Below are positions 1 through 42,250 of a DNA stretch of 42,250 nt, piece by piece. Numbering within the stretch: the stretch's first letter is position 1; every line of letters begins with the position of its first letter. The position numbers and the translations under genes are program-made. Where the stretch lies: NCBI GenBank assembly GCA_046598345.1, contig JBKJIT010000001.1, positions 1 through 42,250 on the forward strand. The letters are read 5' to 3'. The stretch is from Minisyncoccia bacterium. Lineage in GTDB: Bacteria > Patescibacteriota > Minisyncoccia > Phycocordibacterales > UBA918. The notes beneath the pieces are model-generated. The model saw only the letters and a program-made list of their open reading frames with translations. It was not told the DNA's origin and did no database searches.

Positions 1-75
1 GAGGACGGTACAGGCTTCATATCGTGCTCCTTACGTCCGCGCGATGTATTCAGCCTCTTCGATCCCTTAGGCTCA
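1..75 (-). repeat. tRNA-linked cassette type B with antisense T-arm of tRNA-Arg(GCG); runs off window start
   Basis: Plus strand 58-67 TTCGATCCCT equals the T-arm of the tRNA at 10904-10975, so it is antisense on the tRNA strand. Minus strand reads GAA-GAGGCT...ATCG..CGAT..GAAGCCT-GTACC-GTCC, closely resembling the cassette after tRNA-Leu (35560-35660). Confidence 0.7.
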
Positions 76-87
76 TTGAAAATAGTA

Positions 88-189
88 TATCTTGGCGTCA
101 GCTCACTAATTCACTTCGTTCATAAGTGGCTCCTGCCCGGTCTCGCGTTTGTGGCATGAGGAATAGCCACAACATCGCTCCGACTCACA
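88..189 (-). repeat. tRNA-linked structured cassette type A, copy 1
   Basis: Minus-strand core GGGCAGGAGCCACTTATGAACGAAGTGAATTAGTGAGCTGACGCC; clearly homologous to 32577-32680, 26304-26400 and 30525-30616. Confidence 0.85.
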
Positions 190-235
190 AACGCAAAACG
201 ACTTGAAGCAGTTCAAGTCGTTTTGTCTTATTGTG
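186..235 (-). terminator. Long hairpin, the probable original 3' flank of tRNA-Arg(GCG)
   Basis: CAAAACGACTTGAA-GCAG-TTCAAGTCGTTTTG inverted repeat with CACAA/TTGTG outer arms. It has the same style as the hairpins directly after the other five tRNAs. Confidence 0.65.
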
Positions 236-406
236 CAGGCGACTTATGGCTTTCAGAACTGTTCCAAAGCAGATACGATATTAGGACTGCAATACAGAGG
301 TTGGACGCGATGTTTGTTTAAAATGACCTACAATTACCTACAATGCTGGCTGGATGGACTCTCTGCAGCTGCAAAAAATACCCCTTAATGTTAGTATATC
401 GTCACA

Positions 407-1504
407 ATGTCTAAGAAAGTGATCTTCAAATTAGCTGAATTGTTTTGCGGACCCGGAGGTCTGTCACTGGGAGCTACCCGGGCAAAACTTAAACACCAGG
501 ACAACATCTATGAGGTGACGCCTATTTGGGCAAATGACATTGATGAGGACACTTGTAATACCTACGCAAGCAATCTTCACGATGGAAATCGGGAAAATGT
601 CATATGTGCTCCTGTGGAAACAATCGACTTTAAAAAAGTCCCCCGTTTTGATGCCCTAGCTTTTGGTTTTCCTTGTAATGATTTTTCTCTCGTAGGTGAG
701 CAGAAAGGTTTTGATGGAAAATTCGGACCCTTATATTCCTACGGTGTGCGAGCCATTGAAGCCCACAGCCCAAAGTGGTTTTTTGCTGAAAATGTAGGGG
801 GTCTACAGAGCGCTAACGGCGGTGAAGCATTTAAACAAATTCTTCGTGATTTAGAAAGCGCTGGTAAGGGTTATGAGATTACTCCCCATCTTTATAAATT
901 TGAAGAATATGGAGTTCCTCAATTGAGACATCGTGTTGTCATTATTGGCATTAGGAAAGATCTTGGATTGAAGTTTAGAGTACCCGCTCCTACAACAAAA
1001 GATAAGTACCTTACTATGCAGGAAATCTTAGAAGATGACCCAATTCCTCTGAATGCAAGAAATCATGAACTTACCAAACAATCTGCAATTGTAGTGGAAA
1101 GGTTGAGTCACATACCGCCAGGTCAAAATGCTTGGTACGAAGGCATACCTTTACACCTACGTTTGAATGTAAAAGGGGCTCGAATGAGTCAGATTTATCG
1201 AAAGCTACATCCTAATAAACCCTCCTACACTCTCACAGGGAGTGGTGGTGGTGGAACGCATGGTTATCATTGGAAGGAAAACCGAGCCCTTACCAATAGA
1301 GAGCGAGCAAGAATCCAAACGTTCCCTGACAGTTTCTTCTTTATGGGTTCTAAAGAAAGCGTTCGCAAGCAAATAGGTATGGCTGTTCCGCCGAAGGGTG
1401 CGCAAGTGATAGTAGAAGCTATTTTGAAGACTTTTGCCCGAAAGAGCTATTCATCTATTGAACAAAAATTCAAACTTGAAGAAATCTTGAGAGAAATCTT
1501 ATAA
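407..1504 (+). CDS. dcm: DNA (cytosine-5) methyltransferase
   Basis: Motif I LFCGPGG, motif IV GFPCNDFS, motif VI ENV, PQxRxR, and C-terminal RERARIQTFPD...IGMAVPP. Confidence 0.96.
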   Translation: MSKKVIFKLAELFCGPGGLSLGATRAKLKHQDNIYEVTPIWANDIDEDTCNTYASNLHDGNRENVICAPVETIDFKKVPRFDALAFGFPCNDFSLVGEQKGFDGKFGPLYSYGVRAIEAHSPKWFFAENVGGLQSANGGEAFKQILRDLESAGKGYEITPHLYKFEEYGVPQLRHRVVIIGIRKDLGLKFRVPAPTTKDKYLTMQEILEDDPIPLNARNHELTKQSAIVVERLSHIPPGQNAWYEGIPLHLRLNVKGARMSQIYRKLHPNKPSYTLTGSGGGGTHGYHWKENRALTNRERARIQTFPDSFFFMGSKESVRKQIGMAVPPKGAQVIVEAILKTFARKSYSSIEQKFKLEEILREIL

Positions 1505-2344
1505 TCGAGCTATTAGTTGTTTCCAAGAGGTTTCCTCTTTATGCATTAGGCCTGAAGGTATTACATACCTGACACCAGTAAACTCCTGTCCGGGAATACT
1601 AGTTACTTCTTTCAGATCCTTTTCTTCACACCATCCTGCAATTTCATACGGAATTTCTTCAAAGCCCGGGATTAGATCTTTATATCTATCAAAGTGTTGA
1701 TGTCCTTCCATAAGTTCCTTTACTTTATCCTTAGAAATCCTAAGCAGATGATCGTCTGGTATGTCTACTCTACAAAATATATATACATCAGATTTTCTTC
1801 CTTCTCTAACATCACCCTCACTTAAAACGAGGTAACTACTCTTAGGCTTTGAGGTTTTGATGCCGACACCAATTCTAGGTGTTCTTCTAACACCTTCGTC
1901 TGTGATAAAAGAAACATCCTGTGCCACAAACTCGTCTCTGATTTCAAAATCTAATTCTATATCGATGTTAAATTTTTCTTTAAGAAACTTCTGAAATGCT
2001 AATTCACCTAATTGCCCTTTCATCCAGTTACTAACTTTTTGCCCAAACTCCCTTTTCCGCCCGGTTCCAAAATCAGAGTTAACGTAATTTTTATAATGCA
2101 TTGCTAATGCAAAATCTAAACAACGAGTATAGTCCTCAAAACTAAGCACCCCTGACCTCCAATTAAAACTTTGTTTCCAAGCTTCTAAGTCACTTATCTT
2201 AAACTTAAAGAATCCTCTATTGCTGGGTCTTAGTAGCGCATTGAATTCCCGAGCATTCTTAAAGTAATTATCAAAGGTTTTAGCGTCTATATTTAAAAAG
2301 GCAATTGCCTGCTTTTTTGCAACAATTTCATCTATAGTTTCCAT
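1499..2344 (-). CDS. Putative restriction endonuclease (PD-(D/E)XK-like) with N-terminal HTH-like region
   Basis: Convergent with the MTase. It has a GQLGE..QD..GIKTSK nuclease-like pattern, and the N-terminal AIAFLNIDAKTFDNY resembles an excisionase-type HTH. Start METIDE lies 7 nt after TATACT. Confidence 0.65.
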   Translation of the reverse strand: METIDEIVAKKQAIAFLNIDAKTFDNYFKNAREFNALLRPSNRGFFKFKISDLEAWKQSFNWRSGVLSFEDYTRCLDFALAMHYKNYVNSDFGTGRKREFGQKVSNWMKGQLGELAFQKFLKEKFNIDIELDFEIRDEFVAQDVSFITDEGVRRTPRIGVGIKTSKPKSSYLVLSEGDVREGRKSDVYIFCRVDIPDDHLLRISKDKVKELMEGHQHFDRYKDLIPGFEEIPYEIAGWCEEKDLKEVTSIPGQEFTGVRYVIPSGLMHKEETSWKQLIARL

Positions 2345-2564
2345 CGTAAATAGTATAGCAGAGCGTTTCACCCAGTTTGTCCTTAGTCACGCTCACCCTT
2401 TTATAGCGTTACTACACCAAGCTTTTTATAGTGTGAACAAATTGATCACGAAATTCCATTCCAAATCCATTGCATTTCTAGATAATTGGTATTTTTCTTG
2501 TACAGCAGACTATCGGAAGGGTAGTAGAAAGTGAGGTTATACCAGGTCTTTTATGCTGAAAATG

Positions 2565-2903
2565 CTAGGTTTTGTAGGGTTCTTCTTTTGATTCAGCTTT
2601 CTCTTTAAGAAAAGAGATGCCATTCTTGTATCCATCTTCTGTAATAGCTTTCATTTCAAAGTGAGTGGGCTTTTTAAAAAGGACGTCACCTTTTTTTTGG
2701 AGATCAGCAACTGTTCTCGCCACCCATTCGTTTACGGCTCTTTCGTTAACTTCTATTCTGTTTAAACCTTGACTCAGATACTCATAAGAGGCACATAGTA
2801 ATACTTCTGTTTTACGATTAGATTGATCTGAAATAAACTCCACTTTAGTCCAGAAACTATCAGTCGAGAAATCTCTATACAACTTACCTGTAATAGTTTG
2901 CAT
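2565..2903 (-). CDS. Hypothetical protein, 112 aa, directly downstream of the DUF3800 gene
   Basis: ATG-started ORF, 9 nt gap to the upstream gene, natural composition. Confidence 0.7.
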   Translation of the reverse strand: MQTITGKLYRDFSTDSFWTKVEFISDQSNRKTEVLLCASYEYLSQGLNRIEVNERAVNEWVARTVADLQKKGDVLFKKPTHFEMKAITEDGYKNGISFLKEKAESKEEPYKT

Positions 2904-2912
2904 GTCTATACA

Positions 2913-3734
2913 TTATACCTGACTAATCAGTCGATTAAACTTTGCTTGTAGATTATTTTTAGCTGTTCGACACCATTCTTGTGAAGTTCTTATGGGATAG
3001 ATATTGAAGCCACTACCAGTTATTTTCATACCTACACCCCTATCGACAGCCCAGAAGTTATTCTTTATTTGGGGTAAAAAATTGTGTCCCATTTCTCTAA
3101 AACTTACGAAAATTGCTCCTAATACCACATCGTTAATTTGATGCAAATAACTATCTTCGTTTTCAACCTGTATTATAGGCAACGCAATTTTTTTTAAAAT
3201 ATATCGACTAGTATCTCTAGTACCTCCATTGGGGAACAGGTCAATGCAATGCAAATCCATATCAGACTTTACAGCATCCCCAAAGCGATCTGCCATGACT
3301 ATGCCGTAATTCTCTCTGCCTAGGTACTGGTCAAATTGATACAGCAAATCGTTTATACCGTACTTATGGGATCGTATCTGTGTCTTGGGGTCTAATGTCA
3401 TCTTAATTTTACCATCTTCTTTTATGGTTCGACTATGATAGAACTGGTGTGGACTCAAACACACAATTAGTTTAGCTCCTGATTCAGAAAACAATGTAAG
3501 TACTTCGTCTTTAACATTACGATGCGTGTCTCCGTCTAAAGTACTTCCTTCCCAGCGTTCGTTATTCCATTTAATTGGTCTAATCTTAGGTAGTCCGTAC
3601 TTCACTTTAATATTTAAAATTCCTTCTGCTAAAGGCTTTGCCTCAGTTTCATCAACCACAATTCCACCATACATAAAAAAACCAATTTTAGTGTCCCAAG
3701 CAAGACTACTTTCATCAGCTATTAGTAGTTTCAT
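2913..3734 (-). CDS. DUF3800 family protein (RNase H-like)
   Basis: N-terminal MKLLIADES...FFMYGG and C-terminal SYLHQINDVV match the DES / Q.AD signature. Start moved to ATG 3734. Confidence 0.75.
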   Translation of the reverse strand: MKLLIADESSLAWDTKIGFFMYGGIVVDETEAKPLAEGILNIKVKYGLPKIRPIKWNNERWEGSTLDGDTHRNVKDEVLTLFSESGAKLIVCLSPHQFYHSRTIKEDGKIKMTLDPKTQIRSHKYGINDLLYQFDQYLGRENYGIVMADRFGDAVKSDMDLHCIDLFPNGGTRDTSRYILKKIALPIIQVENEDSYLHQINDVVLGAIFVSFREMGHNFLPQIKNNFWAVDRGVGMKITGSGFNIYPIRTSQEWCRTAKNNLQAKFNRLISQV

Positions 3735-3937
3735 TGCATTCCATAATATTCCTTTCATCTTCAGAAATCTATAGATGAGCTCAAACTTCCCAAGTTCTCT
3801 CACTGGGAGTAATGGTCTGCAGGTTTTGCAGGTGTCATTTGCTTCAAATTTAAAGTCTTTCACAGCGTCAGCACGTTAGCTACGCGGTCTTTTTACTTTA
3901 AAAATATGTTATTGTAGAAATACAACTGAATATAAAT

Positions 3938-4098
3938 GACCTAACCCTACAGCTCATAAGCCGTAGGTATGGTCGAAAAACGCATTCAACATAGAGAACC
4001 CGTCATTAGGGCGTTGAATGCGTTATAGAGGGAAACTTCTATAGGACCGTAAGGTCTCCTAGTGGCGGGCTTTGTGTTTTAACATAAGCCCCTACTAG
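3938..4098 (+). ncRNA. Candidate structured ncRNA or long leader (five consecutive hairpins)
   Basis: Stems at 3938-3974, 3979-4024 (12 bp perfect), 4024-4043 (GAAA loop), 4045-4056 (GTAA loop) and 4059-4098. Confidence 0.6.
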
Positions 4099-4128
4099 CG
4101 CATTAGCAACAGGGCTTTTATTTTTTAT

Positions 4129-4671
4129 ATGAAACACCTCACAAGAACCCCCCTCATGGTGGCATTTATTGTTCTACTACCCTTAGCCACTTTTGGTGCA
4201 CAAACGATGTTTACTGAGACAAGTGTGCAACGCGCATACCAATCACAGCAGAAGGAAATTGAAACTCAAATTACTTCTAATATGAAGGCTATGGTTCTTC
4301 TCTCAACAAAAGGTAGAGGGTGTTCTTGGTATCCAGAAGTTGGAAAAGCAACCTCAGCAGAAAGAGAAGCTTGCAAGAAATGGGTCGCTTTGGAAGAACA
4401 AAATAATCAGTTGAACGAGGATAAAAGAATTCTTGATGTTGCATACAAACTTCTTGTTGGTTCCTTTAAGGCGGAAGAAAAAGCGAACTTGGAAGAAACG
4501 GAGAAAACCAAAGCAGCACAACAAAAGAAACTAGATGCCATTCAGAAAAATGGATTCTACATTGAATGTAATGTTGATGGTAGTAGCTGTGTGAGATGGG
4601 TAAGCGGGTCGTGTTATCAAGAGCGTAACAAAAATGGCACGTACTCTTCCCTTAGGCAGTGTGGCGGGTAG
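4129..4671 (+). CDS. Secreted hypothetical protein with coiled coil and six Cys
   Basis: Signal peptide MKHL...ATFGA; Cys-rich C-terminus. Confidence 0.75.
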   Translation: MKHLTRTPLMVAFIVLLPLATFGAQTMFTETSVQRAYQSQQKEIETQITSNMKAMVLLSTKGRGCSWYPEVGKATSAEREACKKWVALEEQNNQLNEDKRILDVAYKLLVGSFKAEEKANLEETEKTKAAQQKKLDAIQKNGFYIECNVDGSSCVRWVSGSCYQERNKNGTYSSLRQCGG

Positions 4672-4708
4672 ATCAACGCACCAAGGTTTCATAAATAAAT
4701 GAAATTAT

Positions 4709-5536
4709 ATGGAAAATATTTACCCACTCAAAAAAAGGTCTCCTTCTAATATTTTGGGGTATTTTGAACATCTCCTGCTCGTAGAAGATGAAAATGAGGT
4801 TCTTTGCAATAGCATCAAAAATGAAATGAGTAAGATTGGGTATGAGTTAGTACCTTATTCAGCGGAAAGAGCAGATGCCAAGTCATTCCTTTCAAAAAAG
4901 GCCAGTAAATTTGTGTATCCATACAAAAACAAACAAGCACCACACAGTGATCTATATAATGTCTATGCGAAACTTGGACCCCTTATTCAAGAGGCTTGGC
5001 AGAGGCAATTGAAGACCTTAGAAAAAGATGATAATAAAAATGAAAGCGTTTCTAATGTGATACTCAATGAAAAAGTGGTTCAGAATATACGAAGTAGGTA
5101 TTCTTTAGAAGAGCTCCATAAAATCTACAGTGACCACGATCACGGCTCTGGGAGTATTTTCTCCATGAAAACTTTGACGTTAATCAAGTATGTTTCTTTG
5201 GCTTTAATTATTTTTTCTGTCTTTTTTAATTCTATTTTTTTGTCGATAATAGCTTTTGTTATGGGAACTTACTCTTTTTCACAAACAGCTAAGAATCTAG
5301 CTTATGAGGAAGGTTCATCGGATGGCATTAATGATGGCTATGAATATGGAGAGAATACTACATACCTAAGCTTGTTAGAAAATGACATGAAAGGATCATA
5401 TCTGCATCTTTGGAATCTATTATATGGAGACGGTTACAACAACCGTGAAAATCCAGACGATAAAAATTTTAATGAATTTCTTGATAAGAAAATAAAGGAA
5501 GAGGAGGACACTAAACTAGAACAAAAGGATATTTGA
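4709..5536 (+). CDS. Hypothetical membrane protein
   Basis: 275 aa ORF with a central hydrophobic hairpin (YVSLALIIFSVFFNSIFLSIIAFVMG). Confidence 0.75.
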   Translation: MENIYPLKKRSPSNILGYFEHLLLVEDENEVLCNSIKNEMSKIGYELVPYSAERADAKSFLSKKASKFVYPYKNKQAPHSDLYNVYAKLGPLIQEAWQRQLKTLEKDDNKNESVSNVILNEKVVQNIRSRYSLEELHKIYSDHDHGSGSIFSMKTLTLIKYVSLALIIFSVFFNSIFLSIIAFVMGTYSFSQTAKNLAYEEGSSDGINDGYEYGENTTYLSLLENDMKGSYLHLWNLLYGDGYNNRENPDDKNFNEFLDKKIKEEEDTKLEQKDI

Positions 5537-5715
5537 AATCGGCTAATTTCTCAAAACATTGTGCGATAGTGGTGTCGAGTGAAGGTAACTGAAGGCCCGG
5601 GGACTGTGAAATCTGCCTATTAAAGCCTATCTTTCCAACTATACTCGCATGCACTGTAAGCATGGGGCGACGACTCAAAAACAAGTTCTCAATGTTTGTT
5701 TTGTGACCAAATAAC

Positions 5716-5752
5716 AGGTTATGACAAGGTTTTACGAGGTTCTTCATAGGGA
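5716..5752. promoter_or_regulatory. Helically phased AGGTT repeats
   Basis: AGGTT at 5716, 5727 and 5737, and AGGGA at 5748. Confidence 0.4.
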
Positions 5753-6001
5753 TCATACCTACAATAACCTGCAATTTTGGAGGTTCATATCAGTCTTGTT
5801 TTTCAACCATCTCAGGTTTTTTAGGGCTTTAAGGTTTGATCGGCTACCAATTCAGCTCAGAAACAAGTCATGTCACCTTATTGAGTAAAGGCTTATATAT
5901 TTGGCTACTTTAGGCATATAAATGCGATACGGCTTGGTTTTGGACTCCCGGAGTACGTAGATTAAGCTAAGTAAAGCTAGGTTGTTGTTTAAGATTGAAA
6001 A

Positions 6002-6685
6002 ATGTATGATTTTACTATGAAACCTGGTCAGAAGAATAAAAAAGACGCTCATCTAGTACTCGACATGATTGAGCACTACCAGAAGCGTAACACCACAGAG
6101 GGTGTTACAACTATTTCTGGAACTCAAGATTTCGATCTGGATTTTGATACATTTGACGCAGTTGTCCGTGATTTGCAAACCTTTTTTAAAGATGAGATTG
6201 AAATAGTAAATATTTATGATTCCATAAATGAGGAGCATTGGTTGAATCCTCCTATGCGTGGATACCCTGAGCATCGTCCTGTTGCAGAATTGCGTATCAA
6301 AGGACCAGTTGGCAAACTTCGATCTCTTGTTGAATCAGAATATAAGAGTTTGGTTAGCAATAAAATTGAAATCATCATCGACAAAAAGCATGGTCTTTAT
6401 ATGAAATCGCATCCAGATAGATCGTATGAACTTCAGCACAAAACTAAAAATGTAGTAACAAAAAGATATCGGTTGATTGAGAAATTGATCAAAGCAAAAA
6501 GGATCGTTAGTGGTCCCAAGCTCCGGGGGGAGTTGGGTTATGAAACAATCTCTCTGGTGGGCCAGGAGATAAAGAAAATTAATAACGGTTGTCGTGAAAA
6601 GGCGGGTTTGTTTGACGATCTAATAAGCCATCAAAATACAGGTGGTTATGAAATAAATTCTCGTTACAGCATTTCATTAAAGTAA
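6002..6685 (+). CDS. Putative regulator with C-terminal winged helix (OmpR/ToxR-like)
   Basis: C-terminal LIEKL...VSGPKLRGELG...IKKIN...LISHQNTGGYEIN pattern; lies upstream of the primase. Confidence 0.6.
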   Translation: MYDFTMKPGQKNKKDAHLVLDMIEHYQKRNTTEGVTTISGTQDFDLDFDTFDAVVRDLQTFFKDEIEIVNIYDSINEEHWLNPPMRGYPEHRPVAELRIKGPVGKLRSLVESEYKSLVSNKIEIIIDKKHGLYMKSHPDRSYELQHKTKNVVTKRYRLIEKLIKAKRIVSGPKLRGELGYETISLVGQEIKKINNGCREKAGLFDDLISHQNTGGYEINSRYSISLK

Positions 6686-6710
6686 CCTTCTCGTAACCTC
6701 TAGATAACCT
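6683..6710. promoter_or_regulatory. Three TAACCT direct repeats at 11 bp spacing
   Basis: TAACCT at 6683, 6694 and 6705; inverted AGGTTA at 6770. Confidence 0.5.
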
Positions 6711-6848
6711 GTGCATTAGTTTTAAAAACCCATTTATATATGGGCTTTTTTAGTGTCTTTTAAGTTACGAGGTTATGTGACGCTATTGATCAAAATTCGA
6801 GATGATAGTTCTATCACCGAATAATAAATCCCGGTGACTTAAAAAACT

Positions 6849-8939
6849 ATGGAAACTACAAGTAGGCTCACCTCTGCACTACACTACCAGGCAATTGGCT
6901 GGTCTATTATCCCAGTCAATAAGAATAAGATTCCGTATCTTAAGACGTGGAGGGAGTTTCAGAAAAGAAAACCAACAGAACAAGAACTACGTAGTTGGTG
7001 GAGTAAGTGGCCGGGCGCTAATCCCGCAGTAGTAACAGGAGAGATATCTGGGTTAGTAGTTCTTGATATAGACATAAAACACAATCGTTCGTCAAAAGAA
7101 TTTGATATCCCACTAACTGTTTGTAGTAAAACGGGCAGTGGTGGCGAACATGTTTTTTTTAAGCACCCGAAGCGACGAGTAAAAAGTACCAACAGTCAGC
7201 TTTTTGGTTTAGGTGTAGACATGAAAGCAGATGGCGGTTATGTGGTTCTGCCACCAGGCGAAAACAACAATGGTTCTTATGAATGGTTAGTCAGTCCAGA
7301 AGATGCTGAAATTTCCGATGCCCCCGTATGGTTACTGAAAGCATTTGGAGAGCAGAGCAAAAGTAAACAAAAACTATGGCAAAAAGGTATCGGAGGTGTT
7401 GGTGAGGGACTAAGGAATGAGACGGCAGCTTCCATGGCTGGGAAGATTATGAGTAATTGTAGTCCAGAACTATTGAGTACTATTGGGTGGGGTCAGTTTG
7501 TTGCTTGGAACAACAATAATGACCCGCCACTCAACGACCGAGAGCTTCATCTTGTTTGGGATAGTATATCTACACTACAAAGTGGGTCAAATCTTGAGAC
7601 ACAGAAAGTTAGCTTAGATGACGACCAATACGAAAAACTTATCGTGGCAAGTAAGGATCCTAAGGAGGTGGCGTATGCAGTCGCTCAATATTTGAGTCGT
7701 AAGTACTACCTAAAAACACCAGACAACAAAAACCGCGAAATCTTTGCGTATAGAGCTGGTTGTTATCGTGAATCTGATAATTTCCTAAAACAAGAAGTGC
7801 AAAGAATTTTAACTAACAGACTCACCCGTTCGCTACTGAGTGAAATTATAGAACACATTAAAAACCTTACACTTGTAGACGAAAAAAAATTAGAAGTCAG
7901 CAAGGATTTAATAAATCTAAAAAATGGTATTTATTCCATTGTTGATAAACAACTTACTGAACACTCACCAAAATACTTTTTCACTTGGCAACTACCACTT
8001 AACTACGTCGCTGGAGCGACATGTCCCGCAGTCATGGGGGCACTAAATACAATTCTGAGTGCTGACGACATTAAAGTGATCCAAGAATGGTTCGGCTATT
8101 GTTTGTATCGGGATTATGCGTTGAAAAAATCAGTCATTTTCGTTGGTGAGCAGAATACGGGTAAGACAACTCTCCTCTCATTGTTTATTTCTTTTGTAGG
8201 TGTAGAAAACATATCGGGCGTTAGTCTGGAGCAGTTAACTTCAACTACATTTGCCCTCGCACACTTGCGAGACAAGTTCATCAATATTTATGATGATCTC
8301 TCGTACAAAGACGTAAACGATAACGGGATGTTCAAGATGGTTACAGGAAACGGAACCATTACCGGCGAATTCAAATATGGTCACCAATTTCAGTTTCGAA
8401 ACTTCGCAAAGCTGACTTTTTCCTGCAATAAGATACCAAATGTTAAGGATGCGTATGACGAAGCATACTTTAACCGCTGGATCATTATCGAATTCAATCG
8501 ACAGATAGAGAAACCTGACCCAGCTCTCTTTAACAAAATCTCTACAGATGAAGAGCTTTCGGGACTACTTAACTTCTCCCTGGAAGGACTAACAAGGCTT
8601 CTTAAGAATGGCAAGTTCTCATACGAAAAGAGTGAGGACGAAATCAAGGAACAGATGCAAAAGTCCGGTTCACCTGTTGCGCAGTTCGCATACGACTGCT
8701 TGGAGGAATATGGAGGTGGGAGCATCGCTAAAGACGACATGGTCCAATATTTTAGAGCATATGCAAAAGACCATGCCTTGCCGTCCATGTCGAAAGAAAA
8801 GTTGGGCCGAAAGTTACCTCAGTACGCAACTTACATAGACGGGGGAAGACAAGGAGGAAGGGGAATACAAATATCAGTATGGCAAAACGTCAGGCTTAAA
8901 GACGGTTTGTTTTCTGATATCAACCCGAATGACTTTTAA
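6849..8939 (+). CDS. Phage/plasmid primase-helicase (Prim-Pol + PriCT-1 + D5-type SF3 helicase)
   Basis: GWSIIPV..K.P, VLDID, TGSGGEHVFF, GGYVVLPP, EGLRN, NLKNGI, Walker A GEQNTGKT, FSCN. Confidence 0.93.
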   Translation: METTSRLTSALHYQAIGWSIIPVNKNKIPYLKTWREFQKRKPTEQELRSWWSKWPGANPAVVTGEISGLVVLDIDIKHNRSSKEFDIPLTVCSKTGSGGEHVFFKHPKRRVKSTNSQLFGLGVDMKADGGYVVLPPGENNNGSYEWLVSPEDAEISDAPVWLLKAFGEQSKSKQKLWQKGIGGVGEGLRNETAASMAGKIMSNCSPELLSTIGWGQFVAWNNNNDPPLNDRELHLVWDSISTLQSGSNLETQKVSLDDDQYEKLIVASKDPKEVAYAVAQYLSRKYYLKTPDNKNREIFAYRAGCYRESDNFLKQEVQRILTNRLTRSLLSEIIEHIKNLTLVDEKKLEVSKDLINLKNGIYSIVDKQLTEHSPKYFFTWQLPLNYVAGATCPAVMGALNTILSADDIKVIQEWFGYCLYRDYALKKSVIFVGEQNTGKTTLLSLFISFVGVENISGVSLEQLTSTTFALAHLRDKFINIYDDLSYKDVNDNGMFKMVTGNGTITGEFKYGHQFQFRNFAKLTFSCNKIPNVKDAYDEAYFNRWIIIEFNRQIEKPDPALFNKISTDEELSGLLNFSLEGLTRLLKNGKFSYEKSEDEIKEQMQKSGSPVAQFAYDCLEEYGGGSIAKDDMVQYFRAYAKDHALPSMSKEKLGRKLPQYATYIDGGRQGGRGIQISVWQNVRLKDGLFSDINPNDF

Positions 8940-9052
8940 ATGCAGTGACCATAGTAGGCATTTAAACCAAAACTAAGGAATCCAATATAAAAAAAGCTCA
9001 TAAGAGCTACCAACAGAAAAGCCCGCTACACCAACTACCATTCAACGATACA

Positions 9053-9298
9053 ATGAAAAAGTTACCTGAAAAAACTCGAAATGTAGACTCACTTGCTGAC
9101 AATACGAGTCAAACGGGTTTTTCAAATGGTCACTCTCAACAACGGCAGTCCTCATTCGGTGTCAAAGAAATTAAAGCGTATACCGAACTTGGTCTCATCT
9201 TAAGACGTATTCATAAACGTATGAATACAGAACAAATTGAAATTACTAAATATGGAAACTCCAATCAAGAAAATAAAAGCGAAGGCTTACCAAGATGA
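9053..9298 (+). CDS. Small protein overlapping the recombinase start (candidate directionality factor)
   Basis: ATG-started 81 aa ORF between the primase and recombinase; function inferred from position only. Confidence 0.45.
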   Translation: MKKLPEKTRNVDSLADNTSQTGFSNGHSQQRQSSFGVKEIKAYTELGLILRRIHKRMNTEQIEITKYGNSNQENKSEGLPR

Positions 9299-10964
9299 AT
9301 ATTTGATCTACAATAGAAAAAGTACCGACGATTCAGAAAATCAAAAGAATTCTTTAGGTCACCAAAAGCGAGAAAATATTGCCTTTGCAAAGACCTATGG
9401 GTTACGCATAGCTCAAGTAACTCAGGAAGGTTTCTGTATTCATGGTGTTATTTCAGAATCGCACTCCGGCTTTAAGGAAGACTCAGATTTAACCTTCACT
9501 GACAATGGTTCTGTCCAATACAAGATAAACCGCCCGAAATTCAATCAACTCGCCCAATATTTAAATGAGGGATATTTTGCAGGTATTATCTGTATGTCAT
9601 GGGACAGATTGAGTCGCAATAAGACAGATAACGCAATCATCACAAAGCTTATTCGAAGGGGTGTAGATATTAAGTTTGTTACAGCAACGTATGAGGACAC
9701 AAGTGCAGGTGCGCTACATATGGATATTGATGGTATGTTCGCGCAGCATCACTCACGCGTAACACGAGAAAAGGTAACAAACGCAATGCATAGAATGCGA
9801 GATGATGGAATCGTTGTGTACATTGCTCCAATGGGGTATCTGAACACAGGAGCAAAGTATCAAGACATTGGGAGTACTGAACACAAACCCTTTGATCCTG
9901 TACGTGCCCCAATCATTAAAGATATCTTTGAAAAGTATGCGACTGGCGAATGGTCCATGCCAGACTTAGCGAAATGGGCTAATGAACAAGGTTTAAGAAA
10001 CTTCGCAAAAAGAAGAAATCGAACAAAATCTGAGATATTGGCGGAAAATCCTGTTGCACTTGAGAAGGTAGAAAAGCCAATTAATTCAAATAATATTTAT
10101 TACATTCTAGGAAACAAGTTTTATACTGGCTTAATGAGGAATAGCCGGAATCAATGGATTCCGAGCATTAGTCACGAACCTCTTATTGATCAAGAGCTAT
10201 TTGATAGAGTTCAAAAGATGCGGAATAAGAAGCAGGTGAGCATTTGGTATAAGGAAAAGGTTGGTCACGCCCTGCGAGGCTTTGTTCGGTGCGCTGACTG
10301 TGGCAGGGTTTATACCCCATATATGAAGAAGGGTATTCAATACTTCAGTTCCCGTTGTTCGGAAGGGTGTCAGAATGCAAGGAAAAGCTGCAACTTGAAC
10401 TTTATTGAAAGTGAGATAGGTAAACACATGCCTCATTTATTCCTTGAACCTCATGAACTGGACGAGTTAGATCAGAAAGCTGATACGGGTATTGCTGTAT
10501 TGGAGATGAAAATGAAAAAAGACCAAGAACAGTCTGAAAGAAAGGAGAGGAAACTGAATGAGGACTTGTCTTATCTGCGAGCTAATCGGCTTGACCTCCT
10601 TAAATCTGGAGTCTATATCCCCAATACATATATTGAGGAGGAGCGATTGCTCTTGTCTGCATTAAGTCAGGTTCAGGAAAAAGAAGTAATTTCGCGAGAG
10701 GCTATACATCAAACAATCAAAGATGCGATGCGTCTTTCAGAATTGCTCAATAACCTTACCCTGTACTACGAAAAAGCCACCTCGTCAGAAAGGGAAGAAA
10801 TTATGCGTTGTATTTTTTCAGAACTAAGTCTGAATGATAAAAGCCTTAGTTACCAACTCAAAACAGAGTTTCGAGCTTTGAAAAAGGATTCTACCTTGTC
10901 GAGTGCTCTCACCAGGGATCGAACCTGGATCTTAGGTACCGCAAACCTAAATTCTATCCATTAA
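9252..10964 (+). CDS. Large serine recombinase (integrase)
   Basis: YNRKS catalytic Ser, DRLSR, APMGY, NKFYTG, HEPLID..LFDRVQ, zinc ribbon CADCG, coiled coil. Confidence 0.95.
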   Translation: METPIKKIKAKAYQDEYLIYNRKSTDDSENQKNSLGHQKRENIAFAKTYGLRIAQVTQEGFCIHGVISESHSGFKEDSDLTFTDNGSVQYKINRPKFNQLAQYLNEGYFAGIICMSWDRLSRNKTDNAIITKLIRRGVDIKFVTATYEDTSAGALHMDIDGMFAQHHSRVTREKVTNAMHRMRDDGIVVYIAPMGYLNTGAKYQDIGSTEHKPFDPVRAPIIKDIFEKYATGEWSMPDLAKWANEQGLRNFAKRRNRTKSEILAENPVALEKVEKPINSNNIYYILGNKFYTGLMRNSRNQWIPSISHEPLIDQELFDRVQKMRNKKQVSIWYKEKVGHALRGFVRCADCGRVYTPYMKKGIQYFSSRCSEGCQNARKSCNLNFIESEIGKHMPHLFLEPHELDELDQKADTGIAVLEMKMKKDQEQSERKERKLNEDLSYLRANRLDLLKSGVYIPNTYIEEERLLLSALSQVQEKEVISREAIHQTIKDAMRLSELLNNLTLYYEKATSSEREEIMRCIFSELSLNDKSLSYQLKTEFRALKKDSTLSSALTRDRTWILGTANLNSIH

Positions 10965-10975
10965 ACTATGAGAGC
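10904..10975 (-). tRNA. tRNA-Arg(GCG)
   Basis: GCTCTCA/TGAGAGC acceptor stem, TAGGT-TTGCGGT-ACCTA anticodon arm, GGTTCGATCC T-arm. Confidence 0.92.
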
Positions 10976-11028
10976 GAATGGCACGGATAATACCATACAT
11001 ATACCGACATGCGAAGGAGACTGTACGG

Positions 11029-11505
11029 CTAAAATCCAAAATACTCGAGGATGCGATGGCCGAGGGGTTCCTCAAGTTGCTCCTCAGGAATCTTTGAAAT
11101 CATGAGTTCCTCAATCTCCCGAATGTACTCCTCAGGAATAGGGAAGATAATAAGCGGCATAAACGTTTGTTTCGATTTAATGAGAATCTGCGGTTCACGA
11201 GGGTGGTCGTCATCAATATAAAAAGACTCGAGTGTGGTGTATGGGTGGATCTTACTCCCTACCTTTACCCCTCGCAAAGAGACACCAAATTCCATAAGTT
11301 TAGGGTGTCGGTGGGAAAGAAGTACTACCGTGCTCGCCGCAAGTAAAATCACTACTGCAAAGAGTGTGTCATTAAAGAGAATACTTGCAACCGCTCCCGC
11401 AATGGCGAGAATACCGAGCGCCCAGTACCAATCAGCGCTCCGCTCCACGTGGTGGTGCTCAGGTGCCTCCCAGGTAATAGCGCGAAGAACATCAGTTTCT
11501 TGCAT
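11029..11505 (-). CDS. Conserved hypothetical membrane protein
   Basis: WEAPEH..ERSADWYW followed by two TM helices and a soluble domain. ATG lies 6 nt after TGaTACAAT. Confidence 0.8.
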   Translation of the reverse strand: MQETDVLRAITWEAPEHHHVERSADWYWALGILAIAGAVASILFNDTLFAVVILLAASTVVLLSHRHPKLMEFGVSLRGVKVGSKIHPYTTLESFYIDDDHPREPQILIKSKQTFMPLIIFPIPEEYIREIEELMISKIPEEQLEEPLGHRILEYFGF

Positions 11506-11591
11506 AACCATATTGTATCACGCATGTTCAGGGCCCCGTGATTCACAGGGGTAAACCAAGCGGCAAGACAAAGTAGTATACTGAAATATAT

Positions 11592-12056
11592 ATGGAAGGA
11601 TCCAAAAAATTTGGAAATGAAAATTTGGCGGGCAACACCAACTCAGAACCCAAGTATTACAATATCCAGGAGGATCTGAAAAAGGCTGTTGCTGCAAATG
11701 ATCCTCTTAATGAACGGGAGGGGGGCTCATCCATGAGTGGTGTGTCCGGACGTTCATTTGAGGAACGAATTGCAGAAGAGACACAAAAACTAAAATACCT
11801 CAAAGCAGAATTTGCAAATTATAAATTAAAAAAGGAGAAAATTCAGACAGTTATCGGAACTTTGAAAGGGAAGTTACGTCTGGCTCGCGAGTCTAAGCAG
11901 TTCAAAGAGTTTGATGCACTCACGGAGGAAAATGGTAGTCAGCAGGCACTCCTTGCTGAGGTCATATTACAGATTGAGGAACTTACAGATGAGTGTGAGA
12001 TGCAAGAAGCCCTGGTTGAAATGCTTGAGAATCTTAAACGGCATAAAGACGCCTAA
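11592..12056 (+). CDS. Hypothetical coiled-coil protein
   Basis: 154 aa charged helical ORF preceded by TATACT. Confidence 0.7.
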   Translation: MEGSKKFGNENLAGNTNSEPKYYNIQEDLKKAVAANDPLNEREGGSSMSGVSGRSFEERIAEETQKLKYLKAEFANYKLKKEKIQTVIGTLKGKLRLARESKQFKEFDALTEENGSQQALLAEVILQIEELTDECEMQEALVEMLENLKRHKDA

Positions 12057-12080
12057 ACTCATTATTTGATTCCGCAATTC

Positions 12081-13124
12081 ATGGAAACCACTAACTCTTG
12101 GAAATTTTCAACCACCTCAGCGGAGGCCTGGAAAGATATGCTCGCTTCGTGTGAGGGAGCTGAGGAAACTATCGATCTCGAACAATTTGTATTTGGACCA
12201 GGAAGTGAGGATATTGTGCAGGAGTTTCTAGGTATTCTCAAACGAAAGGCCAAGGAAGGGGTAAAAATTCGACTTCTCCTTGACGCGGTGGGGAGCTTCA
12301 GCTTCTTCAAATCAAAGCTTCCAGAAGAACTTCGTGAGAGTGGTATCGATGTCGTGTTTCACCGAGCGGTCCTTTCTCCTTCGTTCAAGCGGTTTTTTCC
12401 ACTCTTGCTCCGTGATCATCGGAAGCTTTTGGTGATAGACAGCAAAGAAATCCACATTGGAGGAGTAATTATTGAAGAACGTGCTCGAAAATGGCGAGAT
12501 ACAAGCGTCATGTTGCGGGGCGCTCTGGTTGCGAGTTGTTGTGAAATCTTTACAAAAACCTATAATCGCGCGAAGCGCATGAAGCCTGTGGGGCAAGTGC
12601 TTTCGGAAAAAGTGCAGGGCGAATTTTATCTTGCGGGAAACTCATTTCGTCTTAAGGATAAAATCCTCTACCATGCAATGGTGCACGCAATCGTTGAGGC
12701 AAAGCAAACCGTGTATATAACGACCCCATACTTTTCGCCGCCTAAAAACTTGAGGCGAGCACTGTATTTTGCAAAATCGAGAGGAGCTGATGTGCGTATT
12801 CTTCTCCCAAAACGCTCGGACAACCTCATTTCAGACATTGTAGGAAGATTCTTTTACAGAAAACTGCTTCGCCGAGGCATTCGCATCTTTCAATACACGG
12901 ATGCAATTTTGCATGCAAAAACAATGACCGTGGACAGCACCTGGTCAACGGTAGGGAGCTGTAATTTGGATTGGCTCAGTATTTGGGTGAACTATGAACT
13001 CAATGTGATAAGTACTAATAGAGATTTTACTACCGAACTCCAATCACACTTTAAAACTGATCTCGAGAACGCTGAAGAAGTGACGCTTAAAACCTCGCTC
13101 TTTCGAAATTTGATAGGGATGTAG
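12081..13124 (+). CDS. Phospholipase D family protein, cardiolipin synthase ClsB-like
   Basis: Two HKD motifs (HRKLLVID, HAKTMTVD), LLDAVGS, TPYF, GSCNLD. Confidence 0.9.
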   Translation: METTNSWKFSTTSAEAWKDMLASCEGAEETIDLEQFVFGPGSEDIVQEFLGILKRKAKEGVKIRLLLDAVGSFSFFKSKLPEELRESGIDVVFHRAVLSPSFKRFFPLLLRDHRKLLVIDSKEIHIGGVIIEERARKWRDTSVMLRGALVASCCEIFTKTYNRAKRMKPVGQVLSEKVQGEFYLAGNSFRLKDKILYHAMVHAIVEAKQTVYITTPYFSPPKNLRRALYFAKSRGADVRILLPKRSDNLISDIVGRFFYRKLLRRGIRIFQYTDAILHAKTMTVDSTWSTVGSCNLDWLSIWVNYELNVISTNRDFTTELQSHFKTDLENAEEVTLKTSLFRNLIGM

Positions 13125-13291
13125 AACCAGAGCTACGCGCGCCGTCTCGGACAACCTTGGCCGATCAAGCCCTGCTTGACGGATTGGAGTGCGTTAGGAG
13201 ATTGTTGACTAGTGCGAAGCAGTTAGTTGGTATTACTAGAGATAAAAGTCAATATTCATGAGCTATACTAACGATATAACATCGGCTCCCA

Positions 13292-13933
13292 GTGCCTCTA
13301 TTTTTGTTTAAAATTAACTCCCTGTCAGATAAAATCTATTTCATAAAAATAGGGCTACTTAATTTACTCCTTTTTTTTGCTATATACCCAATAACTAATC
13401 GTAGTGTACATGGTGTGTACCATCACCCATACTTTTCTTGGGAACTCTACGCCCCGCTTATTGATTGGATGATTATTCCATACTTGTCGTTCAACTTACT
13501 TTTTCTTGTACCTTTCTTTCTTCTTAAAAAAGAGAATATTAAGCTACTTGGAATAGCTTTTGCTTTAAGTACTGTAGTAGCCGGAATTATCTTTTATATA
13601 TTTCCTACTGAGAGTGGGTTTGTGAGGATTGTTCCTGATGGCTTCACTTCAATTTTTTATATTAGTTTATTTAGTTTAGACAAGCACACAAATTTAATAC
13701 CATCGCTTCATGTTACATACACTATTTTATATTTTATAGGATGCATTGGAGCAATAAGAGGAATGACCAACAAGATATTTTTCTTCTCTTGGTTACTTCT
13801 AATTATTATTTCGACTTTCTTCACACACCAACATCATCTGCTGGATATTATTTCAGGAATTACTTTAGCGAACGTTATATATTTCAGTGTTAGTTATAAG
13901 TTACGCCTGGAAAATCCTCAACATCGTTTATAA
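13292..13933 (+). CDS. PAP2-superfamily membrane enzyme (phosphatase/phosphotransferase)
   Basis: Multiple TM helices, PSLHV and HQHHLLD motifs. Confidence 0.8.
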   Translation: MPLFLFKINSLSDKIYFIKIGLLNLLLFFAIYPITNRSVHGVYHHPYFSWELYAPLIDWMIIPYLSFNLLFLVPFFLLKKENIKLLGIAFALSTVVAGIIFYIFPTESGFVRIVPDGFTSIFYISLFSLDKHTNLIPSLHVTYTILYFIGCIGAIRGMTNKIFFFSWLLLIIISTFFTHQHHLLDIISGITLANVIYFSVSYKLRLENPQHRL

Positions 13934-14825
13934 CCGAAGGAGCTTTTTCGAAGTTTGGACGCATTCCTTTCCAGAGGCTAAGCCAGCGTCTAAAATAAGA
14001 CGTTGGCTGTACGGTGTGGTATTGAGGACTAGACAACTCTGTCCATGGAAGAAAAGGAAACTTATGGTGAGAATGGTCCCATTGTCCATTTAAGAGAATC
14101 ATTCCGTGCAATTTACCGACACTTAGATTTGAGGCACCCTCTATAACATCTCTCGGTGTCCACGCATGTGTTACATATTGACGAGTCGCCCAATTAAAGC
14201 CAAAACATCCATAGAGAATCAAGACACTCTGCCAGTGAAGACTTAACAGATTCCACATGACAACCAAAAACAAAACACCAAATAATACCTCCAGTCTTAT
14301 TTTTGTAATAACCCTTCCCTTAAATTCAGTAAAAAGAATACTCGAGAACTCCGATTCTCTAAATGGTTTTGTGTGGAATAACCATGGTGAAATTGACATC
14401 ACGAGAGTTGCTAATGGAACAAGGGGGTAGTAGACCCCACTTAGTATTCCATACCACTGAATATTCTTTGTGATTTTATTATCACTCGGGTAGTAGTAGT
14501 CAAATAACTCATGATCAGTTCTATTACCCTGATGGTGCATTTTGTGCGCTATTTCAAACATCGTAAACGATTTTGGAAATAGACTATGTGTAAGAACTCC
14601 AAGAATATAATTAATTATCTTAGAATTATGAAGGACATGATGAACCGACTCATGCATGAGTGCATAGTTTGTAAGTAAGACAAAAGAGAAAATTATCCCA
14701 ATGGGAATCGACCAGAGTAGATCGAGTCTTGAGGCAAGCCAGAGTAGTCCAAACGCAGATACTTGAACAGAAAAAACAAGTAAGATATTGAGCTTACTTG
14801 GAATTTTTATCAGCATAGTATCCAT
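13890..14825 (-). CDS. Membrane fatty acid desaturase family protein
   Basis: His boxes HESVH, HKMHH and HSHH, plus TM segments. Confidence 0.88.
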   Translation of the reverse strand: MDTMLIKIPSKLNILLVFSVQVSAFGLLWLASRLDLLWSIPIGIIFSFVLLTNYALMHESVHHVLHNSKIINYILGVLTHSLFPKSFTMFEIAHKMHHQGNRTDHELFDYYYPSDNKITKNIQWYGILSGVYYPLVPLATLVMSISPWLFHTKPFRESEFSSILFTEFKGRVITKIRLEVLFGVLFLVVMWNLLSLHWQSVLILYGCFGFNWATRQYVTHAWTPRDVIEGASNLSVGKLHGMILLNGQWDHSHHKFPFLPWTELSSPQYHTVQPTSYFRRWLSLWKGMRPNFEKAPSVINDVEDFPGVTYN

Positions 14826-14833
14826 TGAGGATT

Positions 14834-15454
14834 TTATGATTTTTTCCTGCGCAAATAACGAAATGTAAAGAATCCAAGTACCAAGCCAACAGCAAGACCG
14901 CCAATTGCTGAATACTTTGCTATTGCTTGTGCTTTTGCAAGAAGTGGATTGTCAAAGAGATTGCTCGTAAACTGAAGGGAAACAACTTTCCAAGTAGTAC
15001 CTTCTTTTACAAGTGTTGTTGACCATTTTGACTTTAGATCCATTTCTAATCCGCCGACAAAAGTGTAGTGATCGACAGCTGTTCCATAGGCAATTGCGGT
15101 ATCTCCATAAAATTCGGTCAGTATATCTGCAGTTACCTTCGTCTTAATACCTTTTAAAACTCCGTTACTTTCACTAAAAATTCTTTCCTGAAAAGCCTTG
15201 ACTTCAGAAATGCCGTCAGCAACTTCAGCATTTTGATAGATTATGTTTACGTTCGGGTCCAGGTATTTGATCATATCGTCAAATCTGCCCTCATTAATTG
15301 CTTTTTCTGCATCAATTAACATGATGCGTAGTGCATCATGATCCGCCTCTCTGTCGGTAGTGTCTATCGCAGACACTGATGTCTGCGCAAAGGCTGTTGC
15401 ACTAAGGCTACCCGCAAAGACAAGTCCTAAAAATAGTAAAACTAATTTCTTCAT
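14834..15454 (-). CDS. Exported SnoaL/NTF2-like (DUF4440-type) protein with C-terminal membrane anchor
   Basis: Signal peptide MKKLVLL..AFA, NTF2-like end WSTTLVKEGTTWKVVSLQ, C-terminal TM helix and RRKK. Confidence 0.75.
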   Translation of the reverse strand: MKKLVLLFLGLVFAGSLSATAFAQTSVSAIDTTDREADHDALRIMLIDAEKAINEGRFDDMIKYLDPNVNIIYQNAEVADGISEVKAFQERIFSESNGVLKGIKTKVTADILTEFYGDTAIAYGTAVDHYTFVGGLEMDLKSKWSTTLVKEGTTWKVVSLQFTSNLFDNPLLAKAQAIAKYSAIGGLAVGLVLGFFTFRYLRRKKS

Positions 15455-15461
15455 AGAAAAT

Positions 15462-16397
15462 TTATTTTGAGTTATTAATGTAATGGCAGATCTTGTAAAT
15501 GATTTCACTTATATTGCTTGTCCTTAAAAAATGGTCAATTCCCCAAATAGGATAGACATTTCCTGGTACGAACAATAAATCCCGTAGAAATATCATACCA
15601 TCATTAGGGCCTATATGAGCAAGAATTTTATATCGCTTTACTAATAATGGTTCTACATGAGAAGGTAAGGGAAATCCTGCAATATGTATAATTTTAATGT
15701 GTGAATCTAGCAAGAAGTCTTTTTTCAGGGATTCATTCTTACATGCAATTTCCTCTGTTACTGCAGTGTTAACACCCAACACTTTAAGCGTTAGATACCA
15801 AATTATTTTTGCAGTACGATTGCGAAGCTTTTTATCAGCATGTGGTGTACCTTTTGTTAAACCTACGATGCTAACCCACCCTTTGATATTTTTAGTTACG
15901 TTTCTTCCTCGTAACTCCTCAAGAGCCAATCTGACCTCAGTGGATCCCTTGCTCAATGAAACTAACCAGACATTATTATGCTTATTTTCAAGTAATTTCT
16001 TGAGAATGATAGTCTTGTTTTCAGAAATGGATCCTCGACTGTGTATTTCAACCAGTTCAGTTATGAATCCGAATTTTTCAGCGATGCTCCTCACCAATGA
16101 TCCGTCACCACCGATGTCAGGGTGTTCTTTGTAAAACATACCCGGTATCACAATAATTTTTGTTGGTTGAAAAGGAGTTGCAAACGCTTTTGGGTAACTA
16201 TTGACTGTCTCAATAAATTTCTTGTTGAGATTAGTTATATGTTGGTACAACACTGCCGTAGCACAACTAACCCCCTGTGAAGATGTTATTTCCGCCAGCT
16301 TATTTTGAGTGAGGTCACTACCTATGAACCGAGAAGCATCTTCAAACAACGCTACTTCGTCAGTAAGAAATGTATCTCGTATAACTTTTCTATACAT
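15462..16397 (-). CDS. Alpha/beta hydrolase (lipase/acyltransferase-like)
   Basis: IPG oxyanion motif, SLSKG nucleophile elbow, GTPHAD, NDG, DH. Confidence 0.72.
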   Translation of the reverse strand: MYRKVIRDTFLTDEVALFEDASRFIGSDLTQNKLAEITSSQGVSCATAVLYQHITNLNKKFIETVNSYPKAFATPFQPTKIIVIPGMFYKEHPDIGGDGSLVRSIAEKFGFITELVEIHSRGSISENKTIILKKLLENKHNNVWLVSLSKGSTEVRLALEELRGRNVTKNIKGWVSIVGLTKGTPHADKKLRNRTAKIIWYLTLKVLGVNTAVTEEIACKNESLKKDFLLDSHIKIIHIAGFPLPSHVEPLLVKRYKILAHIGPNDGMIFLRDLLFVPGNVYPIWGIDHFLRTSNISEIIYKICHYINNSK

Positions 16398-16401
16398 GAA
16401 T

Positions 16402-17376
16402 TTATTTGGTATTAGTGGGATACCGTGGCAGCTTCTCCCAATAATTCCAAAAATCGAGCATGGCGACATCATTTATTGTCAGCATCCCTTTCTTTGGGTG
16501 CATGTTTTTTTGTACGGGTATGTCCGGTTTTATGAATATAAAAGTCGCACGTCTCATCAATTGTACTTTTAGTCTTTCTAGAAGTTTAGTAACGATATTT
16601 GTAGCTTTTTTTGGATAGGCAATTATAAAAAAAAGGGTGCATGTTTTATCTGAATCTCCGGGAAGTAAGGCTAGTAATGCACAGTGTCCCGTTTTTGTGC
16701 TATTAACCATGATGAGATTGCCACTGTAGTAATCAATCTGAATATTGGACTTACCGAATCCAACTAATTTTAAAATACGATCATATAACGTCTTCTCTAT
16801 AACTGCTGTGTTTAGTGAAATTGCTATATGTAATGCATTGTTACTAAAGATCTTGTAGTCGTTCGCTACGGCACGGTTATGCACGAAAGAGAAATGCCAC
16901 ACATCAAAACCATTCATACTCACTGCAAGGTATGTATTTTCTAAATATTGCACGTGGGGGGTTGAATACACAGGTGTATCTATTCCGGTAAAGTTTGGTA
17001 TATCAAACAAAACTTTCTCTCCCCAGAAAACAAATATAAGACCGTACTTTTCTTTTATCACAAGACGATTCACTGAAACCTGATGAGGTTTTATATTTGA
17101 CGGAGGCATTTTTGTACATTTTCCGTCAGCGTTGAATTGCCACTCATGTAGGGGACAAGTCACGCAATTGTCTTTCACCTTACCATTAGCTAAATCTGTC
17201 CCCATATGAGGACAGAATCTACTTACCATCCCAAGACCTCCGTCATTTCCCCTAAAAAGAAGCCATTCAGTTTCAAAAAGCGTTATCGGTTTAAGATCTC
17301 TCTTTTTAATATCAGAAGAAAGACAAATTGGGTACCAAGACTGTGGGAAATTATTACTAATATTGCTCATCATCAT
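16402..17376 (-). CDS. Rieske [2Fe-2S] non-heme iron oxygenase
   Basis: CPHMG...CPLHEW Rieske ligands; NGFDVWHFSFVH iron site. Confidence 0.92.
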   Translation of the reverse strand: MMMSNISNNFPQSWYPICLSSDIKKRDLKPITLFETEWLLFRGNDGGLGMVSRFCPHMGTDLANGKVKDNCVTCPLHEWQFNADGKCTKMPPSNIKPHQVSVNRLVIKEKYGLIFVFWGEKVLFDIPNFTGIDTPVYSTPHVQYLENTYLAVSMNGFDVWHFSFVHNRAVANDYKIFSNNALHIAISLNTAVIEKTLYDRILKLVGFGKSNIQIDYYSGNLIMVNSTKTGHCALLALLPGDSDKTCTLFFIIAYPKKATNIVTKLLERLKVQLMRRATFIFIKPDIPVQKNMHPKKGMLTINDVAMLDFWNYWEKLPRYPTNTK

Positions 17377-17490
17377 GATCTGTAGTTTAAAAAAGTTGCG
17401 ATAACGAAATCGCTACATTATGCTAGTATAACCAATAGTTTGCTCTTTTAAAACCTCTGTTTTCTGCTTTCGCAGAAGGAAGGAATAGCC

Positions 17491-18873
17491 ATGAAAATCG
17501 TTCTGCTCATGCCTCAGAGCGACATGTATCGCAAAGGTGGGATTTTCCCAAAAGCTTTGCGGTATGCACCACTTACACTTACGACACTTGCTGCACTAGT
17601 TCCAGAAGAACTGGGCGCAGACATCAGGTGTCATGACGAGGCATCTGAAGTTTTTGATGCCGATACCTGTGATGCTGACATCGTCGGCATTACGGTGATC
17701 ACGCCAACGTCAAAACGTGCATATGCTTTCGCAAGGAAGTTGCGCGCTCGAGGAGTTTTCGTGGTTCTCGGTGGCGTTCACGTCACTCTTGTTCCCGAAG
17801 AGGCTCAGAGACATGCCGATGCCATAGTTACTGGTTATGCCGAAGAATCGTGGCCTAAGCTATTGCGCGACTTTGCCAAAAAGCAAGCTCATAAGCGGTA
17901 TGACCAAGGACACTCCTATCAGTTTCAAAGTGTGCCTGTGCCACGAAGGGATCTGCTCAACCGCAAACCCTACGTGACCATGAACACTGTGCAAGCTGTG
18001 CGAGGCTGTCCGTACAAATGTACATTCTGTGTTGTTCCGTCTGCTTGGCCTCAGTACATGCATCGACCAATCAAAGAAGTCGTTGCAGAAATTGAAGCGC
18101 TGGAGGGAGACACGTTCTTATTTCTTGATTTAAGTCCAACAGAAGACCGAAAGTACATCAAAGATCTTTACCGAGCTTTGATACCACTCAAGAAAAAATG
18201 GGGAGGCTTGTCCACGTTCACGATTTGCAAAGATCGTGAAATGCTCGAGCTTGCTTCAAAGAGTGGTTGCCGAGGGCTTTTGATTGGAATTGAATCAGTG
18301 AACCCATCAACACTACACATGATGAAGAAAGGCTTTAATAAGCCTGACTCCTATCGTGAGCAGATCAAAGTGCTTCATGATCATGGTGTTGCGGTAAACG
18401 GTTGCTTTGTCTTCGGTATGGACGAAGACAACAAGGATGTCTTCGACTTGACGGCTGAATTTGCAATCGAAACCGCAATTGATTTGCCAAGGTTTGCCGT
18501 GGCTACGCCTTTCCCTGGAACGCCGTTCTTTAAACAGCTGCAATCTGAGAAAAGGATACAGAGCTACGATTGGAACTTGTATAGTGGTCAACACGTCTTG
18601 TTTCAGCCTAAGCAAATGAGTGCAGAAGAGCTACATCAAGGTATTCGTAGGACATGGAAAGAGGTCTACAGGTTGAGTTCGGTTTGGAAGAGAATTTTTT
18701 CTTCTGACGCGAGCAGAGACTGGGATTTACTTAAAGTGTCCATCCCTGCAAACTTGGGCTACGCTGCATATTCAAAATTCCTTCCACCATACATCTCGAT
18801 GTCGTGTGGTGAAGAGGATATGTGGTTGCCTGAAATGGTGAGACAGTCACCAATCATTCTCAATAGAACCTAG
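17491..18873 (+). CDS. Cobalamin-binding radical SAM enzyme 1
   Basis: PLTLTTLAA, VVLGGVHVT, RGCPYKCTFC, TPFPGT. Confidence 0.93.
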   Translation: MKIVLLMPQSDMYRKGGIFPKALRYAPLTLTTLAALVPEELGADIRCHDEASEVFDADTCDADIVGITVITPTSKRAYAFARKLRARGVFVVLGGVHVTLVPEEAQRHADAIVTGYAEESWPKLLRDFAKKQAHKRYDQGHSYQFQSVPVPRRDLLNRKPYVTMNTVQAVRGCPYKCTFCVVPSAWPQYMHRPIKEVVAEIEALEGDTFLFLDLSPTEDRKYIKDLYRALIPLKKKWGGLSTFTICKDREMLELASKSGCRGLLIGIESVNPSTLHMMKKGFNKPDSYREQIKVLHDHGVAVNGCFVFGMDEDNKDVFDLTAEFAIETAIDLPRFAVATPFPGTPFFKQLQSEKRIQSYDWNLYSGQHVLFQPKQMSAEELHQGIRRTWKEVYRLSSVWKRIFSSDASRDWDLLKVSIPANLGYAAYSKFLPPYISMSCGEEDMWLPEMVRQSPIILNRT

Positions 18874-18881
18874 GAGGGTTT

Positions 18882-20282
18882 ATGCGTATACTCTTTGTCA
18901 CTCCGCATGTTGGCCGAAAGGACGATATGCGGTACGTGCGGACGTGGCAGATGGAGCCGTTAACCATTGCCACCCTCGCAGCATTGACGCCGGAAGATGT
19001 CGAAATTGAATATGTCGATGAACGTTTAGGCGAACACATCGACTATTCAAAAGAGATAGACTTAATGGTTGTCACTGTCGAAACTTATACGGCGAAACGA
19101 GCGTACGAAATCTGTGCTGAATCACGTAAGCATGGCTTGACCACTTTAATTGGTGGATACCATGTCATGCTTGCACCAGAAGAAGCACAGCTCTACGCAG
19201 ATTCGATCATGGTGGGGTTTGTCGAACCACTCTGGTTGCAAATAATATCGGATGCAAAAGCCGGAAAGTTGCAATCCAGGTACACGCAGGACCGTATCGT
19301 CTCGTACCCCTTTGTCACCCCACGGCGTGATATCTTCGGGCAAAGAGACTATTTCAACCTTCATTGTGTTGAGACTGGTCGTGGTTGTCCGCTTACGTGT
19401 GAGTTCTGCTCCATTACAGCGGCAACAAAAGCAACGTACCTTGCAAGACCTGTGGAAGGAGTCATTTCTGATATTCAATCCCTAAAAGGAAAGAATGTGT
19501 TTTTTGTTGAAGACAACTTTGTTGGAAACAAGAGACACGCCAAGAATTTGCTTCGTGAAGTTGCGAAGCTTGGCATCAACTGGGTTGGACAAGGAACTCT
19601 TAATATGGCTCACGATGAAGAACTGCTTGAGCTCATGAAGGAAAGCGGCTGTGCAGGTGTGCTGATTGGTTTTGAGTCGCTGAAAAAGGAAACTTTACTT
19701 GCGATGAATAAGCCGATTAACACTCGATTTGGAGGTTATGAAAACTCCATCAATCGACTGCACAAGTATGGTATTGCTCTTTATGGTACCTTTATTTTCG
19801 GGTATGACACTGAAGATGTGCAGGACATTCGGGATACAGTGGAGAAAGCGATTGACTACGGCATTTTTATGGCTGCGTTCAATCACCTGCTTCCGTTCCC
19901 GGGTACGCCCCTCTACAGTCGCCTTGAGAAAGAAAAGCGATTGGTCTACGATAAATGGTGGCTCTCTCCTGAATTTCGGTTCGGGGATGTACCATTCTAT
20001 CCAAAATCAATGTCACGCGAAGTACTCCATGAGGAATGTTTGCGGGCTCGTGAACGTTTCTACGGTGTTCCGTCAATTATTCGTCGGGGCTTGGGGAACA
20101 TCACGGGTAACTGTGGGTCAATAAAAAAAATTGGGGCTTATGCTTGGATAAACTATCTGCTTCGGCGAGAAGTTGCTGAAAAAGATGGCCTTCCTCTTGG
20201 GAATCTCCCAACCGTACCGAAACCACTACAAGAAAGGAAAGTAAGACATGAAGCGTTTCCTATTCGGATCAGAAGCGCATGA
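18882..20282 (+). CDS. Cobalamin-binding radical SAM enzyme 2
   Basis: PLTIATLAA, IGGYH, RGCPLTCEFC, EDNF, PFPGT. Confidence 0.93.
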   Translation: MRILFVTPHVGRKDDMRYVRTWQMEPLTIATLAALTPEDVEIEYVDERLGEHIDYSKEIDLMVVTVETYTAKRAYEICAESRKHGLTTLIGGYHVMLAPEEAQLYADSIMVGFVEPLWLQIISDAKAGKLQSRYTQDRIVSYPFVTPRRDIFGQRDYFNLHCVETGRGCPLTCEFCSITAATKATYLARPVEGVISDIQSLKGKNVFFVEDNFVGNKRHAKNLLREVAKLGINWVGQGTLNMAHDEELLELMKESGCAGVLIGFESLKKETLLAMNKPINTRFGGYENSINRLHKYGIALYGTFIFGYDTEDVQDIRDTVEKAIDYGIFMAAFNHLLPFPGTPLYSRLEKEKRLVYDKWWLSPEFRFGDVPFYPKSMSREVLHEECLRARERFYGVPSIIRRGLGNITGNCGSIKKIGAYAWINYLLRREVAEKDGLPLGNLPTVPKPLQERKVRHEAFPIRIRSA

Positions 20283-21318
20283 TGCGGCGTGCCGTGCCAT
20301 TCTTCGCAAAAATTCGATGGGAGAAAACATCGGGCTCTCGTTTCGACGGGAGCCTTCTTTTTTTCCAGCAGAAAAAATAGCCAATCTGTGGTCAGAGCTT
20401 GTTGTTCTAGAAGATGATGAGGTTGCCGACATTGTTGGCTTTGGAGTTCGGTCTGGGAGACTTTTTTGGTATCAGGGGCAAAGGATTGAGCTTGGCTACA
20501 TCAGTCAGCTTCGTCTACTCCCAAAATATCGAGGAGGACGTATTCTCTTTGATGGCTACAAAAAGTTCAAAGAGCTCCACGAAGGAGATCGTCAGGTTCC
20601 TTTTTATCTGACGACAATTCTTTCCGACAACGCGACCGCAAGAAGTCTACTTGAAAGTGGTAGAGCGGGGTTGCCAATATATCAACCGATAGCACAACTG
20701 TCCTCATGTTTCTTTTCAGCTCATAAGGTTAAGAAAGAATATGGGGACGTGCACGAAGTATCGGTTGAGGAAGTTCTTTTCAGTTACAACAATCATGCCA
20801 AGACGAGTGACCTAGCAACCTGTTACGGCGAAGATACTCGCTCGTGGCTTTCTCTAGTTGATCATGAAGCTTTCTCAGTCGAAGGAGGTACGTTTAGTGT
20901 AAAAGCACTTCTTGTAAACTTCTCAAGAGTAAAGCAGATTGTTGTCACCAGCTATTCAGGAACGTATAAGGCAATAACATTGGTGGTCAGGTTAGTGTCA
21001 TCAGTTCTTGGAGTTACCCCACCACCTGTTGTTGGGTCAGAGCTCACATGTCTCTATCCAATAGCAATAAGCTTACAAGGAGATAAGGAAAAAGGATTTG
21101 AAGCACTCCTTAACCTTGCAAGAGAAAAAGCGATTGATAAAAAACTACATGGGGTAGTTTGTGGGCTAAATTCTAACAGCCAGCTTGCGGTCCACGCAGA
21201 GAAAAAAGCTCTCAGCAATACCCGTAGCATTCTGTACGCTGTTGCATGGGACAAAAATCAGTTGCCAACGCTGAACATTGAGTCAAACAGTGTCAATGTT
21301 GAAGTCGGTACTTTATAG
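20248..21318 (+). CDS. GNAT-like acyltransferase-fold protein
   Basis: GYISQLRLLPKYRGG resembles GNAT motif A; translationally coupled to the radical SAM gene. Confidence 0.6.
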   Translation: MKRFLFGSEAHDAACRAILRKNSMGENIGLSFRREPSFFPAEKIANLWSELVVLEDDEVADIVGFGVRSGRLFWYQGQRIELGYISQLRLLPKYRGGRILFDGYKKFKELHEGDRQVPFYLTTILSDNATARSLLESGRAGLPIYQPIAQLSSCFFSAHKVKKEYGDVHEVSVEEVLFSYNNHAKTSDLATCYGEDTRSWLSLVDHEAFSVEGGTFSVKALLVNFSRVKQIVVTSYSGTYKAITLVVRLVSSVLGVTPPPVVGSELTCLYPIAISLQGDKEKGFEALLNLAREKAIDKKLHGVVCGLNSNSQLAVHAEKKALSNTRSILYAVAWDKNQLPTLNIESNSVNVEVGTL

Positions 21319-21341
21319 CCATTCTCGCGAATGGCTATTTC
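21315..21341 (+). terminator. Intra-operon hairpin
   Basis: ATAGCCATTC-TCGC-GAATGGCTAT followed by a short T run. Confidence 0.45.
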
Positions 21342-21395
21342 TATACTGATATGTTAAATTCCGGAAGGTCTGTTCATTGTCAAGGAGCACACATT

Positions 21396-22097
21396 GTGAG
21401 TAAAATCATTGGAACACTTGAGCCTGTTTGGTCATGTGGGCCAGAAATCAAGCAGGCTTGCTTTGAGCTACTGTCACGACATTTTCAAGGAGTGACATGG
21501 AAGCAATTCAATACTGATTTCCATGAGAAACAGTACGTTGCGCTCTTGAGGAAAAGTGAACGAATTGTCGGCTTCTCAACGATGACAATTCTCCCCATTT
21601 CTCTTTCAGAGAGTCACACCACGAACGTCGCCTTCTCTGGGGATACGATTGTTGAATTTGAGGACAGGAACACAACTGAATTAGGAAAGTCATTGGCTTC
21701 TTTCTTCCGTGAAGCAATTTCTGTTCATGGTGATGGAAATGTTTGGTATATACTCATCTCAAAAGGATGGCGTACATACAAAGCGATGGAATTCATGTTT
21801 CACCGCTTTGCACCACATTCTCATCAGAAACTTTCGGTCCAAGAAAAAGAAGTCATTGTTGGATTTGGAAAGGAAAAATATCCTTCTCGCTTTAATGAGA
21901 AAAGTCTGATCATTGAAGCGTTTGAGGGCGATCAAAAACTGCAACCAAATTCACCAGACCTGAAAGTCCCCCCTTCAGAACTGGGTACGTTTTTTATCGA
22001 ACGGAACCCGGGTTTCGCAAATGGTGACGAACTTGTGTGTGTGGCTCGGTTGTCCTACGACAATTTCACAGAAAGGTTCAAGCGATGTTTCAGATAA
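21396..22097 (+). CDS. Hypothetical protein, possibly GNAT-like, coupled to the GH3 gene
   Basis: GTG start with AAGGAG RBS; IVGFST, FSGDTIV, LISKGWRTY, RNPG...GDELVC. Confidence 0.65.
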   Translation: MSKIIGTLEPVWSCGPEIKQACFELLSRHFQGVTWKQFNTDFHEKQYVALLRKSERIVGFSTMTILPISLSESHTTNVAFSGDTIVEFEDRNTTELGKSLASFFREAISVHGDGNVWYILISKGWRTYKAMEFMFHRFAPHSHQKLSVQEKEVIVGFGKEKYPSRFNEKSLIIEAFEGDQKLQPNSPDLKVPPSELGTFFIERNPGFANGDELVCVARLSYDNFTERFKRCFR

Positions 22098-23530
22098 AAC
22101 TACTCGCATGCAATGTTCTGTTGTGGTTATCTCTCATACCGGCAACGGTACAGTATTTTTGTGCACTCGTTTACCCAGCACGTGCACAAAGAAAGGTTCT
22201 AAAATCTATCCTGAAAAGGATGGATTTGAGCGAAAGTAGCTTCAGAAACAGTAACGTTTCAATCTATGAGGACTACAGATCTCTCATAGAACAGATACGG
22301 CAGGATGGTGAGCATCCAACTTACCGGGATCAAGTAATACGCCTCTGTCCCACAAGTGGATCTTCAAGTAATAATAAACTGATTCCATACACACCTAGCC
22401 TAAAGCAGGCCTTCCAGAAAGGTGTATACCCTTGGGTGTTCTTTCTGTATCTTGTATTTCCCAAATTGTTTCTTCGGAAGCAGTACTGGTCTATCACCCC
22501 ACTTTTTGAAAATGGAAACTCATGGCCAAAAAGCAAGGTGACGATCGGATTTGAGAATGATGAGGACTATGTCGGAACTCTGCAGCGACTGATTACGAAA
22601 ACTGTATGGGTCGACACGCGCGATCTTGTCAAAGGAGGAACAGGCACGGAGCAGTTTCTTCTAAGACTAGCTCACAAGCTTCAAGAGGAGAAACATCTCG
22701 GTCTGGTATCTGTATGGAGCCCTAGCTTACTCGGACTCCTTGCACGCAGAAATCATCATTCTCTTCCGAAAGACCTTGTCATTAGCTCTTGGGCTCATGG
22801 ATTCTCAGAACGAGAAGCGAAAGATATAGCGAAGGAGCTCGGTGCAGTACTTCAACCTAAAGGACTACTCTCTACGGAAGCATGCGTCACTATTCCAATA
22901 GGAACGGAGACGTTCTTGCTTGCCTACAACTCGCATTATTTTGAGTTCAGAGAAGTTTCTGATGGGACTTTGTATACGCCCGACTTTCTTCTCGTAGGGC
23001 GCGAGTACGAAGTGATTGTGACTACTCAAAGTGGCTTTGTGCGGTATGCGACAGGTGACGTGATTCGGGTCACCAAACATGTCTTCGGGTTGCCCTCATG
23101 TGAGTTCGTTGGAAGAAGAGGGGTAGTTGATCTCTTCGGTGAAAAGCTGGATGAAATATCAGTGTCTCGTTGGGTGGGGGAAGTTTTGACTAGGCACTGT
23201 GTAGTAAGTCCATTTTGGTTTCTTTCCCCAACAAAAACAAATGGCAATACTGTTGCGTACACGCTCTTTATAAAAACAACAGTGGAAATTACAGAAAGAT
23301 TTGTGGCTGAGATTGATACTTGTTTGCGAAAGATCTGTCACTACGATCTGTGTCGCAATCTTGGTCAACTGCACCAAGTTCGCGTCTTTCTGGTCACTAA
23401 TGAATCACCTGAGCAAGTATTCATACAAAAGTGTGGAGAGGGTCGGACTGTGCGCGTTGGAGACGTCAAGATTCCACGCCTGCATAGTGGTATCGATTGG
23501 CATACGGAGTTCGAAGGAAAGTTTTTTTGA
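22085..23530 (+). CDS. GH3-family acyl-adenylating (amido)ligase
   Basis: PTSGSS...KLIPYT, STEA, YFEF, YEVIVTT.SG..RY.TGD, GEKL. Confidence 0.88.
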   Translation: MFQIKLLACNVLLWLSLIPATVQYFCALVYPARAQRKVLKSILKRMDLSESSFRNSNVSIYEDYRSLIEQIRQDGEHPTYRDQVIRLCPTSGSSSNNKLIPYTPSLKQAFQKGVYPWVFFLYLVFPKLFLRKQYWSITPLFENGNSWPKSKVTIGFENDEDYVGTLQRLITKTVWVDTRDLVKGGTGTEQFLLRLAHKLQEEKHLGLVSVWSPSLLGLLARRNHHSLPKDLVISSWAHGFSEREAKDIAKELGAVLQPKGLLSTEACVTIPIGTETFLLAYNSHYFEFREVSDGTLYTPDFLLVGREYEVIVTTQSGFVRYATGDVIRVTKHVFGLPSCEFVGRRGVVDLFGEKLDEISVSRWVGEVLTRHCVVSPFWFLSPTKTNGNTVAYTLFIKTTVEITERFVAEIDTCLRKICHYDLCRNLGQLHQVRVFLVTNESPEQVFIQKCGEGRTVRVGDVKIPRLHSGIDWHTEFEGKFF

Positions 23531-23563
23531 GGGGCTTAGTCACAAGACTTGGCCCCTTTTCTT

Positions 23564-24265
23564 TTAGTGTGAAAAGAAAGCTTCTGTATAAATATAATCT
23601 TCTTTAATTCCATTCTGTCGTAACCCATCCCACATATCACGTACAAATGAAATGGATCCGCAAATAAGATATTCGGCATGTTGCATCGATTGAAGATCTT
23701 TTGGAATAATTCTCCCCACCGTATATTCAATTGAGATATCTTTTTCTTGAGTTACATAATGGATAACCTTTAAACTTTGATTGTGTTTTGCAAGATCTTC
23801 CAGCTCATTTTTAAACAAGATAGTTTCTATTTTTGCATTACTATAATGAAGACACATTTCTCTTGTGGAGTTTTCTTTTAAAATATTTTTTATCATACTA
23901 ATTATCGGAGTTATCCCAATGCCAGCAGCAAGGAAAACAAGAGGGGTATTATTTTGTTCACTATAAAAATACCCATAAGGATCTGAAGCTTCGATGGTTT
24001 CGCCAACATTCATTGCGCATAAAAACTGAGAAAACTCCCCGATCGGTTTAATAGTTATCTCAATCGTCTCACTCCCCGGAATGCTTGAGATGCTATATGA
24101 CTTTCCTTCAAATGTGTGATTTTCAGGAATAAAGACATTGATATACTGCCCAGAAATAAATAGAGGAGAAACGCCATCAATGGACGCAAGTTCCAGGGTG
24201 ACCACATTAGCAGATTCATCCTTTTTTCGTACGATTTTATATATTCGTTTACTGGGCTGATGCAT
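23564..24265 (-). CDS. FAD/NAD(P)H ferredoxin-reductase-like oxidoreductase
   Basis: GQY, KSYSISS, GEFS, AAGIGITP, ICGS, EAF. Confidence 0.9.
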   Translation of the reverse strand: MHQPSKRIYKIVRKKDESANVVTLELASIDGVSPLFISGQYINVFIPENHTFEGKSYSISSIPGSETIEITIKPIGEFSQFLCAMNVGETIEASDPYGYFYSEQNNTPLVFLAAGIGITPIISMIKNILKENSTREMCLHYSNAKIETILFKNELEDLAKHNQSLKVIHYVTQEKDISIEYTVGRIIPKDLQSMQHAEYLICGSISFVRDMWDGLRQNGIKEDYIYTEAFFSH

Positions 24266-24704
24266 ACAAAGTTTCGTAATTTTTGATTGCCTCACGAAGC
24301 GCAAGATGACCGAGAACAGAACAGTGATACTTCCTGTCAGGTAAACCAACAAGTCGTTCTATTATTGCTTCCGGTGTAAGACGTTTCGCTCGAGACAAAT
24401 GCATGCCTCCATTTTCTGAAACCATTACAGACATCATAGATGTAGAAGCGATCGCTGAAGGGCAACCGAAAGTTCTCCACTTACATTCATAAATAGTATT
24501 TGTTTCTTCATGTACTTTTATCCAGACAGCCATCATGTCACCACATGTTGCGCTGCCGACAACCCCATAGCCGTCAGCCTCGTATTCTTTGTCGTTCATT
24601 ACACAATTTTGGGGGTTAAAGAAATGTTCTTTTACGCTCTCACTATAAAGCCATGCGTCATCATTATTTACTTCTATTTTACTTTTCTTAAAAAAGTTAA
24701 TCAT
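24249..24704 (-). CDS. iscU: Fe-S scaffold IscU/NifU-N
   Basis: YSE.V.EHF.NPQN, CGD, FGC..AIASTS, KYHCS. Confidence 0.92.
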   Translation of the reverse strand: MINFFKKSKIEVNNDDAWLYSESVKEHFFNPQNCVMNDKEYEADGYGVVGSATCGDMMAVWIKVHEETNTIYECKWRTFGCPSAIASTSMMSVMVSENGGMHLSRAKRLTPEAIIERLVGLPDRKYHCSVLGHLALREAIKNYETLYASAQ

Positions 24705-25903
24705 GTCATTACTGCTGCTGGCTTAACGAGTGGAGACATATTCGTAAGATTGTTTACAATCTTCGGGAACACAGCCAAAAAATAATCTAATTCTTCCGTA
24801 GTTGTATATCGACCAATTGAAATACGCAGACTACCATGTATAAGGTCTCCATCTTGCCCTATAGCAGAAAGCACATGAGATGGCTTCAAATCAAAAGCAG
24901 AACATGCTGATCCTGTCGAAACACACACACCTTCATGGTCTAACATAAGAAGCATCGATTCTCCTTCAATGTGAGGTACGGTGATATGGGTAACTGAGGG
25001 CACTAAAAATTTTTTGCTTCCATTGATAAGAAGCTGGGGAATTCTTTTTTGTAATTCTTCTCGTAAGTAGAGAGTAAGACCTTGTAGTCGTATATATTCG
25101 CTTGCCCTCTTTTCTTCAGCAATCTGAAGCGCGTACGCAAACCCAGCAATTAAAGGAACACTCTCAGTTCCTGCGCGCAGATTACTTTCTTGGCCCCCAC
25201 CTACAATAAGTGGAGCAAGTTTGATTCCTTTCTTTTTGTATAACATTCCAACACCATTTGGTCCGTACACCTTTGAACTGTTGAGCGTGAGGAGATCAAC
25301 ACTTAGATCAGTAACATTCACTGGAAGTAGCGTGATAGCCTGACATGCATCGGTGTGGAGGATCGGCAGGCTGTCTGTTTTTAGCGCTTTCAACTTTGAT
25401 GCAAGTTCAGCAACTGGTTGTATCGTACCAAGCTCATTATTTACGAGCATGATTGAAATGAGGATTGTTTCTTTTGTAATTAATTTCAAACATTTTTCCA
25501 CATCAAGAAGTCCCTGAGGGGTAACTGGGGCAATACTCACCTCAAACCCTTCTTTTGAAAGGGCGTGGGCTACCTCTATTATTGATTTATGCTCAATGTC
25601 TGAAATGATAATGTGTCTACCTTTATGCTTATACGCCCTGGCAGCACCAAAAATTGCTAAATTGTTAGCTTCAGTGCCAGAACCAGTAAAAGTAATTTCC
25701 CCTCTATTTGCTCCAATAATAGAAGCTATGGTGTCTCTTGCGCCCTCAATAACTTGTCTAGAGCGTCTACCCCGAATGTGAAGTGAAGATGGATTACCAT
25801 AAGGCGCTGAAAAAAAAGGCATCATAAATGATGTAACGGTTTCATCTATTGGAGTACTTGCGGCGTAATCAAGATATATTTCTTTAGAGCTGACTTTTTG
25901 CAT
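24701..25903 (-). CDS. iscS: Cysteine desulfurase IscS/NifS
   Basis: YLDYAASTP, GNPSS.H, HTDACQ, PLP Lys in SSKVYGP, STGSACS. Confidence 0.95.
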   Translation of the reverse strand: MQKVSSKEIYLDYAASTPIDETVTSFMMPFFSAPYGNPSSLHIRGRRSRQVIEGARDTIASIIGANRGEITFTGSGTEANNLAIFGAARAYKHKGRHIIISDIEHKSIIEVAHALSKEGFEVSIAPVTPQGLLDVEKCLKLITKETILISIMLVNNELGTIQPVAELASKLKALKTDSLPILHTDACQAITLLPVNVTDLSVDLLTLNSSKVYGPNGVGMLYKKKGIKLAPLIVGGGQESNLRAGTESVPLIAGFAYALQIAEEKRASEYIRLQGLTLYLREELQKRIPQLLINGSKKFLVPSVTHITVPHIEGESMLLMLDHEGVCVSTGSACSAFDLKPSHVLSAIGQDGDLIHGSLRISIGRYTTTEELDYFLAVFPKIVNNLTNMSPLVKPAAVMT

Positions 25904-25981
25904 TGTGCATCGTATTATAACAATTTCCGCTTTTAATTCTATAAAAAACTCCGCCAGTAGCGGAGTTGAGGGGCTTAAAGT

Positions 25982-26236
25982 CTAGGAATTTGCTATTATA
26001 CTAGTGAGCAACATGAGGAATGTGCATGGAAGTAAGGTGTAGGAATGGAAAAATTGCTCATCATTTTTTCCTCCCAAATTTGATTTTCGTTTGGTTAAGA
26101 GATACAGGCAGATAATGATTGTTACCCCTAATACAACTATAAAAGGGAAAGACATACCTACAAAAATAGCCAACAGGTAGAAAGGAAGAACAAAAATAAC
26201 TAACATTACCAACTCCTGTGTTCGGAACTTACTCAA
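25982..26236 (-). CDS. Small membrane protein
   Basis: 84 aa hydrophobic ORF, TTG start. Confidence 0.45.
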   Translation of the reverse strand: MSKFRTQELVMLVIFVLPFYLLAIFVGMSFPFIVVLGVTIIICLYLLTKRKSNLGGKNDEQFFHSYTLLPCTFLMLLTSIIANS

Positions 26237-26285
26237 TATAATACTCTATTACAGTTTTTGCTAGGATCTCGTGCTAGCACGACTT

Positions 26286-26415
26286 GGCGGAGGAGAGAAG
26301 ATTCGGCGTCAAGAAGTAATTCGCGTACGCTCATAACTTCTTCCTGCCCTCGGTTTGCTGGCTCGTTTCATTATGAATAGAAACTTACATCGCAAACCGT
26401 TCTCATCTCGCTCGC
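26286..26415 (-). repeat. tRNA-Ser-linked module: antisense T-arm, cassette A copy 2, degenerate tRNA 3' end with CCA
   Basis: Minus strand: GAGCGAGATGAGAAC (antisense T-arm) ... GGGCAGGAAGAAGTTATGAGCGTACGCGAATTACTTCTTGACGCC ... GAATCTTCTCTCCTCCGCCA. Confidence 0.8.
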
Positions 26416-26460
26416 AATAAATAAAACTGTCTGGGAAAAATCCAGACAGTTTTATTCAAG

Positions 26461-26547
26461 CGGAGGGAGCGAGATTCGAACTCGCGAGAGACTTTCGCCC
26501 CTAACAGTTTTCAAGACTGCCGCCTTCAACCACTCAGCCATCCCTCC
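26461..26547 (-). tRNA. tRNA-Ser(TGA)
   Basis: GGAGGGA acceptor, GCAGT-CTTGAAA-ACTGT anticodon arm, long variable arm, GTTCGAATC. Confidence 0.95.
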
Positions 26548-26615
26548 GTATAATTTGAATGCCCAACGATACTACCAGAAAACACAACCAAATCCAATGT
26601 GGTATGCTGTTTTCC

Positions 26616-26993
26616 ATGCGACTCATGGGTATTGATTACGGTTCGAAGCGCGTCGGTATTGCGCTCACCGACGACAAGGGAATGATGGCTTTTCCGCATG
26701 CGGTTCTTCCAAATACGCCAGAACTCGTGCGAGAACTCGAAAAACTGATTGCTGCGCAGCAGGTAGGAAAGATTGTCATCGGACATTCGCTTGACCGGGA
26801 GGGAAATGCAAACAAAATTCATGCGGAAGTAGAGGGACTTATGCTTGATCTCACCCTTGCAGTGGGTGTCCCGATTGAGCTTGAGCCAGAGCAATACACG
26901 ACGCAAGAGGCGAAGCAGATTCAAGGGAAGACGAGCATGACGGACGCCTCTGCCGCAGCCATTATATTAAATAGTTATTTGAGTAAGCAGTAA
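26616..26993 (+). CDS. ruvX: YqgF/RuvX pre-16S rRNA nuclease
   Basis: MRLMGIDYGSKRVGIA, E.YTT.EA, DASAAAIIL. Confidence 0.93.
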   Translation: MRLMGIDYGSKRVGIALTDDKGMMAFPHAVLPNTPELVRELEKLIAAQQVGKIVIGHSLDREGNANKIHAEVEGLMLDLTLAVGVPIELEPEQYTTQEAKQIQGKTSMTDASAAAIILNSYLSKQ

Positions 26994-27000
26994 ATAGGCC

Positions 27001-27327
27001 ATGATAGAGCACGATGATTTTTCAAAGGTAGAGATGCGGATTGGTGAGATCCTTTCTGTAGAAATAGTTCAAGGTGCCGATAAACTTCTCAAGCTCTCAG
27101 TTGATTTGGGCGAAGAACGGCCACGCCAAATCATCTCGGGTATTCGCGAATACTTTGAAGACCCACAAACGCTCGTGGGAAGACAGTGCCCCTTTGTAAC
27201 AAACCTTGCCCCAAGAGTCATTCGAGGGCTTGAAAGTGAGGGCATGATTCTAGCGGGAAGCCACGAGACAATCCTTGCTCTCCTTCATCCGCATCAACAC
27301 GTACCGAATGGCACGAAACTCAGGTAG
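27001..27327 (+). CDS. Stand-alone tRNA-binding OB domain (MetRS C-terminal/Trbp111-like)
   Basis: DFSKVEMRIG, ADKLLKL.VDLG, NLAPR..RG.ESEGM. Confidence 0.9.
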   Translation: MIEHDDFSKVEMRIGEILSVEIVQGADKLLKLSVDLGEERPRQIISGIREYFEDPQTLVGRQCPFVTNLAPRVIRGLESEGMILAGSHETILALLHPHQHVPNGTKLR

Positions 27328-27390
27328 TCTTTTAACAGACATACGCACATTTTTTTATGGAACCCCGTATAATGAGGGTATCATTTACAT

Positions 27391-28491
27391 ATGGGCGTTC
27401 TTTCGACATTACAACACATTTCCCCGCCACCTCGGTACATGTCATTTCCGAGTGTCGGAGTTGATATTTCAGACACTTCCCTCAAGTATGTGCAATTTGA
27501 ACGAAAGCACTCGCACGACAAGGAGCTTTCCCTTAAGGAGTGGGGAGATTTGAGCATACAAGAGGGAAGTCTCGAGCGGGGTAATGTGAAAGATATTGAA
27601 CCGCTCGTAACGGCGCTGAAAGACGTTAAGAAGAAATGTGACGCTGAGTACGTGCGTATCTCACTTCCCGAAGAACGCGCGTATCTCTTTGAGACAACGA
27701 TAAAACACGGCACGCCGACCAAAGAGGTACGCGAGCAAATTGAGTTCAAACTTGAGGAGAACGTACCGCTCTCCCCTCAGGATGCATATTTTGATTACCA
27801 CGTAGTAGGACTCGAACGGGAAACTGGAGATTTTCGCACTGCGGTAGCGGTGTATTCAAGGGAGACGATTGATGCCTATACGGAAGCTTGCATGCGTGCC
27901 AAAGTAATTCCGCTTTCGTTTGAGATTGAGGCTGAGGCAATTGCACGAGCATCGATATCTAAGAATCTCACTGGCACATTCATGATCGTTGATTTTGGAA
28001 AGTCGCGTACGGGAGTTGGCATTGTGCACAATGGGTCTCTCATGTACACCTCAACCATTGAGGTGAGCGGGCAGGGAATGAGCACCGCGCTTCGCGGTGT
28101 CGTAGGAGAAATTCCTGAATCCGAGCTCACCATCATAAAAAATACGAAGGGGCTCCACAATACCCCAGAAGACGCCAAAATCTACAAAGTCTTTAAGGAC
28201 TCAATTCAAGCACTTGCTGATGAGCTCGATATTCGCATCCAGTACTGGAATAGTCGCGATATTGAGGATGAGAACCATGGAATAAGTCGCGTGATTCTTT
28301 GCGGTGGAAGCGTCAATTTACTTGGTCTTCCTGAATACCTAAGCGATGCCCTGAAGATTTCTACTGAGCGCGCACAAGTGTGGCAAAACGCGTTTTCTCT
28401 CGAGCATTTCATTCCTCCGATTACGGAACGGTATTCGTATGGATATGCGACTGCTATTGGACTCGCACTTTCAGGATACACGCACATATGA
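27391..28491 (+). CDS. pilM: Type IV pilus assembly protein PilM
   Basis: GVDISDTSLK, VDFGKSRT, LCGG, ATAIGLAL actin-like fold. Confidence 0.9.
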   Translation: MGVLSTLQHISPPPRYMSFPSVGVDISDTSLKYVQFERKHSHDKELSLKEWGDLSIQEGSLERGNVKDIEPLVTALKDVKKKCDAEYVRISLPEERAYLFETTIKHGTPTKEVREQIEFKLEENVPLSPQDAYFDYHVVGLERETGDFRTAVAVYSRETIDAYTEACMRAKVIPLSFEIEAEAIARASISKNLTGTFMIVDFGKSRTGVGIVHNGSLMYTSTIEVSGQGMSTALRGVVGEIPESELTIIKNTKGLHNTPEDAKIYKVFKDSIQALADELDIRIQYWNSRDIEDENHGISRVILCGGSVNLLGLPEYLSDALKISTERAQVWQNAFSLEHFIPPITERYSYGYATAIGLALSGYTHI

Positions 28492-29048
28492 TGAATTTAC
28501 TTTCTCCACAAGCAGAAAAGACACTCACGCGCGAATATTGGGTGCGCGTCATTTCGGTATGGGCATTTCTGCTCTCCGGTGCGTGCTTAACGCTTGCGCT
28601 CCTTCTCATCCCCACCTATGTACTCATTCACACACAATTGAGTGTCATCACTAAAGGAATGAGCGAGAGCAGTGAAAAGCAGAAAGAAACAGAGGAGCGA
28701 TTTGCACGCGCTGAAGGGAGTATTCGCGAGGCAAACGAACTCGCCGCTGCCCTCAGGGCGCCTCTTATGAATACGGCGTACTCAGACCTGTATGAAGCTA
28801 TTGCTGAAGCAGGAACAAAAAGTCAGATCAACCTCAAAACATTTATCATGCGCCAAGCAGTGGATGCGTCTACGAAAAACGTAGAGGTGCAAGGAGAAGC
28901 ACGCACACGCACCGAACTCATTTCTTTCAAAACAGAAATCGAACGCTCACCGTATTTTGAAGATGCAGCAATACCGATTTCTGATTTGGCACGAGAAACT
29001 GACCTTCCATTCGTTATGACCATTACCCTTTCACCAACAAACGAATAA
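28488..29048 (+). CDS. PilN-like protein
   Basis: Starts MNLL, one TM helix, coiled coil; follows pilM. Confidence 0.75.
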   Translation: MMNLLSPQAEKTLTREYWVRVISVWAFLLSGACLTLALLLIPTYVLIHTQLSVITKGMSESSEKQKETEERFARAEGSIREANELAAALRAPLMNTAYSDLYEAIAEAGTKSQINLKTFIMRQAVDASTKNVEVQGEARTRTELISFKTEIERSPYFEDAAIPISDLARETDLPFVMTITLSPTNE

Positions 29049-29049
29049 C

Positions 29050-29577
29050 ATGATGCACCGCCGTACAAAAATTATTGCGAGTGTTGCCGGAATTCTCTGC
29101 GGATTAAGTGTGCTCCTTCTCCTTGGATTTGAATACACGTTAAGCGGTAAAAAAGCTGCTCTTCTCAGTGAACAGGAGAAAATATGGGTAGCAAAGCAAA
29201 AAGCAACTCGCCTCTCTTCGCTTGAAAAACTCGCGGCTGAAACTGTAACAGAACGAGAGTCCCTTAAAGAATTCATTCTCACTGACGAAGAAGTGGTGGA
29301 CTTTCTCTCGCTTATCGAGACAATTGCAAAAGAGCAGGGTGTATCAATTAAAACAGGCTCACTTGAGGTGGTGCCACAAAGTGATTTGTTCGAAGAACTT
29401 AAAATGACGCTCGTTGTTGAAGGGTACCGTGCGGGTGTTGTTCATGCGCTTCGTCTTTTTGAGGCGCTCCCGTACCGGGTGTCAGTTGAAAGTGTGGCGC
29501 TCGTACGCAGTGAAGGGATGGAGGCGTGGCAAGGGACGTTTGATTTGAGGGTAACAAAATATAAAAAGAAACCATGA
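29050..29577 (+). CDS. PilO-like protein
   Basis: N-terminal TM helix, coiled coil, G.Y....AL..FE.LPY; operon position. Confidence 0.7.
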   Translation: MMHRRTKIIASVAGILCGLSVLLLLGFEYTLSGKKAALLSEQEKIWVAKQKATRLSSLEKLAAETVTERESLKEFILTDEEVVDFLSLIETIAKEQGVSIKTGSLEVVPQSDLFEELKMTLVVEGYRAGVVHALRLFEALPYRVSVESVALVRSEGMEAWQGTFDLRVTKYKKKP

Positions 29578-29942
29578 GCACTGACATTCGCACACTCTTT
29601 AAAAAGAAACTGAAGCATGAAGCAACCCCACGGGAAAGGGAGATCATTCGTTCCGACCGGGACTGGATGTTTGGCTTAGGTGTAATGGTGATCGTGTTTG
29701 CGTGTGGTGCGGCATATGTTGGATATGATTTTTACAAATACCTTCGATTCGATGTGGAAATAAATAGTGGAAGCGAAGAGGGGATCGTCTATCGAGACAA
29801 GGATGTACGTTTCGTTTTAGAAAAATATAGCGAAAAGGCAAAATTATTTAAGGCGCTACGGGAAAATCGAAGCTATGTCCCACCACCCGTGGTTGTAGAG
29901 GAATTACCTGAACCTCTTGCGGGAGAAGAGGTGTCCGAGTAG
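29574..29942 (+). CDS. Single-pass membrane protein of the pil operon
   Basis: ATGA overlap with the previous gene; one TM helix. Confidence 0.7.
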   Translation: MSTDIRTLFKKKLKHEATPREREIIRSDRDWMFGLGVMVIVFACGAAYVGYDFYKYLRFDVEINSGSEEGIVYRDKDVRFVLEKYSEKAKLFKALRENRSYVPPPVVVEELPEPLAGEEVSE

Positions 29943-29958
29943 AGTGGTGATGCCGAAC

Positions 29959-30216
29959 GCCCCGATAGTTAAAGAGATAATGAAACATACTGGGAGTATG
30001 TTTCATCGGACTTCTAAGCCGTTATGAGAGGCTGAAACAGTTTGGGAAACTGTTTTAGGAGGTTGCCAGATATTTTCTCAGAAATATCGACAACCTGTAC
30101 TGAACTTGTAAAGTTGAACAGTTTGGGAAACTGTTTCAGAAGGTTGTCGATATTTGAGGTCACGATAAATATCATACAACCTGAACAGCGTCTGTAGGAC
30201 GAGATTCCTAATCGAA
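29959..30216 (+). pseudogene. Fragmented copy of tRNA-Arg(TCT) interrupted by hairpin cassettes
   Basis: GCCCCGATAGTTAAA (29959-29973), CGGACTTCTAAGCCGTTAT (30007-30025) and GATTCCTAATCG (~30203-30214) match the intact tRNA in order. Confidence 0.75.
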
Positions 30217-30242
30217 CCGAGATACATTACAATTGTCCAAAT

Positions 30243-30314
30243 GCCCCGATAGTTAAATGGATATAACTGCGGACTTCTAAGCCGTTATTCTAGGTTCGAT
30301 TCCTGGTCGGGGCA
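30243..30314 (+). tRNA. tRNA-Arg(TCT)
   Basis: GCCCCGA/TCGGGGC acceptor, CTTCTAA loop, GGTTCGATTCC. Confidence 0.94.
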
Positions 30315-30362
30315 CATAATGACAAAGGCTCAACTTCACTGTTGAGCCTTTGTCATTAGGTT

Positions 30363-30440
30363 CCAGGAATCGAAGACCTTGAGCAATTGCTGCGAAAGGT
30401 GTACTGAACATGTAATGTTCGATTCCTGGTCGGGGCACCA
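30363..30440 (+). repeat. tRNA-Arg-linked module: antisense T-arm, cassette B, duplicated 3' end with CCA
   Basis: CCAGGAATCGAA-GACCTT...AAGGT-GTACT-GAACA-TGTAA-TGTTC-GATTCCTGGTCGGGGCACCA. Confidence 0.85.
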
Positions 30441-30524
30441 AGACCAAACAAAAATCTATCAGCTTAAAGCTGATAGATTTTTGTTTGAGAAAGTAAATAA
30501 TTTTACTTGCGTGTCTTGGTGCTC

Positions 30525-30616
30525 GTCGGAGACATGTTTCGCTATTTCTAATGTAAAACAGTCGAGACCGGGGAGGAAGTTCTTAAGAGCGTAGTGATTT
30601 AGAAACTTGACCCCGC
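30525..30616 (+). repeat. tRNA-linked cassette A copy 3
   Basis: GGGGAGGAAGTTCTTAAGAGCGTAGTGATTTAGAAACTTGACCCC, with compensatory changes relative to the other copies. Confidence 0.75.
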
Positions 30617-30712
30617 AAAATGCATTCTGATCTTGAGACGTTATCGAGATTTTTCTAAAGAAAATATTCTACACTTGAACCATTTATGTAAGCTTCAATT
30701 GGTGCATTACTT

Positions 30713-31555
30713 CTACTCCCGAATTCTCACGGAAAACGCAGGATCGTCGACATGCAAAAACGCACGTTCGTTAATGTGGTATTTTTCGCGAGCTTCGGGG
30801 AACGTGAGGTCTGTATCGATGAGTCCAAGTTCGTACGCGAGTGCATCAGAGTTTTCAGGGAGGAGTATGCGGAGACTTAAAAATGGAATCCTGTGCGGCG
30901 TAATGGTATTTACGTGCTCAACGATATTTGTCGTACAGGTATTCGTGAGCGTGTTGTAAAACTCGGGAGTGTCTCGGAGCGTATTAGCCCTTGTGAGCAT
31001 ATCGACAAAAAGTGCTGCCGCTTTATCTTTTGAAGCGCGCATGGGGTAGAGGTACACAGGATCTTTTCGGTGGTTAGCTCTTAGTGTAATGAGGTCACGC
31101 TCGTCTCCAATCACATACATGAGCTCATACGCATTAAAAAGCCCTTTCAGCGGGTGATACGTTTCTCCTTTTTCCTTTCGGATCTCGACAGAAATGGCTA
31201 GGAATTCATTGCCTTCGAATTCAAAACTGAGGAACGTGTGGGCGGAGCCGGGCACTCCAGAAAATGGCTCAACCACATACCACACTCGCTTGATTTGATT
31301 AAGGTCGAATGTTTTGTCGTAGTAATTTTCTACGTAACTTGTTGTTGAGGCGTAGGTAAAGTTCCGAATGTTATGCACGGTGACGAGGTTGCCCTCAAAT
31401 TCAGCGTACGGCAATACTTGCTGGTCTCTGTTCCAGTCCCGATCATTTGAAGGAGTGGTGCGGAGTGAAACGATGAGAAAAAGTATGCCCATCACTAGGA
31501 CAATTCCTGTAATTCCATACAAAACCCATTTGAGAACGGAGAGTGCTCGGTGCAT
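30713..31555 (-). CDS. DUF4105 (Lnb N-terminal-like) membrane-anchored protein
   Basis: N-terminal TM helix, PSNDRDW, AHTFLSF, SVEIRKE, FYNTLTNTCTTN. Confidence 0.85.
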   Translation of the reverse strand: MHRALSVLKWVLYGITGIVLVMGILFLIVSLRTTPSNDRDWNRDQQVLPYAEFEGNLVTVHNIRNFTYASTTSYVENYYDKTFDLNQIKRVWYVVEPFSGVPGSAHTFLSFEFEGNEFLAISVEIRKEKGETYHPLKGLFNAYELMYVIGDERDLITLRANHRKDPVYLYPMRASKDKAAALFVDMLTRANTLRDTPEFYNTLTNTCTTNIVEHVNTITPHRIPFLSLRILLPENSDALAYELGLIDTDLTFPEAREKYHINERAFLHVDDPAFSVRIRE

Positions 31556-31593
31556 CCATGTAGTGTAGCAAATTCCTACGCTATACTGTGGGA

Positions 31594-32205
31594 ATGCAGA
31601 AGATCATCTTACTGTGTGTCACCGGACTTCTCCTTATACTTTTTACGTATTTCTTTTTTCGGCCAATGCACATCACTAACTACCCACCAAAGGAAGGCCC
31701 GATTGTCGCATTCGGAGATAGCCTCGTTGAGGGTGTCGGGGCTGGGGAATCAGAAAATTTTGTGTCGCTCCTTTCCCTCAAAATTGGAGAGCCCATCGTC
31801 AACATGGGCGTCTCTGGAAATACGACGCGCGATGGGCTCGCGCGTATTGAGAAAGTAATCGCTCTAAAACCTCGCATTGTGATAGTGCTCCTTGGTGGTA
31901 ACGATGCACTTCGGAGAATTCCTCAGGAAGAAACATTTCAGAATTTGCGTAGCATAATTGCCCGCTTGCAGGGAGAGGGGAGTGTCGTGGTACTTCTCGG
32001 TATTCGGGGTGGCATAATTATTGACGGGTATGATACTCAATTCAAAGCACTTGCCGAGGAAACAGGGTCGGTGTACGTCGAAGATGTACTCTCCGGAATT
32101 TTTGGGAAAAATGAACTCATGGCAGATAGATTGCACCCCAATAAAGAGGGGTATAAAATCATTGCTGATCGCGTGTATGAGGAGATGATTGATATCGTTG
32201 AGTAA
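31594..32205 (+). CDS. SGNH/GDSL arylesterase
   Basis: FGDSL, GVSGNTT, LGGND, DRLHPN. Confidence 0.92.
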   Translation: MQKIILLCVTGLLLILFTYFFFRPMHITNYPPKEGPIVAFGDSLVEGVGAGESENFVSLLSLKIGEPIVNMGVSGNTTRDGLARIEKVIALKPRIVIVLLGGNDALRRIPQEETFQNLRSIIARLQGEGSVVVLLGIRGGIIIDGYDTQFKALAEETGSVYVEDVLSGIFGKNELMADRLHPNKEGYKIIADRVYEEMIDIVE

Positions 32206-32239
32206 CATATTGTAAGAAAAATCAGGCCGCTCTACTTAG

Positions 32240-32334
32240 TGGGCGATGAGGGACTTGAAACTTACAGTTTCAGTTCAGGTTGTATGACAATTTTAGTAAA
32301 TAAAAATTGTCGACAACCTTTTCAAATCCCTGAC
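32240..32334 (-). repeat. tRNA-Val-linked module: antisense T-arm, cassette B, duplicated 3' end
   Basis: Minus strand: AGGGATTTGAA-A-AGGTTG...CAACCT-GAACT-GAAAC-TGTAA-GTTTC-AAGTCCCTCATCGCCCA. Confidence 0.82.
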
Positions 32335-32382
32335 CAAAATACAAAAAACCACCAGAATAGATCTGGCAGTTTTTTGCATTTG

Positions 32383-32455
32383 TGGGCGATGAGGGATTCG
32401 AACCCCCGACCTTCTCAGTGTAAATGAGCTGCTCTACCAACTGAGCTAATCGCCC
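32383..32455 (-). tRNA. tRNA-Val(TAC)
   Basis: GGGCGAT acceptor, TTTACAC loop, GGTTCGAATCC. Confidence 0.95.
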
Positions 32456-32576
32456 GTATGTGCCTGTGTCAGCTTTTCCTTATTTCGAATCTTGGGGAGT
32501 AGCTCGTTTCCAAGTGTAAATGGTTCGACAGTTCCCCAAACTGTCTCACCTCCATCACCAGAGCGTATCGCCCATG

Positions 32577-32680
32577 TATCTCGGCGTCAGGTCACTAATT
32601 CGCCTACGCTCATAAGTGCCTCCTGCCCGGCCTCACGGTTTCGCCATTAAGGTGCAGGCGAAACATCGCTCCGGCTCACA
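32577..32680 (-). repeat. tRNA-linked cassette A copy 4 (upstream of tRNA-Val)
   Basis: Highly similar to 88-189; core GGGCAGGAGGCACTTATGAGCGTAGGCGAATTAGTGACCTGACGCC. Confidence 0.85.
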
Positions 32681-32776
32681 GACGAAATGAAAGTAAAACT
32701 GTCTACTTTCATTCATTCGTCTGTGCGCCCATAGTATCGTTTTTTGAAATTAATTCAATACGCGTATACTAGGCGC

Positions 32777-33049
32777 ATGTTTAGTGAGATTTATTGTATT
32801 GTAAGTGGAAAGGTTCAGCGAGTGGGGTATCGTGATTTTGTTGAGAAGCTTGCTAGAGAATTCCGTCTTACGGGCTGGGTGAAGAATCGTGATGAGGGAA
32901 CAGTCGAACTCGTGCTTCAGGGAATTCCTGACAATTTAAAGGCGGCGGTTGAATTTCTTAATCAAGGCTCTGTGCTTTCTAAGGTAGATAGTATGTCTGT
33001 TGATTGGCGAACACCGAAGGAACAATTTGATACTTTTAAGGTGCTCTAG
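32777..33049 (+). CDS. acyP: Acylphosphatase
   Basis: VSGKVQRVGYR, GWVKN..GTVE. Confidence 0.93.
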   Translation: MFSEIYCIVSGKVQRVGYRDFVEKLAREFRLTGWVKNRDEGTVELVLQGIPDNLKAAVEFLNQGSVLSKVDSMSVDWRTPKEQFDTFKVL

Positions 33050-33083
33050 TATTTAAGTAATGCAATGACTATAAATACTGAGC

Positions 33084-33119
33084 CGTCGTTTATTCTTCTA
33101 CACAGAAGAATAAACGACG
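33084..33119. repeat. Perfect 16 bp inverted repeat
   Basis: CGTCGTTTATTCTTCT-ACAC-AGAAGAATAAACGACG; no U-tract. Confidence 0.7.
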
Positions 33120-33175
33120 AAGGAACTCCAACAGATCACAGCTTTTTATTTTTTTGTAGTTTGATTTAATTAATT

Positions 33176-33865
33176 ATGAATTCTGAAACCATACCCTCGT
33201 GCGTCGGCTTTATCATGGACGGCAACAGGCGTTGGGCGCTGCAGCATGGAGTCGCTACAGCAAAAGGGCATGAGAAAGGATACGAAGCATTGAAACAAAC
33301 TATTGATGCGGTGTACGACGCTGGGATTCCACACATGGTCTGCTACGCCTTTTCGAGTGAAAACTGGAAACGGAGCGAGCAAGAGGTGTCGCATCTCATG
33401 TCTCTCATGGAGTATGCATTTGATGATCTCATACGAACGTTTAAGAAAAGCGAACAGAAGATCGCGGTGCGCTTTATCGGTGAACGGGAACGATTTAGCG
33501 AGCATTTCCAACAAAAGATGGTAGACGTTGAAAAAATCCATAGAGAAGATGCGCTGCTCACAGTATGGATTGCACTTTCGTATGGTGCTCGCACAGAAAT
33601 TGTACAAGCGGTCAATACAGCAGTTCTGCAGGGTGAGCGAGTTGATGAACAGTCGTTTGCTCGTATGCTCATGACTGCCGGAATGCCCGACCCAGACCTC
33701 ATCATTCGCACAAGTGGTGAGAAGCGACTTTCAAATTTTCTCCTCTTTCAGTCTGCATACAGCGAGCTCTTTTTTACTGACACACTTTGGCCAGACTTTG
33801 GAGAAGTTGAATTTAAGGGTATCCTGGACGCATATGGTAAACGCGAACGAAGAAAAGGTGCATGA
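33176..33865 (+). CDS. uppS: Undecaprenyl diphosphate synthase
   Basis: IMDGNRRWA, YAFSSENWKR, DLIIRTSGEKRLSNFL. Confidence 0.97.
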   Translation: MNSETIPSCVGFIMDGNRRWALQHGVATAKGHEKGYEALKQTIDAVYDAGIPHMVCYAFSSENWKRSEQEVSHLMSLMEYAFDDLIRTFKKSEQKIAVRFIGERERFSEHFQQKMVDVEKIHREDALLTVWIALSYGARTEIVQAVNTAVLQGERVDEQSFARMLMTAGMPDPDLIIRTSGEKRLSNFLLFQSAYSELFFTDTLWPDFGEVEFKGILDAYGKRERRKGA

Positions 33866-33954
33866 GATAACGAGCGTAGCGACTATATCGAATGTATGTC
33901 CCGATTTTTTCTCCACTAGAGAAAATCGCTGGACCCTTCAAATAATGAAATAAA

Positions 33955-34698
33955 ATGATTAAAGAAAAATTAGAACCCGAAGTTTTGTATGAGGATGCAA
34001 ATATGCTTGTCATCAGCAAACCAACAGGAATGATGGTGCATGCGGACGGACGAAGGGAGGACAAAACAGTCGTTGACTGGTTCCTTGCTCGCGCGCCAGA
34101 GGCGCGCGAGGTTGGCGAGCCAGGGTTTGCGCAGGACGGGTCACCACTTCTCCGGGCAGGAGTTGTACACCGTCTTGACGAAGATACCTCAGGACTCCTT
34201 GTGCTTGCGAAAACACAGGATGCTTTTCTCCATCTCAAAACACAATTTCAGGAACATCTCATCAAAAAAGAGTATCGTGCGTTTGTGTATGGGACGATGA
34301 AAGAAAAGTGGGGGACTATCAACCGTCTCATCGGTAGAAGTACGAAAGATTTTCGCCTTCGCTCAGCACAACGTGGTGCACGCGGCACACTACGGAGCGC
34401 GATTACCGATTGGGAGCTCATTGGGCAAACTGAGACGCATGCCTATCTGAAGCTTCTCCCTAAAACGGGAAGAACCCACCAGCTCCGGGTCCATATGAAG
34501 GCAATCGGGCGACCGATTGTGAAAGACGACCTCTACGCATCAGAGAATCTTCTTCTCGGAAACAACCTCGGATTCACACGGCTCGCACTCCATGCGTACA
34601 GTCTCAAGTTCATGGGTATCGACGGGATCGATCGGCACATTATTGCCCCCATACCCCCCGATTTTGAAGCGGCAGAGACGACTCTTGCGACTCCGTAA
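33955..34698 (+). CDS. RluA/RluD family pseudouridine synthase
   Basis: KPTG, VHRLDEDTSG, TGRTHQLRVH, LHA. Confidence 0.95.
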   Translation: MIKEKLEPEVLYEDANMLVISKPTGMMVHADGRREDKTVVDWFLARAPEAREVGEPGFAQDGSPLLRAGVVHRLDEDTSGLLVLAKTQDAFLHLKTQFQEHLIKKEYRAFVYGTMKEKWGTINRLIGRSTKDFRLRSAQRGARGTLRSAITDWELIGQTETHAYLKLLPKTGRTHQLRVHMKAIGRPIVKDDLYASENLLLGNNLGFTRLALHAYSLKFMGIDGIDRHIIAPIPPDFEAAETTLATP

Positions 34699-34775
34699 TT
34701 GCTGTGTTAAAGTACAGCACGCTTTTAAGGACTATTTCAATAATGATTCTAAGAGCCCTTTAGTTTTACTATTCT

Positions 34776-35339
34776 ATGAATACAGCACAGAGTGGAGTAA
34801 TCATTTCTCCCGTCAATATGGAAGATCGCAAGAACCTTGGCGTTAGAGCTGGGGATACTGTGCGTGTCCACCAAAAAATTAAGGACAAGGAAAAAACACG
34901 TCTCCAGGTGTTTGAAGGACTCGTACTTGGACGAAAGCACGGCAATGAAGCAGGTGCGACCTTTACCGTTCGTAAGGTTGTAGATGGAATTGGTGTAGAA
35001 AAAATCTTCCCACTCTATTCACCCCTTATCGATAAAATCGAAATTGTGAAGCGAAGTAAGGTACGAAGCGCAAAGCTTTACTACATTCGTGAGAAAGTAG
35101 CACGTGAAATTAAACGACAAATGCGTCGTATGCGACTCATGAGCCTATCGTCTGAATCTGAAACGGAGATGAAGCTCCGCGCAGAAGAGGAAGCAAAGGC
35201 AGAAGCAGCTCGTGTCGCGCAAGCTGAAGCAGACGCAAAGGCTGTTGCGGAAGCGATGAAAGCTGCAGAAGCAGAAAAAGCTGCTCAAGAAACTCCAGAA
35301 GTAACGACGGAACCAGTTGCAGAAGAAGTAAAGAATTAA
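34776..35339 (+). CDS. rplS: 50S ribosomal protein L19 with Ala/Glu-rich tail
   Basis: [39 protein letters not shown]. Confidence 0.97.
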
Positions 35340-35340
35340 C

Positions 35341-35370
35341 AAAAAAACCGGCCTGTCGGCCGGTTTTTTT
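35341..35370 (+). terminator. Bidirectional intrinsic terminator
   Basis: A7-CCGGCC-TGTC-GGCCGG-T7. Confidence 0.85.
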
Positions 35371-35432
35371 GTTCTGTAAGTTTGCAAAACAACTAAAAAT
35401 CCTTAGAATGAGTGGGCTTTAAAAGAGCACAT

Positions 35433-35514
35433 GCCCAGGTGGTGAAATTGGTATACACGTATGCTTGAGGTGCATATGCCGCAAGGTGTGGAGGTTCAAG
35501 TCCTCTCCTGGGCA
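35433..35514 (+). tRNA. tRNA-Leu(GAG)
   Basis: GCCCAGG acceptor, TATGC-TTGAGGT-GCATA anticodon arm, variable arm, GGTTCAAGTCC. Confidence 0.95.
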
Positions 35515-35559
35515 CAGTCGCTGAAAAACCCCGCAAGGGGCTTTTTCTTTGCGCGACTA

Positions 35560-35660
35560 TGCCCAGGAGAGGACTTGAAGAGTTTGAGTGTATCGCACGG
35601 AGCGAAGCGAGTACGATACGAAACCTGTACCGGTCCAATAGGGACCAAGACTTCTTTCCA
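35560..35660 (+). repeat. tRNA-Leu-linked module: perfect 20 nt antisense of the tRNA 3' end plus cassette B variant
   Basis: TGCCCAGGAGAGGACTTGAA is the reverse complement of 35495-35514; followed by GTATCG..GAGCGAAGCGA..CGATAC..GTACC-GGTCC/GGACC. Confidence 0.85.
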
Positions 35661-35684
35661 AGCTATTGAACCATTACGGAGGTA

Positions 35685-35715
35685 TTGACAATATTCAATA
35701 AAGTTGTATTATTAT
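35685..35715 (+). promoter_or_regulatory. Sigma70-like promoter
   Basis: TTGACA at 35685 and TATTAT at 35707/35710. Confidence 0.55.
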
Positions 35716-35772
35716 CCACAGTAAACACTAGCTCAACCAGTCAGCCCACGGGGGCTACATCAACTTAAGGAA

Positions 35773-36279
35773 ATGATCATGCCGGATGGAAGCACAATAA
35801 GTACTTCACCTCTTGTGAAAGAGGTGACAGAGGAGTACTTGCGTTTATTGGAGCGCGGATCTCAGCGCTTAAACAATGAGCCTCTAAATCCACGGGAGAA
35901 AGGGGCGTTTGTACGCTTTATCACGACGCTGTGTGCAAGCCTGGTCTCGAGGGAGGGCCAAACGGTGATCGCGCAGTTTGCATGTCCGGTTTACTCCGGT
36001 GTTCCACTGGGTGCACTTCCACGTACTTGGTATGTGTGTGCCAAAAACAGGCAACACCGTCGTGGCGGGAGACACAGCGGTAGCGACATTGAATATTGCT
36101 TGTGCTTAGATGGCACCACAACCTTGTATTCATCGCGTGAAGGAGTCGTAGCATCACGGAATATTCCCGTGATGACCGCAGATTTGCCAATTCTCGTGAA
36201 GGGGATCCTTGAGTTGCCTGAAGGAAGCACGAGGTTGAGACCTCTATTCGATAAACTTGAAAAGGCAGCCGGGAAGTAG
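35773..36279 (+). CDS. Hypothetical protein
   Basis: TAAGGA RBS, upstream promoter, downstream terminator. Confidence 0.7.
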   Translation: MIMPDGSTISTSPLVKEVTEEYLRLLERGSQRLNNEPLNPREKGAFVRFITTLCASLVSREGQTVIAQFACPVYSGVPLGALPRTWYVCAKNRQHRRGGRHSGSDIEYCLCLDGTTTLYSSREGVVASRNIPVMTADLPILVKGILELPEGSTRLRPLFDKLEKAAGK

Positions 36280-36284
36280 AAAGG

Positions 36285-36317
36285 AAACAGCCGTCGCCAA
36301 AAGCGACGGCTGTGTTT
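36285..36317 (+). terminator. Intrinsic terminator
   Basis: ACAGCCGTCGC-CAAAA-GCGACGGCTGT-GTTT. Confidence 0.7.
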
Positions 36318-36386
36318 GTACTTTCGCACGGCTTTAGCCTGTCTGAAGCTTTTTCTTAATTTGAGAAAATCTGTATACTGTCTCGC

Positions 36387-36833
36387 ATGCATCAACGTTG
36401 TAGAGTTCGCTGTCGCGCCATAATAATTCACGAAGGAAAACTTCTTGTGGTTAAGAATTCAAGAGGAAGCGAGTACTATGCGCTCCCCGGAGGGCATCTG
36501 GATCCGGGTGAAACTCCAGAAGAATGCATGGTACGAGAAATTGTGGAGGAGATTGGCATAACCCCAGTTATTAAAAGTCTCCTGTATGTATACACCTTCA
36601 CTGATAGAGGGGGAGAGACATCAGTTGAATTTTTCTTTGAGGCACAAAACGGTAGCGATTTTATTTCGCACGAAAAACAAGTAGGGACGCACGCACATGA
36701 ACTTTCTGAAGTTAGGTGGATAAAAAAAACGGATGAGGTACTGCTTCTTCCCGAGGAAATACATGCACATTTTAAAAATGGAAATTTTCCAGATTTAGAA
36801 CTGAAATTTCTCAAAGGGGAATCTCGACAATAA
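36387..36833 (+). CDS. NUDIX hydrolase
   Basis: Nudix box PGGHLDPGETPEECMVREIVEEIGI. Confidence 0.93.
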   Translation: MHQRCRVRCRAIIIHEGKLLVVKNSRGSEYYALPGGHLDPGETPEECMVREIVEEIGITPVIKSLLYVYTFTDRGGETSVEFFFEAQNGSDFISHEKQVGTHAHELSEVRWIKKTDEVLLLPEEIHAHFKNGNFPDLELKFLKGESRQ

Positions 36834-36867
36834 CAAGGAAAACAGCTATAAATACGACGACCGATAT

Positions 36868-36940
36868 GGTGCCTATAGTGTAATGGTTAGCACTAGAGCT
36901 TGTGGAGCTCTCTGTCAGGGTTCGAGTCCCTGTAGGCACC
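36868..36940 (+). tRNA. tRNA-His(GTG)
   Basis: G-1 plus GTGCCTA/TAGGCAC acceptor, AGAGC-TTGTGGA-GCTCT anticodon arm, GGTTCGAGTCC. Confidence 0.95.
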
Positions 36941-36989
36941 CAAATGCAAAAATACCTGGGTTTTCCCGGGTGTTTTTGTATTTAGGTCT

Positions 36990-37088
36990 GGGGCTCGAAG
37001 ACCTTGCTAGATACTTTTCGAACGAAGTGAACAAAAGTATCAGCAAGGTGTACTGAAACTGTAAGTTTCGAGCCCCTGTAGGCACCCC
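36990..37088 (+). repeat. tRNA-His-linked module: antisense T-arm, cassette B, duplicated 3' end
   Basis: GGGGCTCGAA-GACCTTGCT...GAACGAAGTGA...AGCAAGGT-GTACT-GAAAC-TGTAA-GTTTC-GAGCCCCTGTAGGCACCC. Confidence 0.85.
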
Positions 37089-37297
37089 AAATGAGATACA
37101 CCCTCATGGGCTTTTTTCGTGTAGGGGGGGCTAAGCAAGCAATCCTTTCTGAAATTGCGCGGGGTACTACGAGGTAAACTTTCGCTCGCCTCCCATTTAT
37201 TTCAGTATGGAAAGATTACCTTGATAGCAGCTATAAAAAAGTTGAAGGTGTGCATGTATCAGAGTGTTCAGGGCACCTTTCTTTATTTGTAGGAGAC

Positions 37298-37313
37298 GTA
37301 AAGTTTACTTTAC
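37298..37313. promoter_or_regulatory. Palindromic operator 1
   Basis: GTAAAGTTTACTTTAC upstream of the XRE regulator. Confidence 0.7.
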
Positions 37314-37331
37314 ATGCTATATATGTATAGT

Positions 37332-37553
37332 ATGGGTGTCGTGCATGAATCTATAAAAAATAAGGTGTCAGAATACCGAACGAGCATAGGTACAACCCAA
37401 GAGGAGTTGGCCAGTGAGGTTAATGTGAGCCGTCAAACAATAATTGCGCTCGAGAAAGGTAATTATGCACCATCTATATTACTAGCTCTCAAAATAGCCC
37501 ATTTTTTCGCTGTGCCTGTTGAAAAAATATTTATGATACATCATGAAAAATAA
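37332..37553 (+). CDS. XRE-family HTH regulator
   Basis: [30 protein letters not shown]. Confidence 0.93.
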
Positions 37554-37905
37554 TTTTCTTGAAATACTTACTACCGTCGGTCTCGTGCTCATTGCTGTTC
37601 TTCTCCTAAACCCGTTCGATTTTTGGATGCCTCAAATGATGGTTGTAGGACTGCTGGTTATTGCCCTTGTACTTTTTGGGGTATTTGCAATCTTTATTTT
37701 GCGCGAAAAGACTATTGATGAGCGGGATGCAGTACATAAAACTCTCGCAGGACGAAACGCATTCCTCGCTGGTTCTGCGGTTCTCATACTGGGGATTGTT
37801 GTTGAGGGGTATACGCATACGGTAGATTCTTGGATCGTTGGCGCTCTTGTTGTGATGGTTAGTACCAAGATTATTACTCTAATATGGAGCGACAAAAATC
37901 AGTAA
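37543..37905 (+). CDS. DUF2178-like membrane protein
   Basis: Four TM helices, DERD..H...AGR.AF motif; overlaps the XRE gene. Confidence 0.75.
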
Positions 37906-37925
37906 CACCGTAATCTTTGGAGAGA

Positions 37926-37945
37926 ATGTAAAGTTAACTTTACAT
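37926..37945. promoter_or_regulatory. Palindromic operator 2
   Basis: Perfect 20 bp palindrome ATGTAAAGTTAACTTTACAT upstream of msrAB. Confidence 0.75.
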
Positions 37946-37976
37946 TTAATTTTCTTTTGTATATACTGTTAGGTAT

Positions 37977-39581
37977 ATGATTAAGAAAACAATTATTGCA
38001 GGTATCGCACTACTATTCATTGGCTTTGGGTACTATGCTATCTCTCCAATTTTTAAGACGATTACTCTTAACGAAGAGGCTCCATCGATAGAGAATGTTT
38101 CTGAGGGTACAAATATGGCTGTGATATCAGCGAAGTATTCCGTTGTCGGAACGGTCGGACATCCAGCAGAAGGTACCGTAGAACTGATTGATTCCCTAGA
38201 CGGAAAGATCGTTCGGTACGAAAATTTTAAAACAATCAATGGGCCAGATTTATTTGTGTACCTGAGCAAGGATCTTGAAGGAAAAGAGTTCATTTCTCTT
38301 GGGGAAATACGAGCTACCGAAGGCAGTGTTAACTATACTGTTCCTTCTGGAGTGGATATTTCAGAATATAAATATGTAATGACATGGTGTAAGCAATTTG
38401 GAGTTCTCTTTAATTATGCAGACATTAGTTCAAGCCCGGTTGTTGATGATGAAAAAATGATGAAAGGTTCTGCGCAGGATGATGATGGAATAGGCATGCC
38501 GATTGAGAAGGCTCGGGAAGACAAGGAAGTGCTGGCACCTGATGCTGTCGTTTTGAAAACCGCACTTTTCGCAAATGGTTGCTTTTGGTGTGTTGAACAT
38601 GATTTAGAAGAAGTCGCGGGAGTTATTGATGTTGTTTCTGGATACGCTGGTGGATCTACGGAAAATCCAACGTATAAAGACTATTCAGTTAATGGTCATC
38701 GGGAGGTTGTGCTTGTCACCTATGACGCGCAAAAGGTAACGTACGACAATCTTGTTGAACATATTATTAAACACGGTGACCCCACTGATGCGGGAGGATC
38801 TTTCTATGATCGAGGAGCTGAGTATGCGCCCGCAATTTACTATGGGACAGAAGAAGAGAAAGCTGTAGCTCGAGAAGTTATCACTGCCGTGGACACACTC
38901 CGTGTGTTCCTTGAACCTTTGCCACTCATCGTAATTCCGCGCGTACCGTTTTGGCCGGCCGAAGAATATCATCAAGATTATGGGGAGAAAAACCCGCTCC
39001 GCTATTCGTATTACCGAAAGGGTTCTGGACGGGATGCGTTTATTGAAAAGTATTGGGGCGAGGAAGCGGGTACGTTTACTATCTCAAATGGACTTACTTC
39101 AAAAAAAAGTGTGCGGGAAACTAATACGAAGAAGTCCTGGGAATACTTTGTAAAACCAAGTGAGACTGAACTCCGAGCAACCCTTACTCCTCTCCAATAT
39201 GAGGTGACTCAGGAGGACGGAACTGAGCGACCTTTTACAAACGAGTACGATAAAAATTACGATGAGGGTGTGTATGTTGATGTTGTTTCAGGTGAACCAT
39301 TATTCCTATCAAAAGATAAGTACGACTCAGGTACAGGCTGGCCCTCATTTGTAAAACCAATCTCCGATGATGCAGTCATTCTCATAGTCGATGATGGGCT
39401 CTTTACGACACGAACAGAAGTACGTTCAAAATATGCTGATTCACACCTTGGGCACGTGTTTCCCGACGGTCCTTCTGAACGTGGCGGAAAACGATACTGC
39501 ATGAATTCTGCTGCACTTCGCTTCATTTCCAAAGCTGAGATGGAAGGGAACGCATATGCGTACCTCATTCCGCAGCTATAA
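37977..39581 (+). CDS. msrAB: Exported DM13-MsrA-MsrB fusion methionine sulfoxide reductase
   Basis: N-terminal TM helix; DM13 ([19 protein letters not shown]); Msr[14 protein letters not shown]; MsrB GWPSF, HLGHVF.DGP, RYCMNS. Confidence 0.92.
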
Positions 39582-39583
39582 AC

Positions 39584-39610
39584 AAAAAAGCCGACGCGTG
39601 AACGTCGGCT
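39584..39610. terminator. Hairpin terminator
   Basis: A6-GCCGACG-CGTGAA-CGTCGGC. Confidence 0.6.
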
Positions 39611-40016
39611 GAAATTTCCTTCTACGTGAACAGTTCCTTAGTAGTCTTCCTGTAAGTAGATTGCAATACCCACGGGCATTTCGGTTTCAAAAACCGGATC
39701 TGTCTTTGCGATCGGCTCCAGGGGGACTGCTTCTTTCTCTTCGGGGAGATCGTTGTCTTGCTGTTCCATCGGTACTTCCTCCTGTGATTCTTTCGTTATT
39801 CGCGCCTGTGTCTGGCGAGGGATGTTTATACGTGCAAAGGCATTTTTTGTCAATCGCGTCACATCTGTGTGTGCTCTCTATCTGATACACTACAGGAGAA
39901 CGTATGAGAATCGTATGAGTACGCAAGATACTATTATTGTTGTCACATTCACCTTTCTTATTGGGGCAGGGATGGGCTATAACGTAGCCAAACTTATTTT
40001 TGGGTAATTAGTTTTT

Positions 40017-40400
40017 ATGAAGACATTTCTTACGGAATTTAAAGCATTTGCAATGCGAGGGAATGTTGTCGACCTCGCGATCGCGGTCGTTATCGGTGGA
40101 GCATTCGGAAAAATCGTCTCATCGCTCGTCGATAACATCATCACCCCATTCATTGGGCTCCTTATGGGTGGTGTAGATTTTAGTGGATTTGCCTTTACAT
40201 TTGGTGGTACAGCTGTCACGTACGGTAAGTTTCTCCAGTCCGTTTTTGATTTCGTAATTATTGCCTTCGTCATCTTCTTGGTAGTAAAAGGAATGAATCG
40301 CATGAAGCGAAAAGAGGACGAAAAGCCTGAAGAAAAACAGGCAGAACCAAGTGAGGAGATTAAACTCCTCCGTGAAATTAGGGACAGCCTCAAAAAATAA
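40017..40400 (+). CDS. mscL: Large-conductance mechanosensitive channel
   Basis: [37 protein letters not shown]. Confidence 0.97.
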
Positions 40401-40411
40401 GAAGAGAGAGG

Positions 40412-40447
40412 AAAAACCGGCCGAAGACTCTGTCTTCGGCCGGTTTT
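40412..40447 (+). terminator. Bidirectional intrinsic terminator
   Basis: AAAACCGGCCGAAGAC-TCT-GTCTTCGGCCGGTTTT. Confidence 0.8.
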
Positions 40448-40777
40448 CCGTACTTCAATACACGGGGAGAGATTCGGCAAGTCTTGCGCACGCCCGTATT
40501 CTGTTGCTATCCACACAACGGTTGTGGAATCAGGCTTCTACACTCATGATTCTAGCCATATTTTCCGAGGGGATCTCATTAAAACCCATAGTTTCAAAGG
40601 TTTTTGATGGTCCTTGCGAAATGCTATAATTCTTCTAACACACGCTTCTTGCTCTTCGTGTGGCGCACCTCAAGGTATTAGAAAAAGCTGCAGATTGGCC
40701 TGCAGTGTACTTCAAAACTCTCTCAAATATTCGCGGTTTGATGAGAGGCTTTTATTAACCCTTATACAAGAAAGGAT

Positions 40778-42250
40778 ATGATCACCCACATTATTAAGCG
40801 AAACGGAACCACGGTACCTTTTGATCCCAACAAAATTGTTATCGTGATGAAGAAGGCATTTGCTGCCGAAAATGTTTCCGTAGATGACACCGCACTCGAG
40901 CAGATGACCTCACGGGTGATCGCCAATCTGACTCGAATGCAAGAAGGGAAGAATGAGTATGCGACTGTCGAGCAAGTACAGGATCTTGTGGAGAACACGC
41001 TCATGGAGCGTGGGTATTTCAATGTTGCGAAGGCGTACATTCTGTATCGCTTTCGTCAGACTGAAGAGCGAAAGCAAGAGGTGGTCAAAGAAATCGAAGA
41101 GCAGCGTCTCATGGTTGAGCGCAGTGACGGCACACACGAACAATTTTCACGCGAAAAGATGCGGGCGTACATTGCGCGGTTTGCGCATGGGTACGAAAAG
41201 GATGTTGATCTGGACGCGCTCGCACTCCAGGTGGAACGAGAGGTGTATGAGGGAATTAAGACTTCCGAGATGGCAAAGCTCGTCACGCTCATTCTTCGTT
41301 CACACATTGAAGCGGATCCAGGATACTCAGTCATGGCAGCACGTCAGCTCTGCGAACGCGTGAGTGATGAGGCAATTGGGCGAAATCTCGGAGCGACACC
41401 GCAGGCGCGCAATGATGCGTACCGAAATGCTTTTGTGCGCAACATTAAGCGGGGGATTGAAGCAAAGAAGTATGACGAGAAACTCGCGGGATTTAACCTT
41501 GAGAAACTCGCACAGGCGATTGTTCCAGAGCGTGACGATCTCTTCAAGTATCTTGGTGTTGAAACACTGCACGATCGGTACTTTGTGCAGCTCCAAGATA
41601 AAACGATAATTGAAACACCTCAGATGATGTGGATGCGTGTCGCGATGGGACTTTCACTGAATGAACAGGATAAAGAAGCGCGTACGATTGAATTTTATGA
41701 TGCAATGTCTGAACTCCGTTTCGTGCCATCGACACCAACCCTCTTCCACTCAGGCACACCACACCCGCAGCTTTCTTCCTGCTACCTCAACTTGGTTGAG
41801 GACGATTTGAAGCATATTTTTAAGGTATATGGAGACAATGCGATGCTCTCAAAGTGGGCAGGAGGCATTGGGACGTGTTGGACGAAGCTCCGGGGGACAG
41901 GAGCACAGCTTCAGTCCTCTGGCATTACCTCACAGGGTATTATTCCGTTCCTTAAGATCGCAAACGATGTGACGGTCGCGATAAACCGCTCAGGGCGCCG
42001 CCGCGGCGCTACCTGCGTGTATCTTGAAAACTGGCACATTGACTTTGAAGATTTTCTCGAGCTCCGCAAAAATACCGGAGATGAGCGTCGTCGCACGCAC
42101 GACATGAACACTGCGTCATGGGTCTCAGATCTTTTTATGAAGCGTGTGAAGGAGGATGGTCAATGGACACTCTTTTCTCCAGAAGAAGCACCTGAACTTA
42201 CCGAAACATACGGGAAGCAATTTGAATCGCACTACGAGCGCTACGAGGAA
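40778..42250 (+). CDS. nrdA: Class I ribonucleotide reductase alpha subunit with tandem ATP cones (3' truncated by window; absent from the ORF track)
   Basis: AAAGGA RBS; translated by hand as MITHIIKRNG..FDPNKI..VEQVQDLVE..AKAYILYR, second cone VERSDG, ETPQ..WMRVAMGL, STPTLFHSGT..QLSSCYL. Confidence 0.95.
   Translation, partial: MITHIIKRNGTTVPFDPNKIVIVMKKAFAAENVSVDDTALEQMTSRVIANLTRMQEGKNEYATVEQVQDLVENTLMERGYFNVAKAYILYRFRQTEERKQEVVKEIEEQRLMVERSDGTHEQFSREKMRAYIARFAHGYEKDVDLDALALQVEREVYEGIKTSEMAKLVTLILRSHIEADPGYSVMAARQLCERVSDEAIGRNLGATPQARNDAYRNAFVRNIKRGIEAKKYDEKLAGFNLEKLAQAIVPERDDLFKYLGVETLHDRYFVQLQDKTIIETPQMMWMRVAMGLSLNEQDKEARTIEFYDAMSELRFVPSTPTLFHSGTPHPQLSSCYLNLVEDDLKHIFKVYGDNAMLSKWAGGIGTCWTKLRGTGAQLQSSGITSQGIIPFLKIANDVTVAINRSGRRRGATCVYLENWHIDFEDFLELRKNTGDERRRTHDMNTASWVSDLFMKRVKEDGQWTLFSPEEAPELTETYGKQFESHYERYEE

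Follow-up and report, generated by a model that had tools for sequence, protein, structure and literature searches.

Gene-less structured modules at tRNA 3' parts in Patescibacteria, candidate insertion cassettes with locally templated arms

Five of the six tRNA genes of the window (the whole 42,250-nt stretch analysed here, from contig JBKJIT010000001.1 of a Minisyncoccia bacterium) are accompanied by small modules which recur across the whole phylum and have no match to described families. We give a probability of about 0.5 to the hypothesis that these modules, residing at tRNA 3' parts across Patescibacteria, are selfish insertion cassettes that lack genes and whose arms are templated locally. 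If X denotes the 3' stretch of the tRNA that runs from the T-loop to C74, the order of parts on the tRNA-sense strand is X, a terminator hairpin, X' (X reverse-complemented, and interrupted by a small hairpin in some units), a cassette and a second X. Modules are mosaic units of about 120-200 bp, devoid of genes, and are found at about half of the tRNA genes of this genome. Instead of the single shared structured cassette proposed in the initial annotation, three families are distinguished: A, at the Arg-TCT, Val and His loci; C, a variant of A matching the A model weakly (25.3 bits), at Leu and at the window start; and B, at Ser and in copies without arms. The features of the window are the following.

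1-57, minus: truncated cassette C (A variant), cut by the contig end, laid out as the Leu cassette at 35580-35646
58-67, minus: 10-nt antisense T-arm piece (X'), possibly of tRNA-Arg(GCG); chance-level match
94-193, minus: cassette B without tRNA arms
194-225, strand not assigned: terminator-like hairpin with 14-nt perfect arms (inverted repeat I15)
10903-10975, minus: tRNA-Arg(GCG)
Interval separating tRNA-Arg(GCG) from the units at 1-225: island encoding a large serine recombinase
26285-26304, minus: Ser, decayed X copy with CCA at its end
26305-26399, minus: Ser, cassette B, compensatory changes in 8/12 predicted pairs
26400-26416, minus: Ser, X' antisense to T-loop and T-stem (repeats I2, I25; p=0.000)
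26417-26459, minus: Ser, terminator hairpin, apex of the X/X' palindrome (repeat I2)
26460-26547, minus: tRNA-Ser(TGA)
29959-30025, plus: 5' pseudo-fragment of tRNA-Arg(TCT), in which a hairpin separates the acceptor/D start from the anticodon arm; 18-nt sense copy, score 36 against a best cross-control of 21
30057-30201, plus: two further A-type cassettes (about 30057-30117 and 30138-30201) separated by a small repeated hairpin (repeats I5, I14); A model match at 30046-30125, 44 bits
30243-30315, plus: tRNA-Arg(TCT)
30316-30359, plus: Arg-TCT, terminator hairpin (repeat I3)
30363-30374, plus: Arg-TCT, X', 12/12 antisense
30375-30417, plus: Arg-TCT, short cassette A (P2, junction, P3), 63.4 bits
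30418-30440, plus: Arg-TCT, X copy, 21/21 and CCA
30445-30487, plus: second terminator 3' of the Arg-TCT X copy, 21-nt perfect arms (repeat I4)
30524-30614, plus: cassette B without arms
32239-32259, minus: Val, X copy, 19/21
32260-32320, minus: Val, cassette A, 64.7 bits
32321-32331, minus: Val, X', pairing with tRNA and copy, G-U allowed on the tRNA-sense strand
32337-32381, minus: Val, terminator hairpin (repeat I10)
32382-32455, minus: tRNA-Val(TAC)
32583-32676, minus: cassette B without arms, upstream of tRNA-Val
35433-35515, plus: tRNA-Leu(GAG)
35495-35579, plus: Leu, palindrome of tRNA tail, hairpin and X' with 32-nt arms, 91% complementary (repeat I1)
35560-35579, plus: Leu, X', exact 20/20 antisense match
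35580-35646, plus: Leu, cassette C, model match at 35567-35656 (25.3 bits, E=7e-4)
About 35647-35663, plus: Leu, decayed X copy read by eye, not significant in the shuffle test
36869-36941, plus: tRNA-His(GTG)
36942-36983, plus: His, terminator hairpin
36990-36999, plus: His, X', 10/10 complementary to the downstream copy and 9/10 to the tRNA
37000-37066, plus: His, cassette A, 88.7 bits; fold z -5.5 (RNA) and -6.2 (DNA)
37067-37089, plus: His, X copy, 20/21 and CCA, then a weak hairpin

The junctions between cassette and arms are fixed and specific to the cassette type, X' stopping exactly where the cassette starts. The terminator forms the apex of a second, alternative palindrome built from X and X'; the longest three short-range inverted repeats in the window are tRNA-tail palindromes of this kind, and the inverted-repeat scan found no extended palindromes at the non-tRNA terminators of the window. 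Cassette copies lacking arms and copies away from tRNAs both occur.

All coordinates of the initial annotation hold, the Ser antisense stretch being refined to 26400-26416 from about 26399-26413. When the 350 nt downstream of each tRNA were searched for antisense matches to that tRNA, the shuffle test yielded p=0.000 for Ser, Arg-TCT and Leu, the last being the perfect 20-nt match already reported, and p=0.017 for Val; His gave p=0.077 when scored against the tRNA, yet its X' is fully complementary to the downstream copy. Likewise, the sense 3'-end copies described for Ser, Arg-TCT, Val and His were all located, with p=0.000 for the latter three and p=0.087 for the gapped and decayed copy at Ser, while for Leu the shuffle test detected none. 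None of the six window tRNA genes encodes CCA, as had been noted for the Ser and Arg-TCT genes; the presence of CCA in the copies of these two loci was confirmed, but it is not restricted to them, since the His copy carries it too. Throughout the genome, own-antisense matches are significant downstream of 16/36 tRNAs and own-sense matches downstream of 15/36, against 2/36 and 1/36, respectively, in the upstream control. The claim that all six tRNA loci carry the module stands for five of them. The Arg-GCG locus (p=0.99 in the antisense test of its 350 nt downstream) fits the grammar but is not above chance: the 10-nt piece at 58-67 is 10.8 kb away from the gene, a chance match of equal length exists elsewhere in the island, and the piece is identical to the T-arm of another tRNA, Lys-CTT; it nevertheless lies at the expected place, being followed on the minus strand by the truncated Leu-type cassette.

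X', cassette A and X are predicted to fold into a three-way junction closed by an X':X stem, in which the third hairpin overlaps the T-loop letters and has a T-arm-like stem of 5 bp. The covariation is strong: in the cassette A alignment 86.4% of the cells are paired compared with 67.3% in shuffles, none of 500 shuffles reaching the observed value, changes on both sides affect 305 cells against 119 in shuffles, and slid controls give 27-52% paired. Compensatory changes are found in 8/8 pairs of P2, and the two variable pairs of P3 are paired in 65/65 sequences; for cassette B, 8/12 predicted pairs show such changes among 11 sequences. The fold is biased to the tRNA-sense strand, with 56 G-T versus 22 A-C pairs in P1 and 56 versus 0 in P3. 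Conservation of unpaired letters across classes is partly imposed by the search pattern and would also fit a functional RNA. The sites telling pairing of X' with the proximal X from pairing with the distal X number 3, 2 and 3, which is too few.

In agreement with the proposal that the tRNA-derived parts are locus-specific and the cassettes shared, cassettes of one lineage are found at more than one tRNA type, with arms that correspond to the tRNA beside them. Outside this genome, X' reaches a complementarity of 8/9 or better to the adjoining tRNA in 27/70 cases, as opposed to 8/700 for other tRNA types. Identity of the P2 helix is 0.602 within a tRNA type (n=181 pairs) and 0.584 between types (n=2292), the nearest-neighbour cassette is at the same tRNA type in 9/71 cases (5.2 expected), and the most similar pairs (0.82-0.89) are mostly at different types. 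Occupancy also varies among species of one genus: the tRNA-His locus is occupied by A in 2 genomes and by B in 3, and has no cassette in 3 more, and of seven tRNA loci with A in genome G016, 3 have A in the present genome as well, 1 has B and 3 have none. G016 also contains three tandem units, two of them identical, and in G004 the C unit, which the present genome also has, is separated from tRNA-Leu by an additional A unit. Newer units adjoin the tRNA. At tRNA-Leu(CAA), the acceptor strands of an upstream 5' fragment and of the downstream X copy pair with each other and not with the present tRNA, and by this pairing the fragments probably represent an old allele. No empty/filled allele pair was found in close strains, and no excised or circular form was seen.

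Cassette A is present in 35 of 41 relatives, including 24/24 other genomes of its own family, with 2-24 copies each. Matches extend to at least 120 stretches of GTDB genomes (Patescibacteria), and every named group among 80 listed records belongs to Patescibacteria or CPR. A same-strand tRNA lies within 450 nt upstream of 71 of 98 A-model matches, 63 of them at 27-91 nt. An identical 2-nt loop insertion is found in 5/71 X copies, which consequently were never part of a working tRNA. Viral contigs yielded no copy, their 6 pattern hits being chance matches in coding DNA. The search of Rfam 15 gave no match to the modules, and the earlier statement that they belong to no named family is upheld for that database and for the literature searched.

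Several other explanations were weighed. That the 3' trailer of the tRNA contains an RNA device acting in cis to tune tRNA output or 3' processing is possible though rather unlikely. In read-through transcripts X' would pair either with the tRNA 3' half, so that the tRNA could not fold and would be open to nucleases, or with the X copy downstream; the balance would be set by the cassette, acting as a binding domain for a protein or ligand. The two mutually exclusive pairings of X', the strand bias, the G-U pairs by which the Val X' contacts both partners, the strong covariation and the conservation of cassettes across a phylum are all consistent with such a device, and to this extent the conformational switch suggested in the initial annotation is retained. 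However, the module is preceded by a hairpin resembling an intrinsic terminator, no more than about half of the tRNAs have a module and the set differs among species of one genus, arm-less, non-tRNA and identical tandem copies exist, and X copies are often decayed or absent (29/71 tRNA-linked A cassettes have no recognisable one). It is very improbable that the modules are stand-alone tRNA-like small RNAs, mimics that are charged or titrate a tRNA-binding enzyme. In units with an anti-acceptor piece, 5' arm and X copy together rebuild the acceptor stem of the neighbour, sometimes with CCA; this pairing restored by split X' arms, the CCA of three window copies and the 5-bp stem of the third hairpin speak for a mimic, but the anti-acceptor piece is missing from most units, in other genomes CCA follows just 4/34 good X copies, the gap from terminator to X' is too small for a promoter, and the modules are not recognised by the tRNA covariance model.

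We likewise regard as improbable that no dedicated element exists, the direct repeats being scars of integrase-mediated islands since deleted, the antisense arms products of template switching at hairpins (palindrome extension), and the cassettes REP/BIME-like intergenic structured repeats gathering in the same safe spots. In favour of this reading, tRNA tails are used for integration here, as at tRNA-Arg(GCG) with its serine-recombinase island, other genomes have gene-bearing segments between tRNA and module, displaced 5' fragments lie upstream of 12/36 tRNAs, and loci are mosaics of several repeat types. Against this stand the fixed junctions particular to each cassette type, the exact end of X' at the cassette, the position of 63/98 A cassettes 27-91 nt 3' of a tRNA, the lack of extended palindromes at the non-tRNA terminators of the window, and the absence of recombinase genes from the gene-bearing segments that were examined. 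The Arg-GCG piece alone is at the level expected by chance; for the phenomenon as a whole, an origin by chance or by misassembly is refuted by the shuffle and cross controls and by at least 60 loci, taken from many independent assemblies, that share this architecture. A 32-kb Logan contig from the one public DNA run found to contain the stretch covers 26000-37400 without a difference, although it is not independent support because the run may be the source of the assembly. The suggestion of decoy att sites found no support, as the one real island of the window is at the tRNA itself and not at a copy. The favoured reading, mobile cassettes with locally templated arms, corresponds to the templated mobility scars considered in the initial annotation, and shared lineages, the presence of A, B or nothing at orthologous loci, identical tandems and the position of newer units beside the tRNA argue for it.

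Among known systems, integron attC sites have an imperfect inverted repeat closing a structured, length-variable middle, conserve structure over sequence and fold on one strand; crossover occurs at the start of the right arm, cassettes stack head to tail beside a single acceptor site and the stem has extrahelical bases. The modules resemble them in all these respects, with a fixed crossover-like junction at the right-arm start and, in a subset, a 2-nt stem bulge reminiscent of the extrahelical bases. They differ in that 10-21-nt copies of the neighbouring tRNA tail take the place of the short core sites, a conserved three-way junction forms the middle, genes are absent from most units, the acceptor is the tRNA T-loop, and the genome has no integron integrase, its only tyrosine recombinase being Xer-like (best model score 128.9 against a cut-off of 265). 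IMEX of the CTX-phage type, lacking a recombinase of their own, use the host Xer enzyme to join a folded single-stranded attP to dif, and once integrated show two inverted target-like copies about 70-100 nt apart at one end. Inverted target-like copies at such a spacing, the absence of an own recombinase, an Xer-like host enzyme and tandem arrays are common to the modules, whose target is the tRNA 3' part instead of dif, which carry no phage genes and which are known here only from integrated sequence, whereas CTX/IMEX use a single-stranded form. Integrative islands leave direct repeats of the tRNA 3' end at their att sites; the modules similarly repeat the 3' part from the T-loop, keep the tRNA intact and, by repeated use of one tRNA, form rows of fragments, but have an antisense copy, neither integrase nor cargo between repeats, and the same conserved cassette at many tRNA types.

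REP/BIME are mosaic repeats with RAYT transposases, and the modules are likewise small, structured, intergenic mosaics of motif types located after genes and overlapping terminators, in a genome with Y1/RAYT-like genes. Unlike REP/BIME, their arms are templated from the adjoining tRNA, their post-tRNA position is strict, and they do not track Y1/RAYT-like genes (8 genomes have A without Y1 and 3 have Y1 without A). The ends of IS200/IS605 elements and their miniature derivatives choose a target by pairing with a 4-5-nt guide beside a hairpin. Hairpins beside a target-complementary stretch, an undamaged target and strand specificity recall these elements, but the guide-like stretch of the modules measures 10-21 nt, a repeat of the target letters lies on the opposite side, no TnpB was found in the genome and no cassette lies beside the Y1-like genes. 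No reverse transcriptase was found in the genome either.

We hypothesize that the cassette would be the mobile part, its arms being synthesized or corrected in place from the target tRNA gene. By one route, single-stranded DNA folded into an X'-cassette-X hairpin may act as a recombination site, and a host recombinase would join it to the T-loop of the target gene, by analogy with the logic of integron attC sites and CTX phage attP. The T-loop of many tRNAs is identical when read on either strand; by a second route, the cassette 3' ends, both with T-loop-like letters, could prime on it, and copying of the tRNA tail from each end would produce an inverted arm and a direct arm. Both routes would leave the tRNA intact, and we propose that such insertions survive for this reason. 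Later insertions at the tRNA, together with unequal crossing-over between X copies, would displace older units outward, where they may persist as decaying fragments. If this reading is correct, the modules would mark a so far undescribed way of DNA insertion at tRNA genes.

The genome to which the window belongs (here G000; 943,514 bp in four contigs, C1 to C4, the window being the start of C2) encodes 36 tRNA genes and a tmRNA, and ARAGORN and Rfam call the same six tRNAs in the window. Reading of the flanks, combined with alignment of each tRNA tail to its own flanks, yielded a recurrent order of parts. Let X denote the 3' part of the tRNA, beginning with the first T of the T-loop and running through C74. 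A terminator-like hairpin then stands 3' of the tRNA gene and is followed by X' (X in reverse complement, 9-21 nt, its end always being the complement of the T-loop), then by a conserved cassette and a sense copy of X, after which a second terminator is frequent. The first hairpin caps a longer palindrome containing X and X', and X' consequently has two potential partners, the tRNA itself and the downstream copy. These tRNA-tail palindromes are the three longest short-range inverted repeats of the window. The units, of approximately 120-200 nt, are made of hairpins only; their inverted arms vary by locus in agreement with the local tRNA, and the copies have only the innermost few letters in common. 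A 32-kb contig from the one public DNA run that contains this stretch, a run which may be the source of the assembly, spans window positions 26000-37400 with zero differences; no RNA run is listed as containing the stretch. A small conserved hairpin recurs between cassettes (window 30032-30054, 30117-30139 and approximately 32528-32550, and on C4 after tRNA-Asn), and at other loci it divides X' into anti-acceptor and anti-T parts.

The flanks of all 36 tRNAs of G000 were compared with 300 shuffles per 350-nt flank, at a threshold of p<=0.01. Downstream, antisense matches to the tRNA itself reached this level in 16/36 and sense copies in 15/36; identical tests of the upstream flanks gave 2/36 and 1/36, respectively, both antisense cases being one divergent tRNA pair matching each other. 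Chance or artefact is excluded for the phenomenon as a whole. The initial annotation had attributed a self-antisense module with one shared cassette to all six tRNA loci of the window. The antisense piece was confirmed for Ser, Arg-TCT and Leu (p=0.000) and Val (0.017), and is weaker for His (p=0.077), where X' is 10/10 complementary to a downstream copy that differs from the gene by one base. The Arg-GCG piece is more doubtful, being a 10-nt match 10.8 kb from the gene, not longer than a chance match in the intervening island and of the same letters as the T-arm of another tRNA; nevertheless, its position fits the general order, on the minus strand and with a truncated Leu-type cassette directly after it. 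Instead of a single cassette there are three families, A, its variant C and the unrelated B. The CCA that had been described on the sense copies does occur on three copies in the window, but follows only 4/34 good copies in other genomes, and therefore it is not a general trait of X copies.

The integrated island between the Arg-GCG piece and its gene extends over approximately 229-10902 and harbors a C5 DNA methylase, a DUF3800 gene, a PrimPol/D5-type protein and a large serine recombinase. The following features of the window were located there:
2913-3863, minus strand: weak DUF3800 gene
3938-4057, plus strand: LOOT RNA (RF03000, 79.7 bits), beside the former
9237-10964: frame of the serine recombinase, running into tRNA-Arg(GCG), which is on the other strand
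Regarding the tRNA genes of G000, all 36 encode C at position 74; in the 30 that have no encoded CCA the base after C74 is always A or T, and six encode the full CCA, a displaced upstream 5' fragment being found at four or five of these.

In cassette A (Arg-TCT, Val and His), a conserved joiner of five bases links a long hairpin, P2, to a short one, P3, which has a loop of five bases and whose 3' strand overlaps the T-loop copy at its first letters. Cassette C, a variant of A found at Leu and, cut short, at the start of the window, is matched weakly by the model of A (25.3 bits, E=7e-4). Cassette B, found at Ser and in three arm-less copies in the window, is unrelated to A in sequence; besides a hairpin and a stem bearing a bulged base, it has a closing helix interrupted by a three-by-three internal loop. 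In all families an apical mini-hairpin of G-N-A type stands between G-A steps, and its seven-letter core occurs 190 times versus approximately 83 expected from base composition. The alignment of cassette A held 65 modules, three from the window and 62 from other genomes, out of 73 extracted, 11 mostly long or irregular modules being omitted; since it was seeded with a fixed 22-letter pattern, the apparently invariant unpaired letters are partly imposed. RNAalifold recovered P2 and P3 from these 65 modules, with compensatory changes at 8/8 basal P2 pairs, and both variable P3 pairs form in 65/65 sequences. With the closing stem X':X, 86.4% of the cells are paired versus 67.3% in shuffles (a value reached by 0/500), cells changed on both sides number 305 versus 119, and slid controls gave 27-52% pairing. 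G-T pairs exceed A-C mismatches both in the closing stem (56 versus 22) and in P3 (56 versus 0), which indicates that the tRNA-sense strand is the folding strand. The His module alone folds much better than its shuffles, with a z of -5.5 as RNA and -6.2 as DNA, and good folding was also found for the opposite strand (z of -4.8). In cassette B, compensatory changes were observed at 8/12 predicted pairs (11 sequences). The initial annotation had not matched the module to a named family, and Rfam 15 holds none for the cassettes, its matches at the gathering threshold being tRNAs and LOOT only, and at E<=5 regions 26200-37200 and 1-400 gave tRNAs and, over the modules, only weak hairpin noise. A comparison by eye with the cores of the hammerhead and other small ribozymes gave no fit, nor did Rfam match any. 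Both A and B are new structured families with good support.

One subfamily of cassette A lies away from tRNAs; a conserved 5' hairpin of its own substitutes for X', and the first pair of P3 is G-T. Its copies in G000 are:
C1:4849
C2:47549
C2:95419
C3:69212
C3:69759
C3:128920
C4:126626
C4:198134
After cassette A, a further conserved element replaces the X copy at eight tRNA-linked loci and about six others, which means that the mosaic holds more cassette types than A, B and C. In addition, X copies of different tRNAs and genomes share a recurrent 2-nt insertion at one fixed position of their T-loop part (among the strict cases AT four times and AC once); it would bulge from the X':X stem. A complete A module also follows a tRNA-like 3' end. 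The loci concerned, those with L-numbers being from GTDB genomes, are:
L017, L025, L033, L044, L049, L053, L058, L059, among others: further conserved element after cassette A
L029, L077, L090, L093 and others, and the tRNA-Asn module of G000: 2-nt insertion in the X copy
C3 of G000, approximately 191,800-192,000: A module after a 3' end not called by ARAGORN, maybe from a tRNA gene that was missed or is broken

A model derived from the cassette A alignment detected the cassette in 35/41 relatives, including 24/24 other genomes of the same family, at 2-24 copies per genome (18 in G000). The core pattern is present in at least 120 stretches of GTDB contigs, taken as one genome per species, and the groups named among the 80 records listed are all Patescibacteria or CPR (Paceibacteria/Parcubacteria groups, Minisyncoccia and Saccharibacteria-labelled MAGs), the other listed titles being 'bacterium' or 'uncultured bacterium'. 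Within these 80 listed loci, where seventeen amino-acid types of tRNA are represented, the model identified 98 copies of cassette A. A same-strand tRNA ends at most 450 nt upstream of 71 of them, in 63 cases at 27-91 nt, and for 12 of the remaining 27 the start of the locus is too near to judge. What follows the 71 tRNA-linked cassettes is an in-phase X copy of at least 19/21 identity in 29 cases, a copy with the same 2-nt loop insertion in five, a recognisable copy (15-18/21) in eight, and another cassette or nothing recognisable in 29. X' is at least 8/9 complementary to the neighbouring tRNA in 27/70 cases, versus 8/700 with other tRNA types.

The occupancy of individual loci changes between relatives. 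At the orthologous tRNA-His locus, cassette A is found in two genomes, B at the same place in three and nothing in three, and the arms always fit the tRNA-His of their own genome. Likewise, at seven sampled A-bearing tRNA loci of G016, a complete genome of the same genus, G000 has A at three, B at one and nothing at three. After tRNA-Gln, G016 carries three tandem units, two of them identical, and in the relative G004 tRNA-Leu is separated by an extra A unit from a C unit that is also present in G000, which indicates that new units enter adjacent to the gene. P2 identity is 0.602 within the same tRNA type and 0.584 between different types, the nearest-neighbour cassette stands at the same tRNA type in 9/71 cases (5.2 expected), and the closest pairs (0.82-0.89) are mostly at different tRNA types in different genomes; cassette relatedness ignores tRNA type. 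Upstream, 12/36 tRNAs of G000 have sense copies of their own 5' part, of 16-37 nt and often ending near the anticodon loop. Displaced 5' copies, a mirror image of the 3' modules, are seen at window positions 29959-30025 and at loci on C3 and C4, and at tRNA-Tyr such a copy is followed by an antisense copy of the anticodon arm. At tRNA-Leu(CAA), the acceptor strands of the upstream 5' fragment and of the downstream X copy pair mutually and not with the present gene, which points to an older allele split by incoming DNA. Taken together, the turnover, the tandems, the type-blind relatedness, these fragments and the existence of the cassette A subfamily away from tRNAs and of arm-less copies of B favour mobile, dispensable DNA in which the cassette travels and the arms are made or corrected locally. 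In search of an empty site, metagenomes were scanned with the protein encoded upstream of tRNA-His, the best identity being 49% and no close strain emerging; the joints listed in contigs of public data stem from tRNAs of other organisms, and sites informative on the partner of X' (proximal versus distal X) number only 3, 2 and 3.

In every known family tested, a defining feature fails in the units. A direct repeat of the tRNA 3' part, as in att scars, is present at 15/36 tRNAs of G000 and, at least 19/21 identical, at 34/71 loci from the 80 listed loci of other genomes, and no integrase with cargo, or remains of these, lies between the repeats, the units being hairpins only. G000 has one Xer-like tyrosine recombinase (C3:57377-58321) and, in the window, one serine recombinase sited in the separate island. 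Terminal inverted repeats conserved among copies, typical of MITEs, are lacking, the arms being locus-specific, and so is a transposase with matching ends that could serve as partner (neither RVT_1 nor TnpB was found). Neither TnpA (Y1) nor TnpB lies in or beside the units, as in IS200/IS605; a TnpB/omega-RNA reading was rejected as the genome has no TnpB, and a retron or group II intron because no reverse transcriptase was found (PF00078, 0 matches in a genome 97% complete). A RAYT/REP link was also discarded, since 8/41 genomes have cassette A without a Y1 match and three have Y1 without A. The three Y1/RAYT-like genes of G000 are:
C3:178904-179551
C2:84236-84994
C4:334508-335185
Their flanks hold no cassettes and show a different small hairpin repeat, seen near the gene at C3:178904-179551 and also near the tRNA-Glu(CTC) module. 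No integron integrase stands beside the arrays, the sole tyrosine recombinase failing the integron-integrase models (128.9 versus a cut-off of 265 and 81.4 versus 435) and passing the Xer-type model (237.4, cut-off 220). The folded imperfect palindrome, conserved structure and single-orientation stacking of attC sites recur in the units, a likeness only. Xer-dependent integrating elements (IMEX) integrate at the chromosome dimer-resolution site, and 71/98 units in the 80 listed loci follow tRNAs. A reading as box C/D-type or TIGR-Tas (PMC12045711) guide RNAs, considered for cassette B, would call for a Nop-domain or L7Ae-type partner protein and was rejected (PF01798 and PF01248, 0 matches at E<=1). 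The six pattern matches in viral contigs lie inside coding DNA and are due to chance, and a phage origin was likewise dismissed. Four loci have 1.3-1.8 kb between the tRNA, or an X-like piece, and the module, with no recombinase gene and with ORFs for DUF6671, a zinc ribbon, a DMP19-like protein, a weak DUF218 match or unknown products. In L091 (2570-4521) and L079 (6073-7850), both from other Patescibacteria genomes, segments of 1.3-1.8 kb flanked by tRNA-tail repeats lie between the tRNA and an older module; they bear small genes (DUF6671, a zinc-ribbon protein, DMP19-like) and no recombinase gene. In function the units would most resemble integron attC sites or Xer-exploiting elements, and in appearance they are closest to BIME-type mosaics; we regard them as kin of structured intergenic mosaic repeats and tRNA-targeted insertions. 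No description of the modules was found in the literature, represented mostly by the openings of abstracts, nor any mention in the passages retrieved from a MITE survey, and as far as these sources reach, the self-templated inverted and direct tRNA arms are an undescribed trait.

From the anatomy and the population behaviour, which were observed directly, we infer the mechanism, and we give a probability of about 0.5 to the units being selfish insertion cassettes with locally templated arms. Two routes fit the anatomy, each much less probable than that. In the first, the folded X'-cassette-X hairpin would be a single-stranded recombination site that a host recombinase joins to the T-loop of the tRNA, a logic shared with integron attC sites and CTX phage attP; this would agree with the head-to-tail stacks, the single orientation and the recurrent 2-nt bulge, and would require an added step for rewriting the arms. 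On both strands the ends of the cassette bear T-loop-like letters, and in many tRNAs the hexamer of the T-loop is palindromic. In the second route, both cassette 3' ends would prime on the T-loop and copy the tail, leaving one inverted and one direct arm whichever the tRNA, which would directly account for one cassette lineage serving all tRNA types. A less probable reading is that the units form a new class of guide-bearing mobile elements, in which X' would act as a programmable guide of 10-21 nt, pairing with the single-stranded 3' half of the tRNA gene or with the tRNA, and the cassette as a scaffold for a host enzyme; rewriting of X' from each new target would likewise explain one cassette lineage at all tRNA types.

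An equally new, phylum-wide family of tRNA-sensing trailer RNAs, acting in cis and switching X' between the tRNA and the decoy copy, would be compatible with the strand bias and the covariation, but it fits badly with a terminator in front, with the turnover and with decayed copies, and we hold it to be unlikely. The fragments could also be accounted for by ordinary island scars combined with palindrome extension and unrelated repeats; this would leave the fixed cassette junctions and the strict spacing unexplained, which makes it quite improbable. Less plausible still is a tRNA-like small RNA, given that it would suit only those units, a minority, that have an anti-acceptor piece.

The genomes of Patescibacteria are among the smallest of bacteria, yet dozens of intergenic sites are here given to these units, and nested fragments account for many 'partial tRNA' calls in these genomes. 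Under either reading, cassettes A and B can enter RNA and repeat libraries. Should the units prove to be RNA devices, bacterial tRNA maturation would gain its first widespread cis-regulators. If, as we favour, the units are mobile, DNA would be inserted at tRNA genes without an element-encoded enzyme, leaving the gene unharmed and rewriting the arms for each target, which would bear on tRNA genes as integration hot spots, on the loss and gain of encoded CCA and on programmable DNA insertion.

Follow-up and report, generated by a model that had tools for sequence, protein, structure and literature searches.

What kind of element recurs in this genome, often next to tRNA genes, and how did it come to be there? 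The question was raised by the window (the whole 42,250-nt stretch of DNA analysed here), in which the same structured core lies at 183..94 (-), 26399..26305 (-), 30526..30614 (+), and 32674..32583 (-). These positions fall within the ranges given by the original prediction, which described a four-copy element on the strand of the neighbouring tRNA and suggested either an ncRNA or ribozyme of tRNA processing or a single-stranded DNA (ssDNA) element. All four copies were present, and the core motif and compensatory stem changes quoted for them were confirmed in our alignments. The count of four was correct for the window but not for the 0.94-Mb genome, in which we found 31 covariance-model matches, 4 of them the window copies. 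The strand was shared with a neighbouring tRNA in three of the four copies, but copy 1 had no tRNA nearby.

Fold and distribution of the core

The core of the four window copies was ~90 nt long and Y-shaped, with a 3' hairpin domain preceded by a 5' hairpin domain; this 5' domain, whose loop is conserved, was absent from the original prediction. When 12 copies were aligned with MAFFT and scored against a hand-drawn structure, 85.8% of cells were paired, compared with 69.9% after shuffling (0 of 500 shuffles as high) and 27-50% when the structure was slid along the alignment; 20 of the 27 pairs had changed on both sides. In an alignment of 47 copies, which was fitted to the covariance model and is biased towards it, pairing was 94.2% versus 71.5%, with both-sided changes at 24 of 27 pairs. 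The predicted covarying fold was thus borne out in both alignments. The 47 copies further defined a three-way junction with invariant unpaired bases and, in the 3' hairpin, a conserved bulged A and a U-U mismatch. A covariance-model search of the whole window against the Rfam 15 families, as the original prediction had proposed, returned only LOOT and 6 tRNAs at gathering thresholds; no family reached its gathering score on any copy, and relaxed E-values of 1-400 gave no relevant match. A recognisable ribozyme core was not seen in the element, as predicted, and our search found no published description of the family. These results supported a conserved, covarying fold that lies outside the catalogued RNA families.

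The fold belonged to the sense strand of the adjoining gene. The sense strand was more stable than the antisense strand in 38 of 40 copies with RNA parameters and in 37 of 40 with DNA parameters. Wobble pairs were asymmetric in the model-fitted alignment (48 G-U versus 15 A-C) and less so (21 versus 12) in the MAFFT alignment, which was not fitted to the model.

The family was present in 32 of 41 related genomes, with copy numbers from 0 to 29 among the 41 relatives. In this genome, the nearest upstream feature was on the same strand for 23 of 29 copies, a tRNA in 12 of those 23, and the core was also found at the 3' ends of protein genes. Copies were dispersed, with tandems of 2-3 at most. 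More than 20 different target sequences were occupied per genome, ORF ends and one tRNA 5' end included. No near-identical copies were seen at different loci of the genome, so recent jumping was not supported. The 31 copies were divided 14 to 17 between the replication strands; this lack of a lagging-template or replication-strand bias differs from ssDNA elements of the IS200/IS605 type.

Unit layout and duplicated gene ends

The usual order of parts was a gene 3' end (X), an intrinsic-terminator hairpin, an antisense copy of X, the core, and a second sense copy of the gene end (X'). We read this layout at tRNA-Tyr, -Met, -Glu, -Val, -Ser, and -Phe and at several ORF ends, the inserted unit being ~170-200 bp. 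By our own scoring, adjacent arms of at least 5 bp occurred in 12 of 31 copies and clear X/X' direct repeats in 8 of 31. The duplication length ranged from ~12 to 33 nt, and at tRNA-Tyr, -Glu, -Met, and -Ser the direct repeats were 19-26 nt long and identical or nearly identical. In every tRNA case read with a T-loop junction, X' began at position 55/56. The features of the window were the following:

94..183 (-): copy 1 core, Y-shaped (model R1, 101.9 bits); locus-specific arms not detectable
194..225 (-): terminator-like hairpin with T-run directly 5' of copy 1; stem of at least 9, ending 15 nt before the core
26460..26547 (-): tRNA-Ser(TGA); X starts at T-loop C56 and covers the final 19 nt (26478..26460)
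26421..26455 (-): intrinsic-terminator-like hairpin between X and the antisense copy; the empty sites in G002 and G001 lack it
26400..26415 (-): 5' arm, a degenerate antisense of the tRNA-Ser T-loop and T-stem 3' strand (read by sequence)
26305..26399 (-): copy 2 core, in which the 5' domain is a variant closed by a longer stem; 3' half 35.2 bits
26286..26305 (-): X', where the 3' end of tRNA-Ser recurs in sense orientation, with native flank after it; 5 of 19 positions differ from X
30243..30315 (+): tRNA-Arg(TCT), by tRNA detection
30316..30443 (+): a different core, core B, arranged likewise (antisense copy of the T-arm, then core B, then a second tRNA-Arg 3' end at 30421-30443)
30445..30487 (+): terminator-like hairpin 5' of copy 3 (sequence and terminator rule)
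30490..30522 (+): extra small hairpin (30490-30508) and partial antisense tRNA-Arg 3' end (30513-30522), read by sequence
30526..30614 (+): copy 3 core, 87.3 bits
32583..32674 (-): copy 4 core, 97.3 bits
32677..32725 (-): long hairpin without T-run, 5' of copy 4; fails the terminator-like rule
32726..32738 (-): X of copy 4, a promoter -10-like box and the first 5 nt of a tRNA-Val-like gene; direct repeat with 32580..32569
32569..32580 (-): X' of copy 4 (direct repeat), running into a decayed tRNA-Val duplicate
32382..32455 (-): tRNA-Val(TAC), 3' of copy 4, by tRNA detection

The complement of the copy 2 antisense arm fitted X (T-stem CTCGC) and not X'; window copies 1 and 4 had no recognisable antisense arm. 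At every complete copy, two alternative pairings were possible for this arm.

A terminator-like hairpin, called by our own rule, lay within 90 nt 5' of the core in 25 of 31 copies, compared with 47 of 1000 random 90-mers, and no conserved promoter was seen for the element. By supplying a spare gene end together with a terminator, the unit leaves the invaded gene whole and still able to terminate. At least copy 4 and the copy at C3:87435 occupied transcribed positions with no terminator before the core, a setting in which the core may act as RNA.

Where X and X' differed, the changes were of a particular kind. At the ORF ends C3:87435, C4:3734, C4:134586, and C3:72904, all 12 of 12 nucleotide differences counted by eye were synonymous and the stop codon was kept, and tRNA X' copies with acceptor and T-stem variants matched functional alleles in other species. 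Judged from sequence, the two gene ends look like alleles from different species. Presence and absence at one site was read directly at tRNA-Ser(TGA): among 14 congeners with a readable locus, 5 carried this core, 3 another core at the same place, 5 were empty, and 1 held a bare palindrome. Where G002 and G001 have empty sites, tRNA-Ser runs directly into the flank that follows X' in the window, and core B of the window tRNA-Arg was also found after tRNA-Ser in G012, G009, and G013. A counterpart of copy 4 upstream of tRNA-Val was absent in 9 relatives.

Known systems and candidate enzymes

Integration sites in tRNA genes are classed by sublocation, the T-loop among them. Elements integrated in the tRNA T-loop, and their gene-less derivatives (CIMEs), duplicate the tRNA 3' part on both sides with a T-loop junction, so that the tRNA is rebuilt by the incoming copy. 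The same was found here: tRNA 3' repeats bracket the insert, the tRNA is restored, and congeners have empty sites. However, the insert is only ~170-200 bp and has no integrase, more than 20 targets each have matching arms (protein-gene ends and one tRNA 5' end included), and an antisense target copy and a conserved folded core are added. A single cognate integrase with one attP/attB specificity was rejected, as the genome has one tyrosine recombinase gene (PF00589) for more than 20 target sequences. A MITE was rejected as well: the arms are locus-specific target copies and not family-wide TIRs, and the duplication length is not fixed. TIGR-Tas guide arrays were also set aside, as a Nop domain was not detected in the genome at E values up to 1, and the copies did not form regular arrays.

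Integron attC sites and CTX phage attP(+) are strand-specific imperfect hairpins with bulged bases in which structure is kept over sequence, and the strand-specific imperfect hairpin was equally found here (38 of 40 copies). These sites recombine as folded ssDNA, a mechanism that we used as an analogy only. By that analogy, a stem imitating the duplex target would explain the antisense copy, and insertion of one strand would yield the observed order of parts. In contrast to attC and CTX attP, the element here lacks both an IntI-type integrase and an attI or dif target, the genome having only the one tyrosine recombinase gene, and its stem is locus-specific.

No mobilising enzyme was identified in the genome, and no reverse transcriptase was found in it. 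Three RAYT-like Y1_Tnp genes with HUH and Tyr motifs were present, each bracketed (3 of 3) by its own 17-25-nt palindromes in inverted orientation, unlike the core. Y1 genes occurred in 26 of 32 element-bearing and 4 of 9 element-free genomes, a comparison to which no statistic was applied because the genomes are related; of the six element-bearing genomes without a detected Y1 gene, three were 97-100% complete. NTS/SRM repeats, in the available text of PMC11893778, are multi-copy oriented hairpins around genes with a GCG..GC apex that act as ssDNA, have links to natural transformation, and are cut by the small GIY-YIG nucleases called Ssn. This genome, too, has a small GIY-YIG gene (89 aa), as do 29 of 32 element-bearing versus 6 of 9 element-free genomes. 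However, the core differs from NTS/SRM in sequence and size and was absent from the flanks of that gene. On these counts, neither type of gene clearly follows the element from relative to relative.

Proposed spread of the unit and rival explanations

We consider it somewhat probable (roughly 55%) that the family is a gene-less, gene-end-restoring insertion element that acts as folded ssDNA and spreads by recombination. The unit would comprise a spare sense X, an intrinsic terminator hairpin, an antisense X, and the ~90-nt Y-shaped core, placed before the displaced original gene end X'. The core would work as folded ssDNA rather than as a transcript, probably forming a stable hairpin module that resists nucleases and that host machinery recognises; analogues of such a folded substrate are found in integron attC sites, CTX phage attP, and single-strand origins. 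Recombination within the conserved gene, perhaps following uptake of DNA, would carry copies from one related species to another, and the gene body and X' would provide the homology arms. This route covers the spread of a unit between species at the same gene, and not the origin of more than 20 target-matched arms.

The tRNA-processing ncRNA or ribozyme of the original prediction did not survive the finding of the same core at protein-gene 3' ends, its position 3' of a terminator-like hairpin in most copies, and its presence or absence at the same tRNA in sister species. A broader RNA reading is that the core forms a structured, cis-acting RNA that serves the host as part of read-through or leader transcripts. 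It could take part in 3'-end processing, mark where an RNase enters or stops, or act as a switch whose antisense arm pairs either with X (longer terminator) or with X' (closed core). Strong covariation, invariant loops, a fold on the transcribed strand, an orientation that follows the gene and not replication, and the alternative pairings of the arm would all suit such an RNA, as would copy 4 in the tRNA-Val leader and the C3:87435 copy in a 3' UTR ahead of the real terminator. We nevertheless regard it as doubtful: the hairpin before 25 of 31 cores belongs to the unit itself, a conserved promoter is missing, the same tRNA has this core, no core, or another core in sister species, and duplicated gene ends would be unexpected for a regulatory RNA. 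The ssDNA alternative of the original prediction fits better with the strand-specific fold, the apex described below, and the target duplication, although sequence cannot by itself decide between DNA and RNA. Far less credible is an RNA that excises itself, as a self-cleaving ribozyme or in the manner of an intron, and rejoins the gene to X'. It would account for the kept frame and stop codon, the purely synonymous differences, and the junction with its invariant unpaired bases, but no Rfam ribozyme or intron family matched, neither junction has a conserved candidate cleavage site, a terminator precedes most cores, and donor and recipient alleles explain the synonymous pattern more simply.

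Among DNA readings, the core could be a signal for single-strand initiation or protection, comparable to the sso of rolling-circle plasmids or to ssi/primase sites in ssDNA phages, and would aid the survival and copying of an incoming or displaced strand. The literal motif GCGNAGC/GCGNNAGC occurred at the apex of 23 of 46 copies, compared with 2.15 in shuffles; in the accessible part of PMC13037366 it is the "mini-hairpin DNA" of ssDNA replication starts, occurring at G4/St-1 primase sites and ssiA. The apex TAGCGA is one letter off the ssoA CS-6 box TAGCGT, as that box is given in the available portion of PMC4598088. A 21-nt apex is common to unrelated multi-hairpin repeats of Alpha- and Betaproteobacteria, as expected if it touches conserved host machinery, and the fold is strand-specific, as in ssoA origins, which are orientation-specific ssDNA folds of ~100-200 nt with a conserved apical box. 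However, the element is chromosomal and multi-copy, with no rolling-circle Rep gene, dso, or plasmid context; the ssoA RSB box had no match in it, the CS-6-like apex agrees at only 5/6 positions, lagging-template bias is lacking, and the likeness is one of short motifs. We hold this signal to be improbable; it is compatible with the recombining insertion element as a sub-mechanism. Quite improbable are REP/REPIN-type repeats mobilised in trans by RAYT-like Y1 (HUH) transposases. Like REP, BIME, and REPIN repeats, the copies are abundant intergenic hairpins near gene ends, and their strand-specific fold, the RAYT-like genes, and the occurrence of Y1 genes in most element-bearing genomes would agree with this reading. 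Against this stand the palindromes around each Y1 gene, the element-bearing genomes without Y1 and element-free genomes with it, and the REPs themselves, which have a fixed sequence of 20-40 nt and no target duplication; the core is three times longer, Y-shaped, and target-duplicating.

A bolder form of the insertion element, which we consider unlikely, is a protein-free, self-addressed "knock-in cassette" that would travel as ssDNA, for example during natural transformation, and need only host RecA and replication functions. Its sense and antisense gene-end copies may fold as a duplex target mimic and double as homology arms, the mini-hairpin-tipped Y core could shield the strand and bring in host functions for priming or recombination, and the arms might be re-templated at each new target, for example by palindrome correction. 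If host functions alone move the unit, it would be a minimal model of selfish DNA that targets conserved genes across species boundaries, and would also be a natural template for inserting DNA at chosen sites without a marker. A streamlined, ultra-small bacterial genome nonetheless keeps ~30 copies of this 170-200-bp unit, and essential genes are invaded without harm because a spare gene end and a terminator arrive with it. For annotation, many "broken tRNA" fragments and unusual hairpins between genes in such genomes can be put down to this family. The mini-hairpin apex is also common to repeats in cultivable Sphingomonas and Acidovorax, which offer an experimentally tractable entry.

The covarying core and its distribution

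The four copies in the window belong to a large family of insertion elements that restore gene ends and carry a strand-specific, Y-shaped core of ~90 nt. All four places were read, and the motif quoted in the original prediction was present in each, on the strand given there. The sequences of the four copies indicated that the conserved unit extends beyond the core first proposed and is tripartite: a short closing stem, a 5' hairpin with a nearly invariant loop of ~12 nt, and the long 3' hairpin already recognized, with a U-U mismatch, a bulged A, tandem G-A/A-G and a 3-4-nt apex.

Core positions in the window, from the alignment
183..94, minus strand: core of copy 1
26399..26305, minus strand: core of copy 2
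30526..30614, plus strand: core of copy 3
32674..32583, minus strand: core of copy 4

The predicted covarying, conserved fold was borne out in 12 copies aligned with MAFFT and scored on a hand-drawn structure, in which 85.8% of cells were paired compared with 69.9% in shuffles, and 20 of 27 pairs had changed on both sides. When partners were slid in the same 12 copies, pairing fell to 27-50%. The 3' hairpin was recovered independently by RNAalifold from 20 copies, with 16 of 17 pairs compensated. Model-aligned copies (n = 47) gave 94.2% vs. 71.5% pairing and both-side changes at 24 of 27 pairs, on an alignment that was fitted to the model and leans towards it. Covariance models of Rfam matched none of the copies. 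The earlier interpretation, a new RNA or ribozyme or a single-stranded DNA element, was partly right: a conserved covarying fold without an Rfam family stood, and a hammerhead core, like kink-turn and box C/D cores, did not fit the order of motifs as judged by eye. Other readings of the core were also set aside. No covariation was seen by eye for a pseudoknot of the conserved 5' loop with either the AGGAGG stretch or the AUUAG strand, tiny open reading frames beginning in the apex had no conserved ATG, and TTGAC at the 3' end of the core, read as a -35 box, was followed by no -10 box at a fixed spacing (by eye).

The element had been described as four-copy, a count that applied to the window only. 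In its own genome (943,514 bp), nhmmer found 22 and then 29 copies, and the covariance model of the core found 31 across the whole genome, some in tandems of two or three. Matches occurred in 32 of 41 relatives (own genome included). The share was 19 of 20 among congeners, 23 of 24 within the family and 8 of 16 in the order's other families, and the number of matches in a genome ranged from 0 to 29. When the phylum was sampled evenly, under stricter filters, one of 150 other genomes matched, and it was of the same order. Public genomes were also scanned for exact matches to the 21-nt apex, and at least 120 stretches were found; among the 80 loci returned, 21 had full-length model matches of at least 40 bits, all in records titled Saccharibacteria, Paceibacteria/Parcubacteria, Nomurabacteria, Yonathbacteria, Kaiserbacteria, "Patescibacteria group" and "bacterium". 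The distribution of the core within ultra-small bacteria is therefore patchy.

Layout around the core and gene-end alleles

The nearest upstream feature lay on the same strand in 23 of 29 copies and was a tRNA in 12. The recurrent flank order was X (the sense 3' end of a gene), a GC-rich hairpin with a T-run, antisense X, the core, and X', which repeats the sense sequence; together, X, the hairpin and antisense X formed one long palindrome with the hairpin loop at its center. In the copies at tRNA-Tyr, -Glu, -Met, -Ser, -Val and -Phe, the antisense arm was the reverse complement of the T-loop and T-stem 3' strand, not a copy of the T-stem 5' strand, and X' started at T-loop position 55/56. Protein-gene ends had the same layout, with the last codons and the stop in X. 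By simple scoring, adjacent arms of at least 5 bp were present in 12 of 31 copies and a clear X/X' repeat in 8 of 31; the remaining copies, without scored arms or repeats, were decayed or within tandem arrays. Three such arrays of 2-3 cores (C3:278444-278734, C3:158484-158716 and C4:179085-179295, on contigs of the own genome) lay downstream of tRNA-Phe and another tRNA, their cores separated by only 5-7-nt sense and antisense arm stubs.

Within the window, where ordinary housekeeping genes adjoin the four copies, copy 2 was a full example of the layout, at tRNA-Ser(TGA). Copy 3 came after a second, unrelated core, core B, which filled the same kind of slot behind tRNA-Arg, and copy 1 had the terminator as its only unit part besides the core. 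Copy 4 was unusual, as its 12-13-nt repeat consisted of a -10 box and the five initial bases of a decayed duplicate of tRNA-Val, and no T-run accompanied its hairpin.

Further features in the window
3938-4057, plus strand: LOOT RNA (RF03000), full length, 79.7 bits vs. a gathering score of 46.4
30316-30443, plus strand: core B, after tRNA-Arg(TCT), as antisense T-arm copy, core and second tRNA 3' end
About 32456-32500: core remnant with heavy deletions, immediately 5' of the real tRNA-Val
32480-32573, minus strand: decayed tRNA-Val duplicate, 5' part, with anticodon-loop-like TTTACAC

The decayed tRNA-Val duplicate was also seen in one relative (G002, 74% identity). Because core B also follows tRNA-Ser in three relatives (G012, G009 and G013), one insertion layout is common to several core families. 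Between the terminator and the antisense arm there was an optional third hairpin, its loop conserved (CAAACUGCUUUG), at C3:14599, 192077, 193503 and 295399 of the own genome and at loci L035 and L050, and more weakly at window positions 30490-30508.

The tRNA-Ser(TGA) locus was compared across the genus in 14 relatives with readable downstream DNA. The slot held this core in five, core B in three and a bare palindrome in one, and was empty in five. In two empty genomes, tRNA-Ser was followed directly by the sequence found behind X' in the window, and therefore the terminator, antisense arm and core are extra DNA at tRNA-Ser, leaving X' and its flank as the old gene end. One relative carried the whole unit twice in tandem at this locus. 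Behind tRNA-Ser at L036 (genome G003), a perfect palindrome of T-loop/T-stem-like sequence and its complement had no core between, possibly the footprint of a lost unit. At tRNA-Val, the core was downstream in four of nine relatives and upstream in none of the nine, and two relatives had only a short promoter-leader at the place of copy 4. For window positions 25900-32900, assembled contigs that probably come from the source sample showed a joint at none of the copies.

X and X' differed at 12 nucleotides over four reading-frame ends, read by eye; all 12 differences were synonymous, and the stop codon was kept.

Nucleotide differences between X and X' at four reading-frame ends of the own genome
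C3:87435: 4
C4:3734: 4
C4:134586: 3
C3:72904: 1 (putative small reading frame)

At tRNA-Ser in the window, X' was unlike X at 5 of 19 positions; its acceptor strand was that of functional tRNA-Ser in other congeners, and the antisense arm matched X. The X' copies at tRNA-Val in two relatives likewise resembled alleles of other species. Random decay would not yield this pattern. Because X and X' differ as alleles do, we infer that recombination inside the conserved gene brought in at least one arm from another lineage.

Candidate enzymes and routes of spread

The own genome carries a single tyrosine recombinase gene, one small and one large GIY-YIG gene, and three paralogous RAYT-like Y1 (HUH) genes; no reverse transcriptase (RVT_1) and no Nop-domain (Nop/Tas) protein was found in it.

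RAYT-like Y1 genes, all outside the window
C3:178913-179551
C2:84326-84994
C4:334517-335185

On both sides, each Y1 gene had inverted copies of a GC-rich palindrome of its own (17-25 nt). This arrangement is REPtron-like, and the core was not among the flanks of any of the three. One of these palindromes also occurred next to the tRNA-Glu copies of the element.

Candidate genes in 41 genomes
Y1/RAYT-like gene: 26 of 32 element-bearing, 4 of 9 element-free
Small GIY-YIG gene: 29 of 32 element-bearing, 6 of 9 element-free

The Y1 genes are improbable movers, given their own, different flanking palindromes; across these related genomes their co-occurrence with the element was imperfect. The small GIY-YIG gene was rejected, as it had no core in its flanks and did not co-occur. 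No dedicated enzyme emerges among the candidates examined. The same gene in another species could be reached without one, since homology arms can be provided by the gene body to the left and X' to the right. Template switching within the palindrome might, as a guess, supply the arms that match more than 20 different targets.

Strand preference and known systems

In a comparison that needs no alignment, the sense strand gave a more stable fold than the complementary strand in 38 of 40 copies under RNA parameters (means of -29.4 vs. -24.6 kcal/mol) and in 37 of 40 under DNA parameters. Wobble pairs numbered 48 and A-C 15 on the fitted alignment; the corresponding counts on the unfitted one were 21 and 12. 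By a rule of our own, a terminator-like hairpin lay within 90 nt upstream of 25 of 31 cores, compared with 4.7% of random 90-mers; judged from these sequences, most cores would be shielded from host-gene transcription by the unit's own terminator. Among 46 distinct copies, 23 had an apex that was literally GCGNAGC or GCGNNAGC, compared with an expectation of 2.15. A 2026 review describes this motif as "mini-hairpin DNA", extraordinarily stable and nuclease-resistant, and places it at ssDNA-phage primase sites and at ssiA (PMC13037366). The strand, terminator and apex evidence together favor, without proving, a single-stranded DNA role of the core. No replication-strand (lagging-template) bias was found in copy orientation (14 vs. 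17), which argues against an IS200/IS605-like dependence on the lagging-strand template.

The closest known systems were tRNA-integrating elements with their gene-less derivatives, folded ssDNA recombination sites (attC, CTX attP), REP/RAYT, NTS/SRM-Ssn hairpins (PMC11893778) and ssoA origins (PMC4598088); as far as the defining features were compared, the element does not fully share those of any of them. TIGR-Tas arrays (PMC12045711) did not fit. The family is apparently undescribed so far, as literature searches turned up no description.

The 21-nt apex hairpin, with covarying flanking stems, was also seen inside a different multi-hairpin, multi-copy repeat of other bacteria, which matched no Rfam family and was unannotated on three Sphingomonadaceae plasmids. 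Its loci include L058, L060, L066, L094, L096, L106, L114 and others, and its hosts are Sphingomonas, Novosphingobium, Blastomonas, Parasphingorhabdus, Bauldia, Rhizomicrobium and Acidovorax.

Follow-up and report, generated by a model that had tools for sequence, protein, structure and literature searches.

A tRNA-integrated element of Patescibacteria with a putative attachment site inside its large serine recombinase gene and an apparent exchange of the recombinase C-terminus

An integrative element at tRNA-Arg(GCG)

The window analysed here is a stretch of 42,250 nucleotides from the genome of a Minisyncoccia bacterium (contig JBKJIT010000001.1). The explanation that accounts best for the locus as a whole, and which we regard as very probable, is that positions 233-10906 are a 10.7-kb integrative, self-replicating element inserted at the extreme 3' end of tRNA-Arg(GCG), a gene present in single copy. 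The tRNA gene (10903..10975, minus strand; ARAGORN tRNA-Arg(gcg)) is intact, and is the only one with its anticodon among the 36 tRNAs of the genome. G+C content is 0.36-0.42 within the element, compared with 0.44-0.45 in the flanks.

The cargo includes a C-5 cytosine DNA methyltransferase (407..1504, plus strand; PF00145, E 1.9e-74; TIGR00675, E 2.4e-53) and, convergent with it, a 290-aa ORF (1499..2371, minus strand) with no family match in Pfam, PHROGs or NCBIfam, which we would guess to be a possible restriction partner of the methylase. A DUF3800 protein (2913..3863, minus strand; PF12686, E 3.8e-4) is also carried, and a LOOT RNA (Rfam RF03000; 3938..4057, plus strand) is found inside the element, with a score of 79.7 bits (gathering score 46.4; E 4.1e-14). 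The replication module is a PrimPol fused to a D5/P4-type primase-helicase (6849..8939, plus strand), with matches to PF09250 (E 1.8e-30), DUF5906, D5_N, TIGR01613 (E 1.2e-47) and phrog_864 (E 2.3e-76). An 81-aa ORF (9053..9298, plus strand) overlaps the start of the recombinase gene and likewise matches no family in these three databases. No gene of the element could be recognised as a directionality factor, and this small ORF is a guessed candidate for such a factor or for a regulator.

The recombinase gene and the two junctions

In its chromosomal form the large serine recombinase (LSR) gene occupies 9252..10964 on the plus strand and encodes 570 aa (phrog_95 'integrase', E 9.9e-59). The Pfam families Resolvase (E 7.5e-17) and Recombinase (E 2.9e-16) are matched, while the match to Zn_ribbon_recom (E 0.0048) is under Pfam's cut-off. 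All 50 homologues compared keep the catalytic residues R22 and S24 as well as the Cys residues of the zinc ribbon. As the earlier sequence-only reading had claimed, the ORF, whose start can be placed at 9237 or 9252, runs antisense into the tRNA gene, with 9252-10964 overlapping 10903-10975. Residues 1-551 come from element DNA and the final 19 from tRNA-antisense DNA, giving a C-terminus of ...STLSSALTRDRTWILGTANLNSIH and a TAA stop at 10962-10964.

The sequence GTGC is present on the plus strand at the right junction (attL, 10903..10906), where it complements tRNA positions 71-73 and one further base, and again at the left junction (attR, 233..236); the crossover would fall within this core. 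The Rfam tRNA model matches 10904-10975, so base 10903 is the first base past the discriminator. The codon phase is the same at both junctions, AGT GCT in the recombinase frame and TGT GCA in the 235-321 frame, and since G is the second codon base in each, a join at any point in GTGC stays in frame. The reciprocal join proposed in the sequence-only reading does keep the frame up to the stop at 319-321, with window 160-321 translating as ...VVLSYCAGDLWLSELFQSRYDIRTAIQRLDAMFV.

The plus-strand stretch 235..321 is an orphan 3' end of a recombinase gene, made up of 28 codons (AGDLWLSELFQSRYDIRTAIQRLDAMFV) and a stop. Four shared bases could by themselves be due to chance, but the arrangement is more than that because the 235-318 peptide matches a profile of homologue C-termini. 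This profile was built from 53 homologues, excluding the window, and just two of the 27,607 six-frame fragments of the 943-kb genome match it: window 160-318 (E 4.5e-5) and a scar at C4:125902-126027 (E 1.4e-10), which lies beside tRNA-Glu(CTC) and has no recombinase. The next, unrelated fragment has an E value of 2.2. Recombination within GTGC keeps the tRNA whole. At attL it joins codons 1-551 of the recombinase to 19 codons read from tRNA-antisense DNA, and the natural 28-codon tail (AGDLWLSEL...) is stranded at the opposite end of the element, in attR.

Host flanks and the empty site

Bases 1..232 (minus strand) are host flank and represent the previous 3' trailer of tRNA-Arg(GCG). Bases 1-94 are overlapped by C3, where the contig continues, and bases 1-75 are homologous to a module found 3' of tRNA-Arg(GCG) in the relatives L009, L010 and L012. 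A repeat at 88-196, with copies at C2:32577, C4:179204 and C4:134581, adjoins other tRNA genes of the genome. The B-arm side of attR is formed by a long, terminator-like hairpin of 15 pairs (193..226), which in the empty site would serve as a terminator directly 3' of the tRNA gene. The predicted RNA fold of 150-240 (minus strand) has an energy of -35.3 kcal/mol (z = -4.3), with 0 of 200 shuffles as good. The tRNA gene itself makes up the B' half of the attachment site, and is preceded by a promoter-like site (10987..11015, minus strand; 9/12 consensus match, extended TG). There is a weak indication that transcripts from this site might run antisense into the recombinase gene; promoter-like sites are rarer here than in shuffles.

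The empty site was deduced from other species in the genus rather than from a same-species allele; in reads, contigs and relatives neither the empty site nor the circle junction of this element was found. C directly follows the tRNA-Arg(GCG) gene in 9 of 10 related genomes, and of the 9 for which more sequence is available, 7 then show a long hairpin like that at 193-226. The relatives thus bear out the layout of tRNA and hairpin claimed for the joining of 1-236 to 10907. Relatives free of the element were also checked for a different empty-site junction, and show tRNA-Arg(GCG), C(A)A.. and the hairpin, as predicted. The stretch with the tRNA gene and right flank is matched in 20/20 same-genus genomes, and the recombinase is absent from all 20 (best match 42% identity).

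Occurrence of the layout across the recombinase family

The recombinase ORF ends inside an antisense tRNA in 38 of 80 genome-contig loci and in 37 of the 76 metagenome loci whose C-terminus could be read; the tRNAs at these 75 loci are Glu (64), Ala (5), Leu (3), Arg (2) and Val (1). When the window is added, an orphan tail is found upstream on the same strand in 23 of 76 loci, at a distance of 5.5-11.5 kb (median 8.9 kb). Detection follows the amount of upstream sequence available, with tails in 19/39 loci having at least 8 kb, 4/14 having 3-8 kb and 0/23 having less than 3 kb, so that 20 of the 39 loci with at least 8 kb of upstream sequence have no orphan tail within reach. Upstream matches to W[LIVF]SE number 24 on the plus strand compared with 2 on the minus strand, and 9 compared with 0 in a second set.

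All 26 LSR/orphan-tail pairs share an in-frame 4-bp core, 14 nt ahead of the Trp codon. Positions 0-3 are identical in 26/26 pairs, whereas positions -1 and +4 are each identical in only 12/26. The core starts exactly at the tRNA 3' end coordinate (offset 0) in 20 pairs and is offset by -1 to +3 in the rest. One locus, L101, has a recombinase 86% identical to that of the window, at the same tRNA, in another host and with an unrelated flank, and its orphan tail lies 10.0 kb away. A circular metagenome contig (L117; 11,834 bp, 127-bp terminal overlap) carries the gene uninterrupted, with an intact tail and no tRNA; its recombinase is 71% identical to one integrated in Patescibacteria. The orphan tails, the in-frame cores and this circular contig together place attP, as far as comparison of sequences can, inside the recombinase ORF, 28 codons ahead of its natural stop. 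The original proposal that attP lies within the integrase gene has thus gained 22 further loci of the same arrangement, L101 among them, and a circle in which the gene is intact.

This layout recurs in an element family in Patescibacteria, mostly at tRNA-Glu. In non-Patescibacteria the gene is chromosomal yet intact, with no tRNA nearby, in 25 of 36 loci, where it sits in islands with tyrosine integrases and coupling-protein-like genes. This site is therefore not in all cases the one by which the family integrates, and the tail swap may be a feature of a single clade.

Constraint on the tail as DNA and as protein

A conserved WLSEL-like tail in homologues had been named beforehand as a test of the idea. 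A tail of the form ..P.xW[LI]SEL.. ends 53 of the 120 best LSR homologues, and in most of the remainder of these 120 the C-terminus is a tRNA-antisense peptide. In the AF2 model of an intact homologue, which matches the folds of the SPbeta, Bxb1, PhiC31 and LI integrases (E 1.6e-15 to 5.5e-9), the tail forms two helices (555-564 and 566-578; pLDDT ~77-79).

Over 80 distinct tails the codons TGT (51/51), GAC (41/41), CTT (69/73) and GAA (79/80) are invariant or nearly so, which reveals constraint at the DNA level in the core and in the TGGCTTTCNGAA motif. The conservation of the tail is thus in part a constraint on DNA and is not proof of a protein function. The W-L-S-E-L codons of the window (TGGCTTTCAGAAC, 247..259, plus strand) fall in this family-conserved motif, which we infer to be the zinc-ribbon-domain motif of the P' half-site. 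Such near-invariance is also what would be expected if attP, for the sake of compactness, merely overlapped the gene's final codons. The tail would then be conserved as a DNA half-site and be dispensable to the protein, the isoforms would be alike, and directionality, if controlled, would depend on a separate factor. We consider this explanation rather unlikely, although the swap costs just 28 of ~579 residues and no known domain, and the tRNA-derived tails differ in length and sequence with the tRNA. Against it, Ile+11, Ile+15 and Leu+18 are conserved while all their synonymous codons are used freely, which shows that the tail is under selection as protein. The orphan tails of L101 and the window, from different hosts, are 75% identical and differ mainly at synonymous sites (pN 0.173, pS 0.532). 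Orphan tails also remain open frames of 23-30 codons with similar end points, and distant phyla retain the tail at 45-50% protein identity.

Prediction of a complex between the tail and residues 335-552 gave weak support for contact, with a score of 0.35 (runs 0.31-0.52) and a best control of 0.03; the mark for this score is reached by 116/157 solved complexes and 2/215 mismatched pairs, and scores of at most 0.60 that pass it include only 18 of the 157 solved complexes together with both passing mismatches. At least 77% of contacts agree between runs, and the partner pLDDT is at least 65. The weakness of this support also speaks for a neutral overlap. In the accounts of PhiC31 available in part, the directionality factor touches the zinc-ribbon domain, including its extreme C-terminus.

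Possible consequences of the tail swap

Excision would rebuild the full-length recombinase gene, so an enzyme with the WLSEL helix would be made only from the episomal circle, and this would be the integrating form. The chromosomal enzyme would keep all catalytic and DNA-binding domains, with a meaningless tail. The most speculative part of this account, which we rate as somewhat less likely than not, is that the tail packs on the zinc-ribbon/coiled-coil region and that its loss alters directionality or activity. If so, the state of the element would decide which reaction its own recombinase can carry out.

The W-L-S-E codons would at the same time be the motif by which the zinc-ribbon domain recognises the P' half-site. 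GAAC lies at +23..26 in the element and at +18..21 in the antisense of the tRNA T-loop. The tRNA would thereby offer the same GAAC 5 bp closer to the crossover, as in the attB half-sites of known serine integrases, and this attB-like register would explain the ability of the family to use tRNA genes.

Somewhat less probable again than a neutral overlap is a 'suicidal-like' lock-in, in which the chromosomal isoform is inactive and exit needs the full-length enzyme from a related episomal element. This concept is documented for archaeal SSV-type integrases, in the part of the literature available (PMC8371274). Arrays of orphan tails, with four in a row at L021 and two each at L064 and L108, point with the scars to decay in place rather than clean excision, as do the recombinase-less tail beside tRNA-Glu(CTC) in the same genome and the decayed recombinase of G024 (72% identity, truncated, with a stop codon) at the same tRNA-Arg. 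The contigs of the probable source run contain no alternative junction: in this, the only run with the element and one kept as contigs, a single contig spans 78 to >12000 with no joints. However, any integrative element can leave scars, the catalytic and DNA-binding domains are all intact, and integrated recombinase genes are under strong purifying selection (pN 0.082, pS 0.755). The sporadic distribution of the elements among close species also argues for continuing mobility.

A random 4-mer is expected once per 256 bases and 28-codon open frames are common in A+T-rich DNA, but an artefact in which the ORF simply reads on into the tRNA, GTGC at 233 is random and 235-321 does not belong to the gene is refuted by the genome-wide profile match exactly at the 4-mer and in phase, the same arrangement at 22 other loci, the 26 of 26 pairs in frame and the circular contig with the joined gene.

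Comparison with known systems

The recombinase resembles those of LI/A118, Bxb1, PhiC31 and SPbeta in having resolvase catalytic and recombinase domains and a zinc ribbon with a coiled-coil insertion, and the element's junctions have a short core instead of long direct repeats, as with serine integrases. It differs from these systems in that insertion is at a tRNA gene's 3' end and that the LSR carries an extra C-terminal helical region of ~100 aa. We found no description in print of an attP-in-integrase layout with a tail swap.

In phage lambda, sib retroregulation provides a parallel, as integration changes the sequence 3' of int so that int expression differs between phage and prophage. This acts through mRNA stability, whereas the swap seen here alters protein sequence.

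Archaeal SSV1, pTN3 and pT26-2 have an att site within the integrase ORF, and integration of SSV-type elements at a tRNA gene breaks the integrase gene, which is intact only in the episome; this is as described in the portions available of PMC8371274 and PMC7253208. The element is similar in these respects. The SSV-type enzymes are, by the same partial accounts, tyrosine recombinases that are divided into an N-terminal and a C-terminal part, the catalytic domain being separated, whereas the serine recombinase of this bacterial element forfeits no more than its final 28 codons and acquires a substitute tail in their place. In mycobacteriophage BPs, which shows integration-dependent immunity, attP also lies in a coding sequence, and integration alters the C-terminus of the product and hence its behaviour. 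There the affected gene encodes a repressor, the integrase is a tyrosine enzyme and what the product loses is an ssrA-like degradation tag (PMC4557955, as available in part). In the present element it is the recombinase's own gene that is affected, and the tails end variably, without a tag in common. Tycheposons, by description, are likewise small, lie next to tRNA genes and contain cargo and a primase/helicase replication module, and in 27 of 937 a large serine recombinase takes the place of the tyrosine enzyme; their hosts are cyanobacterial, and the available part of the account mentions neither attP in the recombinase nor a tail swap (bioRxiv 10.1101/2020.12.28.424599).

For LI integrase, the descriptions available in part place the distal half-site motif closer to the crossover by 5 bp in the host's site than in the element's, and the half-site motif here is shifted in the same way. 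Applying LI-integrase geometry suggests GC (10905-06) as the central dinucleotide, which is palindromic. A palindromic central dinucleotide would be unusual among serine integrases. The dyad axis of P and P' maps to -0.5, a base to the left of the core, and at that position the two junctions are not identical. In the window the shared core measures just 4 bp.

The recombinase gene and its junction with tRNA-Arg(GCG)

The source genome is 943 kb in 4 contigs (97% complete), and the window lies at the start of contig C2. The recombinase ORF, 9237..10964 on the + strand (570 aa from the first ATG at 9252), enters antisense the gene for tRNA-Arg(GCG), which ARAGORN places at 10903-10975 on the - strand, and its product ends in ...STLSSALTRDRTWILGTANLNSIH. 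The Rfam tRNA model covers 10904-10975, so that 10904 is the discriminator and 10903 the base after it. GTGC occurs at 10903-10906 and again at 233-236, starting at the second codon base in both places, and translation of 160-321 gives ...SYCAGDLWLSELFQSRYDIRTAIQRLDAMFV and then a stop codon. The sequence-only reading had pointed to the antisense end of the ORF, the two in-phase GTGC copies and the peptide of 235-321, and on re-reading all of these statements were correct. The borders of the element (233-10906), the intact tRNA, the chimeric ORF and the in-phase orphan tail at 235-321, the stranded 3' end of the recombinase gene, can be read from the DNA itself. The architecture in which attP lies inside the integrase ORF and the tail is swapped on integration is, we consider, very likely as described.

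The protein matches PF00239 (Resolvase, E 7.5e-17) and PF07508 (Recombinase, E 2.9e-16), as well as phrog_95 'integrase' (E 9.9e-59), while the zinc ribbon PF13408 (E 0.0048) falls under the cut-off at 17.7 bits against 25.3. Across 50 homologues R22, S24 and D26 of ..YNRKSTD.., which include the catalytic Arg and Ser, are invariant, as are the zinc-ribbon residues C347, C369 and C373, and C350 is nearly so. An AlphaFold model of an intact homologue, P0004 (53-row alignment, mean pLDDT 80.4), has the usual domains of large serine recombinases: a helix at 154-186 and a helical domain at 205-328, as expected of PF07508 after the long alpha-E helix, then zinc-ribbon strands at 347-383 and helices at 402-446 and 459-478. 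Its best Foldseek matches are the SPbeta, Bxb1, PhiC31 and LI integrases (E 1.6e-15 to 5.5e-9). Judged by these features, the window's protein is a large serine recombinase with catalytic, recombinase and zinc-ribbon plus coiled-coil domains all present.

The displaced tail in relatives of the recombinase

Among 8000 scored proteins 885 relatives were found at E 1e-3 or better, and the best 120 of the 885 were read. A tail of ~30 residues, ..[CGS][DA]P.xW[LI]SEL......I...I..L.., ends 53 of these 120, and it is the same peptide as that encoded by window 235-318. A conserved WLSEL-like tail in homologues had been set beforehand as a test of the proposed swap, and this is what the 53 proteins contain. 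Most others of the best 120 end in tRNA genes read in reverse (..CDPTGNRTPI.., ..CPNR), including the two closest relatives (86% and 83% identity), whose ends are tRNA-antisense (..ALTRNRTW..). Beyond the tail the intact proteins end variably (..SGGR, ..NLGL, ..MRF, ..AMFV), with no common terminal tag. There is also a third recurrent tail (..EEILTLARTYF..), seen at loci L047 and L150 and in proteins P0049 and P0103 (..EEILTLARTYFEQN, ..DEIITFARTYFQSQSD). At L047 a tRNA-Glu lies 5 kb beyond the recombinase, and another insert seems to have come between the recombinase and its tRNA.

A profile built from the 53 homologue tails, with the window's own tail excluded, was searched against 27,607 six-frame fragments of the genome. 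It found C4:125902-126027 on another contig of the source genome (E 1.4e-10) and window 160-318 (E 4.5e-5); the next fragment scored E 2.2. The C4 site (C4:125880-126520) thus carries a second orphan WLSEL tail, SDPIAWLSELYKDQQYIKSSIQLLSDFVS and a stop, ~400 nt from tRNA-Glu(CTC) and with no recombinase there. A block of ~120 nt with the pre-core hairpin is duplicated at the site, and between the duplicates is a 19-nt stretch partially copying the tRNA 3' end. By its sequence the site resembles a scar left by a lost element from the tRNA-Glu clade.

Recurrence of the layout and a circular relative

The same layout was found at many other loci with a homologous recombinase. Genome contigs gave 80 loci, 35 labelled Patescibacteria, 36 from other phyla and 9 unlabelled. 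In the Patescibacteria-labelled set the ORF ends in an antisense tRNA at 29 of 35 loci and is intact at none; five have other tails and one lacks its C-terminus. Eight of the nine unlabelled loci are tRNA-ended. Among the other phyla, 25 of 36 loci have the intact tail with no tRNA nearby, one is tRNA-ended, three have degenerate tails and seven are incomplete. A further 80 loci came from metagenome contigs, with the C-terminus readable in 76: 37 are tRNA-ended, 30 are intact, another 5 carry different tails, and 4 continue past the contig end. Of the tRNAs targeted, 64 are Glu(TTC/CTC), 5 Ala, 3 Leu, 2 Arg and 1 Val.

Counting the window, 23 of 76 tRNA-ended loci have a same-strand orphan tail upstream. 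Grouped by how much upstream sequence is available, these are 19 of 39 loci with at least 8 kb, 4 of 14 with 3-8 kb, and none of 23 with less than 3 kb. The nearest orphan tail is 5.5-11.5 kb (median 8.9 kb) from the tRNA end. As a strand control, upstream W[LIVF]SE motifs were counted at 24 on the + strand versus 2 on the - strand, and at 9 versus 0 in a second set. One locus, L101, likewise lies at tRNA-Arg(GCG), with a recombinase that shares 86% identity with the window's, and its orphan tail (AGDLWLSELFLSRYDIKLAICKLDELFV and a stop) lies 10.0 kb away; the host flank there is unrelated to that of the window (32% ungapped identity).

Several loci have more than one orphan tail, namely L021 with four (at 3379, 3984, 4960 and 6154) and L064 and L108 with two each. 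These strings are spaced at 0.5-1.2 kb and lie upstream of a single integrated element, which suggests that elements inserted repeatedly at the regenerated tRNA end and that the older element was then deleted. Together with the C4 scar, they show apparent repeated insertion and decay at one tRNA. At L059 and L177 the two junctions share 80 nt and at least 34 nt of identity, respectively, and the far junction has the tail plus a copy of the recombinase's last 30-76 nt, that is, a truncated 3' end with an intact tail. This pattern is as expected of tandem insertion or of homologous exchange between related elements.

The integrated layout predicts an excised form with an uninterrupted gene, and one relative has this form. 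L117 is a metagenome contig of 11,834 bp whose ends overlap by 127 bases, as in circular assemblies; it has no tRNA and carries type III restriction-modification genes. Its recombinase, 71% identical to one integrated in Patescibacteria, is encoded by an uninterrupted gene and ends in ..CDPIAWLSELLSNREEIRKCILKMEMVVNCV. By its sequence L117 is the excised state that the model predicts, in a relative and not in the window's own element. The conservation of the tail, the recurrence of the layout and this circular relative are likewise plain from the sequences compared.

Intact chromosomal copies occur in Bacteroidota, Proteobacteria, Acidobacteriota and Verrucomicrobia. We set these aside as a disproof of the model, since the same DNA motif is kept in them and they are most simply read as unrecombined sites; they do show that the family does not always integrate through this site. 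The intact recombinase of locus L020 lies within an island that has tRNA-Phe and a tyrosine integrase at its borders. At five further intact-copy loci a coupling-protein-like gene is just upstream in three and ArdC is nearby in four, with tyrosine integrases in several and a second large serine recombinase in one. In these non-Patescibacteria chromosomes the recombinase is part of mobilisable islands. At L020, L083, L091 and L099 the intact recombinase is divergent from the adjoining coupling-protein-like gene (~390-450 aa, TrwB_AAD_bind); L091 and L099 also have ArdC and a tyrosine integrase nearby, and L020 a tyrosine integrase and a relaxase-family gene.

Anatomy of the attachment site

The junctions of 26 recombinase/orphan pairs were aligned on an in-frame anchor 14 nt before the Trp codon. 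Core positions 0-3 ([G/A]TG[A/C/G]) are identical in 26/26 pairs, and positions -1 and +4 in 12/26 each; as the final search used in-frame anchors only, the frame is built in and the result is the identity of 4/4 bases. The common core is 4 bp in 26/26 pairs and up to 15 bp in some, and it starts at the ARAGORN tRNA 3' end in 20 of the 26. A search for the longest common substring had placed 17 of 29 cores in frame and was dropped, as it picks up chance matches where the true core is 4 bp. An anchored run-length search placed 24 of 26 in frame, with the window tied between TTGT and GTGC and locus L085 pulled off by a T-run. The identity at positions 0-3 places the crossover within the last acceptor pairs, the discriminator and one further base, and on this evidence the mature tRNA is unaltered by the insertion. 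Its anticodon is single-copy among the 36 tRNAs found in the genome, so that any insertion must keep this tRNA functional.

Codon use shows that the tail is constrained as DNA. Over 80 distinct tails Cys is TGT in 51/51, Asp GAC in 41/41, Leu+1 CTT in 69/73 and Glu+3 GAA in 79/80; the regular expression fixed the residues W, S and E, and for those only the codon choice is a result. These near-fixed codons mark the core and TGGCTTTCNGAA as the stretches under DNA-level constraint. On the element side (P') GAAC is at +23..26; on the tRNA side it is, by tRNA geometry, at +18..21, where it is the T-loop read antisense (G53-T54-Psi55-C56 backwards). In LI integrase the motif of the zinc-ribbon domain is at 16-24 in attP half-sites and at 11-19 in attB (PMC3783163). 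This 5-bp attB/attP shift fits the right half-sites only, the left arms being less clear; by analogy it suggests that the tRNA T-loop may be the host-side motif read by the recombinase.

In 45 intact sites the left-arm consensus TT.GAAA.CC mirrors GG.TTTC.AA about axis -0.5, and a dyad search over the same 45 attP regions gave -0.5 as the best axis (palindrome score 0.346 versus ~0.31-0.32 elsewhere). As a guide to the central dinucleotide this axis was rejected, being too weak and in conflict with the junction identities. LI geometry would place a putative central dinucleotide at the palindromic GC of 10905-06.

The left flank and the proposed empty site

Joining the left flank directly to the tRNA had been proposed to restore a layout of tRNA, hairpin and anti-T-arm, and the hairpin does follow the tRNA in most of the related genomes compared. 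On the tRNA strand the left flank reads GCAC-AATAAGAC, after which comes a 15-pair hairpin at 193-226 (-35.3 kcal/mol, z -4.3). In 9 of 10 related genomes a C directly follows ...GAGAGCA of tRNA-Arg(GCG), and a long hairpin lies within a few bases of that C in 7 of the 9 with further sequence. The layout of the left flank is, in this comparison across species, that of the relatives after tRNA-Arg(GCG).

No circle or empty-site junction of the window's element was present in the assembled contigs of the probable source run, the only one that contains the window, though these are contigs, which drop rare variants, and have no bearing on rare excision. When this run was taken together with two runs of the same study without the window, one contig ran from 78 to >12000 with zero joints and zero loose ends.

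The genus keeps a module 3' of tRNA-Arg(GCG), which runs from window 1-232 into C3:95-260 on a neighbouring contig and is also seen at L009, L010, L012, L017 and L018. Its order is the hairpin, the reverse complement of the tRNA acceptor and T-arm (GTGCTC.., CAGGGATCGAA), internal stems and a direct copy of the tRNA 3' end (GATTCCTGGTGAGAGCAC), the last being degenerate in the source genome. The two halves of the module could pair, and the whole may be a structured RNA or else a scar left by an old integration. A repeat of ~100 nt (78-91% identity) occurs at window 88-196 and 32577-32687, C4:179204-179258 and C4:134581-134674; it adjoins several tRNA genes, the copy at 32577-32687 lying beside tRNA-Val at 32382-32455. 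This repeat probably caused the contig break at the start of the window. The depth of the Logan contig is 23.7 over window 1-107 versus 12.9 elsewhere.

The tail as part of the protein

Selection on the tail appears to act on the protein as well. Ile+11, Ile+15 and Leu+18 are kept over the 80 distinct tails while all of their synonymous codons occur, which shows protein-level selection on the distal residues. Between the window and L101 the tails have pN 0.173 and pS 0.532 (small counts, 18 synonymous sites), and the recombinase bodies pN 0.082 and pS 0.755. The chromosomal orphan tail has no convincing start, its sole in-frame start codon being TTG at 223-225 within the hairpin.

In the P0004 model the coiled coil (402-478) is followed by more helices and two strands as far as residue 551; confidence then falls to pLDDT 62 around the crossover, and the tail forms helices at 555-564 and 566-578 (pLDDT 77-79). 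Folded against residues 335-552, the tail (553-585) scored 0.35 (runs 0.31, 0.35 and 0.52), the best control reaching 0.03; the mark for such scores is reached by 116 of 157 solved complexes and by 2 of 215 mismatches, and at 0.60 or under by only 18 of the 157 and both passing mismatches. The runs agreed in at least 77% of contacts, with partner pLDDT of at least 65. As parts of one chain the two pieces were likely beforehand to pack to some extent, and the modelling weakly supports packing of the tail on residues 335-552. The tail is, on balance, probably a functional part of the protein. In PhiC31 the zinc-ribbon domain is where the directionality factor binds, and the extreme C-terminus of the integrase is among its contacts (bioRxiv 10.1101/2025.05.02.651858); by analogy, a role of the C-terminal tail in directionality is no more than plausible.

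Possible consequences of the swap

Excision would restore the recombinase gene, so the full-length enzyme would be made only from the circle and would carry out integration. If the elements are mobile to the degree that their scattered distribution suggests, the chromosomal isoform would still have to be capable of excision. It is possible, and we favour this only tentatively, that the swap changes the directionality or activity of the enzyme. In its most specific form, which we regard as doubtful, the WLSEL helix would be a built-in directionality determinant that integration removes, leaving the opposite activity or none, with no separate factor needed. Family searches that included PHROGs and NCBIfam recognised no candidate directionality factor among the element's ORFs. 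The same tail codons would also be the half-site read by the enzyme, with the universal tRNA T-loop as its host-side counterpart.

The swap may instead be neutral for the recombinase, though we think this unlikely. That the swap locks the element in by inactivating the chromosomal enzyme seems a little less likely still. A promoter-like site at 11015-10987 before the tRNA gene, with the next same-strand terminator-like site only at 9008-8995 (weak evidence), could add a second layer of control, as the tRNA promoter would send antisense transcripts through the recombinase gene.

Comparison with known systems

Like the window's recombinase, the archaeal 'suicidal' integrases of SSV type have the att site in their own ORF and an intact gene only in the episome. 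They are, however, archaeal tyrosine recombinases (Phage_integr_3), whereas the window's is a serine recombinase with hosts labelled Patescibacteria; and their catalytic part is separated to leave two pseudogenes, whereas here the last 28 of ~579 codons are swapped with all domains in one ORF. In the BPs repressor integration also alters the C-terminus of the product, but there attP lies in the repressor gene and an ssrA-like degradation tag is removed, while here the gene is that of the recombinase and there is no common tag. The window's recombinase is a member of neither family. Classical tRNA islands (the Islander signature) are marked by a tyrosine integrase and, as a direct repeat at their far end, by a displaced tRNA fragment tens of bases long, in contrast to the serine recombinase here; no second match to the 3' end of tRNA-Arg(GCG) is reported in the window, where only GTGC is repeated (233-236).

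Tycheposons have a large serine recombinase in 27 of 937 elements, beside tRNA genes, and the accessible part of their description makes no mention of an att site within the recombinase gene (bioRxiv 10.1101/2020.12.28.424599). A full-text search, over the main texts of largely open-access papers, turned up no published account of a serine integrase whose attP lies within the gene encoding it, or of these Patescibacteria elements. According to two statements in the literature, serine integrases are not known at tRNA genes (2014) and recombinases that disrupt the gene encoding them are confined to archaea (2021); the family described here contradicts both. If our reading is true, the archaeal 'suicidal' integrases would here have their first counterpart in bacteria and among serine recombinases, and the family would be one of serine integrases aimed by design at tRNA genes.

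Serine integrases are the main tools for the insertion of large DNA, and the control of their direction is an active structural question. Since the C-terminus here depends on whether the element is integrated, this natural family allows one to test directly if a tail can stand in for a directionality factor, and a half-site motif matching the universal T-loop suggests how a serine integrase gets aimed at tRNA genes. Few genetic tools exist for Patescibacteria, and a tRNA-aimed integrase may help in building them. For annotation, recombinase genes in these genomes have chimeric ends, orphan tails give the base-exact far border of islands, and strings of tails are a record of past insertions. 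The system should interest researchers of site-specific recombination and of Patescibacteria mobile elements.

Contents and distribution of the element

Between the two GTGC copies the element encodes a C-5 cytosine methylase (407-1504), an ORF convergent with it that has no family match, a DUF3800 gene, a PrimPol fused to a P4/D5-type primase-helicase (6849-8939), an 81-aa ORF just before the recombinase and several further ORFs with no family match. PHROGs and NCBIfam gave nothing for six of the ORFs, the 81-aa one included. A LOOT RNA (Rfam RF03000, 3938-4057, + strand; 79.7 bits versus a gathering score of 46.4, E 4.1e-14) sits between the DUF3800 gene and the ORF at 4129-4671. The G+C content is 0.36-0.42 within the element versus 0.44-0.45 outside.

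A stretch containing tRNA-Arg(GCG) and its right flank is matched in all 20 other species of the genus, and the window's recombinase is absent from all 20 (best match 42% identity). G024, a genome of another genus, has a C-terminal recombinase remnant, 72% identical and with an internal stop, that abuts its tRNA-Arg(GCG). The viral contigs of IMG/VR gave a single weak relative (27% identity) and the plasmids of PLSDB zero matches (tblastn at E 1e-30), so that the recombinase family is not a gene of known phages or plasmids, and these collections yielded no additional episomal copies. Two species of the genus have exact 22-nt copies of the tRNA-Arg(GCG) 3' end (G016:C1:848654-848675 and 848833-848854; G005:C12:604-625) at 0.3-4.3 kb from the tRNA gene, and these are the signature of other elements at the same tRNA, probably ones with tyrosine integrases.
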